Part shown: in pieces, positions 1-64,000 of the stretch
Numbering within the stretch: the first letter of the stretch is position 1
Layout of the letters: each line of letters starts with the position of its first letter
From: an uncultured Actinomycetota bacterium
GTDB lineage: Bacteria; Actinomycetota; Actinomycetes; Propionibacteriales; Nocardioidaceae
Reading direction: 5' to 3'
NCBI GenBank assembly: GCA_963712935.1
Contig: CAVQJX010000016.1
Coordinates: 14,350 to 78,349 of the forward strand
Length of the DNA stretch: 64,000 nucleotides
Notes under the pieces: model-generated
What the model was told of the DNA's origin: nothing
Database searches by the model: none
What the model saw: the letters and a program-made list of their open reading frames with translations, nothing else
Made by a program: the position numbers and the translations under genes

Positions 1-2
1 CG

Positions 3-773
3 GTCGCTGAGGGCCAGGATCTCGCCGCCAGATATGTGGAGATCATCTTCGCCACCGGCCCTCACGACGGCGACGTCTCCGAAGTGGGCCTGTCCTGGTC
101 CTTCACCTCGCCGACCGACCAGGTGGTGCTGTCCGGACCCGACGGACTCGTGACCGGGCGACTGGGGGACGACAGCACGACATCGATCTCCCTCGACGCC
201 GCCACGACCGTCCGCTCGTTCTTCGTCACCGGCCTCGATCACGTGCGATCCGGCCTCGACCACCTGCTCTTCCTCGTGGTCCTCACGTTCGCCGTGGTGG
301 GCTCCACGATCTCCCGCACCACCACCTGGCGGGTCCTCAAGCTCGTCACCGCGTTCACCATCGGCCACGCGACGAGTCTCTGCCTCGCCTACTTCGACAT
401 CGTCTCGATCCCCGCGCAGTGGGTGGAACCAGCGATCTCGCTGTCCATCGTCGCCGCCGCAGTGCTCGCCCTGCGCGGCAAGGGCGACACCATCCGGCCG
501 TGGATCGCCGCGGCCGTCGGACTCGTGCACGGACTGGGGTTCGCCACGAGCCTGGACGACCTTGGCCTGGCCACCACCCACCAGGTCGGTGCGCTGGTGG
601 CCTTCAACGTGGGCATCGACGTCGCTCAGACCGTCGTGGTGCTGCTGGTGACCGGGGCGATCTGGGCAGGCAGCAAGATTCTCGCCGAACGCCGCCACTG
701 GGCCCGCATCGTGGTCTGTGGCAGCGCCGGACTCGTCGGCCTGACCTGGACCGCCTCCCGGCTGGCCATCTGA
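3..773 (+). CDS. HupE/UreJ family metal transporter-like membrane protein, 5' end beyond window
   Basis: The frame of ORF 36..773 stays open back to nt 3. Has the motif GLDHVRSGLDHLLFLVVL and several hydrophobic helices with conserved His/Asp, as in HupE/UreJ. Confidence 0.6.
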   Translation, partial: VAEGQDLAARYVEIIFATGPHDGDVSEVGLSWSFTSPTDQVVLSGPDGLVTGRLGDDSTTSISLDAATTVRSFFVTGLDHVRSGLDHLLFLVVLTFAVVGSTISRTTTWRVLKLVTAFTIGHATSLCLAYFDIVSIPAQWVEPAISLSIVAAAVLALRGKGDTIRPWIAAAVGLVHGLGFATSLDDLGLATTHQVGALVAFNVGIDVAQTVVVLLVTGAIWAGSKILAERRHWARIVVCGSAGLVGLTWTASRLAI

Positions 774-858
774 CAGAGCCAGGTGCTCCGAGGCGTAGGA
801 ACGTGGAGCCGCTGGTCGCCCGAGTCGGCCCAACCCGCCGCCAGTGCGCCGGTCGGTT

Positions 859-1965
859 TCAGCAGCTGATCCGACTTCCCGGCACGGTGATGTCTTCGAG
901 GATCTCGGGGATGGGCTCGACGCCGAGACCCGGATCTCGGGGCACGTCCAATCCGCCGTTGCGGAGGTGGAAGGGCTCGGTGAGGTCGGTGGCGAAGAAG
1001 CGAGCTGACGCTGACACGTCTCCCGGAAGCGTGAAGCCCGGGAGAGCCGCGAGCGCGACGTTGGCCGCACGTCCGAGGCCGGTCTCGAGCATGCCGCCAC
1101 ACCAGACGGCGACACCATGGGCCAGGCACACGTCGTGAATGCGACGAGCCTCGAGGTAGCCACCGACCCGCCCGGCCTTGATGTTGACCACACTGCATGC
1201 TCCCAAGCGGATGGCGGCGGCAGCGGTGGACGCCGAGACGATCGACTCATCGAGACAGATGGGGGTTCGCACAGCGCGGGCGAGGTCCGCATGCCCGACG
1301 ATGTCCTCCTCGTCGAGTGGTTGCTCGATGAGAAGCAAATCAAAGTCGTCCAGCCTGCGCAGGTGAGGGGCATCGGCCAGTGAGTACGCCGTGTTGGCGT
1401 CGACCTGGAGCAGCAGCTCATCGCCGAACGCTTGCCGCACCGCCCGCACCGGCTCCACGTCCCAACCCGGCTCGATCTTCAGCTTGATCCGGACGTAGCC
1501 TTCTGAAAGGTAGCCACCGACCGTGTCGAGGAGCATCGGGATCGAGCTCATGATGCCCACCGAGACCCCGCTCGGAACGTGGTCGTGCACCGCCCCGAGA
1601 GCGTCGGCGAACCGCACGCCCTGCGATCGCAGCTCAGCGTCCATGACCGCCATCTCCAGTGCCGCCTTGGCCATCCGGTGACCCTTGAACACCGAGAGCC
1701 GCGACTGGACGGCCGACGCGGTCACCTCGTCGTCGCTGCGCAAGGCCGGGACGAGGAAGTGCCTCAGGGCGTATTCGGCTCCCTGGGTGTGCTCGGAGCT
1801 GTATCTCGGCTCATCGGAGGCAACGCACTCGCCCCACCCCACGGAGTCCGGGCCTTGGACCCGGACCAGGAGCACCTCGCGTTCGGTATCGATCCCCAAG
1901 GAGGTGCGAAACGGCGTCACCAGCGGCATCCGCACCCGGATCAGCTCGACGGACTCGATCCTCAT
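859..1965 (-). CDS. N-acylamino acid racemase / o-succinylbenzoate synthase (enolase superfamily, NSAR/OSBS type)
   Basis: 368 aa. Resembles the Amycolatopsis NAAAR type along its length: MPLVTPFRTS, KGHRMAK, YVRIKLKIEPGWDVEPVRAVR, LLQVDANTAY, LLLIEQPL, ICLDESI, NIKAGRVGG, WCGGMLETGLGRAAN. Confidence 0.85.
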   Translation of the reverse strand: MRIESVELIRVRMPLVTPFRTSLGIDTEREVLLVRVQGPDSVGWGECVASDEPRYSSEHTQGAEYALRHFLVPALRSDDEVTASAVQSRLSVFKGHRMAKAALEMAVMDAELRSQGVRFADALGAVHDHVPSGVSVGIMSSIPMLLDTVGGYLSEGYVRIKLKIEPGWDVEPVRAVRQAFGDELLLQVDANTAYSLADAPHLRRLDDFDLLLIEQPLDEEDIVGHADLARAVRTPICLDESIVSASTAAAAIRLGACSVVNIKAGRVGGYLEARRIHDVCLAHGVAVWCGGMLETGLGRAANVALAALPGFTLPGDVSASARFFATDLTEPFHLRNGGLDVPRDPGLGVEPIPEILEDITVPGSRISC

Positions 1966-2939
1966 CGTGCAGGCGTTTTCACGACGTACTCACCATTGGC
2001 TCGATCGAAGTCGACGATCTGCGCTCCGTCTTCCGACAGCCGCATGAAGACCGCTCGAGTTGCTGCCCGCCACTCCTGGGCGAGACCTGGACGGGTGCGG
2101 CGAAGATCCTCGATGCTGGGCGGGATGGCGACGGTCACCACCTCGGCACCGACGGGATTGACGACGTGCGGCGCCTGGTCGGCATCGATCGTGAGCGCGG
2201 CGACGGTCGCGACGCCCGCCGTGTGGTCGACAGGAGACGCCTGGTCACATCTGCTCTGAACGTCCGGGCTGGCGAGGTCCCAGTGCACGAGGAACCTGTC
2301 TGATTCGTCGACGCCGTTGAGCTGATCGACCAGGGTGCCGTAGAAGTTCACGCGGTAGGACACCGGCCGTGCACCGAGCTTGTGGAGGTTGAGGTGCGCG
2401 TTGCGGGCGGTCAGGGGGTCGAACGTCCACGTGACGGTGTCGACGGAGTTCTCCAGCGCGTGCGCCCGCTGGTCCAGCTTCAGGCTGTACCCCACGAGGC
2501 GTCCCCGGTGCGCGGAAGCAACCCCGGCCAGGTGGCTGTGCATCCTCCGGTCGTCCGGCCTGGACCAGAACCCCACGCAGGCACCCAGGAGAACTCCCTT
2601 GTCGAACGCCCCCGCGGCGTAGCAGCTTCCGGTGTCGACGAGAGCATGGAGCAGATCGTGGTCCATGGGTGGCACGCCGTTGGCCGGCTGCCACACGTCA
2701 CTGAACAGGGTCTCGGCAGCGCGCAGGTTCTCCAGTGAATCCAGCGCTCGAACGACGATCCCGCCCTGGTCAGCCGCTCGCTGGGCACTCGCCCGAGCCG
2801 CGACCACGACAGCAACGCGGGCCGGATCGGCAGCGATGGGGATGACGGAGTCCGGCACCCCTCGAACTGTGCCGGTCGGGCTCCCGCAAGGCTTCGTCGG
2901 GCCCGACGAGAAACGAACCTGACTCTCGTCCCGGTGCAC
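1962..2939 (-). CDS. GNAT-fold acyltransferase (COG3375-like), true start probably downstream of 2939
   Basis: 4-nt stop/start overlap with the racemase gene. Core segment HLAGVASAHRGRLVGYSLKLDQRAHAL...TWTFDPL..NAHLNLHKLG is typical of the GNAT family found beside NSAR genes. The N-terminal 40-50 codons look non-coding. Confidence 0.6.
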   Translation of the reverse strand: MHRDESQVRFSSGPTKPCGSPTGTVRGVPDSVIPIAADPARVAVVVAARASAQRAADQGGIVVRALDSLENLRAAETLFSDVWQPANGVPPMDHDLLHALVDTGSCYAAGAFDKGVLLGACVGFWSRPDDRRMHSHLAGVASAHRGRLVGYSLKLDQRAHALENSVDTVTWTFDPLTARNAHLNLHKLGARPVSYRVNFYGTLVDQLNGVDESDRFLVHWDLASPDVQSRCDQASPVDHTAGVATVAALTIDADQAPHVVNPVGAEVVTVAIPPSIEDLRRTRPGLAQEWRAATRAVFMRLSEDGAQIVDFDRANGEYVVKTPAR

Positions 2940-2956
2940 AGGTCACCCCGCGCCGA

Positions 2957-4615
2957 CTAGCGACGGGCGCCAGGTCCACGCACGAATCGACCCGGCTGCG
3001 TGCCCGTGTGTGACCCGTCCCGCAGGACTGGTGCGCCGTTGACCAGGACGTGCATCACGCCGGTGGCGTACCTGTAGGGCTGCTGGGGAGTGGCGTGATC
3101 GGCAATCGACTCGGGCTCGAACGCCACGATGTCGGCGACATACCCGACCTTGACCAGGCCACGGTCCCGCAGGCCGAGGTTGGCCGCGGGAAGGCTCGTC
3201 ATGCGTCGGATTGCTTCGGGCAGGGACAGTACTTGCTCGTCTCGCACGAGGTGCCCCAGCACGCGGGCGAACGAACCAAAAGCCCGGGGATGGATGCCGC
3301 CGCGTTTCATCGCTACCTCGGAGGAGAGCGACTCCGCGTCTGAGCAGAAGCTGACCCAGGGCTGTTGCGCGACCAGGCGGACGTCGTCGCGCTCAATGTC
3401 GCAGAACAGGGCGAAGACATCGCCGCGATTACGCAGTGCGAGGTCCATGGCGATATCGGCCGGCACACTCTCGTACCGGCGGGCGAGGTCGGCGAGCGTG
3501 CAGCCTGCCCAATCCGCGAACTCCGGTTCGAGCGGACCGGAAACCAGGATGTTCTCGGGTCCGGCATCGAGGAACGGGTTCTCCCAGTGCGTACTCCTCA
3601 GATCGGCGCGAATCCGCTCTCGCGCCGATGGCTCGGCAAGACGTGCACGCAGCGCGTCCGGGCCGCCCGCATGCGCCCAAGGTGGAAAGCAGGTGGTGAG
3701 GGACGTTCCCGAGCATTCGTAGGGATAGACGTCCGCTGTGATCGCCAGGCCGTTGGCGCGGGCTTCTTTGATCAGATCGATCGCCGCAGGGAGCTTGTGC
3801 CAGTTGCGGCTACCTGCTGCCTTGAAGTGATAGATCTCTGCCCGCACCTGCGCGAGACGTGCGATGTCGATCAGCTCCCGCACCGCATCGAGCAGGCCGG
3901 AACCTTCGCTGCGTATGTGAGAGGCGTACATCCCGCCGTATGCGCCGGCGACGCTCGCGAGCGCGACGAGCTCTTCGGTTCGGTAGGAAGTCTCCGGTGG
4001 GTAGATCAGCGCCGACGCAACCCCGAGCGCGCCGTCGGTCATCTCGCGTTCGAGGAGACCGCACATGGCCCGGAGTTCATCCGGGCTCGCTGCGCGGTCC
4101 TCGAAGCCCACCTCGTGGACGCGCAACGTTCCCGCACCGACGAACGACGCGACGTTGGGGGTCACACCGCGCGACTCGAGCCACGTCAGGTACTCGCCGA
4201 GGGTGCGCCAGGTTACGGGATACCGGTAGCCGCCGACGGTGTCCGCGATCCCGTGGGCTTCCATCGCCACGCGCATCGACTCGTTGAGCGGTCCCATGGA
4301 GGTGCCCTCGCCCATCACCTCCAGGGTGACACCCTGCTGCACGTCGCTCATCGATCTGCCGTCCTCGATGAGGGTTTCCGGTGCCCAGCTCATCATGTTG
4401 ATGAAGCCCGGAGACACGACAAGGCCCCCGACGTCGATCTCGTCTTTCCCACCGTCGGCCACCCGTGGGGCAAGCGCAACGATCGTGTCGCCGGTGATCG
4501 CCACATCTCCGGTCCACGGCTGGTTGCCGCTCCCGTCGTGGATCGTCCCGCCGCGCAGCACGATGTCGTAAGCGGCCACGCGACAAGAGTGCCATTGCGA
4601 GCGGAGCGCAGACAT
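2957..4615 (-). CDS. N-acyl-D-amino-acid deacylase (D-aminoacylase) family amidohydrolase
   Basis: 552 aa. N-terminal signature YDIVLRGGTIHDGSGNQPWTGDVAITGDTIVAL...VVSPGFINMMSW and the length are typical of D-aminoacylases. Confidence 0.8.
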   Translation of the reverse strand: MSALRSQWHSCRVAAYDIVLRGGTIHDGSGNQPWTGDVAITGDTIVALAPRVADGGKDEIDVGGLVVSPGFINMMSWAPETLIEDGRSMSDVQQGVTLEVMGEGTSMGPLNESMRVAMEAHGIADTVGGYRYPVTWRTLGEYLTWLESRGVTPNVASFVGAGTLRVHEVGFEDRAASPDELRAMCGLLEREMTDGALGVASALIYPPETSYRTEELVALASVAGAYGGMYASHIRSEGSGLLDAVRELIDIARLAQVRAEIYHFKAAGSRNWHKLPAAIDLIKEARANGLAITADVYPYECSGTSLTTCFPPWAHAGGPDALRARLAEPSARERIRADLRSTHWENPFLDAGPENILVSGPLEPEFADWAGCTLADLARRYESVPADIAMDLALRNRGDVFALFCDIERDDVRLVAQQPWVSFCSDAESLSSEVAMKRGGIHPRAFGSFARVLGHLVRDEQVLSLPEAIRRMTSLPAANLGLRDRGLVKVGYVADIVAFEPESIADHATPQQPYRYATGVMHVLVNGAPVLRDGSHTGTQPGRFVRGPGARR

Positions 4616-4693
4616 GTCCTCGCGGACACAATCTTGGCCAGACGCCTTGTCGCTTGGAACAACGCGTCTCGCTTGACGTGGAACCAGATGTGC

Positions 4694-6301
4694 TCAGTTG
4701 TGCGGGCGGTGTTGTTCCAGCCGGAGCTGGAGCCACATCGACAGCCTGACGTCGGGATCCTCCAGGTCCAGCCCGAAGCGCTCCTGTGCCCGGCGCAGCC
4801 GGTAGCGCAGCGTGTTCGCGTGGACTTGAAGTCGCGTCGCTGCGGCGCCGACATCGCCCTGGCAGTCCAGCCAGACCTGCATCGAACGGGCATAGGTCGT
4901 GCCGTGTTCCCGGTCGTGGTCGGACATCTCCTGGATGCCGGGATGCCGCAGACGCGGGTCGGAGGCGAGCTCGCGCGCCACGCGGTCGAGCAGGATCCGT
5001 GAGTGGACGTCGGCAACGGTGGCCACCGCGGGGGCCCGATCGTCGCTCGCGGCAGCTCGCAGAACGGCGTCCGTTTCTGCCCTGAGTGCGGGAAGGTCCC
5101 GAACATCGCGGGTCACGGCACTGACCGCAGCCCGCACCGTCGAACCGCTCGCCTGCGTCAAGCTACGCAGTGCCCCGCCGGCAAGTCGGTGCGCAGCTTC
5201 GCCGGACCCGGGTACGAGCACGTAGACGCCACGGGTCGTCGTTGTCGTCACCGCTTCCGGGCGGTAGGCGAGAACGTATCGCGCCGCCGCCACGCCGAGG
5301 CGGGTGAGCAGAGGACCCTGCTGATCGGTGTCGTGGGACGCAAACGCGATCAGCGAGATCTCCGACCCGGCGGTCAGCCCGAGCTTCTCGTCGGCATCGT
5401 CGATCGGTCGCCCACCGGCCAGCACCGAGCGCAGGACCTCGCCCCGGAGGCGCTGCTCGCGCTCGGTGAGATCCTGGCCGCGCAACATGTGCATCGCTGC
5501 GATCCGGGCGGCTTCGAGCAGTGCCTGTTCACCGGCCGGATCGAGACCCCGCTCGTCCTCGATCGCCCAGATCGTCCCGAGCGGCATGTCGCCCGCACGG
5601 ATGGCCACCGCCGCTCGTGGGAACTCCTCCTCGAGCGCCGGAAAGCGAGACACTCCGGAGTCTCTGAGGACCTGCAGGTACTGAGCACGGTGATGCGGGT
5701 AGTCGGGCACTTGCCTGTCCAGAATTCCCCGCTCGCGCAGCGGATCGATGCGCTGGCCCTCGATCGAGGAGTAGGCGAGCACGTGCTGTTCGAGGTCCTC
5801 GATGGCGACCGATCCACCGATGGTCCCCCCCAGAGCGTTTGCGAGCACGAACAGTGCCTCGCCCCCGCTGGTCGTGAGCCCCGCGGACAGTCGTCGGGCT
5901 CCGAGCACGGACACCAGCAACCCGTCCAGGTGACGCCATGGCAGGTCGTCCGCGGTCTCCAGGATGGCCAAGTCGTGCAGCGAGGCCTCGGCGACCAGGG
6001 CCGAGGGATCGCCGCCGCGCGTCTTGATCACCGCCGCCACGTGGCCGTGCTCGGCGGCGTCCCGGACGATCACGGGAGCCTCCGAAGAGTCGGCCCGGGT
6101 CCCGACCAGCAGCAGCACCCGACCTTCCCCGTCCGGCATCGGGTCGGCAGGGTCATAGATCGAGGTCCCGGTGACTTCGAGGTCAAGGCCCGCCGGCGCC
6201 ACCAGTGCATGGAGCAGGTCGACACCCAAGGCGTCGAGGATTGTCCGGAGGGTCGCCGCCCCGGTGGTGGCGCCCTCATTGGTGTGATCGACCAATGTCA
6301 C
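4694..6301 (-). CDS. PucR family transcriptional regulator
   Basis: 535 aa. C-terminal PucR-type HTH (LQVHANTLRYRLRRAQERFGLDL). Divergent from the second aminoacylase/ABC operon. Confidence 0.8.
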   Translation of the reverse strand: MTLVDHTNEGATTGAATLRTILDALGVDLLHALVAPAGLDLEVTGTSIYDPADPMPDGEGRVLLLVGTRADSSEAPVIVRDAAEHGHVAAVIKTRGGDPSALVAEASLHDLAILETADDLPWRHLDGLLVSVLGARRLSAGLTTSGGEALFVLANALGGTIGGSVAIEDLEQHVLAYSSIEGQRIDPLRERGILDRQVPDYPHHRAQYLQVLRDSGVSRFPALEEEFPRAAVAIRAGDMPLGTIWAIEDERGLDPAGEQALLEAARIAAMHMLRGQDLTEREQRLRGEVLRSVLAGGRPIDDADEKLGLTAGSEISLIAFASHDTDQQGPLLTRLGVAAARYVLAYRPEAVTTTTTRGVYVLVPGSGEAAHRLAGGALRSLTQASGSTVRAAVSAVTRDVRDLPALRAETDAVLRAAASDDRAPAVATVADVHSRILLDRVARELASDPRLRHPGIQEMSDHDREHGTTYARSMQVWLDCQGDVGAAATRLQVHANTLRYRLRRAQERFGLDLEDPDVRLSMWLQLRLEQHRPHN

Positions 6302-6339
6302 GATCGAACATTAGGGGGATCGCCAGTAGTGCACAACGC

Positions 6340-7878
6340 ATGGTGGCCGCCACGATGCCTAGGGTGGAACACGATCGTGGGTCACGAGATGACCTGACCA
6401 GGATCGACCTGGCCCTCGTCGGTGGTCGCGTCATCGACCCGGAGTCCGGCCTGGACGCGTCCACCGACGTTGGGGTGTCCGGCACGCAGATCACCCACGT
6501 GGGTGCGCCGCTCCCGCCGGCTCGTCGAACCATCGATTGCGCTGGGCTCGTGGTCGCCCCTGGGTTCATCGATCTGCACTCACACGCGCAGTCGCTCATG
6601 GGGGCCCGGTTGCAGGCACTCGACGGGGTTGCCACCGCGGTCGACCTGGAGTGCGGAGTGCTGTCGGTCGGGGCGTGGTACGAGCTCATGGCCGCCCAGG
6701 GCCGGCCCATCAACTACGGCTACTCGGCGTCGTGGGCGACCGCTCGGGCGCACGCCTTGCTCGGCGCAAGCATCACCCCCGGGACCCACGGGACCGGGTT
6801 CGACACCTTCGCGGCCCTCGTTCGAATGCCGTCGTGGCAGCGTCCGATCGACGATGGCGAGATCGCCCGCGTCCTCGAACTACTCGGACAGGAGCTCGGT
6901 CAGGGTGCGCTCGGGATCGGAACGCTGCTCGGCTACCTGCCGGATTCCAGTCCCGACGAGCTCCTGGGCATCGCCGGCCTCGCAGCTCGATCGGGGACGG
7001 CCGCCATCGTGCACAGCCGATCCTCAGCCCGAGAAGGACCGATGACTGCCCTGGACTCCGCGATGGAGCTCATCGACGCGGCCGAGGGGACCGGCGCACA
7101 CGTCCACCTGTGCCACGTGAACAGCACCTCGTCGAGCTGGATGAACGAGATCATCGAGGCGATCGAGAACGCTCGCGCCCGTGGCGTACGGATCACCACC
7201 GAGGCCTATCCCTATGAACGCGGATCCACGGTCATCGGTGCGGCGTTCCTGTCCCCCGAGGAGCTTCGGCGCGAGGGCCGTGGCCCGAGCTCGCTGATCT
7301 ACGCCGCGACCGGCGTGACGGTCCGGGACGAGGCCCAGCTCGAGGACCTCCGAGCACGCGACCCCGGGGGGATTGTCATGACCCTGACCCAGGACCTGGC
7401 CGACAGCCACGAAGCTGCTCTCCTGGACCGGGCCTTGACGATCCCCGGCGCCGCGTTCGCGAGCGACGCCATGCCGGTGGCCGTACCCGCCCTCCTGGAG
7501 GACCAGTGGCCGCCGCCCACCCGCGCACTGGTGCACCCGCGAAGCGCCGGCTGCTTCTCACGCGTGTTCGGCTCCCTGGTGCGCGAGCGGGGTCTGCTCA
7601 GCCTCCCGGACGCTGTGCGACGTTGCACCCTGGTGCCGGCCGACATCCTCGCGGCCACCGCACCGGCCATGCGAGCGAAGGGCCGGATCCGGGTCGGAGC
7701 TGACGCCGACATCGTGGCCTTCGACCCGGACGTGATCACCGATCGCGCCACGTACACACATCTCGAAGCCTCATCCGGCGTCCAGCACCTGCTGGTCGCG
7801 GGAACTGCCGTCGTGGCCCGGGGCGAGCTCCTGCTCGGCGCCCTGCCGGGTCGGGCCATCGTGGGAAGGCGCGGTTAG
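6340..7878 (+). CDS. D-aminoacylase-family amidohydrolase (second copy)
   Basis: ATG at 6340 inside ORF 6205..7878. Has IDLALVGGRVIDPESG...VVAPGFIDLHSH and CHVNSTS, and the length is typical of the family. Confidence 0.75.
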   Translation: MVAATMPRVEHDRGSRDDLTRIDLALVGGRVIDPESGLDASTDVGVSGTQITHVGAPLPPARRTIDCAGLVVAPGFIDLHSHAQSLMGARLQALDGVATAVDLECGVLSVGAWYELMAAQGRPINYGYSASWATARAHALLGASITPGTHGTGFDTFAALVRMPSWQRPIDDGEIARVLELLGQELGQGALGIGTLLGYLPDSSPDELLGIAGLAARSGTAAIVHSRSSAREGPMTALDSAMELIDAAEGTGAHVHLCHVNSTSSSWMNEIIEAIENARARGVRITTEAYPYERGSTVIGAAFLSPEELRREGRGPSSLIYAATGVTVRDEAQLEDLRARDPGGIVMTLTQDLADSHEAALLDRALTIPGAAFASDAMPVAVPALLEDQWPPPTRALVHPRSAGCFSRVFGSLVRERGLLSLPDAVRRCTLVPADILAATAPAMRAKGRIRVGADADIVAFDPDVITDRATYTHLEASSGVQHLLVAGTAVVARGELLLGALPGRAIVGRRG

Positions 7879-8066
7879 CGCGACGCGCACGAGGGGCTCC
7901 GGCATCGACGACAGGACCTCCTTGTCGAATCGTACGAACAACCGGTGCCGACCTGTGTCCGGACCACGATGATTCGTCTGCACCTGCGGGAACAGGATGT
8001 GACCCAGACGTCTCGGGTGTCGGCATCAGGCCAACGACCCGGTGGGCACACGTGAGGAGAACCCAG

Positions 8067-9704
8067 ATGCGAGCCGGTGGTTTCCGAACAGGTCTGGTGG
8101 CACTCGTCGCCGCGTTGCTCCTCGGTGCCTGCTCGAGCGGGGGTGGCTCGCAGAACACGGCCAAGACCAGCGACATCCTGCGGATCGGCAGCAGCGACAC
8201 GATCGACTCGCTGAACCCGTTCGTAGGCTTCAACTCGCTCGACTACTCGACCTGGCAGATCACCTATCCGTACCTGGTCATGTACGACGCAGACCTCTCT
8301 TTCACCCCCTACTTCGCAACAGACTGGTCCACCAGCAGCGACGGCAAGGTATGGACCTTCCACACCACGCCGGGCGCCACCTGGTCCGACGGCGAGGCCC
8401 TGAACGCGCAGGACGTTGCGTGGACCTTCAACACGCTGGTCAAGTACCAGGACCAGGGGGCTGGAAACTGGGCAAGCACGGTTTCGCACCTCACCAAGGT
8501 CGAGGCCACCGACGACAACACGGTGCTGTTCACCTACCGGGAGCCGGTGGCGAACGTCTTGTCGCAGCTGCAGCAGGTGCCCATCCTGCCCGAGCAGTTC
8601 TGGACGAAGAATGCGCCGGACGGCAAGTTCAAGGCCGTCAACATGAGCACACCAGTGATTTCCGGTGGGCCCTTCATCGTGCAGTCCTACAAGAAGAACA
8701 CCAGTGCTGTGCTGCGGGCCAACCCCACCTTCTGGGGTCAGGCTCCTCATGTTGCGGGCATCAGTCTGAGCATGTTCACCGACAACGACGCGATGATCGC
8801 CGCGCTGCAGAACCACGAGATCGACCTCGTCGACACACTTCCGGCCGGCGGCATCAAGCCCGTCGAACAGGCCGGCTTCGCCGTGCAGCAGACACCTTCA
8901 CCGGCGTTCTCGGACTTCATCTTCAACTCCAATCCGAAGAAGCCCGACAACCGTGAGCTGCTTGATCCGAAGGTGCGGGAGGCTTTCGCCGCTTCGTTCG
9001 ACTTGCCTCAGATGAACGACACGGTGTGGCTCGGCACGGCCAAGCTCGGAGTCACGATCGTGCCGCCGGCGACGGGCAAGTGGTCCGATCCGTCGTTGCA
9101 CGCTTCGACCTACGACCCAGCCCACGCTAACGAGATCCTCGACAGCCTCGGCTACGCCAAGGCGGCTGACGGCATCCGTGAAGCGAATGACCACCGCATG
9201 AGCTACGAGATCATCGTGCCCAGCAACATCGACGATGGCGACCGGATGTTCGCACTGGTCAAGGGTTGGCTCAAGGCAATCGGGGTCGAGGTGACCGAGA
9301 AGAAGGTGGACAGCTCGACCGCATTCGAGCTGACCACGGCACCCGACGGCAAGTACCTGGATTTCGACCTGTCGATGTGGACCTGGGGGATGCTGGTCGA
9401 TCCGGACTTCGCACTGTCTGTGCCGCTGTGCAGCCAGTACGGCGACTGGAACGACACCGGCTACTGCAACCCGGACTATGACGCGCTGTACGACCTGCAG
9501 GGCACCCAGGTCAAAGAGAGCCAGCGGTTGGCCACGGTGTACAAGATGCAACAGATCCTGGCTCATGACCTGCCCTACATCGTGCTGGGTTACAAGAACA
9601 CCATCACCGCCTACGACAAGAGCTGGGCGGGCTTCGCATTCACGATCTACGGCCCCTACAACGCGTTGTCCATCACTTCCATGGTCAACGCGCACCGGAT
9701 CTGA
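8067..9704 (+). CDS. ABC transporter substrate-binding lipoprotein, peptide/nickel (family 5, DppA-like)
   Basis: ATG at 8067 preceded by GAGGAGA. Lipobox LLLGAC. About 545 aa, typical of SBP_bac_5. Confidence 0.8.
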   Translation: MRAGGFRTGLVALVAALLLGACSSGGGSQNTAKTSDILRIGSSDTIDSLNPFVGFNSLDYSTWQITYPYLVMYDADLSFTPYFATDWSTSSDGKVWTFHTTPGATWSDGEALNAQDVAWTFNTLVKYQDQGAGNWASTVSHLTKVEATDDNTVLFTYREPVANVLSQLQQVPILPEQFWTKNAPDGKFKAVNMSTPVISGGPFIVQSYKKNTSAVLRANPTFWGQAPHVAGISLSMFTDNDAMIAALQNHEIDLVDTLPAGGIKPVEQAGFAVQQTPSPAFSDFIFNSNPKKPDNRELLDPKVREAFAASFDLPQMNDTVWLGTAKLGVTIVPPATGKWSDPSLHASTYDPAHANEILDSLGYAKAADGIREANDHRMSYEIIVPSNIDDGDRMFALVKGWLKAIGVEVTEKKVDSSTAFELTTAPDGKYLDFDLSMWTWGMLVDPDFALSVPLCSQYGDWNDTGYCNPDYDALYDLQGTQVKESQRLATVYKMQQILAHDLPYIVLGYKNTITAYDKSWAGFAFTIYGPYNALSITSMVNAHRI

Positions 9705-9756
9705 CAGCGAGAGCCAGGGGCTCAGCCGCCTTGACAACGACAGTGAAGGGAGTCCG

Positions 9757-10749
9757 ATGCGCCAGTCGCGGTACGTGATCCACCGCGTCGGGTTCGCGGC
9801 GCTGACCATCTTCGTAGCCGTGACCTTCAACTTCTTGTTGCTGCGACTCATGCCCGGCGACCCCACCAGCCGCTTGGCGCGCATCCCCAACGCGACCGAG
9901 CAGACCCGGCACCAGATCATCGAACAGTTCGGACTGGACAAGCCGTTGTGGGAGCAGTACCTCATCTACCTGCGAGAGCTGGCGCACCTGAATCTCGGGC
10001 TCTCGTTTCAGGACCAGCAGCCCGTCATGGGCCACTTGCTCGACGCGCTGGCCGCCACCCTGCCGATGGTCACGCTGGGAACCGTCATCGCCATCGTGCT
10101 CGGTCTCATCACCGGCCCGCTCGCCGCCTGGTGGCGTGGGAATGTGATCGAAAAGGTCACGACGTTCTTGTCAATGCTCTTCTACTCGCTGCCCACGCAA
10201 TGGCTCGGCTTGATGTTCATCTACATCTTCTCCGTCGGATTGGGATGGTTTCCGTCGTCAGGGATGCATGACCCCGGCCTCGCGGCAGCGGAGCAGATCG
10301 GGATCCCTGTGTCGTGGCACGAGCAGCTCAGCGACACGGCCATGCACATGATCCTTCCGTCGACGACCCTGGCGCTCGTGCTGTTCGGGGAGTACACGCT
10401 CGTGATGCGGTCCGCTCTGCTCGAGACTTTCGGCGAGGACTTCATCTTGACCGCGAAGGCGAAGGGCCTGCGACCAACTGCCGTGCTGGTCAAGCATGCA
10501 TTCCGCAATGCGCTGCTTCCCCTGGTCACCCTGGTCGCCCTCTCCTTCGGGTTCATCGCGGGTGGCTCGATCCTGATCGAGACGGTTTTCTCGTGGCCGG
10601 GCATCGGCCTCCTGAGCTATGACGCGATCCTGGCGAGGGACTACCCCCTGATCCAGGGCGCCTTCCTCGTCATCACGGCTTCGGTCGTGCTCTGCAACCT
10701 GCTGGCCGACCTGGTGTACGTGAAGCTCGATCCCCGGATCACCCAATGA
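9757..10749 (+). CDS. ABC transporter permease (DppB-like)
   Basis: ATG at 9757 after GAAGGGA. N-terminus YVIHRVGFAALTIFVAVTFNFLLLRLMPGDP and the EAA-like loop are typical. Confidence 0.85.
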   Translation: MRQSRYVIHRVGFAALTIFVAVTFNFLLLRLMPGDPTSRLARIPNATEQTRHQIIEQFGLDKPLWEQYLIYLRELAHLNLGLSFQDQQPVMGHLLDALAATLPMVTLGTVIAIVLGLITGPLAAWWRGNVIEKVTTFLSMLFYSLPTQWLGLMFIYIFSVGLGWFPSSGMHDPGLAAAEQIGIPVSWHEQLSDTAMHMILPSTTLALVLFGEYTLVMRSALLETFGEDFILTAKAKGLRPTAVLVKHAFRNALLPLVTLVALSFGFIAGGSILIETVFSWPGIGLLSYDAILARDYPLIQGAFLVITASVVLCNLLADLVYVKLDPRITQ

Positions 10750-11702
10750 GCGTTCCCCTCACTTCGGTGCCCGTAACGGGGTACGCGACAACCGGCCGAG
10801 TGAGGTGGCTTCGCTCGCTGATCGCCGGAAACGTGACGGCCGCGGTCGGCTTCACGATGATGCTCGGCATCGTGCTCGCGGCGATCCTCGCGCCCATCTT
10901 GGCCCCCTCGCACCTCGATGAGCGCGTGGGAGAGCGGTTCGGCCCTCCGTCGGCAGCTCACCCCCTCGGACTCGACGATGCCGGCCAGGATGTGCTGACG
11001 CTTCTGCTCTACAGCACTCGCGTGTCGCTCATCGTCGGCTTCGGTGCGACGTTCCTCGCCGTCGCCCTCGGTGGACTCGTCGGAATCGTGGCGGGATACA
11101 GCGGGCGGCGCACCGAGGGCATCCTGATGCGCTTCACCGACTTCTTCCTCGTCATCCCCGAGGTTCCGCTGATGATGATCATCGCTGCCGTCTGGGGGGC
11201 GGGCGTCTGGAAGATGGTGGTGGTCATCGGAGTGATTCTGTGGACCTGGACCGCGCGGGTGATCCGGGCGCAGACCAAGAGCATCAAGGAGCGGGTCTAC
11301 GTCAAGCGGACGCGATCACTGGGGGCAAGTCACTGGCACACGGTCACCAGACATGTTCTGCCGCAGCTTGCGCCGCTGCTCGTGGTCAGTGCGGTCCTGG
11401 CTTTCGCGGTAGCCGTCTTCGACGAGACGGCACTGAGCTTCCTGGGACTCGGCGATCCGAGCAAGCCTTCGCTGGGCCGGATGATCGCGCTCGCCTCCAG
11501 CTCGGGGGCAGTGTCCAACCAGGCGTGGTGGGCGATCTTCTATCCCGGCCTGGTGGTGACCGTGATCATCTTGAGCCTGACCATGATGGGCACTGCGCTG
11601 GAGGACGTACTGAACCCGCGCCTACGCGTGTCACATCTGTCGCGGCGCCACTTCAGGGTGCTGCCGAGCCCGCGCCCCCTGCGTGCCATGGACCGGTCAT
11701 GA
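10746..11702 (+). CDS. ABC transporter permease (DppC-like)
   Basis: 4-nt overlap with the upstream permease. 318 aa, multi-TM. The segment GYSGRRTEGILMRFTDFFLVIP is typical. Confidence 0.85.
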   Translation: MSVPLTSVPVTGYATTGRVRWLRSLIAGNVTAAVGFTMMLGIVLAAILAPILAPSHLDERVGERFGPPSAAHPLGLDDAGQDVLTLLLYSTRVSLIVGFGATFLAVALGGLVGIVAGYSGRRTEGILMRFTDFFLVIPEVPLMMIIAAVWGAGVWKMVVVIGVILWTWTARVIRAQTKSIKERVYVKRTRSLGASHWHTVTRHVLPQLAPLLVVSAVLAFAVAVFDETALSFLGLGDPSKPSLGRMIALASSSGAVSNQAWWAIFYPGLVVTVIILSLTMMGTALEDVLNPRLRVSHLSRRHFRVLPSPRPLRAMDRS

Positions 11703-12685
11703 CAGCGCCACTGCTCGAGGTGCGTGATCTCCAGGTCAGGTTCACGTCACGAAGCCCGGCACCGGTCGACGTCGTCCGCGGGGTTTCGTTCACCTTGGAC
11801 CGTCAGCAGCGGCTGGGGCTCGTGGGTGAGTCGGGATGTGGAAAGTCGACGACGATGCTCGCGCTCATGGGGCTGCTGCCGGCCAACGCCGAGGTCAGCG
11901 GAACGATCGCGCTGGACGGAATCGACATCCTCGCCGGAGGTGAGCGCTCGATGCGCCCCCACAGATGGACAGATCTCGCGATGGTCTTCCAGGGGTCGAT
12001 GAACGCCTTCAACCCAGTCGTGACCATCGGCAAGCAGATCGTCGAGGCCATGAAGTTTCGGTCGCGCCCGTCACGTTCGAAGTCACAAGCGAGGGCCATG
12101 GAGCTGCTGGAATTGGTGGGCATACCCGGGGATCGGTTCCACCGCTATCCGCACGAGTTCTCGGGAGGGATGCGGCAGCGGGCCGCCCTCGCGATGGCGT
12201 TGGCCAACGAGCCTCGGATCCTGCTCGCCGACGAGCCCACCACGGCCCTGGACGTCATGGTCCAGGCCCAGATCCTCGAGCTGCTCGAACGACTGACCGC
12301 AGAGCTCGGTCTCGCCCTGTTGCTCGTGACCCACGACCTACCACTCGTGATCGAGACCTGCCGCGAAGCCGCCATCATGTACGCAGGACGGATCGTCGAG
12401 AGCGGTCCGACGCTCGAGCTGTACCGCGAGCCTCGTCATCCCTACACCCGGCTCCTGTTCGGGGCCGTCCCGAGCCTGTCCATGGACTCCCAGGTGGCCT
12501 CGATTCCGGGGGTGCCGCCCCGACTGGACCAGGTACTGGTCGGCTGCGCGTTCGCCCCTCGGTGTGACCAGGCGACGAATCTGTGCCGGCAGACAGCACC
12601 GGCCGATGTGGCGGTCGACGAGCGGCACTCCGCAGCCTGCCACTTCGTCGTCGGTGAGCCCGCCGGCCGCGAGGTGCGGCGATGA
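11699..12685 (+). CDS. ABC transporter ATP-binding protein (DppD-like)
   Basis: ATGA overlap with the permease stop. Walker A GESGCGKST, signature FSGGMRQR, Walker B LLADEPT. C-terminal oligopeptide-type extension. Confidence 0.9.
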   Translation: MTAPLLEVRDLQVRFTSRSPAPVDVVRGVSFTLDRQQRLGLVGESGCGKSTTMLALMGLLPANAEVSGTIALDGIDILAGGERSMRPHRWTDLAMVFQGSMNAFNPVVTIGKQIVEAMKFRSRPSRSKSQARAMELLELVGIPGDRFHRYPHEFSGGMRQRAALAMALANEPRILLADEPTTALDVMVQAQILELLERLTAELGLALLLVTHDLPLVIETCREAAIMYAGRIVESGPTLELYREPRHPYTRLLFGAVPSLSMDSQVASIPGVPPRLDQVLVGCAFAPRCDQATNLCRQTAPADVAVDERHSAACHFVVGEPAGREVRR

Positions 12686-13677
12686 CCGCCCACCTCCTCG
12701 AGGTCGAGGATCTCGCCGTCCGATTCGCCACTCGTCGTTCGGGGTTCGGCCAGCACCGTGATCGTACGCAGACCGTCCGTGCCGTCGACGGCGTCAGCTT
12801 CACTCTCGACAGTGGAGAGCTCCTCGCCATTGTGGGCGAATCCGGTAGCGGCAAGACGACGACTGCCCAGGCATCCCTGCGGCTCAACGCTCCGTCTCGA
12901 GGAGTCGTCCGTTTCAAGGGAACCGATATCTGGTCGGTCTCGAACCGCGAGCTGCGCCGACTTCGCCGCGAGATGCAGCTCATCTACCAGGACCCCTACG
13001 AGTCACTGGATCCGAGGTACACCGTCCGGCGGGTCGTCGAGGAACCCCTTCGTATTCATGGCCTCAGCACGTCTCGGCGTGGGCGCGACAAGTTGGTGAG
13101 CGAAGCTCTCGAGCGGGTCGGCCTCACGCCGGTCGACGCGTTCCTCGGCCGGCTTCCGCACGAGCTGTCCGGCGGACAGCGACAGCGGGTGTCGATCGCG
13201 GCCGCCCTCACGCTCGAGCCGGCCCTGCTGGTGGCCGACGAGCCGGTCAGCATGCTGGATGTCTCCGTGCGGGCCGGGATTCTCGAACTGCTCGACCAGC
13301 TGCGCAGCACCGGACTCGGCGTCCTGATGATCACCCACGACCTGACCACGGCGGCCCACTACGCAGATCGGATCGCGGTCATGTACCTGGGTCGGATCGT
13401 CGAGATCGGTCCCTCGCGAGAGGTGATAGCGAGACCACGTCACCCCTACACCCAGGCCTTGCTCTCCGTGGTGCCGAGGGTCGACCGCCTGGGCTCGAAG
13501 AGGATCATCCTCTCCGGCGAGATGTCCGACGGCGCAGCGATCCCGGCCGGATGCCGGTTCCACCCTCGGTGTCCGGTCGCTGTCGAGCCATGCGCGACGG
13601 CTGACCCGATCCTCGAAACCGTGGGCTCCGCGGTCCCGACGCACTGGGCGGCGTGCCACCTCCAGGGCGATGAGTGA
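12682..13677 (+). CDS. ABC transporter ATP-binding protein (DppF-like)
   Basis: Walker A GESGSGKTT, signature LSGGQRQR, Walker B LVADEPVS. Overlaps the upstream stop. Confidence 0.9.
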   Translation: MTAHLLEVEDLAVRFATRRSGFGQHRDRTQTVRAVDGVSFTLDSGELLAIVGESGSGKTTTAQASLRLNAPSRGVVRFKGTDIWSVSNRELRRLRREMQLIYQDPYESLDPRYTVRRVVEEPLRIHGLSTSRRGRDKLVSEALERVGLTPVDAFLGRLPHELSGGQRQRVSIAAALTLEPALLVADEPVSMLDVSVRAGILELLDQLRSTGLGVLMITHDLTTAAHYADRIAVMYLGRIVEIGPSREVIARPRHPYTQALLSVVPRVDRLGSKRIILSGEMSDGAAIPAGCRFHPRCPVAVEPCATADPILETVGSAVPTHWAACHLQGDE

Positions 13678-13712
13678 ACCCGCTCGTCCGGCTCGCCGGC
13701 CACGGTGCTTGG

Positions 13713-14195
13713 TCAGCGAGCGAGGTTGAGCGTGAGGATCTGCCGGTTACCGCTCTGGCTGAAGACGAGGGTGCCCCGCGCGCCGTTGTACATGCCGGTT
13801 CCGCCGGTCACGGCCAAGACGAAGTGCGAGGTCTGGGACACCAGGCCACCGAACTCGACGGTGCCGCGGGCCAAGGAGAGCGTGCCGGTGGCGTGGAACA
13901 AGTTCCGCCGGGCATCGACTCCTACAGCGACGTTGCTCACCCGGCCGACGGTTTTGCCGGCTCGGCTCAGCCGTTGACTGAAGGCGAGCATGTCGCCGAG
14001 GCCAGGTCCGCCCCCCTGGGGATCGGCGAGGTCATCGAGCGCCATGTTGCCCGCAATGTCGTGCGCGACAAACCGTGTGGACGTGATCGAACTGCTTGCG
14101 TCGGCGGTCGCGCCAGTGCTGATATCGACCATGGTCGCGCCGCCAACGGCGATCACGGCGGTTGTGGCTACAGCCGTCAGGCTCTTACGGATCAT
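13713..14195 (-). CDS. secreted dirigent-like / allene-oxide-cyclase-barrel-like protein
   Basis: ATG at 14195 preceded by GGAGGAA. Signal peptide MIRKSLTAVATTAVIAVGGA. C-terminal FVLAVTGGTGMYNGARGTL motif typical of dirigent-like beta-barrels. Confidence 0.55.
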   Translation of the reverse strand: MIRKSLTAVATTAVIAVGGATMVDISTGATADASSSITSTRFVAHDIAGNMALDDLADPQGGGPGLGDMLAFSQRLSRAGKTVGRVSNVAVGVDARRNLFHATGTLSLARGTVEFGGLVSQTSHFVLAVTGGTGMYNGARGTLVFSQSGNRQILTLNLAR

Positions 14196-14277
14196 GATTC
14201 CTCCACGTGTCAGGGGAGCCGGTTGCTCCTCTTCGCACATGACGCTACGAACTTCACCGGCAGGAGTCGTCTGCCTG

Positions 14278-14309
14278 GCGATGGAGATCGGGGTGCAACG
14301 ATCCATCGC
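14278..14309. promoter_or_regulatory. imperfect inverted repeat between the dirigent-like gene and the histidine kinase
   Basis: GCGATGGAGATCG-n8-CGATCCATCGC; 11 of 13 arm positions are complementary. Lies in the divergent intergenic region. Confidence 0.3.
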
Positions 14310-14352
14310 AAGTTGGACGTGCGTCCTGGTGTCGTGCGTCTAACGTGAGGCC

Positions 14353-15525
14353 ATGAAGATGTGGCGGTGGTCACTCGAGCTGTTCCTGGTGTGCTTTGCC
14401 GCCGTCGACACCGCGTCGGTCTTGAGCAGCGACGAGCCACACCGTGTCCTCGTAAGCGTCGTGACGGCGTTGTCGGTGCTGGTGTTGTGCGGCCGGAAGT
14501 ACGCTCCGCTCACCGTCAGTGTGACCGCATTCTTGCTGTTGGCCCTGGGCATGAATCTCTCGCCGAAGGCGACCGGGGTGCAGTTCCTCGGGATGGTCTT
14601 GACCTTCCTCATCGTGGGAGTCGTCAATCGCGGCCCATGGGTCTGGCTGGCTGCAACGGCCGGATTCGGAACGTTGGTTTACGGGACGCTTGTTTCTCCC
14701 GATGGCGGAGGCTGGTCAGATCTGGCCCTCTCGGCGGCCATCTGCGAAGGGCTGCTCCTGGCTGGCTGGTTGCTGGCCCGCCGCTCGCTCCAGGTATCGC
14801 AGATGCGGATCCAGGCTGAGCTGTCTGAGGACCGTGAGCGGGAGCGCACGCGATCGGCGCTCGCCGAGGAGCGGGCGCGCATTGCCCGGGAAATGCATGA
14901 CGTGGTCAGTCACGGATTGTCAGTGGTGGTGGTCCAGTCCCAGGCAGCGCGGAGTGCGGTCGAGGATCTGGCGAGCACCAACACCACAGCTGTGGCAGGC
15001 CATCTCGACGCTGTCGAGGCGACAGCCCGTGATGCGCTGGCCGAGATGCGCCGGATGCTCGGGCTGCTCCAACTCGGCGCAGTCGACGACGACGCACCTG
15101 CTCCACCTACCCCTGACCTGGCATCCTTGCCGGCACTGATCGAACGTGCGCGCCTAGCTGGGCTGTCAATAGTCGAGGAGCTTCCGGCCCGCGGGGTGAG
15201 CCTCGGCTCAGGGCTCGAACTGACGATCTACCGGATCGTGCAGGAGTCGCTGACCAATGTGGTCAAGCACGCACCTGGCTCGCGGACGTCGGTTCGGGTT
15301 GACGCCGGAGCCGACGTCGTCGAGGTGCGCGTGCACAGCGCCGGTGAGCATGCCTTGCGGTTGCAGGGGGGAACCTGCAACTCCGGACACGGGTTGGTGG
15401 GTATGCGGGAGCGGGTCCGGATGTACGGCGGACAACTCGACGTCGGTCCTACGACGCAGCCGGGTTTCGAGGTGCATGCATCGCTTCCGATCGCCGCGTC
15501 GGCTCCATTTGCGGCGTCACAGTGA
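14353..15525 (+). CDS. sensor histidine kinase (HisKA_3 / NarX-LiaS type)
   Basis: N-terminal TM helices. H-box EERARIAREMHDVVSHGLS. C-terminal HATPase (GHGLVGMRERV). Confidence 0.85.
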   Translation: MKMWRWSLELFLVCFAAVDTASVLSSDEPHRVLVSVVTALSVLVLCGRKYAPLTVSVTAFLLLALGMNLSPKATGVQFLGMVLTFLIVGVVNRGPWVWLAATAGFGTLVYGTLVSPDGGGWSDLALSAAICEGLLLAGWLLARRSLQVSQMRIQAELSEDRERERTRSALAEERARIAREMHDVVSHGLSVVVVQSQAARSAVEDLASTNTTAVAGHLDAVEATARDALAEMRRMLGLLQLGAVDDDAPAPPTPDLASLPALIERARLAGLSIVEELPARGVSLGSGLELTIYRIVQESLTNVVKHAPGSRTSVRVDAGADVVEVRVHSAGEHALRLQGGTCNSGHGLVGMRERVRMYGGQLDVGPTTQPGFEVHASLPIAASAPFAASQ

Positions 15526-16214
15526 TCGAGGTGCTGCTGGCCGACGACCAGTCGTTGGTGCGCGACGGGTTCCGGGCTCTGATCGACCGTGAGCCCGATC
15601 TGAACGTCGTGGCTGAGGCCGTCGATGGCGTTGAGGCCATCGAGCTGGCCAACAGGCATCACCCCGACGTCGTACTCATGGACATCCGGATGCCGAATCT
15701 CGACGGGTTGACGGCCACTCGCCGAGTACTCGCCGCGTCCAACCCGCCCCGAGTGATCGTGCTGACCACATTTGACCGCAACGAGTGGGTGTTCGAAGCC
15801 CTGCGTGCCGGGGCAAGCGGATTCCTGCTCAAGGACGTGCGCGCGGCCGCCCTCGTGGAGGCGATCCGAGTGGTGCACGCCGGCGAGGCGCTGCTCGCAC
15901 CGACGATCACCCGCAGGTTGATCGCGGAGTTCACCCGCATGCGCCCAACGACTGCCCATTCACCGGATCTCGGCCGACTCACCGCACGCGAGCTCGATGT
16001 TCTCCGACGGGTCGCCGGAGGCCTCTCAAATGCCGAGATCGCCGACGAGCTCTTCATCGAGCACTCGACGGTCAAGACCCATGTCAACCGACTGCTGAAC
16101 AAACTCAGTCTGCGGGACCGGACACAGGCAGTTGTCTTCGCGTACGAGTCCGGGCTGATCCGTCCAGGCAGCAGCGAGATCGGCCGTCCTGCGCATGGCG
16201 CTGAGCGCCTTTGA
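15522..16214 (+). CDS. NarL/LuxR family response regulator
   Basis: Overlaps the kinase stop. Receiver domain (VLLADDQ, DVVLMDIRMP). LuxR HTH LTARELDVLRRVAGGLSNAEIADELFIEHSTVKTHV. Confidence 0.9.
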   Translation: MIEVLLADDQSLVRDGFRALIDREPDLNVVAEAVDGVEAIELANRHHPDVVLMDIRMPNLDGLTATRRVLAASNPPRVIVLTTFDRNEWVFEALRAGASGFLLKDVRAAALVEAIRVVHAGEALLAPTITRRLIAEFTRMRPTTAHSPDLGRLTARELDVLRRVAGGLSNAEIADELFIEHSTVKTHVNRLLNKLSLRDRTQAVVFAYESGLIRPGSSEIGRPAHGAERL

Positions 16215-16288
16215 CGAACGGCGCGACATGGGGCTGCTGGAGCTGGGTTGTGCTCATATGTTGCTCAGGCAGTCTTGCTGCGGATCGT

Positions 16289-17084
16289 TCAGATCGGTCC
16301 GGCGACTCTCACCGGCGGGTGCCTGGGGATCGTGCGTCCTGGCCGACGCTCGCGGGCGTCGGCGAAGCGGACCCTGGACGGTTGCCACGTCGAACCAGTC
16401 AGCGAGGCGATCTCGCTCAGGAATGCCGCACGGACCTGGTCTGACTCGAGGCTGCCGTGCCACATGGTGCCGAAGACGTGGCCGGCACCTGCACCGTCGA
16501 GGAACGGGTCGTCCTGACCGAGCTGGATGCGGCCGTGGTGGATCTCGTATCCCGCAGCGGTCACGCCCAGAGCCTCGCCCATGGGCAGCCGCAGCACCTT
16601 CGCGGACGAGAACTCCGTGCGGACGTCGAGCAGCCCCAAGCCGTCGGCACCCGCACCGACCGCTCCTTCGGCGCCCTCCGGATCAGCGATGTGATGACCG
16701 ACCAGCTGGAACCCTCCGCACACCCCGAGCACTGGGCGCCCGTTCGCGGCGTGCCGTCGGATCGCCTGATCGAGGCCGTGCTCGCGCAGCCACGCGAGGT
16801 CGGCCAGCGTGGCGCGGGTGCCCGGGAGCACGAGCAGGTCTGCGTCCCCGATGCTGCGTCCCTCGGACACGAAGCGGACGTCGACACCGGGTTCGATTCA
16901 TGGCCGGCTCCGGCACGGCCTTCGCCGCCAGCGCCTGGATCCACTGCGCGCGACCGATACCGCGGCGGGCCAGAGCCCGGCAGAGCGCCGTGGTGACGAC
17001 GGACTTGCCGGCATCCGACGTCGTCCCGGCCACGAGTAGCGCCGACGCGTTCCCGGAGGACGCAGCAGCCTGGGCGAGTTTCAT
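16289..17084 (-). pseudogene. cobQ: cobyric acid synthase (CobQ) relic: N-terminal P-loop fragment joined out of frame to the glutamine-amidotransferase domain
   Basis: ORF 16683..17084 starts LLVAGTTSDAGKSVVTTALCRALARRG (CobQ N-terminus) and then loses similarity. ORF 16289..16870 carries (I)EPGVDVRFV..DADLLVLPGTRATLADLAWLR..VLGVCGGFQ (CobQ GATase). Together they span about 265 codons against an expected size near 490. Confidence 0.7.
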
Positions 17085-17131
17085 AACCGACGCTGACGAT
17101 GTGGGTCTCGGTGGATGAGTGAGCAGCGCCC

Positions 17132-17434
17132 TCAGGCTCGCTGCATCTTCCAGGCAAGGTCGATGGCGGCGTGCACCGCATGAGGCTGTGCCCGGTCGAG
17201 GTAGGCCTCGACCTTATGATGCGCCTCCATCCGAGGCGGCACGCCGAAAGTGTCCGGGTAGGTCTCGAGCAGGCGTTCTCGCTCGCTCAGAGGGACCCGG
17301 ATCACCACCGTGTTCTGGTCCTGCAGCCGCACAACCAGGCGGTCATGGACGTACCAAGCAGGACGATTGTCGGTTCCCTTGCGCTTGACCTGCGGTAGCG
17401 ACTCGGCATACCGGCCAACCTCGTCGATGGTCAC
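17132..17434 (-). CDS. MmcQ/YjbR-like small protein
   Basis: 100 aa. The overall pattern (LPQV..K.., VVIRVPLSERERLLETYPDTF) is reminiscent of the YjbR family. Weak call. Confidence 0.4.
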   Translation of the reverse strand: MTIDEVGRYAESLPQVKRKGTDNRPAWYVHDRLVVRLQDQNTVVIRVPLSERERLLETYPDTFGVPPRMEAHHKVEAYLDRAQPHAVHAAIDLAWKMQRA

Positions 17435-17509
17435 GTCCCTAGCGTAAGCGGACGCGCAGTCGCCGGCCCGGCAGGTCGACCTCGCTGGGGCTCATCGGTT
17501 GCGCTGATG

Positions 17510-18721
17510 TCAGGCGATCGGTGCGCGGCCGAGCGGGACCGTTGCCGAGCGGTTGGCACCGCTCTGGTCCTTCCAGGTCACCTTGACGCGCTCACCGGGA
17601 GCGGTCTTCGCCAGCTTGTTGCGCAACTGGTCGGCCGAGGTGAGGGTCCTTCCGTTCAGCTTCGTGATCGTGTCGCCCACGGAGACACCAGCACGGGCGG
17701 CGGCGCCACCGTCGGTGACCTGGACAACCCGTGGAGCCGTCGTCGACGGATCCAGCCAGACCCCCAGGTAGCCGTGGTAGCCGAGGTCGATGGTGGCAGT
17801 TTCCTTGCCGGCGAGGATCTGGTCGGCGACCGACCGCACGGTCGAGACGGGGATCGCGTACCCGGTCACGGACCGGCTTCCGGTGGAAGCTGCGACATTC
17901 ATCCCGACGACGGAGCCGGCCGCGTTCAGAACCGCGCCCCCTGAGTCACCGGGAACGACATACGCGTTCAGCTCGATGAGACCGGTCAGGCGGTTCGTCG
18001 TGCCGTCGTCGTTCCGGACCGTGATGTGCTGATCGATCGCGGCGACCGTGCCGGTGGAGGCCGTCAGGGCGCCACCGTCGCCCCCGGCGTCACCGACCGC
18101 GGTCACCGGGTCGCCCTCGGCCGCAGCCTTGGAGGCTTCCTTGACGGGCGTCAGCCCGCTCGCGTTCCGCAGCTTCAACACGGCCACATCAGCGGTCGAG
18201 TCGCCGCCGACGTACTTCGCGGTGTAGGTCTTCCCGGTCGAGACGACAGTCACCTTCAGCGAGGTCGCTCCTTCGACCACGTGATGGTTCGTCACCACCG
18301 TCCCGGCGGAAGACAGGATGAAACCGGTGCCGGCCCCCTTCCCATTCGTCAACGTCGAGGAGATCTCCACCAGGCCCACCGACTGCGCCGCGGTGGCGTC
18401 GGCGGCTGACTCCGGCGCTGTAGCCTCGGGCGCCGAGTCGCTGTCGTGGTCTGGGGCGCGTGGGGGCGTGGAGGGTCCACCCCAGCCAGGACGTCCGTGC
18501 CCGTGGTCGTCGGTGTCTGTCGAGCCTTGCTTCGTTGATCGCGACTGTGTCGTCGAGGAGCTCGTCTGGTTCGCGTCGTCCTGTTGGTGGTCCGCGAGGG
18601 CGGCCCCACCGGCAGCACCCACACCGACCAGCAACAGCGACGCACCCGCAAGCCCGATCCGGCGGCGGTTGTTGCCCGGACGTCGGCCGCTGTCGGCGTG
18701 GTCAATATCCGTGTCGCTCAC
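17510..18721 (-). CDS. HtrA/DegP-type S1C serine protease with C-terminal PDZ domain
   Basis: GTG at 18721. One TM segment, a Ser/Thr/Asp-rich linker, a trypsin-fold core (VVTNHHVV, GDSGGAV) and a PDZ-like tail (GDTITKLNGRTLTSADQL). Confidence 0.85.
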   Translation of the reverse strand: MSDTDIDHADSGRRPGNNRRRIGLAGASLLLVGVGAAGGAALADHQQDDANQTSSSTTQSRSTKQGSTDTDDHGHGRPGWGGPSTPPRAPDHDSDSAPEATAPESAADATAAQSVGLVEISSTLTNGKGAGTGFILSSAGTVVTNHHVVEGATSLKVTVVSTGKTYTAKYVGGDSTADVAVLKLRNASGLTPVKEASKAAAEGDPVTAVGDAGGDGGALTASTGTVAAIDQHITVRNDDGTTNRLTGLIELNAYVVPGDSGGAVLNAAGSVVGMNVAASTGSRSVTGYAIPVSTVRSVADQILAGKETATIDLGYHGYLGVWLDPSTTAPRVVQVTDGGAAARAGVSVGDTITKLNGRTLTSADQLRNKLAKTAPGERVKVTWKDQSGANRSATVPLGRAPIA

Positions 18722-18722
18722 G

Positions 18723-19070
18723 TCAGCGGCCCCCGCCGCCGTGACCGTGTTCGTCGTACTGGTCGGCCTGCCAGCCGCTGTGGTTCGCCCGGTCCCCGTG
18801 ACCCTGACGGCCGTCATGGCCATCGTCGCCACCGGCGATCGCGTAGCCGGCGACGCCCCCGACCAGAAGGAACGCCGCACCAGCGGCCGCCGCCAGCACC
18901 CGCGGCTTCGTCATACCGGCGCGGAGCCGAGCCGCGCGGCCCGGTTTGTCGGCGGCGTCCGCGCCGGTGACGGCCTCGTGGTCAGCGTCTGTCTCCGCGA
19001 CCGGATCAACGCCCGCGGTGTCGGCGTTCGCGTGCTGCTGCGGCTCGCCCGGGTTGTTCTGCTCGGACAT
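18723..19070 (-). CDS. small single-pass membrane protein with His/Gly/Asp-rich C-terminal tail
   Basis: 115 aa. Acidic N-terminus, TM segment VLAAAAGAAFLLVGGVAGYAIAG, tail GGDDGHDGRQGHGDRANHSGWQADQYDEHGHGGGGR. Its stop lies 1 nt before the htrA GTG. Confidence 0.5.
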   Translation of the reverse strand: MSEQNNPGEPQQHANADTAGVDPVAETDADHEAVTGADAADKPGRAARLRAGMTKPRVLAAAAGAAFLLVGGVAGYAIAGGDDGHDGRQGHGDRANHSGWQADQYDEHGHGGGGR

Positions 19071-19181
19071 GGCGTGTCCCCTCGATCGTCGAACAGTCAA
19101 CGGTGCCGCGATCGCCTTGGGCCATGCTGTGGGGAGCCCGTCAAGATCCTGTGAATCGGTGATGTGGCGAGCGCGGTGCGA

Positions 19182-20192
19182 CTAGCGGTCGGCCAGCGCT
19201 TCGCCGAGGTGATCGGCCACGTCCCAGGCTCCTTCGCTGGTGTTCGCCATGACGGTCCAGGTGAGATCACGATCCGGGTCGTGGACGCTCTGGAACGAGA
19301 CCCCGGCGTCGGACCCGGTGAGGCGCACGGCATTTCCGGTCGCGTACAGCCAGAAACCGAGACCGTACCGCCGCTTCCACTCAAGGAGGTCGCTGCGTGC
19401 GCGCAGCATGTCTGCTAGCTGATGCGGCGAGACGATCCGCCCTGCGAACAGTGCCTGCCAGAACGCGTGGACGTCGCTGACCGTCGTGTAGATGCCTCCG
19501 TCGCCGCTGCCCCGGACCGGCAGGTGGAGCACGTTGGTGCGCAGCCCTTCCGCTTGCAGGTAGCCACGCGCCGCCCGAGCAGGCAGCTCGTCGGAGCGGA
19601 GAAAGGCGGTGTCGTGCATACCCGCCGGGAGGCAGACCCGCTCGTTGACCAGGTCGTGAAACGGAGTGCCGGCCACCCGCTCCGCGATGAGTGCGAGCAC
19701 GACGTAACCGCTGTTGCAGTAGGAGAACTGCTGGCCCGGGGCGAACTTGGCCGCATGTCCCGCGAGGGCCGGCAGGTATCCCTCGGTGATCGCCAGTTCG
19801 TGCACCGGCACGGACATCACATAGTCGGTGATCGCGAGATCGGCCTCTTCGTCGATGTAGTCTCCGATGCCGGACCGGTGGGCCAGCAGCTGCTCGACGG
19901 TCACCCGGTCATCGATCTCAGGGAGGTCGTCACCCAGGACGGAACGCGCGGTCGTGGTCAGGTCGAGTCGCCCCTCGTCGACCAGGCACATCACGGTGAG
20001 GGCTGTGAACCCCTTGCAACCGCTGGCAATGGCGAACTGCGTATCGAGCGTGTTCGCTCTGCGGAAGCCCCGCTCGGCCAACCCGTAAGCGTCGGCCAGC
20101 TCTGGACGACCGGCGCGATCGACGCGGACCACTCCGGAGAAGCCGTGCTCCTCAGCGACCCGCGCCACCGACTCCTGTAGCCGCGTCATCAT
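19182..20192 (-). CDS. serine hydrolase, beta-lactamase (class C / PBP-like) fold
   Basis: SxxK motif (ASGCKGF) and YxN motif (YCNSGY). About 336 aa counted from the MMTRLQ start. Confidence 0.75.
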   Translation of the reverse strand: MMTRLQESVARVAEEHGFSGVVRVDRAGRPELADAYGLAERGFRRANTLDTQFAIASGCKGFTALTVMCLVDEGRLDLTTTARSVLGDDLPEIDDRVTVEQLLAHRSGIGDYIDEEADLAITDYVMSVPVHELAITEGYLPALAGHAAKFAPGQQFSYCNSGYVVLALIAERVAGTPFHDLVNERVCLPAGMHDTAFLRSDELPARAARGYLQAEGLRTNVLHLPVRGSGDGGIYTTVSDVHAFWQALFAGRIVSPHQLADMLRARSDLLEWKRRYGLGFWLYATGNAVRLTGSDAGVSFQSVHDPDRDLTWTVMANTSEGAWDVADHLGEALADR

Positions 20193-20235
20193 GGGCAGGC
20201 TGTCGGCAGCGGGAGGAACCTGGGCATGTTCACGG

Positions 20236-21614
20236 TCAGTGCTGCCAACGGGTCGCGGCCGCGAGCGCTTCGTCGCTGACCCCATCGAACAGCTCGAGCT
20301 CGCTCTCGCGCAGCGCGATGACCGATGCCGACAAGGCGCCACCGAAGGCCGTGCGCAGCGTGTCGTCCTCGGCGAAGGCGTCGGTGGCCGCGCGCAGGTC
20401 CTGCGGCAGCCGGGCGATGCCGCGTTCGGTCAGGACCGCTTCGTCCAGGACGGCCGGGTCGACGTCGACAGGCTCGGGCAACGAAGCGCCGGTCGCCATA
20501 CCGTCCATGCCGGTGGCGAGCAGGCCGGCCAGCACGAGGTAGGGGTTGGCGTGCAGGTCGAAGCACTTCACCTCGAGGTTCGCCGCCCACGGGCTGCTGC
20601 CGGTCGAGCCGGTGACCATCCGCAGCGCCGCCTCACGGTTCTCCAGCCCCCAGCACGCGAACGTGCCCGCCCAGTGCGACGGCACCTGGCGCAGGTAGCT
20701 CACCGCACTCGGTGCGCCGACCGCCATCAGGGCCGGCAATGCTGCAGCACCCCGGCGCCGAAGGCCTCTCCATCGGCGGTCAGGCCGAACGGGACCGTCG
20801 CCGTCGGCCATCAGGTTCTTGCCGTGCGCGCCACAGGCTCAGGTGGACGTGGCCGCCGTTCCCGACGCCGGGGACGGCGACCTTGGGCGAGAACGACGTC
20901 CGCAGCCCGTAGAGGTCGCCCACGGCGCGAATGGTGGAGCGGACGAGCACGGAGGTGTCGGCCGCGTCGACCGGGGACCTCCGGCGCCACCGACAGCTCG
21001 AGCTGTCCTGGTGCGTACTCCGGGTGGAACTGTTCGACCGTCACCCCCTCGTCGGTCAACGCCGAGATGACGTCACGGGCGTAGTCGGACACCTCGACCA
21101 GCCGGTTCATGCCGTACCCCGGCCCACGCATCGCCGGGTGGAAGTCGTCCTCGGGCTCGTCGCTGACGACCCACTCGATCTCGAACGCCGCCTTGACGTC
21201 GATCGACTGCTCGCCGAGCCGGTCGACCAGGTCCTGCAGGAGCAGCCGGTTGCACTGCGCGTGCGGCGCGCCGGTCTGCTCGTACCGGTCGGCCGGCGCC
21301 CACGCCCAGCCGGGTGGCCCGGCCAGCGGAACCACGCGTCGGACGTCAGGGATGATGCGGAGATCGCCGACGGGCGCCCGACCGTCCGGGTCGGCGGCGA
21401 TCCAGTCATCGAACCGGAACCGGTCGAACGACGTCGAGATACCGACACCCCACGCTGCCGTATGGGGGAGACGTGCGAGCGGTACGCACTTGACCCGGGC
21501 GATCCCCGAGTTGTCGACGAAGGTGATGGCAACGGCGGCGACATCCTGCTCCCGCAACCGGGAGACGACTTCTTCCGCGGCTGCGGCGCGCGACTCGCGT
21601 TCGGCGACGTCCAC
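20236..21614 (-). pseudogene. glutamine synthetase family (GlnA-like gamma-glutamyl ligase) gene with about four frameshifts
   Basis: ORF 20811..21614 is an N-terminal GS beta-grasp plus FHPEYAPGQLELSVAP. A third frame then reads VDAADTSVLVRSTIRAVGDLYGLRTSFSPKVAVPGVGNGGHVHLSLW. ORF 20236..20811 follows (MADGDGP..PALMAVGAPSAVSYLRQVPSHWAG..NLEVKCFDLHANPYL). An internal compensating pair restores FGLTADGEAFGAGVLQH. Confidence 0.8.
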
Positions 21615-21644
21615 GCGTGCTCCTCTCTTCCGGCGAAACGAGCC

Positions 21645-21749
21645 ATGGACAAACCCCGTCGGGCGCCATCACACTACGCATCGTAAGGATTGTCCATCGT
21701 CGACACCACTGTCGGCTGTTTCGGGGCGGCCGGTGCCGCATGTCCATCG
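21645..21749. promoter_or_regulatory. three copies of a TGTCCAT(C/G)G motif in the divergent GS-like/permease intergenic region
   Basis: CCATGGACAA at 21645 (inverted orientation). TGTCCATCG at 21691 and at 21741. Confidence 0.3.
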
Positions 21750-21777
21750 CTTCAGCACAGAACACGAGGTGATTCGT

Positions 21778-23268
21778 ATGAGCACATCCCAGCTTTCCGA
21801 CGAGAGCCAGCCCTCGACCCGACCCGGCCTCCGCCGGGGCCTGTCGGTCTGGGCAGCGGTGGGTATCTCGGTCGCGCTGATGGCCCCGAGCATGGCGGCC
21901 AACATCAACCCGCAGGGCACCGCCGGACTGGTCGGCCGGGCCACACCACTGGCGTTCTTCCTGGCTGCGGTGGCGGTGCTGCTCATCGCTTACGTCTTCG
22001 TCCGGCTCTGCCAGTACTACAAGCACGCGGGCTCGGTCTATGTCTTCGCTGGCGCGACGCTGGGGCCGCAGGTGGGGGCCACGGCCGGCTTGTCGCTGCT
22101 GGCGACGTACACGTTCTACGGGCTCGTCACCGCTTCCGCGACGGGTGTGTTCGGCGCGCAGTTCCTCGACCAGATAGGCGCCTGGAACGCCCCACCCGAC
22201 TGGGCGGGCTTCCTCATCGGCGGCCTGGCACTGCTGCTCGTGCTCGTGCTGGCCATCGCGCCGACGCACCGCGCGACCAGCACCCTGCTCACCATCGAGG
22301 GAGCGACCGTGCTGCTCATCGTTGCGATCGCAGTCATTGCGTTCGTCAAGATGGCGGCGGGTTCTGCGCCCGACGACGCCAGCCTGACCTGGGACGTGTT
22401 CAAGGTCGAGCCGGGCACGGGCACGTCGACCCTCTTCCTCGGCATCATCTTCGGGTTGTTGTCGTTCGCCGGATTCGAGGCGGCTGCCACGCTGGGCGAG
22501 GAGGCTCGCAACCCGGCCAAGGACATCCCGCGCGCGATCCTCGGTACTGCGATCTTCGGCGGCATCTACTTCACGTTCGTGACGGCCGTGGAGATGATGG
22601 CGTTCGGAACCGACAAGGCAGGGGTCGAGGCCTTCACCACGTCGAGCGCCCTGATGGGCGACGTCGGTACGGCGTTCATCGCGTCCTGGATCGGGGAAAC
22701 CATCACGTTGGGAGCGGCCATCAGTGCCTTCGGCTGCTGCCTGGCCTGTGTGGTCGGCGGCTCGCGCCTGCTGTTCGCCGTGTCCCGTGACGGCTTCCCG
22801 CACCTGCCGACCGGGCAGACGGGCCGCAACGGGACGCCCGCCGCCGCAGCAACGGCCGTGAGTGTCGCCATCGCCGTGATCGCGCTCATCTGCGCGGTGC
22901 TCTTCGGCGCGGTTCCGTTCGACACGTTCCTGTGGAGCGGCACCATCGGGACCTTGATCCTGCTGGTGGCCTATGTGCTCGCCACTATCGGGTGCATCAA
23001 GTTGCTCTTCATCGACAAGGCCATGAAGGTGCCGGCCTGGGAGATCGTGATCCCGTTGGCCGGCCTGGTGATGCTGGGCTACACGATCTACCGCAACGTC
23101 ATCCCGTATCCCACGTCGGGGCCGGCGATGTGGTTCCCGATCGTGGCGTTCGGCTGGGTGATCGTGGTGGCCATCGTGATGCTGTTGTCGCCCGTATTGG
23201 CGCAGCGGCTGTCGCGAGCACTGGTCCAGGTCGACAAGGTGGACAAGCCGGAAGGACACTACCTCTGA
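21778..23268 (+). CDS. APC superfamily amino acid/polyamine permease
   Basis: ATG at 21778 after ACGAGGTGA. 496 aa with about 12 TM helices. N-terminus GLSVWAAVGISVALMAPSMA is typical. Confidence 0.8.
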   Translation: MSTSQLSDESQPSTRPGLRRGLSVWAAVGISVALMAPSMAANINPQGTAGLVGRATPLAFFLAAVAVLLIAYVFVRLCQYYKHAGSVYVFAGATLGPQVGATAGLSLLATYTFYGLVTASATGVFGAQFLDQIGAWNAPPDWAGFLIGGLALLLVLVLAIAPTHRATSTLLTIEGATVLLIVAIAVIAFVKMAAGSAPDDASLTWDVFKVEPGTGTSTLFLGIIFGLLSFAGFEAAATLGEEARNPAKDIPRAILGTAIFGGIYFTFVTAVEMMAFGTDKAGVEAFTTSSALMGDVGTAFIASWIGETITLGAAISAFGCCLACVVGGSRLLFAVSRDGFPHLPTGQTGRNGTPAAAATAVSVAIAVIALICAVLFGAVPFDTFLWSGTIGTLILLVAYVLATIGCIKLLFIDKAMKVPAWEIVIPLAGLVMLGYTIYRNVIPYPTSGPAMWFPIVAFGWVIVVAIVMLLSPVLAQRLSRALVQVDKVDKPEGHYL

Positions 23269-24453
23269 ATGACGACCGGCCGACCAGAACAGTCCCGCGG
23301 CTACACCCCTCGCACCCGTCCCGTCGTCCCGCCGATCCACACGTCGGTCACGTACTTCCTCGACGACGAGTCCTACAAGGACGTCCAGGCAGGCGGCCTC
23401 GACGAGATCTGGTACGGGCGTTTCCGCAACCCCACGGTCGATGTGGCGGCCGAGGAGGTGCGTCGGCTGGAGGGAGCTGAGGCTGCGTTCATGACCTCCT
23501 CGGGCATGGGCGCGATCGCCACCACGCTCCTCACCCTGTTGCGCCGCGGCGACCGGCTCGTCGCTGCGACGCAGGTGTACGGCGACACCCGTGACCTCCT
23601 GGTCCGGGACCTCCCGTCGTGGGGGTTCGACGTCGTCCAGGTGGATGCGGCCGACCTGGACGCCTGGCGCGACGCGATCGTCGGTGGGCAGACCCGGGTG
23701 CTCTACGTCGAGACGCTCGCCAACCCGCAGCTCGAGCTGGCCGATCTCATGGCGCTGGCCGCGTTGGCGCATGAGCACGGGGCGCAGCTCGTCGTGGACA
23801 ACACGTTCGCGACGCCCTACTGCGTGCAGCCGCTCGACGTCGGCGCGGACGTCGTCGTCCACTCGGCGACGAAGTTCCTCAACGGTCACAGCGACGCCAT
23901 CGCGGGTGCTGTCGTCGGGTCATACGACCTGGTACGTGAGGTGCAGCGTCGGGTCATCACGCTGGGCACCTGCCTCGACCCGCACACCGCCTTTCTGGTG
24001 TGGCGGGGCATGCAGACGTTCGAGCTTCGTATGCGTCAGTCGATGGCGACGGCCCGTCGGCTCGCGCAGACATTGAGTGAGCATCCGGACGTGATCGGTG
24101 TCCGATACCCGGGGCTGGCCGGTGACCCGCGCGCTGAGGTCGCAGACCGTCTGCTCCGACGGGATGCAGATGGCAGCGTGCGGGCCGGGGCGATGGTGGC
24201 CTTCACCGTTGCGGGCGGTGATGACCGAGCGCTGCGAGCCATGCGGGCGATGACCGTCGCGTGTGAGGCCACCAGCCTCGGTGGCGTCGAGACCCTGGTC
24301 AGTACGCCGTTCAACTCCTCGCACTTCTCGCTCACCCCGGAAGAACGCACGGCCGCCCGCATCGACGACGGCATGATCCGCCTGTCGTGCGGGGTCGAGC
24401 CGGCCGAGGCACTGATTGCCGACGTCGTGGCAGCGCTTGAAGGGACTCGCTGA
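23269..24453 (+). CDS. PLP-dependent Cys/Met metabolism enzyme (cystathionine gamma-synthase/lyase, methionine gamma-lyase family)
   Basis: 394 aa. PLP-lysine motif HSATKFLNGHSD. Family-typical YGRFRNPT and SLGGVETL. Confidence 0.85.
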   Translation: MTTGRPEQSRGYTPRTRPVVPPIHTSVTYFLDDESYKDVQAGGLDEIWYGRFRNPTVDVAAEEVRRLEGAEAAFMTSSGMGAIATTLLTLLRRGDRLVAATQVYGDTRDLLVRDLPSWGFDVVQVDAADLDAWRDAIVGGQTRVLYVETLANPQLELADLMALAALAHEHGAQLVVDNTFATPYCVQPLDVGADVVVHSATKFLNGHSDAIAGAVVGSYDLVREVQRRVITLGTCLDPHTAFLVWRGMQTFELRMRQSMATARRLAQTLSEHPDVIGVRYPGLAGDPRAEVADRLLRRDADGSVRAGAMVAFTVAGGDDRALRAMRAMTVACEATSLGGVETLVSTPFNSSHFSLTPEERTAARIDDGMIRLSCGVEPAEALIADVVAALEGTR

Positions 24454-25577
24454 TGCACGGGCCGCTCGAGCACGTCACCCTTCCGCTCGTCGACCACCAC
24501 TGCCACGGGTTGGTACGCCGGGACGTGGACCGCCCCGGGTTCGAGGGCCTGCTCAACGAGGCGCCCGGCGCCAGCGCTCTCGGCACCTCGGTGTTCGACT
24601 CGATGCTCGGCCTAGCCGTCCGGCGGCACTGCGCTCCGCTGCTCGACCTCGAACCCCTCGTCGACCCGGACAGCTACCTCCGTCGGCGTACCGAGCTGGG
24701 GCGCGACGAGACCTCACGCCGGATGTTGTCGGCCGCGGGCATCGCCGACTTCATCGTCGACACGGGATACGTTCCCGAACCGATCACGGACCCTGCGGCG
24801 CTGGCGACCCTCGCCGGAGACGCCCGGGGCCACGAGATCATCCGTCTCGAGGTGGTCGGGCAAGACCTCCTCGCTGCCGGCATCCGGCCAGTGGACTTCG
24901 GGGAGGCGTTGCGCGAGCGGCTGAAGGCCTCGGGGGCGGTCGGCGCGAAAAGCATCGCGGCCTACCGGGTGGGGCTTGCGCTACCTGGCGAGCGACCCTC
25001 GGACGATGAGCTGGCGGCCGCGTTGACGGGCGTGGCAGCGGATGCGTCAGGTGCCTTCCGGATCGCCCATCCCGTCGTCAACGGGTACCTCGCCTGGACG
25101 GCCATCGAGCTCGGCATGCCACTGCAGTTCCATGTGGGATACGGCGACAGCGACGTCGACCTCCTCGACTGCGACCCGCTGCGGCTGACCCCCTTCCTCC
25201 GCGCGACGCAGGATTGTGGCGTCCCGGTCCTGCTGCTGCACAACTACCCGTTCCACCGCAACGCGAGCTATCTGGCCCAGGTCTTCGATCACGTCTTCAT
25301 GGACGTCGGGCTGGCGGTGCACAACACCGGTGCGCTGTCGCGGGCGCTGATCGCCGAAAGCCTCGAGCTGGTGCCGTTCGGCAAGATGCTGTTCTCGTCC
25401 GACGCGTTCGGGCTACCGGAGCTCTACCTGCTCGGGGCGATGCTGTTCCGTCAGGGACTCGACGAGGTGCTGACGTCGTTGGTCGAACGCGGTGAGATGG
25501 GTCGCGCCGACGCCGACCGCATCGCCGGGCTGATCTGCGCCGAGAACGCCCGTCGCGTGTACCGGCTAGCGGGCTGA
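24453..25577 (+). CDS. amidohydrolase family protein (metal-dependent hydrolase)
   Basis: 374 aa. N-terminal VDHHCHG metal-binding motif. Start is coupled to the upstream stop. Confidence 0.6.
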   Translation: MHGPLEHVTLPLVDHHCHGLVRRDVDRPGFEGLLNEAPGASALGTSVFDSMLGLAVRRHCAPLLDLEPLVDPDSYLRRRTELGRDETSRRMLSAAGIADFIVDTGYVPEPITDPAALATLAGDARGHEIIRLEVVGQDLLAAGIRPVDFGEALRERLKASGAVGAKSIAAYRVGLALPGERPSDDELAAALTGVAADASGAFRIAHPVVNGYLAWTAIELGMPLQFHVGYGDSDVDLLDCDPLRLTPFLRATQDCGVPVLLLHNYPFHRNASYLAQVFDHVFMDVGLAVHNTGALSRALIAESLELVPFGKMLFSSDAFGLPELYLLGAMLFRQGLDEVLTSLVERGEMGRADADRIAGLICAENARRVYRLAG

Positions 25578-25598
25578 CCGGGAGGGACGGGACACGCC

Positions 25599-26495
25599 AT
25601 GACTCCGGTCCGGTCCCGAGCGACGCTGTCGGATCCCACCGTCCTCTGGGTCCTGGCTGCGCTCGCCATGGTCGCCTTCGCGGCGAACTCCGTGCTGAAC
25701 CGCCTCGCACTGGACGGCGACGCCATCGATGCCGGGACCTTCACCCTGGTGCGGCTGGCGTCTGGGGCGGTCGTGCTCACGGCGCTCGCGCTCCCGTTGG
25801 CGAAGGGGGCGACACAGCCCCGGCGGGCAGCCGGGTCGTGGCAGTCGGCGGGTCTGCTGCTCGTGTACGCCGCCACGTTCTCGTACTCCTACCTCAGCCT
25901 GGGTGCGGCCACCGGCGCGCTGCTCATGTTCACCGTGGTGCAGGCGGTGATGTTCACGGCCGCGATCCGGTCGGCTGAGCATCCCGGTGTAGCCGGGTGG
26001 TCCGGCCTGGCCTTGGCCCTCGCGGGTCTGCTGCTGCTGCTGGCTCCCGGTGCGAAGTCGCCCGACCCGGTCGGCGCCGTCCTGATGGTGTGCGCCGGGG
26101 TCGCGTGGGCGGGGTACACGCTCCGCGGCCGCGCGCTGGGCAACCCGATCGCCGTCAACGCAGGGAACTTCCTCCGGAGCGTACCGATGGCGGTGGTGCT
26201 GTACGTGGTCCTCATCGCCGTAGACAGGCCGGGCGTGCACGCGAGTCTGCACGGGATAGTGCTGGCCGTCCTGTCCGGCGCGGTGGCCTCGGGGCTGGGC
26301 TACGCGCTCTGGTACACGGTGCTGCCCTTCCTCACCCGCGTGCAGTCCGGCATCGTGCAGCTCGCGCCTCCACCGATCGCTGCGATCGCCGGGCTGCTGA
26401 TCCTGAGCGAGCCGATCACGGTGCGGGTGCTGGCGGCTACGGTTCTCGTCTTCGGCGGTGTCATCATCGGGCTGCGGCGGCGGTCGGCGACCTGA
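25599..26495 (+). CDS. DMT superfamily (EamA-like) transporter
   Basis: 298 aa, about 10 TM helices, duplicated EamA-like halves. Confidence 0.75.
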   Translation: MTPVRSRATLSDPTVLWVLAALAMVAFAANSVLNRLALDGDAIDAGTFTLVRLASGAVVLTALALPLAKGATQPRRAAGSWQSAGLLLVYAATFSYSYLSLGAATGALLMFTVVQAVMFTAAIRSAEHPGVAGWSGLALALAGLLLLLAPGAKSPDPVGAVLMVCAGVAWAGYTLRGRALGNPIAVNAGNFLRSVPMAVVLYVVLIAVDRPGVHASLHGIVLAVLSGAVASGLGYALWYTVLPFLTRVQSGIVQLAPPPIAAIAGLLILSEPITVRVLAATVLVFGGVIIGLRRRSAT

Positions 26496-26566
26496 CCGGA
26501 CAACGTGCGTGTGAGCGCTGGACGCGGAGCGGCGGGAGTCGCCGGGCCGCTGGGTAGGCTTGCCGG

Positions 26567-28003
26567 GTGACGAAGTCGCGGAGCGGTTCGGGTGTGCGAG
26601 GTACAACCGAGGGAGTCAGCGAGCCTGCCGACCTGATGGTCATCTTCGGGATCACCGGCGACCTCGCACACAAGATGACCTTCCATGCTCTGTACCGGTT
26701 GGAGCGAAGGGGGCTGCTTGACTGCCTCATCGTCGGGGTGGCGGCCGATGAGCTTTCCACCGCTGACCTGGTGGAGCGGGCCAAGACCGCCATCGGGGAG
26801 TCCGGGGAGCAGCTCGATCAGGCGGTCTTCGATCGGCTCGCAGCTCGGCTGTCCTACCTGCACGGAGACGTCACGGATCCCTCGTTGTACAAGGAGCTCG
26901 CCGCGCAGATGGGGGACCACCGCCGGCCGTTGTTCTATCTGGAGATGCCGCCGTCGCTGTTCGGCCCGATCGTCGAACAGCTCGCGGCAGCAGACCTGCT
27001 CGAGGGTGCCCGGGTCGCCGTCGAGAAGCCGTTCGGCCATGACCTGACCTCCGCCCGGGAGCTGGACGCTCGGCTGCACCAGGTACTCAGCGAGGAACAG
27101 ATCCTTCGGGTGGACCACTTCCTCGGCAAGGAACCCGTCATCGAGCTGGAGTACCTGCGCTTTGCCAACCTGGCGCTGGCGGAGCTCTGGGACCGCAAGA
27201 GCGTGTCGTGCATCCAGATCACCATGGCCGAGAACTTCGGTGTCGAGGATCGCGGCTCGTTCTACGACGCTGTGGGGGCGCTTCGCGACGTCGTCCAGAA
27301 CCACCTGCTGCAGGTGCTCGCGCTGGTGGCCATGGAGCCTCCGGCCGGCGCCAGCTCCGCGGAGCTGCGGGACAAGAAGGCCGAAGTGTTCAAGGCGATG
27401 CCGGCCGTCGACCCGCAGCACTGCGTGCGCGGACAATACGACGGCTACGCCGACGTCCCCGGCGTCGCGGCCGGGTCGTCGACGGAGACGTTCGTCGCCC
27501 TGCGCCTGGAGATCGACAACTGGCGCTGGGCCGGTGTGCCGATCTTCCTGCGTGCGGGCAAGGCGATGGCCGAGTCGGTGACCGAGGTGCGGCTCTTCCT
27601 CCGCCGCACGCCGCCGCTCACGTTCCTCCCGACGCCTACCCAGGTCGAGCCCAACCAGATCGTGCTGCGGATCGACCCACAGCCGGGTCTGCAGCTCCAG
27701 CTCGCCACCCGCGGTGACGGCTCCTGGCGGCCGGTCCGGCTCGAGAACCTCTTCGCTGAGGAGCTCGGCGAGCCACGGGAGCCCTACGAACGTCTGCTGC
27801 GTGCCGCACTCGTCGGCGACTCGGGGCTGTTCGCACGCGAGGACAGCGTCGAGGAGACCTGGCGGATCGTGCAACCGCTCCTGGACCACCCACCGATGGT
27901 CCGCTCCTACGAGCAAGGTTCCTGGGGACCCGCGACTGCGGACGAGCTGCTTCGCGGGCATCCGCGCTGGCAGCACCCGTGGGTCGCGGTGGGCTCGCCA
28001 TGA
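26567..28003 (+). CDS. zwf: glucose-6-phosphate 1-dehydrogenase
   Basis: VIFGITGDLAHKM NADP motif and active-site RVDHFLGKE. 478 aa. Confidence 0.9.
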   Translation: MTKSRSGSGVRGTTEGVSEPADLMVIFGITGDLAHKMTFHALYRLERRGLLDCLIVGVAADELSTADLVERAKTAIGESGEQLDQAVFDRLAARLSYLHGDVTDPSLYKELAAQMGDHRRPLFYLEMPPSLFGPIVEQLAAADLLEGARVAVEKPFGHDLTSARELDARLHQVLSEEQILRVDHFLGKEPVIELEYLRFANLALAELWDRKSVSCIQITMAENFGVEDRGSFYDAVGALRDVVQNHLLQVLALVAMEPPAGASSAELRDKKAEVFKAMPAVDPQHCVRGQYDGYADVPGVAAGSSTETFVALRLEIDNWRWAGVPIFLRAGKAMAESVTEVRLFLRRTPPLTFLPTPTQVEPNQIVLRIDPQPGLQLQLATRGDGSWRPVRLENLFAEELGEPREPYERLLRAALVGDSGLFAREDSVEETWRIVQPLLDHPPMVRSYEQGSWGPATADELLRGHPRWQHPWVAVGSP

Positions 28004-28431
28004 CCATCGACGTGCGCCCGACCGTGGTCGTGCACCGGCGGCGTCCAGACGTAGCGGCGTACATGTTCGACCCGACGCGCGACCTGGAGTGGACGGGCGG
28101 CATCACGGCGAGCCGACCCGCCCAGCACGGCCTTCTGGTCGAGGGCGCGACGGTCGAGCGGGACGCTCGCTTCATGGGCCGGCGCTTCACCTACGGTTAC
28201 GCGGTGACGGCGTACGAGCCGGACCGGCTGGCCGAGCTCGAGGTCGCACGCCCCTTCCCGATGCTGGTCAGGTATGAGCTGGAGGACCATCCCGAAGGCA
28301 CGCTCGTGGCGATCCATGCGCACGGTGACCCGGGCCGGTTCTTCGGCTGGGCTTCGCCACTGATGCGGCGGGCCGTGGCCAAGAACATCCGCGCCGACCT
28401 CGCCCGCCTCCGCGCCCGGCTCGAGGCCTGA
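28000..28431 (+). CDS. SRPBCC (polyketide cyclase/START-like) family protein
   Basis: ATGA overlap with the zwf stop. 143 aa. General SRPBCC pattern (DPTRDLEWTGGI). Confidence 0.55.
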   Translation: MTIDVRPTVVVHRRRPDVAAYMFDPTRDLEWTGGITASRPAQHGLLVEGATVERDARFMGRRFTYGYAVTAYEPDRLAELEVARPFPMLVRYELEDHPEGTLVAIHAHGDPGRFFGWASPLMRRAVAKNIRADLARLRARLEA

Positions 28432-28452
28432 CGCCTCACAGCCGCAGGTGGC

Positions 28453-30186
28453 TCACAGCCAGTGGGTGAGCCACATCCGATCGTTCCACTGCTGGTTGGT
28501 GAGCAGCTTGTCGGTGAGGATCGGGTAGAAGTAAACGAAGTTCAGCGCGACGAGACCGACGAAGACACCGACGGCGATGTTGCCGACCAGCCGCCGCTGG
28601 TATGACGCACCGGCCGGGGCCATGATCTTGCCGAGCACGAGCGCCACGCAGATGACGGTGAACGGGATGATCGCCACCCCGTAGTAGTAGAAGATCGGTC
28701 GCGTGTCGTAGCGAAGCCACGGCAACCAGGTGGTGAGGACTCCGACGAGGGGTATGCCGAACCGCCAGTCGCGGCGACTCACCCAGTAGCCGAAGCCGAT
28801 GAACAGCGCGAAGACCCCGCCCCACCACAGCACCGGTGTGCCGATGGCCAGCACCTGTTTGACGCAGCTCTCGCCCTCAGGGCAGTTGGGGATCTTCGTG
28901 TTGTCCCCGCTGGTCGCCGCGATGCCGAGTGGTCGGTTGATGACGAGCCAGCCGCCGGGGTTGGACTGGAACGGGTGCGTCGCCTCGTTGATGTAGTCGC
29001 TGGTGTGGAACTTGTAGACCTCGATGTTGTAGTTCCACAAGATGTTGAGGTCGTGCCGGACGTGGCCGAGCCAGGTCGTCGGGTGGTCGTCGACCGAGCT
29101 CCAGACGACGTCGGCCTGGCCCGTGTCGTGACCGAAGGCGTCCTCGAACTTCTGCGCGTGGGTGAGGAAGCCCATCCAGGACACGATGTAGACGAGCACA
29201 CTCACCACGAAGATCGTGAAGAAGGCCGGGATCATGTCGGCGACGAGCGACTTCAATGGCGCCCCCTTGACGCCGATGGCCCGCCGGAGACCGGAGTCCC
29301 AGGCCCACACCAGCACCACGAACCCGGCAAGGACGAAGACGGTCGTCCACTTGGTGCCCAGCGCGAGGCCGAAACACACACCGGCCGCGATCCGCCAGGG
29401 CCGGAGGATCAAACCTCGGATCGGGCCGAAATCCCGGGCCGACCGGAGCGGCGTCATCTCGAACTGCCGGGCCATCTTCGCGCGGGCCCAGTCGCGGTCC
29501 GCCACCAGACAGTGGACCGCGCAGAGCAGCCAGAACGCCAGGAAGATGTCGAGCAGCGCGAACCGCGACATCACGAAGTGCAGGCCGTCCAGTGCCAGCA
29601 GAGCTCCGGCCACGCACCCGAGCAGCGTCGAGCCGGTCAGTCTTCGGACCAGGCGGCACATCACGAGCACCATCAGCGTCCCGGTCAGCGCAGCGGAGAA
29701 ACGCCAGCCGAGCGGAGTCAGACCGAAGATCCATTCGCCCGCAGCGATCATCCACTTCCCGACCTCGGGGTGGACCACCTTGCTCGGGGTGTCGAGGAAC
29801 AGGTCGGCCGGCTTGGTGTCGCCGGAGTTGATGAGCGCGTCGGCCTCGCTGGCGTCGGTCTGCGGGTCGTTGACGAACGACATCGCATAGCCCTTGACGA
29901 GCAGCGAGTAGGCGTCCTTGGCGTAGTACGTCTCGTCGAAGGTGATGTCGTGCGGCGTGGACAGGCTCCAAAACTGGAGGATGCCGGCGCAGAGCGTGAC
30001 CGCGAGCGGGGCGACCCAGCCCCAGAACGCGTTGCTCCGGTACGACGGTGGGGTGAACCGGCGGCGAAGCCGGGGCAGTCCCTCACCGTCGATGGTCTTG
30101 CCCAGCAGCGTGACCGCACCGCCCTCGGAGCCGAGCGGGGGTGCGTCGCCCGTCGGGGCGTGGGTCGTCGTCGCCACGGTGGTCAT
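28453..30186 (-). CDS. pmt: dolichyl-phosphate-mannose protein O-mannosyltransferase (PMT family)
   Basis: ATG at 30186. 577 aa polytopic membrane protein with the FDETYYAKDAYSL loop motif. Divergent from rsmI, as for Rv1002c/Rv1003. Confidence 0.85.
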   Translation of the reverse strand: MTTVATTTHAPTGDAPPLGSEGGAVTLLGKTIDGEGLPRLRRRFTPPSYRSNAFWGWVAPLAVTLCAGILQFWSLSTPHDITFDETYYAKDAYSLLVKGYAMSFVNDPQTDASEADALINSGDTKPADLFLDTPSKVVHPEVGKWMIAAGEWIFGLTPLGWRFSAALTGTLMVLVMCRLVRRLTGSTLLGCVAGALLALDGLHFVMSRFALLDIFLAFWLLCAVHCLVADRDWARAKMARQFEMTPLRSARDFGPIRGLILRPWRIAAGVCFGLALGTKWTTVFVLAGFVVLVWAWDSGLRRAIGVKGAPLKSLVADMIPAFFTIFVVSVLVYIVSWMGFLTHAQKFEDAFGHDTGQADVVWSSVDDHPTTWLGHVRHDLNILWNYNIEVYKFHTSDYINEATHPFQSNPGGWLVINRPLGIAATSGDNTKIPNCPEGESCVKQVLAIGTPVLWWGGVFALFIGFGYWVSRRDWRFGIPLVGVLTTWLPWLRYDTRPIFYYYGVAIIPFTVICVALVLGKIMAPAGASYQRRLVGNIAVGVFVGLVALNFVYFYPILTDKLLTNQQWNDRMWLTHWL

Positions 30187-30226
30187 CGTAGGCGAGTCTG
30201 CTGGATGCGCCTGCGATGATGCCGAC

Positions 30227-31054
30227 ATGACACTCGTTCTGGCGGCGACGCCGATCGGCCGGATCGAGGACGCTCCGCCGCGGCTGGCGACGGAGCTCGC
30301 CTCCGCGGACGTGATCGCAGCCGAGGACACCCGTCGGCTGCGGCGGCTGCTGGGAGAGCTCGGGGTCGAGACTTCGGCGCGGGTGGTGTCGTACTTCGAG
30401 GGCAACGAGGTCGCTCGTACGTCGGGCCTGGTGGAGGCCCTGGTCGCCGGTGAACGCGTCGTGCTGGTGACCGATGCCGGTATGCCCAGCGTCTCCGACC
30501 CGGGCTACCGGCTCGTGTCAGCGGCGGTGGCTGCGGGCGTCGAGGTCACGGCGGTGCCGGGGCCGTCCGCGGTCCTGATGGCTCTCGCGGTCTCGGGCCT
30601 GCCGGTCGACCGGTTCTGCTTCGAGGGCTTCCTGCCGCGCAAGTCCGGTGAGCGGCGCCGACGGTTGGCCGAGCTGGCCGACGAGCCGCGCACGATGGTG
30701 TTCTTCGAGGCGCCGCATCGCACCGCCGAGTCGTTGCTGGCGATGGGGGAGGCGTTCGGGCCCGAGCGTGCGGTGGCGGTGTGTCGCGAGCTGACCAAGA
30801 CCTATGAGGAGGTACGCCGCGGCAGCCTTGCCGACGTCAGCGCCTGGGCAGCTGACGGAGTCCGGGGCGAGGTCACGATCGTCGTCGACGGTGCGCCGGC
30901 CATGCCTCCAGCCGAGCTCGACGCCGACCAGCTGCGCTCGCTCGTCGATGCTGCCGCGGCCGACGGGTTGTCCCGCAAGGACGCGGTGTCCCAGGTGGCG
31001 GCCCGGACCGGCATCCCCCGCAAGACCGTCTACGCCGCCGCCCACTCTCGTTGA
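30227..31054 (+). CDS. rsmI: 16S rRNA (cytidine1402-2'-O)-methyltransferase
   Basis: ATG at 30227. LVLAATPIGRIEDAPPRL..IAAEDTRR, DAGMPSVSDPG and FEAPHR motifs. Confidence 0.9.
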   Translation: MTLVLAATPIGRIEDAPPRLATELASADVIAAEDTRRLRRLLGELGVETSARVVSYFEGNEVARTSGLVEALVAGERVVLVTDAGMPSVSDPGYRLVSAAVAAGVEVTAVPGPSAVLMALAVSGLPVDRFCFEGFLPRKSGERRRRLAELADEPRTMVFFEAPHRTAESLLAMGEAFGPERAVAVCRELTKTYEEVRRGSLADVSAWAADGVRGEVTIVVDGAPAMPPAELDADQLRSLVDAAAADGLSRKDAVSQVAARTGIPRKTVYAAAHSR

Positions 31055-31140
31055 GCCGTGAGTTGTTGGGCTGTTGAGCCGTGAGTTGTGGTCCGTTGAG
31101 CCGTGAGTTGTGGCTCCTCGAGCCGTGGGTTTGGTACCGC
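31050..31140. repeat. 22-23 bp tandem direct repeat, three perfect 17-nt cores plus one degenerate copy
   Basis: GTTGAGCCGTGAGTTGT at 31050, 31073 and 31095. Degenerate TCGAGCCGTGGGTTTGG at 31118. The first copy contains the rsmI stop codon. Confidence 0.9.
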
Positions 31141-31181
31141 GCTAGCGTGAAATGCGAACGCGCGACCTCGAAGGGAGCCCC

Positions 31182-32054
31182 ATGGAGATCGGCCTGCACG
31201 TCTCGGACTTCACCTGGCCCGGCGGCCCGGACACGCTCGCCGACGACCTCACCCGGGTGGTGACGACGGCCGACGACCTCGGGTTCGCGCGGATCAGCGT
31301 GATGGATCACGTCTGGCAGATCGGTGTCAACGGGCCGCCCGAGGGGCCGATGCTCGAGGCGTACACCGCTCTGGGCTTCATCGCGGCCCGGACCTCCCGC
31401 GTACGGCTTCTCGCCTGGGTGACCGCCGTCGTCTACCGGGAGCCAGGCATGCTGGCCAAGCTCGTGAGCACGCTCGACGTGCTGTCGAAGGGCCGCGCCT
31501 GGCTCGGCGTCGGTGCCGCGTGGAACGAGGACGAAGCACGCGGCCTCGGGTTGCCCTTCCCACCGACCGCCGAGCGTTTCGAGCGGCTCGAAGAGGCCGT
31601 GCAGATCTGTCAGCAGATGTGGAGTGCTGACGACGGCCCGTATGCCGGCCGGCACTACCAGCTGACCCGGACGCTCAACTCGCCACAGCCGATCAGCAGG
31701 CCGCACCCACCGATCCTCATCGGCGGCGGTGGCGAGAAGAAGACGCTGCGCCTCGTCGCGCAGTACGCGCAGGCCTGCAACCTCTTCGACAGTCCCGAAC
31801 TGGCCCACAAGCTCGAGGTGCTGCGAGCCCACTGCGACGCGGTTGGCCGCGACTACGACGACATCGAGAAGACGGTGATGCTGCGGCTCGACCCCGGCGA
31901 GCACGGTGAGCACGTCGACACGCTGCTCGAGGACCTGCACCGGCTGTCCGAGCTCGGCGTCGCCGAGACTCACGGCAAGGTTCCCCATGTCTCCGACCTC
32001 AAGCGGCTGGAGATCCTCGGTGATCGGGTGATCCCGGTGGCCGCCGCCTTCTGA
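31182..32054 (+). CDS. LLM class F420-dependent oxidoreductase (Rv1855c-like)
   Basis: ATG at 31182 after GAAGGGAG. ISVMDHVWQIG, LDVLSKGRAWLGVGAAWNEDE and PPILIGGGGEKKTLRLVA are typical of luciferase-like monooxygenase family proteins. Confidence 0.8.
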   Translation: MEIGLHVSDFTWPGGPDTLADDLTRVVTTADDLGFARISVMDHVWQIGVNGPPEGPMLEAYTALGFIAARTSRVRLLAWVTAVVYREPGMLAKLVSTLDVLSKGRAWLGVGAAWNEDEARGLGLPFPPTAERFERLEEAVQICQQMWSADDGPYAGRHYQLTRTLNSPQPISRPHPPILIGGGGEKKTLRLVAQYAQACNLFDSPELAHKLEVLRAHCDAVGRDYDDIEKTVMLRLDPGEHGEHVDTLLEDLHRLSELGVAETHGKVPHVSDLKRLEILGDRVIPVAAAF

Positions 32055-33864
32055 GCTACCCGCACGTCGTCCGTGGGCCGGCGAAACCGGCTCGACGCGG
32101 CCCCTAGGATTGGGGCCATGCCCGACAGCCCCGCCAAGGCGTTCTACGTCACCACGCCGATCTACTACGTGACGGCCCCGCCCTCCATCGGCAACGCATA
32201 CACGACGGTCGCTGCCGACGTCCTGGCACGGTGGCACCGGCAGATGGGTGAGGACGTCGTCTTCCTGACGGGTACCGACGAGCACGGCCAGAAGGTCCTC
32301 GAGGCAGCCGAAGAACACGGTGTGACGCCGCAGGAGTGGGCCGACCGGCTCGTCGAGACCGAGTGGCAGCCTGTCCTTTCGGTGATCGACGCCAGCAACG
32401 ACGACTTCATCCGTACGACGGAGCCACGCCACACCGAGCGGGTGCAGGAGTTCTGGCAGGCCGTCTACGACGCGGGTGACGTCTACGAGGGCAGCTACGA
32501 AGGGCCGTACTGCATCTCGTGTGAGGAGTTCAAGCTGCCGTCCGAGCTGCTCGACGGCAACGAGGGCCAGAAGCTGTGCCCTATCCACGAGCGACCCGTC
32601 GAGACGCTGTCGGAGGTCAACTACTTCTTCGCCCTGAGCAAGTACGCCGATCGGCTGCTCGCGCTGTACGAGGACGAGCCCACGTTCGTGCAGCCCGACA
32701 GTGCGCGCAACGAGGTCATCTCGTTCGTGCGGCAGGGGCTGCAGGACCTGTCGATCTCGCGCTCGACCTTCGACTGGGGGATCCCGGTGCCGTGGGACGA
32801 GAAGCACGTCTTCTACGTGTGGATCGACGCGCTGCTCAACTACGCGACCGCGGCGGGCTTCGGGACCGACCCGGAGCGGTTCGCCCGCATCTGGCCGGCT
32901 GACGTGCAGCTCGTCGGCAAGGACATCCTGCGCTTCCACGCGGTCATCTGGCCGGCCATGCTGATGGCGGCCGGCGTCGACGTACCGCGGCGGGTCTTCG
33001 CGCACGGCTGGCTGCAGGTCGGCGGTCAGAAGATGAGCAAGTCCAAGGCGACGGCCATCCATCCGAGCGAGATCGTCGACACGTTCGGCTCGGACGCCTA
33101 CCGCTACTACTTCACGCGGACGATCTCCTTCGGCTCCGACGGCAGCTTCTCGTGGGAGCACATGAGCGCGGTCTACACGAGTGAGCTCGCGAACGGGCTG
33201 GGCAACCTCGCTTCGCGGGTCACCGCGATGGTGGGCAAGTACTTCGACGGGGTTCTGCCGGAGCAGGGTGCGCAGGGTCCCGCCGAACTGGCCCTGGCCG
33301 ACGCGCTTGCCGCAGCCGCCCGTACCGCCGACGACGCGATCGAGCGGGTGGCGATCCATGAAGCGGTGGGTGCGGTCGCCGACTTCGTGGGATTGGTCAA
33401 CGGCTACGTCACCGAGCAGGAGCCATGGAAGGTGGCCAAGGACGACAGCCCGGCCGGCCAACGGCGCCTGGCGACGATCCTGTACGCCGCTGCCGAGTCG
33501 CTGCGCGGCGTGGCGGTGCTGCATCACGCGGTGATGCCGCGCACCGCGGCCGCATTGTGGGCGGCCCTCGGCGCTGACGCCATCGGACCGCTGGCCGATC
33601 AACGCATCGCCGAGGTCGGGACGTGGGGCCAGCTGCCTGCAGGAGCGATGTTGACCAAGGGCGCGTCGCTGTTCCCCCGGATCGACACGGTGGAGGCAGG
33701 GCCTGGGGGCGCCGCTCGATGAGCGGCCCGCTGCGGGCGCGCGCAGGTGACGACGAGACGGGCCGTCGGGACGTGACCCGGCCACCGCTGCCAGATCCGC
33801 TGCCGAGTCCGGTCGTCGACAACCACTGTCATCTCGACATCGCGGATGGCGACGGGTGGTTGGA
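31379..33864 (+). repeat. tandem duplication, copy A (LLM 3' part + metG + first 146 nt of tatD)
   Basis: Aligned directly by eye with 33865..36348. The offset is 2486 nt, then 2484 nt after two 1-nt gaps. Confidence 0.95.
32118..33722 (+). CDS. metG: methionine--tRNA ligase, copy 1
   Basis: ATG at 32118. YVTTPIYYVTAPPSIGNAYT (HIGH-region equivalent), KMSKS motif QKMSKSKATAI, CxxC knuckle. 534 aa. Confidence 0.95.
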   Translation: MPDSPAKAFYVTTPIYYVTAPPSIGNAYTTVAADVLARWHRQMGEDVVFLTGTDEHGQKVLEAAEEHGVTPQEWADRLVETEWQPVLSVIDASNDDFIRTTEPRHTERVQEFWQAVYDAGDVYEGSYEGPYCISCEEFKLPSELLDGNEGQKLCPIHERPVETLSEVNYFFALSKYADRLLALYEDEPTFVQPDSARNEVISFVRQGLQDLSISRSTFDWGIPVPWDEKHVFYVWIDALLNYATAAGFGTDPERFARIWPADVQLVGKDILRFHAVIWPAMLMAAGVDVPRRVFAHGWLQVGGQKMSKSKATAIHPSEIVDTFGSDAYRYYFTRTISFGSDGSFSWEHMSAVYTSELANGLGNLASRVTAMVGKYFDGVLPEQGAQGPAELALADALAAAARTADDAIERVAIHEAVGAVADFVGLVNGYVTEQEPWKVAKDDSPAGQRRLATILYAAAESLRGVAVLHHAVMPRTAAALWAALGADAIGPLADQRIAEVGTWGQLPAGAMLTKGASLFPRIDTVEAGPGGAAR

Positions 33865-33907
33865 CATCGCGGCCCGGACTTCCCGCGTACGGCTTCTCGC
33901 TGGGTGA
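33719..33907 (+). pseudogene. duplication-junction chimera: tatD codons 1-49 fused in frame to the LLM oxidoreductase interior, then truncated
   Basis: MSGPLRARAGDDETGRRDVTRPPLPDPLPSPVVDNHCHLDIADGDGWL(D) followed by IAARTSRVRLLA from LLM. A 1-nt gap relative to copy A (GCCTGG -> GCTGG) creates TGA at 33905. Confidence 0.85.
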
Positions 33908-33916
33908 CGCCGTCGT

Positions 33917-34538
33917 CTACCGGGAGCCAGGCATGCTGGCCAAGCTCGTGAGCACGCTCGACGTGCTGTCGAAGGGCCGCGCCTGGCTCGGCGTCGGTGC
34001 CGCGTGGAACGAGGACGAAGCACGCGGCCTCGGGTTGCCCTTCCCACCGACCGCCGAGCGTTTCGAGCGGCTCGAAGAGGCCGTGCAGATCTGTCAGCAG
34101 ATGTGGAGTGCTGACGACGGCCCGTATGCCGGCCGGCACTACCAGCTGACCCGGACGCTCAACTCGCCACAGCCGATCAGCAGGCCGCACCCACCGATCC
34201 TCATCGGCGGCGGTGGCGAGAAGAAGACGCTGCGCCTCGTCGCGCAGTACGCGCAGGCCTGCAACCTCTTCGACAGTCCCGAACTGGCCCACAAGCTCGA
34301 GGTGCTGCGAGCCCACTGCGACGCGGTTGGCCGCGACTACGACGACATCGAGAAGACGGTGATGCTGCGGCTCGACCCCGGCGAGCACGGTGAGCACGTC
34401 GACACGCTGCTCGAGGACCTGCACCGGCTCTCCGAGCTCGGCGTCGCCGAGACTCACGGCAAGGTTCCCCATGTCTCCGACCTCAAGCGGCTGGAGATCC
34501 TCGGTGATCGGGTGATCCCGGTGGCCGCCGCCTTCTGA
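33917..34538 (+). pseudogene. 3' fragment of LLM F420-dependent oxidoreductase (duplicate, lacks its own start and N-terminal 80 codons)
   Basis: From VVYREPGMLAKL to the stop, the protein is identical to 31182..32054. I found one silent nt difference. It is out of frame with the junction ORF because of two 1-nt gaps. Confidence 0.85.
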
Positions 34539-34601
34539 GCCACCCGCACGTCGTTCGTGGGCCGGCGAAACCGGCTCGACGCGGCCCCTAGGATTGGGGC
34601 C

Positions 34602-36206
34602 ATGCCCGACAGCCCCGCCAAGGCGTTCTACGTCACCACGCCTATCTACTACGTGACGGCCCCGCCCTCCATCGGGAACGCGTACACGACCGTCGCTGCC
34701 GACGTCCTGGCACGTTGGCACCGGCAGATGGGTGAGGACGTCGTCTTCCTGACGGGTACGGACGAGCACGGCCAGAAGGTCCTGGAGGCAGCTGAAGAAC
34801 ACGGTGTGACGCCCCAGGAGTGGGCCGACCGGCTCGTCGAGACCGAGTGGCAGCCCGTCCTTTCGGTGATCGACGCCAGCAACGACGACTTCATCCGTAC
34901 GACGGAGCCACGCCACACCGAGCGGGTGCAGGAGTTCTGGCAGGCCGTCTACGACGCGGGCGACGTCTACGAGGGCAGCTACGAAGGGCCGTACTGCATC
35001 TCGTGCGAGGAGTTCAAGCTGCCGTCTGAGCTGCTCGACGGCGACGAGGGCCAGAAGTTGTGCCCCATCCACGAGCGACCCGTCGAGACGCTGTCGGAGG
35101 TCAATTACTTCTTCGCCCTGAGCAAGTACGCCGACCGGCTGCTCGCGCTGTACGAGGACGAGCCCACGTTCGTGCAACCCGAGAGCGCACGCAACGAGGT
35201 CATCTCGTTCGTGCGGCAGGGGCTGCAGGACCTGTCCATCTCGCGTTCGACCTTCGACTGGGGGATCCCGGTGCCGTGGGACGAGAAGCACGTCTTCTAC
35301 GTGTGGATCGACGCGCTGCTCAACTACGCGACCGCGGCCGGCTTCGGGACCGACCCGGAGCGGTTCGCCCGCATCTGGCCGGCTGACGTGCAGCTCGTCG
35401 GCAAGGACATCCTGCGTTTCCACGCCGTCATCTGGCCCGCGATGTTGATGGCGGCCGGCGTCGACGTACCGCGCCGGGTCTTCGCCCACGGCTGGCTGCA
35501 GGTCGGCGGTCAGAAGATGAGCAAGTCCAAGGCGACGGCCATCCACCCGAGCGAGATCGTCGACACGTTCGGCTCGGACGCCTACCGCTACTACTTCACG
35601 CGCACGATCTCCTTCGGCTCCGACGGCAGCTTCTCGTGGGAGCACATGAGCGCGGTCTACACGAGTGAGCTCGCGAACGGCCTGGGCAACCTCGCCTCGC
35701 GGGTTACCGCGATGGTCGGCAAGTACTTCGACGGGGTCCTGCCCGAGCCGGGCGAGCTGGGTCCCGCCGAGCTGGCCTTGGCCGACGGGCTTGCGGCAGC
35801 CGCCCGTACGGCCGACGACGCGATCGAGCGGGTCGCGATCCACGAAGCGGTGGGTGCGGTGGCCGACTTCGTGGGACTGGTCAACGGCTACGTCACCGAG
35901 CAGGAGCCATGGAAGGTGGCCAAGGACGACAGCCCGGCCGGCCAACGGCGCCTGGCGACGATCCTGTACGCCGCTGCGGAGTCGCTGCGTGGGGTGGCGG
36001 TGCTGCATCACGCGGTGATGCCGCGCACCGCGGCCGCATTGTGGGCGGCCCTCGGCGCCGACGCCATCGGGCCGCTGGCCGACCAACGCATCGCCACGGT
36101 CGGGACGTGGGGCCAACTGCCCGCGGGAGCCGTGTTGACCAAGGGCGCGTCCTTGTTCCCCCGGATCGACACGGTGGAGGCAGGGACCGAGAGCGCTGCT
36201 CGATGA
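34602..36206 (+). CDS. metG: methionine--tRNA ligase, copy 2
   Basis: Same length and motifs as copy 1. 11 aa differences read from the two translations, most of them in the C-terminal third. Confidence 0.95.
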   Translation: MPDSPAKAFYVTTPIYYVTAPPSIGNAYTTVAADVLARWHRQMGEDVVFLTGTDEHGQKVLEAAEEHGVTPQEWADRLVETEWQPVLSVIDASNDDFIRTTEPRHTERVQEFWQAVYDAGDVYEGSYEGPYCISCEEFKLPSELLDGDEGQKLCPIHERPVETLSEVNYFFALSKYADRLLALYEDEPTFVQPESARNEVISFVRQGLQDLSISRSTFDWGIPVPWDEKHVFYVWIDALLNYATAAGFGTDPERFARIWPADVQLVGKDILRFHAVIWPAMLMAAGVDVPRRVFAHGWLQVGGQKMSKSKATAIHPSEIVDTFGSDAYRYYFTRTISFGSDGSFSWEHMSAVYTSELANGLGNLASRVTAMVGKYFDGVLPEPGELGPAELALADGLAAAARTADDAIERVAIHEAVGAVADFVGLVNGYVTEQEPWKVAKDDSPAGQRRLATILYAAAESLRGVAVLHHAVMPRTAAALWAALGADAIGPLADQRIATVGTWGQLPAGAVLTKGASLFPRIDTVEAGTESAAR

Positions 36207-37135
36207 GTGGCCCCCTGCGGGCGCGTGCAGGTGAAGACGAGACGGGCCGTCGGGACGTGACCCGGCCACCGCTACCGGATCCACTGCCGAGTCCGGTCGT
36301 CGACAACCACTGTCATCTCGACATCGCGGATGGCGACGGGTGGTTGGAGCCGGCGGAGGCGCTCCGCTGGTCGGCCGAGGTCGGCGTCCCGCGCATCGTG
36401 CAGATTGGCTGCGACCTTCCCGGAGCCCGCTGGGCCGTCGAGACGGCGACGGCGTACGACGCGATCGTGGCCGGAGTGGCGATCCACCCGAACGAAGCGC
36501 CTCGGCTCGAGGCTGACGGCAGCCTCGACGCCGCGCTCGTGGAGATCGAGGAGCTGGTCACGTCGAGTCCGCGGGTGCGCGCCGTGGGGGAGACCGGCCT
36601 GGACTACTACCGGACCGGGCCCGAGGGTGTCGATGCGCAGCGGAGGTCGTTCGCGGCGCACATCGCGCTGGCGCACCGCCACGGGAGGGCGCTGGTCATC
36701 CACGACCGCGATGCGCACGACGACGTGCTGGCCATGCTCGACGAGCACGGGGTGCCGGAGCGGACCGTGCTGCACTGCTTCTCCGGTGACGAGGTGTTCG
36801 CGCGCGCCTGCCTGGATCGCGGCGCGTACCTGTCCTTCGCGGGGACGGTGACGTTCAAGAACGCGGCGCCGCTCCGGCGGGCGTTGGCGGTGGCTCCGTT
36901 GGACCGGATCCTGGTCGAGACCGACGCGCCGTACCTGACGCCGGTGCCCTTCCGCGGCCGGCCCAACGCGTCGTACCTGGTGCCCCACACGGTGCGCGCG
37001 ATGGCGGAGGTGCGGCAGGTGTCGCTCGAAGCGATGTGTACGGCGATCGACGCCAACACCGACGCCGCGTTCGGGGGGTCGTGGGGGACTGCCCAAGGCA
37101 AACCTGGAGCCAACAAGGGAAGTTTGCCTAGTTAA
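36203..37135 (+). CDS. tatD: TatD family metal-dependent DNase/hydrolase
   Basis: ATGA overlap with the metG stop. VVDNHCHLD, AVGETGLDYY, HCFSG and ETDAPYLTP motifs. Confidence 0.9.
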   Translation: MSGPLRARAGEDETGRRDVTRPPLPDPLPSPVVDNHCHLDIADGDGWLEPAEALRWSAEVGVPRIVQIGCDLPGARWAVETATAYDAIVAGVAIHPNEAPRLEADGSLDAALVEIEELVTSSPRVRAVGETGLDYYRTGPEGVDAQRRSFAAHIALAHRHGRALVIHDRDAHDDVLAMLDEHGVPERTVLHCFSGDEVFARACLDRGAYLSFAGTVTFKNAAPLRRALAVAPLDRILVETDAPYLTPVPFRGRPNASYLVPHTVRAMAEVRQVSLEAMCTAIDANTDAAFGGSWGTAQGKPGANKGSLPS

Positions 37136-37165
37136 CCATCCATATGGCTTGTTCACTAGGCAAAC
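37122..37165 (+). terminator. 11-bp perfect stem hairpin overlapping the tatD stop
   Basis: GTTTGCCTAGT-n22-ACTAGGCAAAC in an unusually AT-rich patch. The loop contains the palindrome CCATATGG. No U-tract follows. Confidence 0.45.
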
Positions 37166-37399
37166 GCACGGCGAGGGATGGGCAGCGCGGCCGGGTGGGA
37201 GACCCGGCGGGTAGGGCCGGGGCCGGGTCGTGATCAGTTCGTGATCTCGTGAGATGGGTCACGTCGCCCCGCCTGAGCGATGCTCGTCCGTTTGGGTCCG
37301 CCAGCGATGTTTGGCATGGTCGAACGCTGTTGGCCGGAAGCAGGAATGCCTACAAAACACCTTCAAACGGGCATTATCCTCCCGCATCCCCTGCGGTAG

Positions 37400-38548
<1,149 letters not shown>

Positions 38549-38605
38549 CCAACCCTCGAGCGGCCACGGGTAGCGAGGGCGGTCAGCTCCGGCCCACGCC
38601 CTACA

Positions 38606-39493
38606 GTGACCGCTGTGAGCTCCGCATCATCGGCGTCCGCCGGTCCGAAACTTCTCGGGCCGGCGGACGTGCGTGCGTTGGCGCACCGGTACGGCGTCCG
38701 GCCCACCAAGCAGCGCGGCCAGAACTTCGTCATCGACGCCAACACGGTGCGCCGCGTCGTACGCGCTGCCGGGCTCCAGTCCGACGACGTCGTGCTCGAG
38801 GTCGGACCGGGTCTCGGCTCGCTCACGCTGGCCTTGCTCGAGGTGGTGCCCCACGTCATCGCCGTCGAGGTCGACCCGGTGCTGGCGGCCGCGCTGCCCG
38901 AGACGATCTCCACCTACGCTCCGGCCGACGCCGATCGGGTGACCGTGGTCCAGGCGGATGCGCTGCGCATCACCGACCTTCCCGGAGCACCTCCCACCGC
39001 CCTCGTCGCCAACCTGCCCTACAACGTGGCCGTGCCGGTGTTGCTGCACCTGCTCGCCACGTTCCCGACCATCGAACGGGTGCTGGTCATGGTCCAGCTC
39101 GAGGTTGCGGAGCGGCTCGCGGCCGGCCCGGGCTCGAAGGTCTACGGCGTCCCCAGCGTCAAGGCGGCGTGGTATGCCGACGTGCGCACGGTCGGCACCG
39201 TCGGCCGCACGGTGTTCTGGCCCGCGCCCAACGTCGATTCCGGTCTGGTGGCGCTCGTGCGCCGCGACCCGCCGAACAGCGTTGCCAGCCGCGACCAGGT
39301 CTTCGCCGTCGTCGATGCCGCGTTCGCGCAGCGACGCAAGACGCTGCGGGCTGCGCTGGCGTCCTACGCCGGTTCCCCAGCCCGGGCTGAGGTGGCGCTG
39401 CGAGCCGCCGGAGTCGATCCATCGGCTCGCGGCGAACGACTCACCGTCCAGGACTTCACCCGCCTGGCCGATGCCTTCGTGGCAGCGCCGTAA
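38606..39493 (+). CDS. rsmA: 16S rRNA (adenine1518/1519-N6)-dimethyltransferase
   Basis: [13 protein letters not shown] motif [12 protein letters not shown], and NLPYNVA. Position after rpfB matches Rv1009-Rv1010. Confidence 0.9.
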
Positions 39494-39513
39494 TCTCGTG
39501 TCGTGAAGCCCGC

Positions 39514-40433
39514 ATGAACCTCGCCCACGCCATGAGCGCAGCCACCGTCCGCGCGCCCGCCAAGATCAACCTCGGTCTGAGCGTTGGGGCGCCGGGCGAC
39601 GACGGATACCACCCGGTCGCGACGGTCTACCAGGCGATCTCGCTGTATGACGAGATCAAGGCCCGGCCCGCACCCGACGGCACGTTCACGGTGTCCGTCA
39701 CCGGGGAGGGACACGACGACGTTCCCCTCGACCCGTCCAACCTCGCTGTCCGGGCCGCGGTCCGGCTGGCGCAGGCGTTCGATGTCGAGATGGGGGCGGC
39801 GCTCAGCATTCACAAGGCGATCGCCGTCGCTGGTGGGCTGGCCGGCGGCAGCACGGACGCGGCCGGGGCGCTCGTCGCCTGTGACGCCTTGTGGGGGACC
39901 CGGGCGTCCCATGACGACCTGGGGCGGCTCGCGGCCGAGCTCGGCGCTGACGTGCCGTTCTGCCTGACAGGCGGGATGGCCGTCGGCACCGGTCGTGGCG
40001 AGAACATCTCGCCGGTGCTGGCACGGGGCAGGTACGAGTGGGTGCTCGCGTACGCCGACGGCAGCCTGGCGACGCCGGAGGTCTACGCCGAGCTGGATCG
40101 CGTTCGCGGCAGCAGCGGCATCCCCGAACCGGCCGTGCCGGAGGAGCTGATGGCGGCGCTGCGGACCGGCGACCCGTACGCCGTCGGGCATGCCCTCCAC
40201 AACGACCTCGAGGCGCCGGCGCTGCGGTTGCGACCTGCCCTGCGACGCACACTCGACCTCGGTGAGGAGTACGGCGCGCTCGGGTCGCTGGTGTCCGGTT
40301 CCGGGCCGACCTGCTTGTTCCTGGCCGCCGACGAGGACCACGCCATCGACCTGGCCGTCGCCCTGTCGAGCTCCGGGCTGTGCCGCTCGGTGCAACGGGC
40401 CAGCGGTCCGGTCCCAGGGGCGCGACTCGTCAC

Positions 40434-40437
<4 letters not shown>
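39514..40437 (+). CDS. ispE: 4-(cytidine 5'-diphospho)-2-C-methyl-D-erythritol kinase
   Basis: APAKINLGLSV and the GHMP kinase motif GGLAGGSTDAAGAL. 307 aa. Confidence 0.9.
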
Positions 40438-42221
<1,784 letters not shown>

Positions 42222-42246
42222 TGCGCCCGACACCTAGGATCGCTGC

Positions 42247-42738
42247 ATGCCGATCTCCGACTACCTGGCCGGGCTGCGGACCCGCGTTGGCCACGACCTG
42301 TTGTTGATGCCGGCCGCAGCGGGGGTCGTCTGGGACGACGAGGGGCGGGTGCTGCTGCACCGGCGCTCCGACAACGGCAGCTGGAGTGTGCCCGGCGGCG
42401 CCATCGATCCGGACGAGCAGCCGGCGCAAGCCTGTGTGCGTGAGGTCTACGAGGAGACCGGCATGATCGTGCGGCCCATAGCGGTCGTCGCGGTCGAGAC
42501 CCACCCGATCACGGCGTACCCGAACGGTGATCTCGTGCAGGCGATCGTCAGCGTCTTCTCCTGCGTCATCGAGGGCGGCCGGCTGGAGAGCCGGGACGGC
42601 GAGTCGACCGAGCTGGCGTTCTTCGCTCCCGACTCCCTGCCGACCGGAGACTTCGTGCGCAGGTTCCACCCGGCAGTCTTCGATCCGACCCGGCAGACCC
42701 CAGCCTTTGCCTGGGACGACGCCTGGCTTCCCCGCTAA
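42247..42738 (+). CDS. NUDIX hydrolase
   Basis: Nudix box GGAIDPDEQPAQACVREVYEETGM. Confidence 0.85.
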   Translation: MPISDYLAGLRTRVGHDLLLMPAAAGVVWDDEGRVLLHRRSDNGSWSVPGGAIDPDEQPAQACVREVYEETGMIVRPIAVVAVETHPITAYPNGDLVQAIVSVFSCVIEGGRLESRDGESTELAFFAPDSLPTGDFVRRFHPAVFDPTRQTPAFAWDDAWLPR

Positions 42739-42740
42739 GG

Positions 42741-43238
42741 TCAGGAGGCGTCGAACGGAGCGACGACGGTGCGGAGCAGGTCGGCCAGTGCGGCCTGGTC
42801 GTGACTGTCGAGCTCGTGGAGCAGGACGCGCTCCTGCTCGAGGAGACCGTCGAGCGCGGCGTCGACGCGAGCCCGTCCCTCGTCGGTGAGCCGCACGAGC
42901 ACTCCGCGGCGATCGCCGGGGTCAGGGAGCCGGGCCACCAGGCCCTTGGTGGTCAGTCGGTCGACCCGGTTGGTCATCGTGCCCGAGGTGACCATGGTTT
43001 CGCGGATCAGCCTTCCCGGCGACAGCTCGTACGGCGGGCCGGACCGGCGCAAGGCGGAGAGCACGTCGAACTCCCAGGTCTCGAGGTCGTGGGCGGCGAA
43101 CGCCTGGCGCCGGGCGAGGTCGAGGTGGCGGGCCAGCCGGGTGACGCGGGACAGCACGCGCATCGGGGTGACGTCGAGCTCGGGGCGCTCGCGCTGCCAG
43201 GCCTCGACCAGGCGGTCGACCTCGTCCGGTGCCGTCAT
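42741..43238 (-). CDS. MarR family transcriptional regulator
   Basis: ATG at 43238 inside the spurious 604-aa ORF. 165 aa. Winged-helix segment FDVLSALRRSGPPYELSPGRLIRETMVTSGTMTNRVDRLTTKGLVARLPDPGDRRGVLV. Confidence 0.85.
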   Translation of the reverse strand: MTAPDEVDRLVEAWQRERPELDVTPMRVLSRVTRLARHLDLARRQAFAAHDLETWEFDVLSALRRSGPPYELSPGRLIRETMVTSGTMTNRVDRLTTKGLVARLPDPGDRRGVLVRLTDEGRARVDAALDGLLEQERVLLHELDSHDQAALADLLRTVVAPFDAS

Positions 43239-43269
43239 AGGTCGCAGTCTAGGGGCGATCGTCCCGTCA

Positions 43270-43324
43270 TCAAGACTCTTGACGTGGAGACACTGCCTCA
43301 GGCATAGTATCTTGACGTCAAGAT
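43270..43324. promoter_or_regulatory. two perfect palindromes sharing TCAAGA/TCTTGA half-sites (candidate MarR operators)
   Basis: TCAAGAcTCTTGA at 43270..43282 and ATCTTGACGTCAAGAT at 43309..43324, in the marR/tam divergent region. Confidence 0.55.
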
Positions 43325-43346
43325 AATATGCGAAGGGAGGGCACCG

Positions 43347-44135
43347 GTGCCCGGAGCCCACTGGAACCCCGAGACATACCTGCAGTTCGCGGCGGAACGC
43401 TCCCGGCCGTTCTTCGACCTGACGTCCCGGATCCAGGCGACGGCGCCGCGTCGGGTCGTCGACCTCGGTTGCGGCCCCGGCCCGCTCACCGCCGGGCTCG
43501 CCGAGCGGTGGCCGACGGCCTCGATCCTCGGCATCGACGACTCGCCGGCGATGATCGAGCGCGCCCAGGAGCACGCGGGCGAGCGCGTGCGTTTCCAGCT
43601 CGGCGACCTCAGCGACTGGACCCCGACAGAGCCGGTCGACGTGCTGATCTCCAACGCGACCCTGCAGTGGGTCGTCGGCCACCTTGCCCTGCTGCCCGGC
43701 TTCGCCGCCGCGCTCGCCCCCGGTGGGTGGCTCGCGATCCAGGTGCCGGGCAACTTCGACCAACCCAGCCACCAGCTGCTCTACGCGCTGGCTGCCGACT
43801 CGCGCTTCGCGGCGGCCACCGCCGGACTCGAACGACCCTCGGCGCCGGACGCAACGACGTACCTGTCTGGCCTCGCGACGCTCGGCCTCGAGGTGGACGC
43901 GTGGGAGACGACCTACCTGCACGTGCTGCGGGGTCCCGATGCGGTCTTCCGTTGGATGACGGGAACCGGTGCAGGTCCGTTCCTGCAGGCGCTGTCGGAC
44001 CAGCAGCGTGCCGACTTCGAGACCGAGTACCGCGCGCGGCTGCAGGAGGCTTATCCCGATCACGGCTTCGGGGCGGTGCTGCCCTTCCGGCGCACCTTTG
44101 TCGTCGCACGCAAGCCGAGCGGAGAGGACGGCTGA
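43347..44135 (+). CDS. tam: trans-aconitate 2-methyltransferase
   Basis: GTG at 43347 after GAAGGGAGG. WNPETYLQFAAERSRPFFDL, SAM motif VVDLGCGPG, and NATLQWV. Confidence 0.85.
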   Translation: MPGAHWNPETYLQFAAERSRPFFDLTSRIQATAPRRVVDLGCGPGPLTAGLAERWPTASILGIDDSPAMIERAQEHAGERVRFQLGDLSDWTPTEPVDVLISNATLQWVVGHLALLPGFAAALAPGGWLAIQVPGNFDQPSHQLLYALAADSRFAAATAGLERPSAPDATTYLSGLATLGLEVDAWETTYLHVLRGPDAVFRWMTGTGAGPFLQALSDQQRADFETEYRARLQEAYPDHGFGAVLPFRRTFVVARKPSGEDG

Positions 44136-44594
44136 TGCTGATCCGCGATGCCCGGCCCGACGACCTCGAGCCGCTGCTGCGACTTGCTGCAGGAGGACGC
44201 GATCCGCGAGGTGCACGAGGACCTGTCCGACCTGACGCCGTATGCCGAAGCGCTCGAAGAGATCGTCAGCGCGCCCCACAGCACGGTGCTGGTCGGCGAA
44301 CGCGACGGTGTCCTGGTCGCTACTGCTCAGGTCACCTGGCAGCGACGGATGATGTACGGCGCCGGGCTGGTCTGCCAGGTCGAGTCGGTCCGGGTCGCCT
44401 CGGCCGAGCGAAGCAACGGACTCGGCGCTGAGCTGATGCGCTGGATCATCGACGACGCATGCCGGCGAGGGTGCGCACGGATGGAGCTGACCAGCAACGC
44501 CCAGCGCGAGGGTGCCCGCCGGTTCTACGAGCGCCTCGGCTTCCGGCCGTCCCACCTCGGATTCAAGCTCTATCTGGGTGAGGAGAGCGCATGA
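44135..44594 (+). pseudogene. GNAT family N-acetyltransferase with a 1-nt frameshift after codon 17 (or N-terminally altered if started at 44148)
   Basis: The frame from ATG 44135 (overlapping the tam stop) reads MLIRDARPDDLEPLLRL. The rest (LQEDAIREV...GLGAELMRWIIDDACRRGCARMELTSNAQREGARRFYERLGF) is in the frame of ORF 44148..44594. The switch is near 44184. Confidence 0.7.
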
Positions 44595-44980
44595 CCGTCG
44601 CGTTGCACCATGTCCAGGTCAGCTGCCCGGCCGGCGGTGAGGCCGACGTACGCCGCTTCTACGGTGAGCTGCTCGGGCTCACGGAGGTGGCGAAGCCGGC
44701 CGTGCTGGCGGCCCGTGGGGGCGCGTGGTTCCGCGGGCCGGGGTACGAGCTTCACGTGGGCGTGGAAGAGGGGTTCACTCCGGCCCGCAAGGCTCATCCG
44801 GCGTTCGTGGTGAGCGATGCGGACCAGGTGGCCGGCATGCTCCAGGCGGCGGGCATCGAGGTCGGCTGGGACGACAACTTCCCGGGCTATCGCAGATTCC
44901 ACACCGCTGATCTGCACGGCAACCGGGTGGAGATCCTCGAAGCGTTGCCCCCGGGAGCACCGCAGCCTGAGGCTGAATAG
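44591..44980 (+). CDS. VOC (glyoxalase/bleomycin-resistance/dioxygenase) family protein
   Basis: 129 aa. ATGA overlap with the GNAT stop. HHVQVSCP...FYGELLGL...HPAF...GNRVEI pattern. Confidence 0.7.
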   Translation: MTVALHHVQVSCPAGGEADVRRFYGELLGLTEVAKPAVLAARGGAWFRGPGYELHVGVEEGFTPARKAHPAFVVSDADQVAGMLQAAGIEVGWDDNFPGYRRFHTADLHGNRVEILEALPPGAPQPEAE

Positions 44981-44989
44981 AGTCACCGC

Positions 44990-46032
44990 ATGACCGACCA
45001 CGTCTCCACCGACACCGCTGCCCACACCCGGGCCGACTTCATCGCCGGGCTGCCCAAGGCCGAGCTCCACGTGCACCACGTCGGCTCGGCATCGCCGCGG
45101 ATCGTGGCGGAGCTGGCCGGACGGCACGAAGACACCCCGGTGCCTCGCGATCCCGAGCTGGTCGCGGACTACTTCACGTTCACCGACTTCGCGCATTTCG
45201 TCGAGGTCTACCTCTCGGTCGTCGACCTCGTGCGCACACCCGAGGACATCAGGACCCTCACGTACGAGATCGCCCGCGACATGACGACGCAGTCGATCCG
45301 CTATGCCGAGCTGACCTGCTCGCCGCTACACGTCCGTCATCCGCGGCATCGCCCCCGAGGCGTACTGCGAAGCCATCGAGGATGCGCGGGTGGCTGCCGA
45401 GCGGGACTTCGGGATCGTGCTGCGCTGGTGCTTCGATATCCCGGGTGAGTCCGGCGTTCCAGCGGCCGACGAGACGATCCGTGTCGCGACCGAGCTACGT
45501 CCCGGAGGGACTGGTCTCGTTCGGCCTCGGAGGCCCCGAGATCGGTGTGCCGCGCCCGCAGTTCAAACCGCACTTCGACGCAGCGCGCGCCGCGGGACTG
45601 CGTTCGGTCCCGCATGCCGGTGAGACCACCGGACCGCAGACCATCTGGGACGCGTTGCAGGTGCTCGGTGCCGAGCGGATCGGTCACGGCACGTCCGCGA
45701 CCCAGGACCCCGCCCTGTTGGCCCACCTGGCCGAGCATCAGATCCCGTTGGAGGTGTGCCCGACGTCGAACATCGCCACCCGGGCCGTCGCGTCCTTGGA
45801 CGACCACCCGATCAAACAGATGTACGAGGCCGGTGTCACGGTCACGATCAACTCCGACGATCCGCCGATGTTCGGCACGACCCTCAACCAGGAGTACGGC
45901 GTTGCGGCCCGGCTTCTCGGCCTCGGCGAGTCCGGCCTCAAGGCCTTGGCGCAGAACGCCGTCGACGTGTCGTTCGCCGACGACGACGTGAAGAAGCGGT
46001 TGACGGAGGAGATCCGCGCCTACTCCGCCTAG
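44990..46032 (+). pseudogene. add: adenosine deaminase with two +1 frameshifts
   Basis: Frame 1: LPKAELHVHHVGS...IRYAELTCSP. Frame 2 (from about 45326): YTSVIRGIAPEAYCEAIEDARVAAERDFGIVLRWCFDIPGESG...ELRP. Frame 3 (from about 45504): EGLVSFGLGGPEIG...SVPHAGE...ERIGHG...LEVCPTSN...TINSDDPPMFG. Confidence 0.85.
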
Positions 46033-46046
46033 CTCGTCAGCGGCCC

Positions 46047-46649
46047 TCAGCTGGTCGGCGGAGTGTGCAAGGTGGGCTTCTGTTCGAGTCCATACAGCCC
46101 GTTCCAGGCGAGGTTGACCACGTGCGCGGCGACCTCGTTCTTGCTGAACTTGCGGGCGTCGAGCCACCACTGCCCTGTGGTGCCCACCATTCCGACGAGC
46201 ATCTGGGCGTACATCGGTGCGTACTTGGCGTCGAACCCGCGGGTCCGGAACTCCTCCTCGAGGATGTACTCCACCCGTGAGGCGATGTCGCCGATGATCG
46301 AGACGAAGGAACCCGTCGCCGATCCGATCGGTGAGTCGCGCACGAGGATGCGGAAACCATCGGAGGACTGCTCCACGTAGTCGAGGAGTGCACCGGCGGC
46401 CTGCTCGAGCAGGTCGCGGGGATGGCCGGCCGTGAGCGAGCTGCGCATCATGCCGAGCAGCTGTCGGACCTCACGGTCGACGACCACGGCGTACAGACCT
46501 TCCTTGCCGCCGAAGTGCTCGTACACGATCGGTTTGGACACTTCGGCGCGCGAGGCGATCTCCTCGATCGAGGTGCCTTCGAAGCCACGTTGCGCGAACA
46601 GCGCCCGGGCGATCTCGATGAGCTGTTCACGTCGCTCGGCGCTGGTCAT
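46047..46649 (-). CDS. TetR/AcrR family transcriptional regulator
   Basis: 200 aa. N-terminal HTH RREQLIEIARALFAQRGFEGTSIEEIASRAEVSKPIVYEHFGGKEGLY. Lies downstream of the desaturase on the same strand. Confidence 0.9.
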   Translation of the reverse strand: MTSAERREQLIEIARALFAQRGFEGTSIEEIASRAEVSKPIVYEHFGGKEGLYAVVVDREVRQLLGMMRSSLTAGHPRDLLEQAAGALLDYVEQSSDGFRILVRDSPIGSATGSFVSIIGDIASRVEYILEEEFRTRGFDAKYAPMYAQMLVGMVGTTGQWWLDARKFSKNEVAAHVVNLAWNGLYGLEQKPTLHTPPTS

Positions 46650-46836
46650 CCGGGCACGTTGATGGCGCTTGGTCTTGCCCGAACCGCCCTTGCCGGGGCT
46701 CGCCCGCCGGCGGGACCACTGGCGGCGGCAGCCTTCGCGGGTGGCTTGAGGTGTGGTCGAGCGGAGGAGGTCGGGACGTCGGTCGAGTCGTTCGAGGGCT
46801 CGCTCACGTCTGCATTGTCCCTGACCGGGTCGAGCG

Positions 46837-47823
46837 TCAGCTCGTCGGCTGGACCCGCTTCACGTCGAGGCGCTCCTTGACCGGCCATCGAACGGCGCTG
46901 ATCCACCCGAACTTCTCCAGCGCCCAGATGATGCGCGCGGACGTGTCGATCTGGCCCTTCAGAACGCCGTGGCGGGCGCACGTCGGGTCGCTGTGGTGCA
47001 GGTTGTGCCACGACTCACCCATGGAAGGGATCGCCAGCCACCACACGTTGCCGGACTTGTCGCGGGACTTGAAGGGGCGCTCGCCGACCGCGTGGCAGAT
47101 CGAGTTGATCGACCAGGTGACGTGGTGCAACAGGCTCACCCGGACCAGCGAACCCCAGAAGAAGGCCGTGACCGCACCTTGCCAGGACCAGGTCAAGAGG
47201 CCACCGGCAACGGCAGGGAGAGCCAGCGAAACGAAGACGAACCACGGGAACGCACGCGAGATCCGGACGATGTCCTTGTCCTTCAACAGGTCTGGTGCGT
47301 ACTGGCGCTGCGAGGTCTGCTCGGAGTCGAACAACCACCCCATGTGGGCGTAGAAGAGGCCCTTGATGAGCGCGGGGACGGTGTTGCCGTAGCGCCACGG
47401 CGAGTGCGGGTCGCCCTCGCGGTCGGAGAACTTGTGGTGCTTGCGGTGGTCGGCGACCCACCTCACCACCGGCCCCTGGATGGCCATCGAGCCGGCGACG
47501 GCGAGCGCGATCTTGACCGCCCGGTTGGGCTTGAACGACCGGTGCGTGAAGAAGCGGTGGAAGCCGACGGTGATGCCGTGGCCGGTGATCGCGTACATGA
47601 CCGCCATGATGAGGATGTCGCTCCAGCCGAGCCAGCCACCCCAGGCGACCGGAACCGCTGCCGCGACGGCGAGGAACGGCAGCCCGATGAAGATGCCCAA
47701 CGCGATTTGCTCCGCCCGCGACTGCTGGTCACCCCCGAGTGTGCCCAGCGCCTCCTCGAGCTCGTCGATGGCAGGCGTTTCGGCGGCCGGGGGTAGAACG
47801 GCAGTTGCTGGTGTCATGCGCAT
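46837..47823 (-). CDS. membrane acyl-CoA (stearoyl-CoA type) fatty acid desaturase
   Basis: His boxes HRFFTH, HRKHHKFSD and HNLHH. N-terminal TM pairs. 328 aa. Confidence 0.85.
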   Translation of the reverse strand: MRMTPATAVLPPAAETPAIDELEEALGTLGGDQQSRAEQIALGIFIGLPFLAVAAAVPVAWGGWLGWSDILIMAVMYAITGHGITVGFHRFFTHRSFKPNRAVKIALAVAGSMAIQGPVVRWVADHRKHHKFSDREGDPHSPWRYGNTVPALIKGLFYAHMGWLFDSEQTSQRQYAPDLLKDKDIVRISRAFPWFVFVSLALPAVAGGLLTWSWQGAVTAFFWGSLVRVSLLHHVTWSINSICHAVGERPFKSRDKSGNVWWLAIPSMGESWHNLHHSDPTCARHGVLKGQIDTSARIIWALEKFGWISAVRWPVKERLDVKRVQPTS

Positions 47824-47853
47824 GGTCCTCAGCGGTGAGAGTCGTGGGTCTTA

Positions 47854-47884
47854 CCTACGCTACCGTAACCTACGGTTGCGTAGG
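47854..47884. promoter_or_regulatory. 31-bp near-perfect palindrome upstream of the desaturase-TetR operon (candidate TetR operator)
   Basis: CCTACGCtACCGTAaccTACGGTtGCGTAGG, 31-61 nt upstream of the desaturase start. Confidence 0.5.
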
Positions 47885-48005
47885 TATCCAAGCGTCGCCC
47901 GCGAGTCCTCCCTGAATCTGGGCGTGTCGCCCTATGGCAGACTGTGCCCACGCAGGGGTGCGCCGCGAAAGCTTCTTCGAGAGCTCACGGGGCACGCCAT
48001 CGCAA

Positions 48006-48078
48006 TCCCCTGTGGGGTAACCCGGCAGCCCGCGAGCCTTTGAAGCTTGAGGTCCTGGATCGAAGCCAGGCAGGGGAG
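48006..48078 (+). tRNA. tRNA-Gln (anticodon UUG), no encoded CCA
   Basis: Folded by hand. Acceptor TCCCCTG/CAGGGGA with U1-A72 and discriminator G73. U8. D arm GGGT/GCCC with GG in the loop. Anticodon stem CGAGC/GCTTG, loop CTTTGAA. 4-nt variable loop. T arm CCTGG/CCAGG with loop ATCGAAG (A at position 54 is atypical). Confidence 0.75.
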
Positions 48079-48120
48079 CGTAGGACCCCACCCCGGGGGT
48101 GTCGACGGCAAGGAGCACAG

Positions 48121-49572
48121 GTGAGTTCGGACCGCCCGGCGGCAGTCATCATCCTCGCGGCGGGTGGTGGCACCCGGATGAAGTCCGCCGTCCCCAAGGT
48201 CTTGCACCGTATCGGCGGCCGCAGCCTGATCGGTCACGTGCTGCACGCGGCCACCGGGCTGGATCCCGAGCACCTGGCCGTGGTCGTGCGCCATGAGCGG
48301 GATCTCGTCGTTGCGCACGTCGACGACGTCGCGATCGAGCTCGGCGTCACCGCGCTGATCGCTGACCAGGACGACGTCAAGGGCACCGGCCGTGCTGTCC
48401 AGTGTGGTCTGGCCGCGCTACCCGATGACCTCACGGGCACCGTCGTCATCACCTACGGCGACGTACCGCTCCAGACCACTGAGACGTTGCGCGCCCTCGT
48501 GGAAGCGCACGTCGAGCACGCGGACGCGGTCACCGTGGTGACCGCCGAGCCGGCTGACCCGTTCGGGTACGGGCGGGTCCTCCGTGACGAGTCCGGCCAG
48601 GTCATCGAGATCGTCGAGGAGAAGGACTGCACGGACGAACAACGCGCCATCCGCGAGATCAACGGCGGCATCTTCGCCTGCGACGCCGCGGTGCTGCGCG
48701 CGATGCTCGACCAGGTCGACACCAGCAACGCCCAGGGCGAGGTCTACCTCACCGACGTGGTCGGCCTCGCGCACCGGTCCGGGCAGCGCGTGGGCGCCGT
48801 CGCCGTCGACGACCTGTGGCAGACCGAAGGCGTCAACACCCGACGCCAGCTCGCCGCGCTCGGGCAGGAGCTGAACCGACGGGTGCTCGACTACTGGATG
48901 AGCGAGGGCGTCGAGGTGATCGATCCCGGCGCGACCTGGGTCGACGTCACGGTCACGCTGGCTCCTGACGTGCGGCTGCTGCCCGGTGTGCAGCTGCACG
49001 GCGCGACCGTGGTGGCCGACGGGGCGTCGATCGGACCGGACACGACGTTGTCCGACGTCCAGGTCGGCGAGGGCGCGAGCGTCGTGCGTACCCACGGCGT
49101 CGGCGCCGTCCTCGGCGCCGGTTGCTCAGTCGGCCCCTTCGCGTACCTGCGTCCGGGCACGGTCGTCGGGCGCGTGGCCAAGATCGGGACCTTCGTCGAG
49201 ACGAAGCAGGCGGTGCTCGCCGAGGGTGCGAAGGTGCCCCATCTGTCGTATGTCGGAGATGCCGACATCGGGCCTGGCACCAACATCGGGGCCGGCACGA
49301 TCTTCGCCAACTACGACGGGGTCTCCAAGCACCGGACCCACGTCGGCGCGGAGGCCCGGACCGGGGCGAACAACACCTTCGTTGCGCCAGTCTCGATCGG
49401 CGATGGCGCGGTCACCGGTGGGGGCACCGTCGTACGACGAGACGTTCCACCAGGGGCGTTGGCCGTCAGCACCGGACCCCAACGGCACATCGAGGACTGG
49501 GTCGAGCGCAAGCGGCCCGGCTCGGCGGCAGCGGAGGCGGCCAAGGCTGCCCAGGAGGAGAGCCAGCAGTGA
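48121..49572 (+). CDS. glmU: bifunctional UDP-N-acetylglucosamine pyrophosphorylase / glucosamine-1-phosphate N-acetyltransferase
   Basis: GTG at 48121 after AAGGAG. VIILAAGGGTRMKS motif and C-terminal hexapeptide repeats. Confidence 0.95.
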   Translation: MSSDRPAAVIILAAGGGTRMKSAVPKVLHRIGGRSLIGHVLHAATGLDPEHLAVVVRHERDLVVAHVDDVAIELGVTALIADQDDVKGTGRAVQCGLAALPDDLTGTVVITYGDVPLQTTETLRALVEAHVEHADAVTVVTAEPADPFGYGRVLRDESGQVIEIVEEKDCTDEQRAIREINGGIFACDAAVLRAMLDQVDTSNAQGEVYLTDVVGLAHRSGQRVGAVAVDDLWQTEGVNTRRQLAALGQELNRRVLDYWMSEGVEVIDPGATWVDVTVTLAPDVRLLPGVQLHGATVVADGASIGPDTTLSDVQVGEGASVVRTHGVGAVLGAGCSVGPFAYLRPGTVVGRVAKIGTFVETKQAVLAEGAKVPHLSYVGDADIGPGTNIGAGTIFANYDGVSKHRTHVGAEARTGANNTFVAPVSIGDGAVTGGGTVVRRDVPPGALAVSTGPQRHIEDWVERKRPGSAAAEAAKAAQEESQQ

Positions 49573-50552
49573 CCGGAGTCAAGCGCACGACGGAGAAGAA
49601 CCTCATGCTCTTCTCCGGGCGGGCCCATCCTGCACTTGCCGAAGAGGTGGCCCGGCTGCTCGAGACCAGCATCGTGCCCACCACCCACCGGGAGTTCGCC
49701 AACAGCGAGATCTACGTGCGCTACGAGGAGTCGGTGCGTGGCTGCGACGCGTTCGTGATCCAGAGCCACACCAGCCCGATCAACGAGTGGATCATGGAGC
49801 ACCTGATCATGGTGGACGCGCTCAAGCGGGCGTCTGCCAAACGGATCACCGTGGTCATGCCGTTCTACGGCTACGCACGACAGGACAAGAAGCACCTCGG
49901 TCGGGAGCCGATCTCAGCCCGCCTGATGGCGGACCTGTTCAAGACCGCCGGGACCGACCGGCTGATCACTGTCGACCTGCACACGGCGCAGATCCAGGGC
50001 TTCTTCGATGGACCCGTCGACCACCTCGCAGCGCAGCCGGTGCTGGCCGACTACGTCGCGGACAAGTACGGGCATCGAGAGCTCACGATCGTGTCCCCCG
50101 ACGCCGGGCGTATCAAGGTCGCCGAGCACTGGTCCGCGCGGCTCGACGGGGCGCCGCTGGCGTTCATCCACAAGACCCGCGACATCACGCGGGCCAATCA
50201 GGCGCAGGCCAGCCGGATCGTCGGTGACGTCGCGGGACGGGTGTGTGTGCTCGTCGACGACATGATCGACACCGGTGGCACCATCGTGAAGGCCGCTGAG
50301 GCGATCATGGCCGCCGGTGCGGAAGACGTGATCATCGTCGCCACCCACGCGATCCTCTCGGGCTCTGCGGTCGACCACCTCAAGAACAGCCACGCCTGCG
50401 AGGTCATCGTCACCGACACGTTGCCGATCCCCTCGGACCACCAGTTCGACAAGCTCACGATCCTCTCCATCGCCCCGCTCATCAGCCGCGCCATCCGTGA
50501 GGTCTTCGAGGATGGTTCTGTCACGAGTCTGTTCGACGGCCGAGCGCAGTGA
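49569..50552 (+). CDS. prs: ribose-phosphate diphosphokinase
   Basis: GTGA overlap with the glmU stop. LMLFSGRAHPALAEEVA, YGYARQDKK, PRPP loop VLVDDMIDTGGT. Confidence 0.95.
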   Translation: MTGVKRTTEKNLMLFSGRAHPALAEEVARLLETSIVPTTHREFANSEIYVRYEESVRGCDAFVIQSHTSPINEWIMEHLIMVDALKRASAKRITVVMPFYGYARQDKKHLGREPISARLMADLFKTAGTDRLITVDLHTAQIQGFFDGPVDHLAAQPVLADYVADKYGHRELTIVSPDAGRIKVAEHWSARLDGAPLAFIHKTRDITRANQAQASRIVGDVAGRVCVLVDDMIDTGGTIVKAAEAIMAAGAEDVIIVATHAILSGSAVDHLKNSHACEVIVTDTLPIPSDHQFDKLTILSIAPLISRAIREVFEDGSVTSLFDGRAQ

Positions 50553-50558
50553 GCGAGT

Positions 50559-50582
50559 GTGCCCGGAGCGTGCGACGGGCAC
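50559..50582 (+). terminator. hairpin just after the prs stop
   Basis: GTGCCCG-n10-CGGGCAC, a 7-bp stem. No clear U-tract. Confidence 0.4.
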
Positions 50583-50856
50583 ATCGGAGGCGATAAGCCA
50601 CTTGCGCTGCTTGGAGTAAGCCACCCGCAGGGACGGATTTCCCCTTGTCCGGCAACGCCGCTAAACTTGTCGGGTTGCCTCGGCGAGGGAGCGAGCGCGG
50701 CTTGTTGACCAGCGACTCGCGTTCCGACTTCGGTCGGACTCCGTGATCGACGCGGTTCTTCGACCACGTGCGCGCTCTGCGCCGAGCAGCCATCGATCTC
50801 GCCGGTCCGCCGGTTGTCCGTAGGCCATTGTTTCGACGTTGCTCTAGGAGTTTCCC

Positions 50857-51552
50857 GTGTCATCTGAGGTCAAGATCCAGGCTGAGTCCCGGACCGAGTT
50901 CGGCAAGGGTGCCGCGCGTCGCATCCGTCGCGCCGACAAGGTGCCCGCGGTGCTCTACGGCCACGGCACCGACCCCGTGCACATCACGTTGCCCGGCCAC
51001 GACCTGATGCTGGCGCTCAAGACGGCGAACGCCCTGCTCTCGATCGAGCTCGACGGCGACAGCCAGCTGGCCCTTCCCAAGCAGGTGCAGCGCGACCCCA
51101 TCAAGGGTTTCATCGAGCACGCCGACCTGATCCTGGTCCGCCGCGGTGAGAAGGTCACCGTCGACGTTCCGGTGATTCTCGTCGGTCACGCGGCGCCCGA
51201 CGTCCTCGTCACCCTGGACCACAACGTCATCTCGATCGAGGCCGAGGCCACTCACATCCCGTCGTCTGTCGAGGTCGACATCGAGGGCCGTCAGGTCGGC
51301 GAGCCGATCATGGGCAAGGACCTCAAGCTTCCGTCGGGCAGCACGCTGCAGCTCGATCCCGAGGCTCTCGTCGTGAACTTCTCCGCTGCCCCGACCGCCG
51401 AGGACCTCGAGGCTGAGCTCGCTGAGGCCGAGGCCGAGGCCGGGATCGAACACGATGTGTCCGATGAGGTCGCTGCCGAGACCGAGGGCGCCGAGGGCGA
51501 GGCATCCTCGGAGGGTGAGTCCTCCGAAGGCGACGCGTCGTCCGACGAGTGA
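50857..51552 (+). CDS. rplY: 50S ribosomal protein L25/general stress protein Ctc
   Basis: GTG at 50857 after CTAGGAG. GKGAARRIRRADKVPAVLYGHG motif. Acidic Glu/Ala/Ser-rich C-terminal tail. Confidence 0.9.
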   Translation: MSSEVKIQAESRTEFGKGAARRIRRADKVPAVLYGHGTDPVHITLPGHDLMLALKTANALLSIELDGDSQLALPKQVQRDPIKGFIEHADLILVRRGEKVTVDVPVILVGHAAPDVLVTLDHNVISIEAEATHIPSSVEVDIEGRQVGEPIMGKDLKLPSGSTLQLDPEALVVNFSAAPTAEDLEAELAEAEAEAGIEHDVSDEVAAETEGAEGEASSEGESSEGDASSDE

Positions 51553-51631
51553 TGTGGCCCGCAGGGTCGTCGCACGCATGACGGTCCTGCGGTCCCTTGC
51601 TCAGCGGTTCTCGCGAAGGCCAGGATCTCCC

Positions 51632-52228
51632 ATGACGTACGACGGTTGGATCGTCGTCGGGCTGGGTAATCCTGGCCCTTCGTATGCCGCCACCCGCCAC
51701 AACGTCGGATACGACGTGGCGGACGAACTCGCGTCGCGGATGTCGGGCTCGTGGAAGGCACACAAGTCAGGGCGCGCCCTGGTCGTCGAAGGCCGGCTGG
51801 CAGGCATTCCCGGCGTCCGAACCGTTCTCGGTCGCGGCCGTTGCTACATGAACGAGTCCGGCGGCCCGGTCTCAGGGCTGCTGGCGTTCTTCAAGGCCAG
51901 TCCGGACCAGCTGATCGTGATCCACGACGAGCTCGACCTGCCCTACGGCGATCTCCGTATCAAGTTCGGCGGCGGCGACAACGGTCACAACGGGCTCAAG
52001 TCGATCCGCACCTCCCTCGGGACGGGCGACTACTACCGGATCCGCGTGGGCGTAGGCCGTCCGCACGGACGTCAGGCGCCGGCCGACTACGTGCTCAGTC
52101 CCTTCTCCTCGACCGAGCGTCGAGAGCTGGATCTCCATGTCAACCGCGCCGCAGATGCCGTGGAGAGCGTGCTGACCAAGGGCTTGACAAGGCGCAGAAC
52201 CTCTTCAACAGCTGATGCCCGGGCCTGA
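51632..52228 (+). CDS. pth: peptidyl-tRNA hydrolase, C-terminal 9 residues replaced through a 1-nt frameshift
   Basis: IVVGLGNPGPSYAATRHNVGY, MNESG and GGGDNGHNGLKS motifs. After ...VLTKGL the conserved ending DKAQNLFNS-stop (stop at 52213..52215) lies in the +1 frame. The current frame reads TRRRTSSTADARA-stop. Confidence 0.9.
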   Translation: MTYDGWIVVGLGNPGPSYAATRHNVGYDVADELASRMSGSWKAHKSGRALVVEGRLAGIPGVRTVLGRGRCYMNESGGPVSGLLAFFKASPDQLIVIHDELDLPYGDLRIKFGGGDNGHNGLKSIRTSLGTGDYYRIRVGVGRPHGRQAPADYVLSPFSSTERRELDLHVNRAADAVESVLTKGLTRRRTSSTADARA

Positions 52229-52296
52229 GGAGGCACCTTCCAACCTGCCGGTTGGCCGGGGTCCGGGCGGAGTGCGCGCCTGTGATCGTCGGTCGG

Positions 52297-52337
52297 CGGC
52301 ATACGACCGTCGCCTGTTCGCTCGCGACCGTATGCCG
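52297..52337 (+). terminator. 14-bp interrupted stem hairpin downstream of pth
   Basis: CGGCATACG(acc)GTCGC-n10-GCGACCGTATGCCG. Confidence 0.4.
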
Positions 52338-52699
52338 GGGGACGACGGTTGGGCCCGGGAACGTCAGCCGACGGCATCGGCTTGGTGAGGGGGCTCCGCC
52401 CGCCGGACCCGTAGGAGTCGAGCGACCTTGTCCACAGCTGCACCCGCCGTGGCCGGCGTCTCCACAGTGGGGCGGCCGGCGGCTGTGAGGTCAGCAAGAG
52501 CCGGTTCGATGCTGACGATGGCCGAGAACACGACGACCTCGGGAATCGAGGTGGACCACGAGAGTCTTGACGAGTTCGCCCGCGCCTTGTGCGCATCGTG
52601 AGCGAGTGACCTGGATCTGTGGCCGCGTCGACACCGTGGTTGATCTCGACAGTCTCGAAGGCCGCGTCCTCACCCTCCTCGTGAAGCGGCGTTCGGATC

Positions 52700-53100
52700 A
52701 TGATCCGTGCTGCGAACCGACCTTTGAGGGAGTTCGACCGTCTGGCGGAAGCCGTCCTGGGAAGTCAGGCGAGGCTGGCGGCCTGCCGATCGTCGCCACC
52801 TCCATGGCGACATTCGACGAGGAGGTGACCTGGCGTGGAGGCGGACTCCAGCGACCTGACTGTTGAGCAGGCTGTGCTGACCGTCCACGCCATCGGCGTG
52901 CCCAGCCCGACGCGTGGAAGAGTGATGGGGAGCGCCGCTACGGGACGTTCAGCCGGCAGTCCTGGGCGAGACCCTCGACATCGACCGGTGCGCCGACTAC
53001 GAAGACGGTGTCTGTCGATCCGGCTTCCGGTCGCCGAGCAGGCGAAGCCCCGCAAGATCGAGTCGGACGTCGAAGGCGGCATCAGAGTGTCGCCAGCTGA
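52700..53100 (+). pseudogene. Hsp20/alpha-crystallin small heat-shock protein relic with at least five frame changes
   Basis: Pieces in successive frames: MIRAANRPLREFDRLAEAVLGSQARLAA / LPIVATSMATFDEEV / PGVEADSSDLTVEQAVLTVHA / DAWKSDGERRYGTFSRQ / LGETLDIDRCADYEDGV / LSIRLPVAEQAKPRKIE. Joined together they give a canonical actinobacterial Hsp20. Confidence 0.75.
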
Positions 53101-53185
53101 CTCACCGCTGGAGACCCGCCGGCCGCAGGTCGGCTCGCGCAGCCCGTTTTGCGGCCCGGCGGGTGTACCGGCGAGAATCACCCGG

Positions 53186-53983
53186 GTGACCGACTCTCTT
53201 GACCTGCCCACGCCGCCCGCTGACGTCGTCGCCAACGACCACCTCCTGTCGGCCTGGGCCGCAACACTGGCAGGCGAGCACCTCGAGCGCATGCGTGGCG
53301 AGGGTCTCGAAGGCAAGGAGCTGAAGGACGCCGGTGACGCCCTCGGCCACCGGATCCTGATGCAGCTGCTCACCACCTACCGGCCCGACGACGCCATCCT
53401 GAGCGAGGAGGGCAAGGACGACAAGGGCCGCCTGCAGAACCGTCGCGTCTGGATCGTCGACCCCCTCGACGGCACCCGGGAGTACTCCGAACCGCCTCGC
53501 GACGACTGGGCCATCCACGTGGCGCTCTGGGCCGACGGCGACCTGGTGGCCGGTGCCGTTGCCCAGCCGGGGATGTCGACCACGTTCAGCACGGCCGAGC
53601 CCCCCGTCGTGCCCGCGCGGAGCAGCATCAGGCCCCGGATCGCTGTCAGTCGGACCCGCCCGCCAGAGTTCGTAGCGGCGCTGGCGGAGCAGATCGGCGC
53701 CGAGCTGGTTCCGATGGGCTCCGCCGGTGCCAAGGTCATCTCGGTGGCCCGCGACGTGACCGACGCCTACGTGCACGCCGGCGGCCAGTACGAGTGGGAC
53801 TCGGCGGCCCCGGTCGTCGTGGCGCGGTCGGCTGGTCTGTACACCAGCCGGGCGGACGGTGCCCCCCTGCTCTACAACCAGGACGACGTCTTGCTGCCAG
53901 ATCTGCTCGTTTGCCGGCCCGAGCTGGCTGAGGTCATCACCTCCTTCGTGCGCGACTACTGGGCCGAGCACGGCCAGGCCTGA
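53186..53983 (+). CDS. cysQ: inositol monophosphatase family / 3'(2'),5'-bisphosphate nucleotidase (CysQ-like); start uncertain
   Basis: LSEEGKDD, WIVDPLDGTREY and WDSAAP motifs. GTG at 53186 chosen as the first plausible start downstream of the hsp20 relic. Confidence 0.7.
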   Translation: MTDSLDLPTPPADVVANDHLLSAWAATLAGEHLERMRGEGLEGKELKDAGDALGHRILMQLLTTYRPDDAILSEEGKDDKGRLQNRRVWIVDPLDGTREYSEPPRDDWAIHVALWADGDLVAGAVAQPGMSTTFSTAEPPVVPARSSIRPRIAVSRTRPPEFVAALAEQIGAELVPMGSAGAKVISVARDVTDAYVHAGGQYEWDSAAPVVVARSAGLYTSRADGAPLLYNQDDVLLPDLLVCRPELAEVITSFVRDYWAEHGQA

Positions 53984-54048
53984 CCCGCTGTCCGTCGCAC
54001 ACGACCGTCGGGACTCAGCAGTAGACTGACCGACGCTCAGCAGAGCAC

Positions 54049-54073
54049 GTGCCGTCCCTGCAAAGGACGGCAC
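54049..54073 (+). terminator. 9-bp stem hairpin after the cysQ-like gene, followed by a second UUCG-loop hairpin at 54078..54101
   Basis: GTGCCGTCC-ctgcaaa-GGACGGCAC, then CCCCCGcTCC-TTCG-GGAtCGGGGG. Confidence 0.45.
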
Positions 54074-54174
54074 ACAACCCCCGCTCCTTCGGGATCGGGG
54101 GCTGTCCTGTCGTGGTCAGGGTGCTGAGCAGTCAGTGTGTCGAGCCCGTCCGCCCACCCCTCGCAGAGAAGGCC

Positions 54175-57100
54175 ATGTCAGACATCGCCCCCGCCGCCCA
54201 CGCCCCCGGTCCGCCGTTGCAGGCGCTGACGTCGCTCGTGGGCAGCGAACCGTCCGTCGCAGCCGCGGCCGCCCTGGCCGCCGGCGGAGCAGGTCGGTCG
54301 AAGGCTCTCGACCTGACCGCACCGGGCGCGATGCACCCATTCCTCGCCGCCGTCCTCGCTGAGCGCGGGGCAGCAGGGGACCCCGCTCCGGTGGTCCTGG
54401 TGGTCACGGCCACGGCACGTGAGACTGACGAGATCGCGGCGGCAGCCCAGTCCCTCCTCGGCACGGACAGCGTCGTCACCTACCCCGCCTGGGAGACGCT
54501 TCCGCACGAGCGGCTGTCGCCCCGCTCCGACACCGTCGGTCGTCGGTTGGCCGTCCTGCGGCGACTGGTCCATCCCGGCGAGACGGGCACGAGCGCGGCT
54601 CCGGTCCGGGTCGTGGTCGCCCCCGTCCGGTCCGTCCTGCAACCTCAGGTCAAGGGCCTCGCGGACCTGGAACCCGTCGCGCTGAAGCCCGGCGATGACG
54701 TCGAGCTCGACGACGTCGTGCAGCGGCTCGCGGGAGCGGCATACCACCGGGTCGACATGGTCGAGCGGCGCGGCGAGTTCGCGGTCCGCGGCGGCATCGT
54801 CGATGTCTTCCCACCGACCGACGAGCACCCGGTGCGGGTCGAGTTCTGGGGCGACACGGTTGAGGAGGTCAGGTCGTTCTCCGTCGCCGATCAGCGCTCG
54901 ATCGACGACCAGCGGACTCTGTGGGCTCCGCCGTGTCGTGAGCTGCTGCTGACCGATGAGGTCCGGGCCCGGGCCCGCGCGCTGTCCGACCAGCATCCTG
55001 AGCTGCACGAGATGCTCGACAAGATCGCCGAAGGGCACGCCGTCGAGGGCATGGAGTCCCTGGCTCCCGCGCTGGTCGACCACATGGAGCTCCTGGTCGA
55101 CCTGCTGCCTGTCGGCTCGATGGCGTTGGTCTGCGACCCCGAGCGGGTGCGAGCTCGCGCCCACGACCTGGTGGCCACGAGCCAGGAGTTCCTGCAGGCG
55201 TCCTGGGCTGCTGCCGCCGGCGGCGGTCAAGCGCCGATCGACCTGGGTGCAGCGGCCTACCATTCACTCGGCGACGTGCGCACGCATGCGCTCGCGCTGG
55301 GGCTGGGCTGGTGGACGGTGAGCCCGTTCGGACTCGACGCTGAGGCGGGCGCATTGTCGGGCGGCGCACCGTTGCGCACGGAGACCGGCGAGGTCGTGGC
55401 GATCGACGTCGACACGAGCGGCTCGGTCGAGACACGCACCCTCGACATCGCCCCGGTCGAGGCCTACCGCGGTGACACCATCGCCGCCGTGAGCGACCTC
55501 GGCGCGTTCGTGAAGGAAGGTCGCCGGGTCGTCCTCGTCACCGAGGGACACGGGCCCGGTCAGCGGCTCGTGGAGGTGTTCAAGGAGCACGACCTGGCTG
55601 CGCGCCTCGTCGATCGACTCGAGCCGGAAGGTTCGCCAGGCGTCATCGAGGTGGTCCAGGGGACGCTGAGCCACGGGTTCATCGCATCGTCAATAGACCT
55701 GGTCGTGCTGACGGGCGACGACCTGATGAGCCAGCGCACCATCACGCGCGACGCCCAGCGGATGCCGTCTCGCCGCCGCAAGCAGATAGACCCGCTCGAG
55801 CTGCGGATGGGTGACTACGTCGTTCACGAGCAGCACGGTGTCGGCCGCTACGTCGAGATGATGCAGCGTACGGTCGCCGGCGCCACCCGTGAGTACCTCG
55901 TCATCGAGTACGCCGCGTCCAAGCGCGGTCAGCCGGCCGACCGGCTGTTCGTGCCGACCGACCAGCTCGACCAGGTCACCCGGTACGTCGGCGGCGAGCA
56001 GCCGTCGCTGGACCGGCTCGGCGGCTCGGACTGGAACAAGCGCAAGGGCCGCGCGCGCAAGGCGGTGCGGCAGATCGCCGCCGAGCTCATCAAGCTGTAT
56101 GCCGCGCGGCAGGCCACCAAGGGCCACGCCTTCGCTCCTGACACCCCGTGGCAGCGCGAGCTCGAGGACGCGTTCCCGTACGTCGAGACGCCCGACCAGC
56201 TGGCCAGTGTCGACGAGGTGAAGCGCGACATGGAGCACCCCGTGCCGATGGACCGGCTGATCTGCGGGGATGTCGGCTACGGCAAGACCGAGATCGCCGT
56301 ACGTGCCGCCTTCAAGGCGATCCAGGACGGCAAGCAGGTCGCTGTCCTCGTCCCGACGACCCTGCTGGTCCAGCAGCACCAGCAGACATTCGCCGAGCGG
56401 TTCGCCGGGTTCCCCGTCGTGGTCAAGTCGCTGTCGCGGTTCCAGACCGACCGCGAGGCCAAGGACGTCATCGAGGGGCTCGAGCAGGGCACGGTCGACC
56501 TCGTCATCGGCACCCACCGGTTGTTCAACGACGAGATCAAACTCAAGGACCTCGGTCTCGTCATCGTCGACGAGGAGCAGCGGTTCGGGGTCGAGCACAA
56601 GGAACAGCTCAAGCGGATGCGCACAGCGGTCGACGTGCTGAGCATGTCCGCGACCCCGATCCCGCGCACCCTGGAGATGGCGATCACCGGCATCCGCGAG
56701 ATGTCCACGATCACGACGCCCCCGGAGGAGCGGCACCCGGTCCTGACTTTTGTCGGCAACTACGACGACGGGCAGGTGACGGCTGCCATCCGTCGCGAGC
56801 TGCTGCGCGAAGGCCAGGTGTTCTACATCCACAACCGCGTCCAGAGCATCGACAAGGCCACGGCCCGGCTGCGTCAGCTCGTTCCGGAGGCGCGCATCAC
56901 CCAAGCGCACGGACAGATGAACGAGCACCAGCTCGAGCAGGTCATGCTCGACTTCTGGGAGCGGAAGTTCGACGTCCTCGTGTGTACGACGATCGTGGAG
57001 TCCGGCCTCGACGTCCCCAACGCGAACACCCTGGTCATCGAGCGGGCCGACCTGCTCGGCCTGTCCCAGCTGCACCAGCTGCGCGGCCGGGTCGGACGAG

Positions 57101-57846
57101 GCGGCGAGCGCGCCTACGCCTACTTCTTCTACCCACCCGAGAAGCCGCTCACCGAGACCGCCCATGACCGGTTGGCCACGATCGCGCAGCATTCCGATCT
57201 CGGTGCCGGCATGGCGGTGGCAATGAAAGACCTCGAGATCCGAGGCGCCGGCAACCTGCTCGGTGGCGAGCAGTCCGGCCACATCGCCGACGTCGGGTTC
57301 GACCTGTACGTCCGGCTGGTCGGCGAAGCGGTGGCGGAGTACCGCGGTGACGGTCCGGTCGACGAACCCGAGGTCAAGATCGAGCTTCCCGTCGACGCCC
57401 ATCTCCCGCACGACTACGTGCCGAGTGAGCGGCTACGGCTGGAGATGTACAAACGGCTGGCCGAGGTCCGCACGGTCGAGCAGGTCGACGAGGTGCGTGC
57501 CGAGCTGGCCGACCGCTACGGGCCGCTCCCGGTCCCGGTCGACAACCTGCTTGCCGTCGCCGCGTTGCGTGTCAAGGCCCGCCAGGCCGGTCTGACCGAC
57601 ATCAACGTCCAAGGGAGCTACGTGCGGTTCATGCCGGTCGAACTGCCGGACTCCGTCCGGGTCCGCGTCGATCGCCTCTACCCGAAGACCGTGGTCAAGA
57701 CCGCGTTGCATAGCATTCTGGTGCCGCGACCTACCACCGGCACCATCGGTGGCCAGCCGCTGCGCGACCGCGACGTACTAGATTGGGCGGGTCGTGTCAT
57801 CGAGGATGCGGTGCCGTCGGCGCGGAGTGCGGTCGCGCAGGCGTGA
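54175..57846 (+). CDS. mfd: transcription-repair coupling factor
   Basis: ATG at 54175. 1223 aa. CarD-like segment GDYVVHEQHGVGRY, helicase motifs GDVGYGKTE and DEEQRFGV, TRG and C-terminal domains. Confidence 0.95.
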   Translation: MSDIAPAAHAPGPPLQALTSLVGSEPSVAAAAALAAGGAGRSKALDLTAPGAMHPFLAAVLAERGAAGDPAPVVLVVTATARETDEIAAAAQSLLGTDSVVTYPAWETLPHERLSPRSDTVGRRLAVLRRLVHPGETGTSAAPVRVVVAPVRSVLQPQVKGLADLEPVALKPGDDVELDDVVQRLAGAAYHRVDMVERRGEFAVRGGIVDVFPPTDEHPVRVEFWGDTVEEVRSFSVADQRSIDDQRTLWAPPCRELLLTDEVRARARALSDQHPELHEMLDKIAEGHAVEGMESLAPALVDHMELLVDLLPVGSMALVCDPERVRARAHDLVATSQEFLQASWAAAAGGGQAPIDLGAAAYHSLGDVRTHALALGLGWWTVSPFGLDAEAGALSGGAPLRTETGEVVAIDVDTSGSVETRTLDIAPVEAYRGDTIAAVSDLGAFVKEGRRVVLVTEGHGPGQRLVEVFKEHDLAARLVDRLEPEGSPGVIEVVQGTLSHGFIASSIDLVVLTGDDLMSQRTITRDAQRMPSRRRKQIDPLELRMGDYVVHEQHGVGRYVEMMQRTVAGATREYLVIEYAASKRGQPADRLFVPTDQLDQVTRYVGGEQPSLDRLGGSDWNKRKGRARKAVRQIAAELIKLYAARQATKGHAFAPDTPWQRELEDAFPYVETPDQLASVDEVKRDMEHPVPMDRLICGDVGYGKTEIAVRAAFKAIQDGKQVAVLVPTTLLVQQHQQTFAERFAGFPVVVKSLSRFQTDREAKDVIEGLEQGTVDLVIGTHRLFNDEIKLKDLGLVIVDEEQRFGVEHKEQLKRMRTAVDVLSMSATPIPRTLEMAITGIREMSTITTPPEERHPVLTFVGNYDDGQVTAAIRRELLREGQVFYIHNRVQSIDKATARLRQLVPEARITQAHGQMNEHQLEQVMLDFWERKFDVLVCTTIVESGLDVPNANTLVIERADLLGLSQLHQLRGRVGRGGERAYAYFFYPPEKPLTETAHDRLATIAQHSDLGAGMAVAMKDLEIRGAGNLLGGEQSGHIADVGFDLYVRLVGEAVAEYRGDGPVDEPEVKIELPVDAHLPHDYVPSERLRLEMYKRLAEVRTVEQVDEVRAELADRYGPLPVPVDNLLAVAALRVKARQAGLTDINVQGSYVRFMPVELPDSVRVRVDRLYPKTVVKTALHSILVPRPTTGTIGGQPLRDRDVLDWAGRVIEDAVPSARSAVAQA

Positions 57847-57913
57847 GACGACGCCCGACCGGGTCAGCCGTTGGACCGCACCACTGGTGCGCGAACAAAG
57901 GAGCATCACCGCC

Positions 57914-58654
57914 GTGACAGCACTGCCGACCAGATTCCCGACAGCACGCCGCTTGCGCGGTGTACGCCGGATGGCGATGGTCGTCCTCGTCGGTGTCACC
58001 GGGCTGGTGCTGAGCGCCTGCACCGCTGACATCCATCCCGGCAGCGCCGCGGTCGTCGACGGCACGTCGATCTCCGAGAGCAGGATCAACACCCTGGTCA
58101 CAGCCGGCTGTGCCTACGAGACGGCGATGGGCAAGATCGACCCCCAGACCTACCCGGTGCTGTCGATCAGCACCTTGCGCGCGAACTTCGTCAACGTCTT
58201 GATCCGCAACCAGCTCGCGCGCGACGCTGCCGCAAAGATCGGCGGCCTGCGGGTCAGTCAGGACCAGGTGACGAAGTTCGCTGCCGGCAACACCATCCCG
58301 CCGGACCTCGCGGAGCCCGAGAAGTCGCAGATCACGGACTTCTTCAAGGAAAGCGCCGAGACCGACCTCCTGGTTGCCCTGATCGGAGCCCACCTGAAGG
58401 ACGACACGGTCACGGATGCGTCCAACGTCCAGCAGGCTGACCTCGACGCCGGGCAGAAGTACCTGACGACGTACGCCAAGAACGCCGAGGTCTCGGTCAG
58501 CCCCAGCCTGGGCACCTGGAACGGCACCTCCCTCCAACCGGGCAGCGGCTCGCTCTCCGTCCTCGCGGTGACGCCCACGACGCCGGAGGCGATCCCCGGA
58601 CAGCCCGCCGCCAACCCCGCCACGACCCTGCCGCCGTCCCAGCAGTGCGGCTGA
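57914..58654 (+). CDS. lipoprotein with SurA-N-terminal-like chaperone region
   Basis: GTG at 57914 after AAAGGAG. Lipobox LVLSAC. Pro-rich C-terminus. Occupies the lpqU position of the mycobacterial synteny block. Confidence 0.55.
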   Translation: MTALPTRFPTARRLRGVRRMAMVVLVGVTGLVLSACTADIHPGSAAVVDGTSISESRINTLVTAGCAYETAMGKIDPQTYPVLSISTLRANFVNVLIRNQLARDAAAKIGGLRVSQDQVTKFAAGNTIPPDLAEPEKSQITDFFKESAETDLLVALIGAHLKDDTVTDASNVQQADLDAGQKYLTTYAKNAEVSVSPSLGTWNGTSLQPGSGSLSVLAVTPTTPEAIPGQPAANPATTLPPSQQCG

Positions 58655-59661
58655 CCGTTCTCCTCACCACCCCGCGGCTCCCGGCCGGCCAGCTCACCGG
58701 CGCGGCCTGGCGTGCGGTCTTCTCAGCAGGTGCTGTGCTCACGGCCGATGTGACCAGTGGGCTTGCCCGGGCCGTCGAGGCTGCCGGCGGCGCTGTGGAG
58801 GCGCACCGTGAGCCCACCGCCGCCGACCTCTTGTCGCGAGCGACCGACTCCGATGTGGTCTGGCTGGCCGCCGATGACGGCGACGGGGGGTTGACCGCGG
58901 AGCTGGCAGCAGACGTCGTACGCCGGTCGGAGTCCGGCGAGGCGGGCGTGGAGGTCGAGATCATGGTGGGCTCGTTCGACCCGCCCGGGGCGCGTCTGCT
59001 CGACCTGGTGGCCGTGATGGACCGGTTGCGACGGGAGTGTCCGTGGGACCAGGAACAGACGCACGAGACGCTCGTGCGGTATCTCGTCGAGGAGTCCTAC
59101 GAGACCATCGAGGCGATCGAGAGCGGTGATCGTGCCCATCTCCGCGAGGAGCTCGGTGACCTGCTGCTGCAGGTCATGTTCCACGCGCGGATCGCGACCG
59201 AGGATCCCGACGATCCGTTCGACATCGACGACGTGACCGAGCACGTCGTCGACAAGCTGATCCGCCGGCATCCACACGTGTTCGCGGGCGTCGAGGTCGA
59301 CAACGCTCAGGACGTCAACGACAACTGGGAGACGATCAAGGCTGCGGAGAAGGCGCGCAGCTCCGCGATGGACGGCATCCCGCCCGGGCTGCCCGCGCTC
59401 TCGTTGGCCGACAAGGTCATCGGGCGGGCCGTGGCGGCCGCGCGTGCCGTGTCGGTGCCCGCTCCCGCGGAGTCGTCGTACACGCCCGAGACGCTCGGTG
59501 AGGTGCTCTTCGCCCTCGTCGCGGCGGCGCGGTCCGCCGGGATCGATGCCGAGCAGGCACTTCGCCAGCGTGTCCGCGCTGAGATCGATGCCATCCGGCT
59601 GTCGGAGGAGCAACCCGGCCGAGCGCGTGCCCTGCCCGACCCGGGTGTCGACGGCGGATAG
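58645..59661 (+). CDS. mazG: nucleoside triphosphate pyrophosphohydrolase MazG (with N-terminal extension domain)
   Basis: VMDRLRRECPWDQEQTHETLVRYLVEESYETIEAIE and ELGDLLLQVMFHARIA motifs. Start overlaps the lipoprotein stop. Confidence 0.85.
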   Translation: MRLTVLLTTPRLPAGQLTGAAWRAVFSAGAVLTADVTSGLARAVEAAGGAVEAHREPTAADLLSRATDSDVVWLAADDGDGGLTAELAADVVRRSESGEAGVEVEIMVGSFDPPGARLLDLVAVMDRLRRECPWDQEQTHETLVRYLVEESYETIEAIESGDRAHLREELGDLLLQVMFHARIATEDPDDPFDIDDVTEHVVDKLIRRHPHVFAGVEVDNAQDVNDNWETIKAAEKARSSAMDGIPPGLPALSLADKVIGRAVAAARAVSVPAPAESSYTPETLGEVLFALVAAARSAGIDAEQALRQRVRAEIDAIRLSEEQPGRARALPDPGVDGG

Positions 59662-61002
<1,341 letters not shown>

Positions 61003-61015
61003 GCGGTCCGAGGCC

Positions 61016-61555
61016 ATGGCAACGCGTCCACGCTCCAGCTCGACTCCCGGCCCCGGTCGGGGACGTCCGCGTGCGTCGGGGGGCCGCGCGAGCGGCGTCC
61101 GTAGCACGACCCGGGTGTCCGCGCCGGCCGCGACCGCGCAGGTCGCTTCTTCGCGCGCGAAGTTCACCGGCCGGGCTGCCGTGCTGCTGCTGGTCATGGC
61201 CGTGCTCGCCGTCTCCTACGCCTCGAGCATGCGCGCGTGGCTCAAGCAACGCAGCGAGATCAACACCCTCAACGCCCAGATCGCTGATCAACGCAGCGAC
61301 GTGGCGTCACTCGTCCAGGCCAAGAAGCGATTGCACGACCCGGCGTACATCGAGTCCCAGGCCCGGTTGCGGTTCGGCTGGATCATGCCGGGCGAGACCG
61401 GGTTCCGGGTGATCGGGTCCGACGGAGAGGTGCTGTCCAACGGCACGAGCACGTTGTCGCAGCCGGTCAAGCCGGTCAAGAAGGACCCCGAATGGTGGCA
61501 GGGTGCCTACGGCAGCGTGGTCGCGGCCGGCGAGGTCCCGAGCTCCAACCGGTGA
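61016..61555 (+). CDS. ftsB: septum formation initiator (FtsB/DivIC family)
   Basis: ATG at 61016. Basic N-terminus, TM segment AVLLLVMAVLAVSY, coiled coil, then DPAYIESQARLRFGWIMPGE. Confidence 0.8.
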   Translation: MATRPRSSSTPGPGRGRPRASGGRASGVRSTTRVSAPAATAQVASSRAKFTGRAAVLLLVMAVLAVSYASSMRAWLKQRSEINTLNAQIADQRSDVASLVQAKKRLHDPAYIESQARLRFGWIMPGETGFRVIGSDGEVLSNGTSTLSQPVKPVKKDPEWWQGAYGSVVAAGEVPSSNR

Positions 61556-62038
61556 CCGACGCCCGCGACCTGGCCGCCGTGCAGGCTCAGCTGGGACGCC
61601 CCCCGCGCGACACCGTCGGCATCGCGCACCGCTGCCCGTGCGGAAATCCCGATGTCGTGGCCACGGCCCCCAGGCTTTCGGACGGGACACCGTTTCCCAC
61701 GTTCTACTACCTGACCTGCCCACGTGCCGCGTCCGAGATCGGCACCCTCGAGGCCAGCGGTCTCATGCGGGAGATGACCGAGCGCCTCGCCCAGGACGAG
61801 GACCTGGCTCAGGCACTGTCGCCGGGCGCACGAGGACTACCTCGACCGGCGGCGTCAGTACGGCGACGTGCCCGAGATCGAGGACATCTCGGCCGGAGGC
61901 ATGCCTGACCGGGTCAAGTGCCTCCACGTGTTGGTGGCGCATGCGTTGGCCGCCGGCCCCGGGGTGAACCCCCTCGGTGACGAGGCGCTGGCCCTGCTCC
62001 CTGAGTGGTGGGCGTCCGGTCCCTGCGTCGACCTCTAG
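61552..62038 (+). pseudogene. DUF501 domain protein (Rv1025 position) with one frameshift near 61817
   Basis: Frame 1: GRPPRDTVGIAHRCPCGNPDVVATAPRLSDGTPFPTFYYLTCPRAASEIGTLEASGLMREMTERLAQDEDLAQA. The +1 frame continues RRAHEDYLDRRRQYGDVPEIEDISAGGMPDRVKCLHVLVAHALAAGPGVNPLGDEAL to TAG at 62036..62038. Confidence 0.8.
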
Positions 62039-62390
62039 CGCAGCGGCTCTCCGCAGCTGACGTGGATGTGCAGATGCTTGGAGTCCTGGTACGTCCCCAG
62101 GTTGGTGAGCACACGGGCAGCTCCGTGAGCGTCGTGCACGTCAGCGGCGATCGTCGGTGACCACCGCGAACAGCGCTCGCACGAGTGGCTCGTCATCGTC
62201 TGTCAGACGTCGTCAGAGAGGGGACATGGCGCTTGGGAACGACGACGATGTGCACCGGCCAGAAGGGTCGGGTGTGGTGATACGCCAACACTTCTGCGGT
62301 TTCTCGCACGACATCCAACTGGTCGCCGTTGGGCAGCGCGACATCGCAGTAGAAGTCATCGCCTCCGTAGCTGTCGGCCGCGTCAACCAT
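62035..62390 (-). pseudogene. HIT (histidine triad) family protein with two frameshifts
   Basis: MVDAADSYGGDDFYCDVAL..LAYHHTRPFWPVHIVVVPKRHVPSL in one frame. DDDEPLVRALFAVVTD in the next. IAADVHDAHGAARVLTNLGTYQDSKHLHIHVSCGEPLR-stop in the third. The length of 356 nt is not a multiple of 3. Confidence 0.75.
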
Positions 62391-62524
62391 GCGGGTGAGT
62401 CTGCCAAGAGTTGGCCCGCGCCGTGATCCTGCCCCGCCGAGCGACTGTCTTCGAGCGTCGGAGGTCCGATCAGCCGACGACAGCCGTAGGCTCGGGGCGA
62501 CCGTCGAGCAAGCGAGGAGAGCCG

Positions 62525-63476
62525 ATGACCCGGGTGGCTGCTGTCGACTGCGGCACGAACTCACTGCGCCTGCTCGTCACCGACCTCGACCCCTCGGCGG
62601 GCACAGCCACACAGGTCGACCGGCGTACGGCGATCGTGCGGCTGGGGCAGGACGTCGACAGGACGGGCGCCTTCGCCCCCGAGGCGCTGGAGCGGACGTT
62701 CGCGGTGGTCGACGAGTACGCCACGGTGATCCGCGGCCTCGAGCGTGAGCGCAACCCGCTTCGTGGCCACCTCCGCCGCACGCGACGTCAGCAACCGCGA
62801 CGAGTTCGTTGACGGAGTGCGCACCCGGCTCGGAGTGGACGCCGAGATCATCAGCGGCGACGAGGAAGCCACCCTGTCCTACGCAGGAGCGACGCGCGGA
62901 CTGACCCAGGACGATGGCGTGCCGGCCCCCGTGCTCGTGGTCGACATCGGCGGCGGGTCCACCGAGTTCGTCATGCGCCTCGACGACGGCGACCCGATCA
63001 AGGGCCAGTCGCTCGACATCGGCTCGGTCCGGCTCACCGAGCGCTACCTGGCCGACGATCCCCCCACGCCCGACCAGGTGGCCGCCGTCACCCGGGCCGT
63101 CGACGACGCTCTCGCCACCCTCGACGTACCGATCGACGCCGCCCGAACGCTCATCGGGGTAGCCGGGACCGTCACCACGATGGCCGCCCGCGTGCTCGGC
63201 CTCGACGCGTACGACCCGGAACGCGTGCACGGGTCCCGGCTGGCCCGGGCCGACGTGCTGACCGCCGTGGACGAGATCGTTGCGATGTCGGTCGCCGATC
63301 GCCGCGCGCTGCCCTTCATGCCGTACGGCCGGGCCGACGTCATCGGGGGCGGAGCCTTGATCCTCGGCGCCGTCGTACGCCGCCTCGACCTCGACGATCT
63401 CCGCGCCTCGGAACACGACATTCTCGACGGCATCGCCTGGTCGCTGGTCGACCCAACGTTCCGAGCGACCACGTGA
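62525..63476 (+). pseudogene. ppx: exopolyphosphatase / guanosine pentaphosphate phosphohydrolase (Ppx/GppA) with one frameshift near 62744
   Basis: ATG at 62525 after AGGAGA. VAAVDCGTNSLRLLV...FAVVDEYATVIRGL is in the frame of ORF 62411..62812. (V)SATRFVATSAARDVSNRDEF...VVDIGGGSTEF onward is in the frame of ORF 62745..63476. Confidence 0.85.
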
Positions 63477-64000
63477 CGGCGTTGCCGCACCCGATCTCGG
63501 GAAAGCTGTTCACGAGCCCCGTGCCGGCAGGGAGCGGGTGGCCGGGCGATCCCGCGGCCGACGACACCGCGGTGGCCACCGACCCGGACGCGTACGCCGG
63601 CTGGCCGACCGAGCCTCCACCGTCCCGGCCCTCGACGCAGCCGTCTCGGTCTGCCGGGCCTGTCCCCGTCTCGTTGCCTGGCGCGAGGACGTCGCGGTCG
63701 ACAAGCGCAAGTCGTTCGCCGACGAGCCCTACTGGGGTCGGCCGATCGCGGGCTGGGGCGACGAGTCCCCACGCGTCCTCCTCGTCGGGCTGGCACCGGC
63801 AGCCCACGGGGGCAACCGGACCGGGCGGATCTTCACCGGCGACCGGTCCGGCGACTGGTTGTTCGCCTCCCTCTACCGCGTCGGGCTCGCCAGCCAGCCC
63901 ACCAGCGTGCACGCCGGCGACGGGCAGCGACTCATCGGCACCCGGATGGTCGCGGCGGTCAGGTGCGCACCGCCCGCGAACAAGCCGACGACGGCAGAGC
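63473..64000 (+). pseudogene. uracil-DNA glycosylase (family 4/5 type), 3' end beyond window, frameshift near 63590
   Basis: GTGA overlap with the ppx stop. Frame A: [34 protein letters not shown]. Frame B: [84 protein letters not shown]. Confidence 0.75.

Follow-up and report, generated by a model that had tools for sequence, protein, structure and literature searches.

Residual errors associated with Nanopore sequencing at low coverage have been reported for metagenome-assembled genomes (MAGs) by the authors of the Microflora Danica (MFD) catalogue, who state that bins below 40x need polishing (PMC12313526; PMC9262707). The natural spectrum of small mutations is described for an actinobacterium, Mycobacterium smegmatis, where 79% of the small indels that arise spontaneously are found in simple repeats, most indels are of 1 bp, and insertions are 2.1 times more numerous than deletions (PMC4938668). 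The DNA analysed here, a stretch of 64,000 nt from an uncultured actinobacterial population (hereafter the window), has MFD Nanopore soil MAGs as its closest named relatives. A sequence-only reading had noted clustered frame disruptions in this window and interpreted them as relaxed selection, reductive evolution or a mutator history, with locally poor consensus as the fallback. This interpretation is partly supported as a whole: the comparisons given below provide no support for decay and favour poor consensus as the source of the frameshifts. The broken genes are probably consensus errors at places where co-occurring strains differ, and not the trace of a lineage shedding dispensable functions. 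The frameshifts of the window are most likely an assembly-quality warning rather than biology.

Position of the lesions relative to sister assemblies

Lesions were called against near-identical sister contigs (L001-L005 and L166), against the related species L006 and against more distant loci. The sister contigs come from two independent assemblies (GCA_049285195.1 and GCA_049589115.1), which are 99-100% identical to the window. By this comparison, the 20 or more clustered disruptions were present in the genes where they had been placed, giving a total of 22 one-base coding indels and, in addition, a copy of hsp20 with about seven frame switches. The pth, DUF501, HIT, ppx, udg, add, GNAT and glutamine-synthetase-like (GS-like) genes are all intact in the sister MAG contigs, and the two sisters are concordant wherever both can be compared. 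Upon reversion of the single-base indels, all eight of eight genes became full-length with no stop codon.

Divergence of the window from the sisters is mosaic. A low-divergence class of 33 genes (35.3 kb), less than 0.4% from the sisters, carries only two indels, neither of them more than 45 bp from the duplication junction described below, and a divergent class of 21 genes (16.2 kb; 0.4-4.8%) carries 20. The divergent class thus has 20 of the 22 coding indels on 31% of the gene length (binomial P=1e-8). Of its 21 genes, nine are hit (over-dispersion, P=0.03), and the genes neighbouring the lesions are only 0-0.1% diverged from the sisters. The block at 21778-30600, including genes for AA permease, Cys/Met PLP enzyme, amidohydrolase, EamA, zwf, cyclase and PMT, contains no indels and shows 0-2 mismatches per 500 bp, with no gaps, against L003 and L004. 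A second block at 53186-58900 (plus strand), including inositol monophosphatase family, mfd and lipoprotein genes, is likewise free of indels, with five substitutions across 5.2 kb of genes. The stretch at 39191-49065, in contrast to these blocks, is evenly divergent (1.2-2.3% from L166) and begins at the exact meeting point of two sister contigs. In rsmI, a small patch of divergence in the 3' half of the gene (30676-30997, plus strand) carries 12 substitutions and no indel, and sister contig L004 ends there. The ends of the short-read sister contigs (20483, 20739, 21850, about 30996 and 39190/39191) are all located at or inside such patches. Since the sister contigs break there and the GS-like gene is not the same in the two sisters, the patches are polymorphic within populations.

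The GS-like gene (20236-21614, minus strand), within the divergent patch 20254-21765, carries six 1-bp indels, deletions at 20739 and 21315 and insertions at 20790, 20824, 20980 and 21321, and two more insertions (21654 and 21732) lie in the intergenic region upstream. When its indels are reverted, the gene encodes 376 aa with no stops. Sister contigs L004 and L005 stop inside this gene (20483 and 20739, respectively), and as L004 differs from L005 within it, at least three haplotypes exist. The GNAT acetyltransferase gene (44135-44594, plus strand) has a +1 insertion at 44182-44184 (codon 17) and, once repaired, its reading frame is identical to the sister protein. The adenosine deaminase gene add (44990-46032, plus strand) has two +1 insertions (45325 and 45504), and its repaired 346-aa product is 99% identical to the intact sister protein P0121. 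Neither the GNAT nor the add insertions occur in more distant relatives, which come from other projects. A possible disruption of the TetR tail had also been suspected, and this was borne out: the HTH core (46047-46649) of the regulator gene (46047-46807, minus strand) is intact, and its N-terminal tail runs through a repeat of variable length (46678-46723), longer by 46 nt than in the sister and shorter by 59 nt than in L006, which puts the start codon of the sister out of frame in the window.

The pth gene (51632-52228, plus strand) has a -1 deletion at 52186, by which the last 10 aa are replaced and the frame is extended by four codons. Between this lesion and 52710, a total of 13 indel events were found against eight substitutions, 12 of them in the region upstream of hsp20 (52378-52710, plus strand), which in the sisters is the N-terminal part of a weak winged-helix ORF. 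The densest indels of all are in the hsp20 cassette (52700-53087, plus strand), which has no counterpart in the sisters, a different sequence occupying that place. Its frame switches were detected by frameshift-aware alignment, and the corrected path is identical to an intact Hsp20 at 76 of 138 aa with no stop; the L089 protein has a Pfam HSP20 match (E=8e-21). Near the right end of the window, DUF501 (61552-62038, plus strand) has a +1 insertion at 61812, the HIT-family gene (62035-62390, minus strand) +1 insertions at 62151 and 62206, ppx/gppA (62525-63476, plus strand; divergence from the sisters 3.4%) a +1 insertion at 62744, and the uracil-DNA glycosylase family gene udg (63473-64000, plus strand), cut off by the end of the window, a -1 deletion at 63589.

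The cobQ remnant (16289-17084, minus strand) differs from all the others. It consists of an N-terminal P-loop piece of 43 aa (16956-17084) and an ORF of 201 aa (16289-16897; Pfam GATase_3, E=9e-37), and about 190 aa of the middle are absent between the two pieces in three-frame translation. This region is base-for-base identical to the independent sister assembly L005 (0 mismatches, 0 gaps), and therefore the large deletion is a genuine lesion, the sole one common to a sister, and not specific to the window.

The genes listed earlier as intact, mfd, both metG copies, glmU, prs, eno, ispE, PMT, zwf, ABC-F and the ABC importer, are indeed without uncompensated indels. The argument built on them, that long genes should be the most frequent targets of random errors, fails because mfd, zwf, PMT and the importer are located in sister-identical stretches where no errors occur. 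A division between essential and dispensable genes has no statistical support: the essential pth is hit, and most of the undisrupted genes in the divergent patches (NUDIX, VOC, the TetR core, desaturase, MazG, rsmI, L25 and ABC-F) are also dispensable.

Spectrum of indels and substitutions

All window-specific coding lesions are 1-bp indels, and neither nonsense mutations nor multi-base deletions were found in the disrupted genes, cobQ aside, of which the deletion is common to a sister. Several of the indels had been described as lying in short homopolymers, but only one of the 22 touches a run of three or more bases. The 22 listed indels, of which two are intergenic, comprise 14 insertions and eight deletions, and in eight of the 14 insertions the added base is no copy of a neighbour, in contrast to natural slippage. 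At most about three non-repeat indels would be expected of genuine frameshifts, while at least 19 were observed (P~3e-10). The excess of insertions agrees with the natural spectrum of M. smegmatis, and this is a point against the error reading. The local density of indels reaches 1-2%, with six in about 0.6 kb of the GS-like gene and about seven in 0.35 kb of hsp20.

The substitutions show a different character. Ratios of synonymous to nonsynonymous changes in the patches are 63:14 for metG-A, 53:21 for the GS-like gene (both sister alignments pooled), 17:3 for add and 13:5 for udg, and substitutions in the GS-like gene fall at codon positions 1, 2 and 3 in the numbers 5, 3 and 27 (P=0.015 against the expected neutral load). 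From these patterns the patch substitutions are taken to be real alleles under purifying selection. Disrupted genes together gave 115:48 against 170:51 for intact genes of the same patches, a difference that is not significant (P=0.19), so that dN/dS of the disrupted genes is not clearly raised.

The LLM-metG repeat and rival explanations

The window contains a tandem repeat of 2.5 kb, of which copy A (31379-33864, plus strand) includes the LLM gene from nt 228, an intact metG-A and the first 145 nt or so of tatD. Copy B (33865-36348, plus strand) is near-identical to the sisters, and its LLM gene (33865-34538) lacks the first 76 codons by truncation at the duplication boundary and carries the 1-bp deletions at 33901 and 33908. 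The two copies match each other at 96.5% over 2486 bp, and their identities to the sister are 95.55% (copy A) and 99.84% (copy B). Copy A is sister-like up to about 32.0 kb and thereafter 4.5% divergent up to the junction. No microhomology was found at the junction (33864/33865). Within 45 bp of it are one substitution (33880) and the two deletions, and beyond 33908 the next difference in copy B is a single substitution at 35183. The locus is single-copy in the sisters and in L006, without a second LLM-metG copy in any of them. The duplication of metG claimed earlier thus stands as far as two copies specific to the window are concerned, but a simple paralogue expansion it is not, as judged from the sequences, one copy being a 4.5%-divergent allele. 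The repeat may represent two haplotypes of one locus set in tandem.

Alternatively, the duplication could be real, for instance a foreign allele captured by homology-facilitated illegitimate recombination and providing a second, divergent methionyl-tRNA synthetase. The intact metG-A with its synonymous bias agrees with such a capture, and so do the ends of the divergent tract, the left within shared sequence and the right abrupt, as expected of one homologous and one illegitimate crossover; moreover, the repeat unit begins 670 nt ahead of the divergence, and a mis-linearised bubble would in the simplest case look different. We consider a real duplication possible but somewhat doubtful, given that the region is single-copy in all the relatives compared, that the join has no microhomology and is followed by one substitution and two deletions within otherwise identical sequence, as in a poorly supported join, and that copies A and B differ by the same amount as the co-occurring haplotypes elsewhere in the window. 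For the broken genes, the corresponding proposal is that the divergent tracts arrived by homologous recombination and then acquired real one-base frameshifts under relaxed selection. The mosaic of identical and 2-5%-divergent tracts can indeed be produced by real homologous recombination, and it is together with the synonymous bias typical of this process; several genes inside the tracts are spared by indels, spontaneous actinobacterial indels are insertion-biased and mostly of 1 bp, and cobQ indicates that the lineage does hold at least one real remnant. Recombination, however, does not explain why the frameshifts would be concentrated in imported tracts, several hits per gene (6, about 7, 2 and 2) imply a long neutrality in spite of little change at codon positions 1 and 2, the indel contexts are not slippage-prone, and the window indels are missing from every independent assembly, both sister MAGs, L006 and other loci included. 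Recent pseudogenes of this kind are therefore unlikely. The decay proposed in the earlier reading, by which stress, salvage, polyphosphate and repair functions would be shed, is not supported: the 0-0.1% divergence of neighbouring genes leaves no time for it, and the synonymous bias, the lack of nonsense mutations and larger deletions, the many frameshifts within single genes, and the non-slippage contexts of most indels all stand against it. It is far less probable still that the sister assemblies are wrong, being chimeric or frame-corrected, and the window true. Their fragmentation into contigs of 10-21 kb could suggest such an error, but two separate assemblies agree at all shared sites, the GNAT and add insertions are absent also from the distant relatives, and the intact state yields conserved full-length Pfam domains.

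Proposed origin of the lesions and comparison with known systems

If the lesions are consensus errors, as we favour, the source would be an uncultured Nocardioidaceae population with several strains living side by side, and the assembly most likely a long-read metagenome assembly of Nanopore type. Stretches identical among the strains would give a perfect consensus. Where strains are 0.5-5% apart or carry different cassettes, the assembly would follow one haplotype with a poor consensus, presumably by low strain-specific depth, by polishing on a mixed pile-up, or by both. Poor consensus in such patches would generate single-base indels and break the reading frames, and the broken genes would then be intact in the organism itself. 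The apparent restriction to dispensable functions would follow from the shortness of the variable patches and from the position of the long housekeeping genes in shared stretches. A uniform error rate alone does not explain the pattern, since metG-A (1.6 kb, 4.8% divergent), ABC-F, desaturase and glmU are without indels in the over-dispersed divergent class.

The truncated products of the window, including a 95-aa N-terminal fragment of Ppx, are on record from a single NCBI/ENA contig of 87,683 bp without protein accessions, as in the MFD Nanopore MAGs. This contig passes through the 2.5-kb repeat, of which the first 600 nt are near-identical, and across the breaks of the sister contigs. In the same gene neighbourhood, frameshifts with strong support were found in conserved genes (rsmI/PMT, tatD, rsmA and rpfB) at eight of 29 MFD Nanopore MAG loci and at none of 51 loci from isolates or other MAGs (P=1.5e-4).

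Among known systems, the window is similar to reductive evolution of the Mycobacterium leprae type in that neighbouring genes are interrupted, core genes stay open and one true remnant (cobQ) is present, but it differs in the lack of nonsense mutations, multi-base deletions and clearly raised dN/dS, in the flanking genes with 0% divergence from relatives carrying intact copies, and in the many frameshifts per gene without matching neutral substitutions. It resembles within-species recombination mosaics in the alternation of sister-identical tracts with 0.5-5% divergent, synonymous-biased tracts, but such mosaics do not predict frameshifts inside the tracts. As in false duplications or uncollapsed haplotypes, tandem copies of one locus combine a common haplotype with a 4.5%-divergent allele and an error-rich sequence after the join, except that within the repeat unit 670 nt common to both haplotypes precede the divergent part. 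The similarity to residual indel errors of Nanopore MAGs, as detected by truncated-protein tests of the IDEEL type, is that single-base indels split conserved ORFs, are absent from independent assemblies and disappear upon reversion, and that such lesions are frequent in soil Nanopore MAGs of the same family, a reported problem of low coverage (PMC9262707, PMC12313526). Classical Nanopore consensus errors favour homopolymers, unlike the lesions of the window, and the lesions are confined to strain-variable patches instead of being spread along the contig. The missing association with homopolymers weakens the classical Nanopore error model but not its low-depth or mixed pile-up form, and these two features together point to mixed-strain pile-ups or low strain-specific depth.

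Frame lesions in the window and intact counterparts in relatives

The window, with a GC content of about 69%, carries in order GS-like, permease, zwf, PMT, rsmI, LLM, metG, tatD, rpfB, rsmA, ispE and ABC-F, continues after ABC-F with tRNA-Gln (the only match in an Rfam scan of the window), glmU, prs, L25 and pth and further on with mfd, mazG and eno, and ends after eno with ftsB/DivIC, DUF501, HIT, ppx and udg. Among species-representative genomes, the ABC-F protein matched solely Nocardioidaceae and Propionibacteriales, the top match being the Microflora Danica soil MAG MFD04212.bin.1.186, of which the locus (L006) is 93–94% identical in DNA to 27.9–52.1 kb of the window. By exact-protein matching, contigs of two near-identical sister MAGs were identified, GCA_049285195.1 (L001, L004) and GCA_049589115.1 (L002, L003, L005, L166), which jointly span positions 4353–49065 and 50634–64000 with 97.7–99.8% identity. 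The metagenome contigs searched with the desaturase gave relatives of at most 83% amino acid identity, too distant for indel calling; one of these relatives (L089) provided an intact Hsp20.

Lesions were called relative to the sister contigs. One-base indels were identified in the GS-like gene (20739, 20790, 20824, 20980, 21315/21321), the 5'-truncated LLM copy (33901, 33908), the tail of pth (52186), DUF501 (61812), HIT (62151, 62206), ppx (62744) and udg (63589), together with one-base insertions in GNAT (44182–44184) and add (45325, 45504), the latter two genes being free of them in more distant relatives, so that these insertions are window-specific. A total of 12 indel events lie at 52378–52710; over 52186–52710, 13 indel events stand against eight substitutions relative to the sisters, the opposite of the ratio in natural divergence, where substitutions outnumber indels. 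The hsp20 gene (52700–53087) switches frame about seven times in 0.35 kb upon frameshift-aware alignment to the intact Hsp20 of L089, and along the corrected path 76 of 138 residues are identical, with no stop. Window-specific coding lesions are all one-base indels, and after their reversion all eight genes tested became full-length without a stop codon. In the sisters, pth, DUF501, HIT, ppx, udg, add, GNAT, TetR and GS-like are full-length with the expected Pfam domains. The clustered frame disruptions described in an earlier sequence-only reading were thereby confirmed, and mfd and the other long genes named there carry no uncompensated indel.

Mosaic divergence and the placement of indels

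The divergence between the window and the sisters is a mosaic, in which 33 genes (35.3 kb), including the ABC importer, the two-component system, zwf, PMT, metG copy B, tatD, mfd and eno, differ by less than 0.4% and mostly by 0%, and 21 genes (16.2 kb) form a divergent class of 0.4–4.8%. This allele mosaic is genuine. Of 22 coding indels in total, 20 sit in the 21 divergent genes (binomial P = 1e-8), and the remaining two lie 37 and 44 bp past a tandem-repeat junction. Indels are unevenly spread within the divergent tracts, and some clustering is left among the genes of this class (nine of 21 hit, P = 0.03). The sequence-only reading held that essential genes were spared and dispensable ones hit, for which no support was obtained: the unhit genes of the divergent class are mostly dispensable (NUDIX, VOC, TetR core, desaturase, MazG, rsmI, L25, ABC-F), and the essential pth carries an indel. 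Long genes are free of indels because they are sited in stretches identical to other strains, not through essentiality.

At 39–49 kb, four of the eight indels relative to the sister (43343, 46036/46044, 47845) fall in the 5.5% intergenic sequence (P = 5e-4), and therefore some of the difference in indels is normal divergence between alleles, tolerated outside genes. The HIT–ppx intergenic segment at 62407–62473, rebuilt relative to the sisters by about 12 small insertions (23 bases in 66 bp), is a hypervariable promoter region, separate from the coding frameshifts.

Relaxed selection with gene decay, as first proposed for these clusters, is not supported in view of alleles that look selected, one-base lesions only and non-slippage contexts. 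Genes neighbouring the lesions have zero synonymous change relative to the sisters; therefore there was no time for neutral erosion, and the divergent tracts can only be distinct alleles. Judged from the substitutions, the patch alleles look selected, the synonymous to non-synonymous counts being 63:14 in metG of copy A (see below), 53:21 in GS-like, 17:3 in add, 13:5 in udg and 13:0 in TetR, and as a check of relaxed selection the disrupted genes (115:48) did not differ significantly from the intact patch genes (170:51; P = 0.19). Several hits in one gene (six, about seven, two and two per gene) would need long neutrality. In GS-like, eight changes are at codon positions 1 and 2 and 27 at position 3, and its substitution load against six indels has P = 0.015 under neutrality, with the indel to substitution ratio of 0.24 found in mutation-accumulation lines of M. 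smegmatis, which also show an insertion bias (PMC4938668).

Tandem metG copies and other strain differences

Two LLM-metG units, copy A (31379–33864) and copy B (33865–36348), lie in tandem with 96.5% mutual identity. Identity to the sisters is 99.84% for copy B and 95.55% for copy A, which is equally distant from L006. No microhomology was found at the junction; past it, one substitution and two deletions occur within 45 bp, and the next difference is a single substitution at 35183. The sisters and L006 have a single copy, and the units taken earlier for a metG duplication are somewhat more probably two haplotypes arranged in tandem. Real capture of a foreign metG allele is a lesser but sizeable possibility; metG of copy A is intact and its substitutions are synonymous-biased. 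An open frame of 1803 codons at 30873–36284 on the minus strand, antisense to rsmI-LLM-metG-LLM-metG, was rejected as a gene and is a by-product of high GC and the repeat.

The cobQ remnant at 16289–17084 (minus strand) consists of a 43-aa P-loop N-terminal piece and a GATase_3 ORF, with about 190 aa gone between them. It is base-for-base identical in L005 (11937–12740), a contig of an independent short-read sister MAG, and is therefore a true shared loss; its 201-aa GATase_3 ORF might be expressed as a stand-alone amidotransferase. The N-terminal tail of TetR crosses a variable repeat at 46678–46723 (unit about GCTGGAGCCCGCCTT, plus strand), of which the length shifts the start codon of the sister out of frame. 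Compared with the sister (L166, about 7519), the repeat is longer by 46 nt in the window and by 105 nt in L006 (16290–16400), and this polymorphism is genuine. Also genuine is the cassette difference at 52711–53087, where the window has hsp20 and both sisters have a mostly unrelated stretch of about 390 bp (L001, 2166–2555) that completes a weak winged-helix ORF (HTH_27/MarR-like); the two cassettes share 71% identity over 186 nt. Inversion as the cause of this unalignable segment was rejected, as no minus-strand match was found.

Origin of the coding frameshifts

The window indels are probably a consensus artefact, in which poor consensus at strain-variable patches would have introduced one-base indels into genes. 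Locally poor consensus was the fallback of the sequence-only reading, and it gains support from the co-location of indels and patches, the contig ends of the sisters and the frameshifts of Nanopore MAGs. Short-read contigs of the sisters end at 20483, 20739, 21850, about 30996 and 39190/39191, all at or inside patches, and contigs of both sisters terminate within the GS-like gene. Strain mixtures produce such contig breaks in short-read assemblies, and the patch loci are therefore polymorphic within populations. In the overlap of L004 and L005 (20483–20739, the 3' part of GS-like), the window is mismatched at 12 sites by L005 and at three others by L004; since the sisters are unlike each other, at least three haplotypes exist there. 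At 39190/39191, one sister MAG has two contigs that meet exactly where the window turns from identical to 1–2% divergent, and at about 50545, just past prs, contigs of both sister MAGs begin; these two sites look like shared assembly-graph branch points.

The window is continuous across the sister breaks and across the 2.5-kb repeat, of which the first 600 nt are nearly identical, and this continuity suggests long reads. The truncated products of the window's own add (152 aa) and ppx (95 aa) are on record from one NCBI/ENA contig of 87,683 bp without protein accessions, the same signature as that of Microflora Danica Nanopore MAGs, and we infer a Nanopore-type platform. Frameshifts were also counted at 80 related loci, with filtering by support since six-frame tblastn with unfiltered ORFs was noisy at 69% GC. 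Strongly supported frameshifts in conserved genes (rsmI/PMT, tatD, rsmA, rpfB and others) were detected at eight of 29 Microflora Danica Nanopore MAG loci and were absent from all 51 loci from isolates or other MAGs (P = 1.5e-4). These frameshifts, each backed by 10–20 isolate proteins, are at about 3682 (L011), 6446 (L020), 3959 (L026), 4094 (L039), 8554 (L055), 7394 (L061), 20162 (L066) and 5219, 20270 and 20805 (L069). For MAGs of lower coverage, the authors of this catalogue report errors associated with Nanopore sequencing, and they describe soils as rich in microdiversity (PMC12313526); for bins below 40x, they regard short-read polishing as needed (PMC9262707).

Genuine recent frameshifts in recombinant tracts are unlikely. 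Very improbable is that real frameshifts were made by recombination itself, the import of 2–5%-divergent DNA into this actinobacterium without MutSL leading to error-prone repair synthesis, for instance after NucS has cleaved mismatched heteroduplex or by DinB/DnaE2-type polymerases, and leaving non-templated indels of one base within the imported DNA. If true, recombination tracts would act as local hot spots at which genes are inactivated, and the same process would have yielded the heterologous tandem copy of metG. Retention of both SNP alleles side by side was dropped as the source of the insertions, nine of 12 adjoining third codon positions against eight expected.

If the indels were accepted as they stand, annotation of this MAG would report the loss of hsp20, add, ppx, udg, the HIT protein, DUF501 and GS-like and a duplication of metG, which would mislead inferences about the metabolism and evolution of an uncultured soil lineage. 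Clusters of frameshifts in long-read MAGs can track strain-variable patches instead of homopolymers. As long core genes tend to be sited where strains share sequence, such clusters can pass for function-selective gene decay. Comparison with near-identical independent assemblies reveals such a patch-bound pattern without reads.

As to sequence context, several indels had been placed in short homopolymers by the earlier reading, and only one of the 22 touches a run of at least three identical bases; in eight of 14 insertions the added base is not a copy of a neighbouring one, and inspection by eye found no shared motif around the indels, such as a methylation site. Classical Nanopore errors are homopolymer-associated, and the window indels differ from them in this respect. 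The excess of insertions in the window also matches the natural actinobacterial spectrum. The window indels are mostly outside runs, whereas 79% of the spontaneous small indels of M. smegmatis are in simple repeats (PMC4938668).

Follow-up and report, generated by a model that had tools for sequence, protein, structure and literature searches.

The window analysed here, a 64-kb stretch of an actinobacterial contig, carries a direct repeat that includes two complete methionyl-tRNA synthetase (MetRS) genes, metG. A preliminary description, made from the sequence alone, had reported a 2.48-kb tandem repeat in which positions 31379-33864 recur at 33865-36348, and local alignment bore out every detail of this claim. 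The two copies align over 2484 columns at 96.6% identity (84 mismatches), and single-base gaps open at 31414 and at 31423, where copy 2 lacks the base. The offset between the copies consequently passes from 2486 to 2485 and then to 2484, as had been described. The content of the unit was also as described: the 3′ part of a gene for an LLM-class oxidoreductase (from nt 228 of the ORF that begins at 31152), a spacer of 63 nt, the whole of metG and the 5′ end of tatD (146 nt). This pair of copies is the sole long repeat in the window, whose sequence contains no Ns, either at the joint between the copies (33864/33865) or elsewhere. The features of the locus are collected in Table 1.

Table 1. Features of the repeat region, with positions counted in the 64-kb window. 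L001-L005 are close relatives.
Feature	Position	Strand	Basis and remarks
LLM-class F420-dependent oxidoreductase gene, intact	31152..32054	+	TIGR03560 312 bits (cut-off 231); PF00296; also precedes metG in L001-L005
Repeat unit copy 1, 2486 nt	31379..33864	+	Local alignment
Divergent core of copy 1 (allele A)	31946..33799	+	83 differences from copy 2 and from L002/L003; identical 522 nt before and 65 nt after
metG copy 1, allele A, 534 aa	32118..33722	+	NF008900 639 bits; allele seen in this contig only; its SNPs include 32159G, 33265A and 33702C
tatD 5′ end, truncated, 146 nt	33719..33864	+	Frame crosses the joint to TGA 33905-33907
Novel joint, tatD nt 146 / LLM nt 228	33864..33865		No microhomology, no Ns; both frames joined in frame; L002/L003 alignments stop and start exactly there
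Repeat unit copy 2, 2484 nt	33865..36348	+	Local alignment
LLM gene 3′ fragment, non-functional remnant	33865..34538	+	TIGR03560 positions 74-227 only, below cut-off
Stretch adjoining the joint	33865..33908	+	C>T at 33880; two deletions of 1 nt, at 33900/33901 and 33908, both in CC runs; unique relative to copy 1, L002 and L003
metG copy 2, allele B, 534 aa	34602..36206	+	NF008900 637 bits; 1-3 nt from the single metG of GCA_049285195.1 and GCA_049589115.1
tatD, intact, 310 aa	36203..37135	+	TIGR00010 230 bits; PF01026; 310 aa in L001-L003

Both metG ORFs are intact and full length and their products differ at 11 residues, in agreement with the preliminary description. The assignment to MetRS relies on the NCBIfam equivalog NF008900 (cut-off 598 bits), which the two proteins match equally; they are 97.9% identical, and the nearest structures for both are of MetRS1. 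Of the catalytic motifs that had been claimed, KMSKS is present in both proteins and the one called HIGH-like reads SIGN. Comparison of the two genes gave a dS of 0.173 and a dN/dS of 0.058, the differences in the core of the repeat being mostly synonymous, and pairs of orthologues showed the same range of dN/dS (0.06-0.13). The amino acid differences are found at residues 148, 194, 383-396 and 499-531, and 8 of the 11 fall in columns that are also variable among orthologues. Judging from the alignments, it is variable columns of the CP, anticodon-domain and C-terminal regions that are affected, and the pocket appears to be left untouched. Nothing in the two predicted proteins suggests altered specificity or resistance to inhibitors.

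The preliminary description had proposed looking at the same locus in sister genomes. We found the LLM-metG-tatD-rpf-ksgA locus once per genome in all five close relatives, none of which has a near-identical second metG beside the first. When the comparison was extended to 166 related loci from genomes and JGI metagenomes, a near-identical second metG adjoining the first was seen in none of them. Two of the five close relatives, L002 and L003, are other assemblies of the same population as the contig, and they are 99.8-99.9% identical to copy 2 and to the right flank. The metG of copy 2 differs by 1 nt from the single metG of L003 and by 3 nt from that of L002, while the metG of copy 1 differs from both at the same ∼73 sites at which it differs from copy 2. 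The copies are thus not each other's closest relatives, copy 2 being far nearer to the single-copy genes of L002 and L003 than to copy 1. Polarization of the metG changes placed 35 on the lineage of copy 1 and 34 on that of copy 2; the latter, half of the differences, are common to the single-copy genomes L002 and L003. A sister species that is 93% identical, and also single-copy, is separated by a dS of 0.20-0.22, and the split between the two copies (dS 0.17) is almost that deep. Since copy 2 is almost the same as the single-copy genes, and since the changes are evenly shared between the two lineages, the alleles must have diverged long before these genomes did. The protein encoded by allele A occurs in one contig only among ∼15 billion proteins. 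The wider protein search gave no second sighting of it and returned a single 90% cluster, of 7 members. Among genome contigs, the best match to the locus is 95% identical.

If two copies diverge after a duplication, the differences should be spread roughly uniformly and be highest in the non-functional parts. This is not the pattern observed, and the mismatches are strongly clustered, a point absent from the preliminary description. The first 45 nt after the joint hold 3 changes between copies, the next 522 nt none, the core of 1854 nt (∼1.85 kb) 83 and the last 65 nt of the unit again none. At the rate of the core, 522 nt of identity in the duplicated LLM fragment has a probability of ∼7e-11, or 2e-10 if only synonymous sites are considered. 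The lack of differences over these 522 nt of a non-functional fragment indicates that the juxtaposition is recent and that the unit consists of a variable patch together with some conserved flank. Because the LLM fragment is identical over this length while the dS of metG is as high as stated above, the copies did not diverge in place. The sequence comparisons show that the repeat is made of two long-diverged alleles of a normally single-copy gene that came to lie side by side only recently.

We also examined the joint and its surroundings. Microhomology at the joint amounts to 0 nt and there are no repeats at the ends of the unit. An 8-mer, CATCGCGG, is found at the start of the unit and again 27 nt before its end; as a mechanism it was rejected, being 19 nt out of register with the joint and unremarkable in a generic test (P = 0.11). 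The three changes of the identical-flank region all fall within the first 45 of 567 nt (P ∼5e-4), and the other ∼17 kb comparable with L002 contain one indel, against three changes in the 45 nt past the joint. The first of the 1-nt deletions cuts off what would otherwise be an in-frame TatD-LLM chimera of 273 aa. A degenerate pattern of the junction had no match in the JGI metagenomes, a collection without close relatives of this population (the best is 90% identical).

The divergent core is one of several such patches. Similar ones are present elsewhere in the window, at 30676-31094 and 20493-21336, and the contigs of one relative break at them. Patches of 0.4-2 kb and of similar divergence are exchanged in the population, and imported patches make up ∼13% of the ∼17 kb comparable with L002. 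All the close relatives are metagenome-assembled genomes (MAGs), several of them from soil metagenomes assembled with Flye. The nearest relatives in ENA and NCBI are Microflora Danica MAGs, which were built by Flye --meta --nano-hq plus Medaka, and the proteins of the window show the same source pattern as these MAGs. From these similarities we infer that the contig probably originated from Flye and derives from a mixed-strain long-read assembly.

Taken with the comparative data, the pattern of differences favours the other possibility raised by the preliminary description, namely an artefact that merges two alleles. We put at about 0.6 the probability that the duplication is false and arose when the metagenome was assembled instead of in the cell, and the tandem metG pair is most likely not a real feature. 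The sample would have contained two subpopulations of one Nocardioidaceae species, with near-identical genomes around the locus, that differ by a recombination patch of ∼1.85 kb over metG, represented by alleles A and B, 4.5% apart. Instead of reporting one allele, the assembler would have put both in series, in the order left flank, LLM gene, metG(A) and tatD up to nt 146, followed by the LLM gene from nt 228, metG(B), tatD and right flank. The organism would then carry one copy of this metG, and no cell would contain the tatD and LLM fragments or the 33864/33865 joint. In such a case the three base errors past the joint would be unsupported consensus at a place where probably no read spans.

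Artefacts of this kind have been documented. Long-read metagenome assemblers can concatenate subpopulation-specific variants, and they also yield false direct repeats and SNVs or indels without read support (Trigodet et al., bioRxiv 10.1101/2025.04.22.649783). According to Ko et al. (2022, PMC9516828), heterotype false duplications arise where identical sequence borders divergent sequence, and the majority of false duplications lie next to a gap. As in the artefacts of both studies, the metG repeat places two alleles of one locus adjacent in one contig, its divergent core is bounded by identical sequence, the locus is single-copy in relatives, and the indels and the SNV beside the joint look unsupported. 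metaFlye, likely the class of assembler used here, is named as prone to such errors. The likeness, drawn from sequence alone, is imperfect: besides the variable region the metG unit takes in 65 and 565 nt of conserved flank, and it has no N gap between the metG copies. Some observations count against an artefact. We know of no particular operation of an assembler by which tatD nt 146 would be linked with LLM nt 228, the joint is free of the N run that false duplications mostly flank (Ko et al.), and a donor allele abutting the joint, with the other copy of resident type, is also expected from a duplication generated by recombination. Two simpler artefacts were considered and rejected. For a short-read De Bruijn bubble, the identical margins should match k-1, and those observed (right, 65 nt; left, 15 or 565 nt) do so for no usual k; a random chimeric read would require the same-orientation ligation of two fragments from one 5-kb locus, which is far too improbable per locus.

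The increase from one to two metG genes could also have occurred in the cell. A possible, though doubtful, reading is that the pair is real and that illegitimate integration of DNA from a diverged strain gave a soil actinobacterium a foreign allele of an essential synthetase gene beside its own; it is equally tentative that we would be looking at a heteroallelic merodiploid soon after its formation, with a scar of error-prone repair at the joint. The specific form of this idea that we regard as the strongest competitor, while still rather unlikely, is a one-step recombination between strains. A donor fragment of ∼2.5 kb, from a relative ∼4.5% divergent in the patch and spanning or cut at LLM nt 228-tatD nt 146, would be integrated either as an end-joined circle by a single homologous crossover (Campbell type) or by unequal interchromatid crossing-over. 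As a result, the donor allele (the core of copy 1) would abut the joint and the resident allele (copy 2) would stay intact. The sequence agrees with this model at several points: the allele-A tract does reach within 65 nt of the joint and copy 2 is of the resident type, the insert is readable as a single uninterrupted stretch of foreign DNA across the joint, with differences on both sides, and the joint itself is clean, one coding sequence meeting the other at single-base resolution. Neither metG ORF is disrupted, the population visibly swaps patches of this size and divergence, and the first deletion ends the would-be chimeric protein. Error-prone repair of a nearby break would fit the clustering of -1 frameshifts, but two deletions 8 nt apart plus a substitution resemble poor consensus more than a single repair event. 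Joints made by homology-facilitated illegitimate recombination usually have 3-10 nt of microhomology, unlike the metG joint. Tandem-duplication merodiploids that carry an essential gene in two versions are known products of transformation (Johnston et al. 2013, PMC3784515). The metG repeat resembles them in being a tandem pair of two such versions with donor-type DNA adjoining a novel joint. However, those pneumococcal duplications span 100-900 kb and require bordering repeats, which are IS-derived, whereas the metG unit is 2.5 kb long and has none. The model is further weakened by the occurrence of the structure in one contig only, with near-identical genomes being single-copy, and by the lack of any sign of functional difference between the alleles. 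In addition, 567 nt of near-perfect identity plus 96% over the rest should destabilise the pair, which recombination between the copies would remove unless it were very recent or selected. Were the model correct, each MetRS gene would keep its own upstream region and would be expected to be expressed.

Two other origins are much harder to reconcile with the data. Spontaneous tandem duplications are frequent in bacteria, and a B-B duplication could have been followed by replacement of the copy-1 core through homologous recombination with DNA of a diverged relative. A very recent duplication would account for the identity of the LLM part, and the frequency of imported patches fits the second step, but we consider this sequence of events improbable. 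It needs two rare events within a short time, and an imported tract that nearly fills the unit and ends within 65 nt of the joint is unaccounted for (a coincidence of ∼10%, by rough estimate); moreover, the three junction-proximal changes are left unexplained and the structure is without an independent sighting. Dosage-selected spontaneous tandem amplifications of Salmonella and E. coli likewise have a head-to-tail unit and a novel joint, but their copies begin identical and diverge evenly, whereas the divergence in metG predates the joint and is confined to the core. The least credible origin, to which we give almost no weight, is an old duplication selected for its second MetRS, in which gene conversion kept the LLM part identical. 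The preliminary description had suggested that a benefit of the second gene, in dosage, inhibitor tolerance or altered specificity, may explain its retention, and this suggestion found no support, the copies not having diverged in place. It is true that both genes are intact and under purifying selection, and that extra or variant aminoacyl-tRNA synthetase genes do give inhibitor resistance in other bacteria. Against it, the 34 copy-2 changes shared with L002 and L003 would require repeated precise losses, so that an ancient duplication with gene conversion is ruled out on phylogenetic grounds, and the dead LLM fragment should have decayed (∼73 differences expected, as estimated from dS, and 4 observed). 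The replacements, which seem to fall in variable columns away from the pocket, also speak against it, as does the type of the enzymes, given that the known resistance-conferring second MetRS genes are of type 2, different from the MetRS1 of both copies. The locus resembles the auxiliary inhibitor-resistant synthetases MetRS2/metS2 of Gram-positive pathogens and MupA/MupB IleRS in that a genome has one kind of aminoacyl-tRNA synthetase encoded twice; those second copies are deeply divergent and horizontally acquired, whereas the metG pair differs only at fast-evolving positions.

If the duplication is false, as we favour, the locus illustrates neatly how a public MAG can acquire a false gene duplication through strain microdiversity, and counts of synthetase paralogues and gene-family expansions in long-read MAGs would be misled by such cases. 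They could be flagged without reads by a signature that uses the sequence only, consisting of old alleles, a young joint, one copy that matches the relatives with a single copy, and an excess of errors in the bases next to the joint. A real duplication would show that recombination between strains can, in nature, give rise to a gene duplicate already 4.5% diverged at birth; even then, nothing in the predicted proteins indicates that the two enzymes differ in function.

Scans of the repeat unit for promoters and terminators and against Rfam gave nothing useful. In the relatives, the LLM oxidoreductase starts at the position equivalent to ATG 31182, which gives a protein of 290 aa. Two further ORFs were noted in the region: the 230-aa ORF that opens at ATG 33846 in the LLM remnant arises from the frame shifts, and the antisense ORF of 1803 aa at 30873-36284, which is without a Pfam match, is an artefactual frame of high-GC DNA that the repeat makes longer.

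Local alignment reproduced the head-to-tail repeat reported in a preliminary description of this locus, with 84 mismatches and two 1-nt gaps between the copies and an offset that passes from 2486 to 2485 and then to 2484 nt. No other long repeat occurs within the 64-kb window (68% G+C, 0 Ns). The gene content proposed for the unit was likewise borne out, including two full-length metG genes whose products differ at 11 residues and score 639 and 637 bits against the NCBI MetRS equivalog profile (cut-off, 598 bits).

Coordinates of the repeat and of other features (window positions, except for the L-numbered loci)
Feature	Position	Remarks
Copy 1	31379-33864	2486 nt
Copy 2	33865-36348	2484 nt
LLM-class F420-dependent oxidoreductase gene (LLM), last two-thirds		in repeat unit; TIGR03560
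LLM-metG spacer		in repeat unit; 63 nt
metG, copy 1 (allele A)	32118-33722	in repeat unit; whole, intact, 534 aa
metG, copy 2 (allele B)	34602-36206	in repeat unit; whole, intact, 534 aa
tatD, first 146 nt		in repeat unit; tatD ATG overlaps metG stop
Divergent core	31946-33799	1854 nt; 83 mismatches between copies (4.5%)
MetRS class-I signature, SIGN	32184-32195; 34668-34679	residues 23-26
tatD-LLM in-frame fusion	33719-33907	first 1-nt deletion makes TGA at 33905
230-aa ORF	33846-34538	out-of-frame ATG (33846) brought in frame with LLM remnant by the two deletions jointly
Further divergent patches	30676-31094; 20493-21336	~4% versus L002 and L007
22-nt tandem array	31049-31135	four units of CGTTGAGCCGTGAGTTGTGGTC; rsmI-LLM spacer
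Antisense ORF	30873-36284, minus strand	1803 aa; opposite LLM and the two metG genes
tRNA gene	48006-48078, plus strand	sole Rfam match in window
Second MetRS, examples	L019:987-2786; L070:492-2297; L025:4203-5879
Second MetRS, Kribbella or Kribbellaceae	e.g. L032:7679-9154	17 loci

Directly after the junction, 45 nt of copy 2 carry one C>T change and two 1-nt deletions. The next 522 nt are identical between the copies (P ~7e-11 at the rate of the divergent core; ~2e-10 for synonymous sites only), as are the final 65 nt of the unit. Within metG, 57 of the 73 differences fall at third codon positions, giving a dS of 0.173 and a dN of 0.010 (Nei-Gojobori). The truncated LLM piece of copy 2, a non-functional remnant, should have outpaced metG in divergence had the copies evolved side by side; 4 differences were observed where ~73 would be expected from the metG dS. 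Since the LLM piece is near-identical while metG has diverged, the junction is young and the metG alleles are old. The 1803-aa antisense ORF across this region has no Pfam match, and we rejected it as a gene because such stop-free antisense frames are typical of high-GC DNA and this one is lengthened by the repeat.

Sister genomes, which the preliminary description had proposed as a place to look for the duplication, do not carry it. The protein cluster at 90% that contains both copies has seven members, and the contigs of the other five all showed a single LLM-metG-tatD-rpf-ksgA locus. Two of these relatives, the MAGs L002 (GCA_049589115.1) and L003 (GCA_049285195.1), come from the same population and match copy 2 together with the right flank at 99.8-99.9% identity; for L002, identity to the left flank (21850-30675) reaches 99.94%. 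Their alignments end at 33864 and resume exactly at 33865. The metG of copy 2 lies 1 nt from L003 and 3 nt from L002, and copy 1 differs from both genomes at the same sites at which it differs from copy 2. Polarisation with three outgroups assigned 35 derived changes to the lineage of copy 1 and 34 to that of copy 2, the latter being common to the single-copy genomes. The split between alleles A and B (dS 0.17) is nearly as deep as the one that separates them from a sister species at 93% identity (dS 0.20-0.22), whose metG locus is also single. A near-identical adjacent metG was absent from all 80 loci examined in species-representative genomes and from all 80 in JGI metagenomes. We conclude that two long-separated alleles of one locus have been juxtaposed recently, either in the cell or in the assembler.

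The further divergent patches set the window apart from MAGs of the same population that are otherwise 99.9% identical, and contigs of GCA_049285195.1 break within rsmI at such a patch, which points to a population that is mosaic, strongly recombining or mixed. Given this visible mosaicism, a co-occurring strain differing solely by an imported 1.85-kb metG tract is entirely plausible. The 22-nt array also varies, with about one unit fewer in L001, another close relative, and a 1-nt indel plus four substitutions in L002 and L003.

The preliminary description had offered two explanations, a second MetRS kept because it is useful and an assembly artefact merging two alleles. The first can be ruled out for practical purposes. 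It would require repeated precise losses in the relatives and escape from decay of a dead gene fragment, and it predicts copies that are mutually closest, contrary to what we observed. The dN/dS between copies (0.058) matches that of orthologue pairs (0.06-0.13), and 8 of the 11 replacements, which sit in the connective-peptide region, where the anticodon-binding domain begins and in the C-terminal tail, occupy columns variable among the other five orthologues. Both copies are of the MetRS1 type (best solved relatives, 4dlp and 2x1l), whereas the resistance-conferring second MetRS genes known so far are of the other type. The sequences thus give no hint of functional divergence, and ancient functional paralogues are extremely improbable. 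The second explanation is favoured by the sequence pattern and the relatives; we regard an artefact of a known kind as the likeliest outcome (probability about 0.6). The duplicated unit consists of the variable patch plus a small conserved flank, as expected if the patch caused the duplication. Long-read metagenome assemblers can string together variants specific to different subpopulations, and they produce false direct repeats without any read support, as well as SNVs and indels backed by no read, the latter error being worst in metaFlye and metaMDBG, with which read-clipping events are also far more numerous than with other assemblers (Trigodet et al., bioRxiv 10.1101/2025.04.22.649783). 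Eukaryotic false duplications of the same class arise where identical meets divergent sequence (Ko et al., PMC9516828). The nearest relatives in ENA and NCBI are Microflora Danica MAGs, assembled with Flye (--meta --nano-hq) and Medaka; the window's proteins bear the same source signature, and the window probably shares that assembly origin. The three changes after the joint are absent from copy 1, L002 and L003, just one other indel occurs in ~17 kb of comparable sequence, and they would fit unsupported consensus beside an unspanned joint.

A real heteroallelic duplication would be the remaining reading, unlikely if formed by one-step recombination and considerably more so if two steps were needed. 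The joint is clean at single-base resolution, without Ns, no algorithmic step that we can name would yield it, and the adjoining donor-type tract is what illegitimate integration of a foreign fragment would leave. Transformation can yield tandem merodiploids with two versions of an essential gene (PMC3784515). The tatD and LLM frames are joined in frame, making a would-be 273-aa chimera that the first deletion ends; either selection or a 1-in-3 chance might account for this. Evidence against a real event is that bordering repeats and microhomology are absent, an 8-mer close to the joint is not in register with it (P = 0.11), near-identical genomes carry a single copy, and perfect identity over 567 nt would be expected to destabilise the pair. 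Nor was there an independent sighting: a degenerate junction pattern had no match in JGI metagenomes, and the allele-A protein was found on one contig only in a 15-billion-protein collection. Even if the pair were real, both enzymes would still look functionally equivalent.

The SIGN motif may merit more attention than the repeat. KMSKS is intact in both copies, as previously described, but the site termed HIGH-like reads SIGN in each, and aligns with PHIGH of 4dlp and 2x1l; a MetRS with neither histidine of HIGH is unusual. P-S-I-G-N/S is shared by every relative down to ~72% identity, among them cultured Solicola strains (Solicola gregarius), whereas Kribbella has HIGS, and Streptomyces, Embleya and Actinopolymorpha have HLGH or HIGH. 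Strong purifying selection acts on the gene. Of 87 metG-tatD loci examined, 20 have a second MetRS gene (~600 aa) no more than 6 kb away. Its product belongs to the archaeal/E. coli-like type (NF001100; identity 27-34%), with HIGH intact and KFSTS or KFSSS, the former also found in the Pyrococcus enzyme 1rqg. This type is absent within the 64-kb window and widespread in Nocardioidaceae, e.g. Nocardioides mesophilus. The presence of two MetRS types together seems to go with decay of HIGH in the MetRS1 copy.

Follow-up and report, generated by a model that had tools for sequence, protein, structure and literature searches.

Results

The tandem repeat that places two metG genes on one contig of an uncultured Nocardioidaceae genome (GCA_963712935.1) is, in all likelihood, made up of two strain haplotypes of a single-copy locus that were concatenated during metagenome assembly, i.e., a false heterotype tandem duplication, as judged by comparing sequences within this genome and with other assemblies. 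Because it is most likely an assembly artefact, it should not be read as gene-duplication biology.

Local alignment within the window (the whole 64,000-nucleotide stretch that was analyzed, from contig CAVQJX010000016.1) delimits a blunt head-to-tail repeat on the + strand, with copy 1 at 31379-33864 (2486 nt) and copy 2 at 33865-36348 (2484 nt). Copy 1 holds the 3' two-thirds of a full-length luciferase-like monooxygenase gene (LLM, 31152-32054; Pfam Bac_luciferase, E = 5e-40), metG allele c1 (32118-33722; 534 aa from the ATG, in an open reading frame that opens at GTG 32073; Pfam tRNA-synt_1g, E = 3e-101), and 146 nt from the 5' end of tatD (33719-33864, in frame from the ATG at 33719). Copy 2 holds an LLM fragment, metG allele c2 (34602-36206; 534 aa, likewise with a Pfam match), and the beginning of the complete tatD gene (36203-37135; 310 aa; Pfam TatD_DNase). 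The copies abut at 33864|33865 with neither spacer nor microhomology between them (the junction reads ...GGTGGTTGGA|CATCGCGGCC...), and the absence of microhomology led us to reject a microhomology-mediated duplication. The join sets tatD codon 49 against the interior of LLM and preserves the frame, giving an in-frame TatD(1-49)::LLM reading. Immediately downstream of the junction, a 43-nt stretch (33865-33907) shows three changes found in this assembly only, namely a substitution (33880 T) and two 1-nt gaps; at the three private sites copy 1 and two contigs from other assemblies of the same species (L193 and L194, see below) all carry C. These changes look like poor consensus at the join; NHEJ-type mutagenesis was rejected as their cause, since it would require a real join.

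Identity between the copies is strongly mosaic. After the initial 31379-31423 segment, which differs from copy 2 by one substitution and two 1-nt gaps, the LLM part at 31424-32056 has a sole difference (at 31946) in 633 nt. The adjoining block at 32057-33799, which spans the intergenic stretch, the whole of metG and the initial 81 nt of tatD, has 82 differences in 1743 nt (4.7%), and the last 65 nt of copy 1 (33800-33864), within the tatD fragment, have none, although this identical end is marginal when set against the 4.7% rate (P = 0.04). The two metG alleles differ by 73 substitutions, distributed 10/6/57 over codon positions 1/2/3, and their products by 11 amino acids, 9 of which lie after residue 397. 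All 7 substitutions between the tatD fragment and the full gene, found in its first 81 nt, fall at third codon positions. Comparing the LLM block with the metG block by Fisher's exact test gives p = 1.9e-10, and the longest identical run between the copies is 522 nt, compared with a maximum of 391 nt in 20,000 permutations. A two-breakpoint maximum chi-square scan selected 33189-33808 (the 3' end of metG, 7.4% divergent) and not the LLM/metG boundary, and its value was reached in 3 of 500 permutations; cleaner statistics come from the Fisher and longest-run tests. The block heterogeneity is far beyond chance. A genuine tandem duplication predicts uniform divergence and edge genes that decay as pseudogenes; what we find is 1 difference in 633 nt beside 82 in 1743 nt and tatD changes confined to third positions.

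At the level of selection, the metG alleles give dS = 0.173 and dN/dS = 0.058, with relaxation in neither copy. The dS value is close to the 0.20-0.22 measured against the nearest species (G007), dN/dS is below the value between orthologues, and the distance between c1 and c2 is smaller than that of either allele to G007; the LLM block at 31424-32056, nearly identical between the copies, differs from G007 by 5.7%. Sequencing noise was rejected as the origin of the diverged copy on the strength of its third-position bias and intact reading frame. A self-resistance paralogue was rejected as well, since the two proteins are 98% identical and the divergence is allele-level. The counts that a preliminary description had made by eye hold up almost entirely in the computed alignment: one substitution in about 600 nt in the LLM segment, 7 in the first 81 nt and none in the last 65 nt of the tatD fragment, C-terminal clustering of the 11 MetRS differences, and about 15 substitutions in the first 480 nt of metG, except that the single amino-acid change assigned to that stretch (N163D, nt 32559) lies just outside it. 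Its arguments that simple duplication followed by drift cannot produce such a block pattern and that the diverged segment evolved under purifying selection are upheld by the non-uniform divergence and by the dN/dS value, respectively.

The same locus is single-copy in other genomes. In L193, a contig of GCA_049589115.1, and in L194, a contig of GCA_049285195.1, both assemblies of the same species, rsmI-LLM-metG-tatD-rpfB is present once, and both contigs are 99.8-99.9% identical to the upstream flank, copy 2 and the downstream flank (copy 2 plus the downstream flank: 99.81% to L193, 99.88% to L194). Over the metG block, c2 differs from L193 and L194 at 1-3 positions and c1 at 81-83. Copy 2 and both flanks match the resident haplotype that is single-copy elsewhere. 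In a tree including each metG copy, as the preliminary description had proposed, copy 2 clusters with L193 and L194 at 100/100, copy 1 is their sister at 98/98, and G007 falls outside. Tree, dN/dS and third-position bias all characterize the copies as alleles of co-existing lineages rather than as paralogues that diverged in place. Exact-protein look-up found the full TatD protein encoded on three other public contigs and no match among public contigs for either MetRS protein (ATG-start form); a scan of metagenome contigs with MetRS gave no match above 90% amino-acid identity. The two-copy arrangement was not found among genus relatives, nor was the 33864|33865 junction seen in the other records retrieved. 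It should be noted that a single-copy state elsewhere is not decisive on its own, because recombination within the identical LLM block could reduce a real duplication to one copy and so restore the very copy-2-type locus that the other assemblies have.

Self-alignment of the whole genome (3.48 Mb, 35 contigs, with the window's own contig denoted C16) shows that the metG repeat is one of seven blunt head-to-tail repeats of 2-5.6 kb and 93.4-97.9% identity, the others lying on C3 (5.6 kb), C15 (4.3 kb), C10 (3.9 kb), C26 (3.6 kb), C18 (2.06 kb, groEL) and C33 (2.0 kb); the loci affected include groEL, aconitase and the rpsF-ssb-rpsR-rplI region. The six repeats other than metG are located at C3 51105-62335, C15 71182-79810, C10 11085-19494, C26 3945-11108, C18 56566-60675 and C33 134656-138693. 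The high-GC third-codon phase accounts for 65-85% of the substitutions in all seven and for 119 of the 183 in the edge 400 nt with truncated genes (p = 3e-18); since the bias is retained there, the truncated fragments evolved as parts of working genes. We checked three of the seven repeats (C16, C15 and C3) against conspecific sequence, locating the loci other than metG via exact-protein look-ups, and in GCA_049589115.1 the C15 locus (99.93% identical to copy 2 plus flank) and the C3 locus are likewise present once. Haplotype redundancy is also left uncollapsed outside the repeats, at a similar 93-98% identity: C5 ends in 6.4 kb of sequence (96.1% identity) with which C16 begins, in tandem orientation and unmerged; C30 and C12 overlap in the same end-to-start manner; and part of C28 recurs in alternative form as C8 (28 kb, 93-97% identity). 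Patchy similarity like that of the metG repeat is seen in the C5/C16 and C8/C28 overlaps as well, and these contig-end overlaps and the alternative contig are precursor states of such repeats.

The window carries signs of imperfect consensus, too. Two genes, one for adenosine deaminase and one GS-like, are both broken up across three reading frames while keeping the order of their conserved blocks; such multiple frameshifts suggest a long-read consensus. All genus-level relatives are metagenome-assembled genomes (MAGs), many of them from one soil long-read project; the present genome is likely a MAG as well, and its source, assembler and read type are inferred.

Discussion

We propose that two strains of a single Nocardioidaceae species were present in the sample, X (with metG c1) and Y (with metG c2), each of which would carry LLM-metG-tatD once. 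The assembler would have tracked haplotype X to 33864 and then haplotype Y from the equivalent of 31379, and because of this switch from X to Y the 2.5-kb haplotype overlap would have been written twice instead of being merged or placed on separate contigs. Copy 1 is then probably the end of the strain-X haplotype, and we infer that no single DNA molecule carried both copies. The mosaic would be a property of the strains, identical in LLM and ~5% apart in a 1.75-kb metG segment, where one lineage of a population that recombines would have acquired a diverged but functional allele by homologous recombination. Counting against an artefact, unrelated sequence (tatD to LLM) is joined without an N gap.

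The repeat could instead be a real and young tandem duplication whose copies hold different alleles, formed either as a fresh LLM'-metG-tatD' duplication in which the metG segment of copy 1 was then replaced homologously by DNA from a ~5% diverged strain, or between the DNA of two strains through one homologous join and one illegitimate join. A recent repeat would account for the near-identical LLM block, the low dN/dS fits an imported orthologous allele, copy 2 and its flanks represent the resident haplotype with copy 1 as the odd allele, and the private changes after the junction could reflect error-prone repair at a real breakpoint. However, the same coincidence would be needed at seven loci of one genome, groEL, aconitase and rpsF-ssb-rpsR-rplI among them; the three repeats tested are all missing from a conspecific assembly; strain overlaps of equal divergence lie unmerged in the same assembly; and the 633-nt near-identical block, with its 522-nt exact run, would destabilize the repeat. 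We consider a young duplication unlikely. Extended to all seven repeats, the argument would make one soil Nocardioidaceae strain merodiploid at seven loci (metG, groEL and aconitase among them), each with a hetero-allelic tandem segment in which the DNA of a ~5% diverged co-occurring strain was integrated beside the resident allele, through one homologous and one blunt illegitimate join, instead of replacing it. If true, inter-strain gene flow in actinobacteria would have an outcome not described so far, but we regard the scenario, taken with the integration route it entails, as highly improbable.

An old tandem duplication, in which selection kept both MetRS genes and recent gene conversion homogenized the LLM fragment as well as the 65 nt next to the junction, would also yield block-wise identity through conversion tracts, and c1 and c2 are indeed nearer to each other than to G007. 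Such conversion presupposes long co-residence of the two copies, yet relatives and conspecifics are single-copy, no genus relative has two copies, and copy 2 groups with the single-copy alleles. A dS of 0.17 would put its age near the species split without any relaxation of constraint (dN/dS is below that of orthologues), the dead tatD fragment changed at third positions only, and six further repeats would be left unexplained. Moreover, because copy 2 is essentially identical to the single-copy genes of the other strains, which are without the repeat, the c1/c2 split predates those strains. An old duplication is barely credible on this evidence. Among the three options that the preliminary description had listed, a chimeric assembly of two strains is thus favored (by the seven repeats, the unmerged overlaps and the single-copy copy-2 allele elsewhere) and gene conversion in an old duplication disfavored, and replacement of metG by recombination with a diverged strain is retained as a probable event, at a single-copy locus of one of the two strains and not in a duplicated genome. 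That the variant positions might be polymorphisms of a single-copy locus, which it had raised with reads in mind, is what the other assemblies indirectly indicate.

Concatenation of strain haplotypes has precedent: long-read metagenome assemblers have been documented to concatenate subpopulation-specific variants and to create false duplications (Trigodet et al., bioRxiv 10.1101/2025.04.22.649783, section 8). As in those cases, we see one contig with what are probably two subpopulations' variants of a locus in series, long direct repeats that probably exist in the assembly only, frame-breaking consensus indels, and errors that recur within one assembly. There are differences, in that Trigodet et al. 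define an error by read clipping, whereas the metG case is recognized from assembled sequence; their cartoon case concatenates the variable parts only, whereas the metG repeat unit includes 678 nt common to both strains; and they benchmarked PacBio HiFi, whereas the number of frameshifts in the window points to noisier reads. Heterotype false duplications are also documented in genome assemblies (Ko et al. 2022, Genome Biol 23:205, PMC9516828), where, as here, two alleles diverged above the genome level are kept as apparent paralogues on one sequence and inflate gene counts; those concern haplotypes of one individual in diploid vertebrates, often with a gap between the copies, rather than co-occurring bacterial strains joined gap-free.

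The repeat does resemble genuine bacterial tandem duplications and amplifications with RecA-independent blunt or microhomology joins, being head-to-tail with a novel junction inside genes and without homology at the join. New bacterial tandem duplications are, however, identical at birth and unstable. The metG repeat departs from them in its 4.7% difference in one block, in the signature of purifying selection even in dead fragments, and in a pattern that occurs at seven loci and is missing from the conspecific assembly at the three loci tested.

Read literally, the window would point to an additional methionyl-tRNA synthetase that selection has maintained, and to gene conversion or the capture of an allele within a duplication, with a bearing on aminoacyl-tRNA synthetase paralogy and inhibitor resistance. 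The evidence points instead, with high probability, to a recurrent assembly error, one that inflates copy number in a MAG (metG, groEL, aconitase, dxr and others) and makes spurious fusion reading frames. This serves as a warning, as the assembly serves as a species genome in the GTDB-based set searched: haplotype duplications should be purged before copy-number or paralogue analyses.

If the repeat is a false duplication, the biology that remains is a recombination mosaic of co-occurring strains at a single-copy metG locus, which is ordinary recombination patchiness with nothing unusual about it. Like the mosaics that homologous recombination creates between conspecific strains, with imports a few kilobases long, it consists of a 1.75-kb block of ~5%, mainly synonymous, divergence flanked by identical sequence. 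Another mosaic block of the upstream haplotype is a diverged patch upstream of LLM (30676-31094, + strand), which contains 17 of the 21 upstream differences from L193.

Architecture and Divergence of the metG Repeat

In the alignment, the window carries a blunt head-to-tail repeat made up of copy 1 (31379-33864) and copy 2 (33865-36348). Each unit combines a complete metG (534 aa counted from the ATG) with parts of its two neighbours: the 3′ two-thirds of the gene for a luciferase-like monooxygenase (LLM; full gene 31152-32054) and the initial 146 nt of tatD (full gene 36203-37135). At the junction, GGTTGGA is followed directly by CATCGCGG, with neither spacer nor microhomology at 33864/33865 in the aligned sequence. 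Across the join (33719-33910, forward strand), tatD codons 1-49 and LLM share one reading frame (..DGDGWLDIAARTSRVRLLA..), which is then disrupted by two 1-nt gaps that are absent from the other copy and from other assemblies. Should an annotation list a TatD::LLM fusion or a 230-aa ORF for an LLM fragment (33846-34538), either would probably be spurious.

Divergence between the copies is strongly non-uniform. The first 45 nt contain one substitution and two 1-nt gaps, the LLM block differs at 1 site in 633 nt, the block running from just past the LLM stop to nucleotide 81 of tatD has 82 differences in 1743 nt, and the final 65 nt are identical. Chance is excluded as the source of this heterogeneity (LLM versus metG block difference density, Fisher's test p = 1.9e-10; longest identical run 522 nt, compared with a maximum of 391 in 20,000 permutations), the identical 65-nt end being statistically marginal only (P = 0.04). 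The alignment thus bears out the preliminary description, in which one substitution in about 600 nt of LLM, a diverged metG and 65 identical nt at the junction had been counted by eye. The metG copies differ by 73 substitutions (codon positions 10/6/57) and their MetRS products by 11 amino acids, which cluster in the C-terminal third (9/11) as had been noted; divergence climbs toward the metG 3′ end, paralleling between-species divergence there.

By the Nei-Gojobori method, dS between the metG copies is 0.173 and dN/dS is 0.058, in agreement with the earlier view that the synonymous excess reflects purifying selection on the diverged segment. Since dS between either copy and the nearest species (G007) is 0.20-0.22 (dN/dS 0.08-0.13), the silent-site distance of the two metG genes is almost species-level; identity to G007 amounts to 93.2-93.5% over the metG block of either copy and to 94.3% over the LLM block. 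Constraint is relaxed in neither metG copy, and the truncated tatD of copy 1 differs from the full tatD at 7 positions, all of them third codon positions.

metG in Related Genomes

Nearly all relatives examined show one metG, and two full-length copies were found in none of them; a few, mostly fragmented genomes gave no full-length match. Contigs of two conspecific assemblies, GCA_049589115.1 and GCA_049285195.1, have the order rsmI-LLM-metG-tatD-rpfB with one metG each. Copy 2 and its downstream sequence are 99.81% and 99.88% identical to these contigs, respectively, with the upstream flank also matching, and in the metG block the two contigs show 1-3 differences from copy 2 and 81-83 from copy 1. 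The substitution and two 1-nt gaps directly after the junction are in neither contig and are private to the window's assembly. In a maximum-likelihood metG tree, an analysis proposed in the preliminary description, copy 2 clusters with the two conspecific single-copy genes at 100/100 support, with copy 1 as the sister of this group (98/98) and G007 outside.

Upstream of LLM, 21 differences separate the window from the GCA_049589115.1 contig, and 17 of them are concentrated at 30676-31094, which includes the rsmI 3′ end; LLM downstream of this patch shows 0-1 differences. The exact TatD protein is also encoded on three other public contigs, among them the two conspecific ones. A 4.1-kb metagenome contig (ENA ERZ25039498 contig_126371), 99.6% identical to window 36152-40245, begins 51 nt upstream of tatD, within a copy-2-type metG 3′ end, and may be another unmerged fragment of the same population.

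Repeats and Strain Redundancy across the Assembly

Self-alignment of the whole genome (35 contigs, 3.48 Mb) yielded seven blunt head-to-tail repeats of 2.0-5.6 kb and 93.4-97.9% identity: C3:51105-62335 (5.6 kb), C15:71182-79810 (4.3 kb, aconitase), C10:11085-19494 (3.9 kb, with a 695-nt insertion in the second copy), C26:3945-11108 (3.6 kb), the metG repeat on C16, the window's own contig (2.5 kb), C18:56566-60675 (2.06 kb, groEL) and C33:134656-138693 (2.0 kb; on its translation alone, it appears to carry dxr and a gene for an rseP-like protease). In all seven, 65-85% of substitutions are in third-codon phase, as are 119/183 in the edge 400 nt with cut genes. The aconitase and C3 repeats are single-copy in GCA_049589115.1 (the former 99.93% identical to copy 2 plus flank), and the C10 repeat is single-copy in a more distant assembly. 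The two groEL copies (1183-2805 and 3238-4860 of the C18 locus) encode identical 541-aa proteins, although 49 nucleotide differences separate the 2055-nt units.

The end of C5 (C5:18506-24913) overlaps the start of C16 (C16:2-6435) over 6.4 kb at 96.1% identity in tandem orientation, so that plain concatenation of C5 and C16 would create an eighth repeat of the same kind. The end of C30 likewise overlaps the start of C12 in tandem orientation (contig-end overlaps, 94-99.8% identity), and C8 (28 kb) represents an alternative form of C28:78342-106460 (93-97% identity). The unmerged overlaps are similarly patchy, with 370-512-nt identical runs within 3-6% diverged sequence. The overlaps and the C8/C28 pair, diverged to the same degree as the repeats, together show two strains co-assembled in the bin.

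Origin of the Repeat

The most economical reading, which we consider highly probable, is that the repeat is an assembly artefact in which two strain haplotypes were written in series. The assembler would have tracked haplotype X (metG allele c1) up to 33864 and then switched to haplotype Y (allele c2) at the equivalent of 31379, the 2.5-kb overlap thus being output twice. The mosaic identity would be a property of the strains, whose LLM sequences are identical and whose 1.75-kb metG segments differ by ∼5%. Such a mosaic would be the ordinary footprint left in natural populations when homologous recombination brings in a functional, diverged allele, and the diverged patch at 30676-31094 can be read as another such block. 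Documented errors of long-read metagenome assemblers include concatenated subpopulation-specific variants, unsupported indels and false duplications (bioRxiv 10.1101/2025.04.22.649783, section 8), and heterotype false duplications have been described in general (PMC9516828). The window repeat, with its gap-free join of unrelated sequence (tatD to LLM), would belong to this class of error.

A real, young, hetero-allelic tandem duplication seems unlikely: collapse via the identical LLM block would recreate the single-copy state seen in other assemblies, but this explanation must hold at seven loci simultaneously, and none of the three repeats checked against a conspecific assembly is duplicated there. 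We give hardly any weight to a duplication that arose in place long ago and was later evened out by gene conversion, against which stand a dS near the between-species level, the lack of relaxed constraint in either metG, and the exclusively third-position changes in the copy 1 tatD piece, a dead fragment were the duplication real. The two versions instead appear to have evolved inside working single-copy loci, as these patterns suggest.

Probable Consensus Errors in the Window

The adenosine deaminase gene (44977-46032, forward strand) matches positions 1-98, 99-156 and 151-329 of the Pfam A_deaminase profile in three frames, and a glutamine-synthetase-like gene (20236-21668, reverse strand) occupies at least three frames (Gln-synt_C positions 3-106, 106-160 and 186-333); in both, the conserved blocks stay in order across the split frames. 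Frame-split genes with ordered blocks are typical of indel-rich long-read consensus. The adenosine deaminase frame breaks are likely consensus indel errors, and the glutamine-synthetase-like gene would carry the same type of damage. Because all genus relatives are metagenome-assembled genomes (many from a single long-read soil project), the window's genome is almost certainly one as well.
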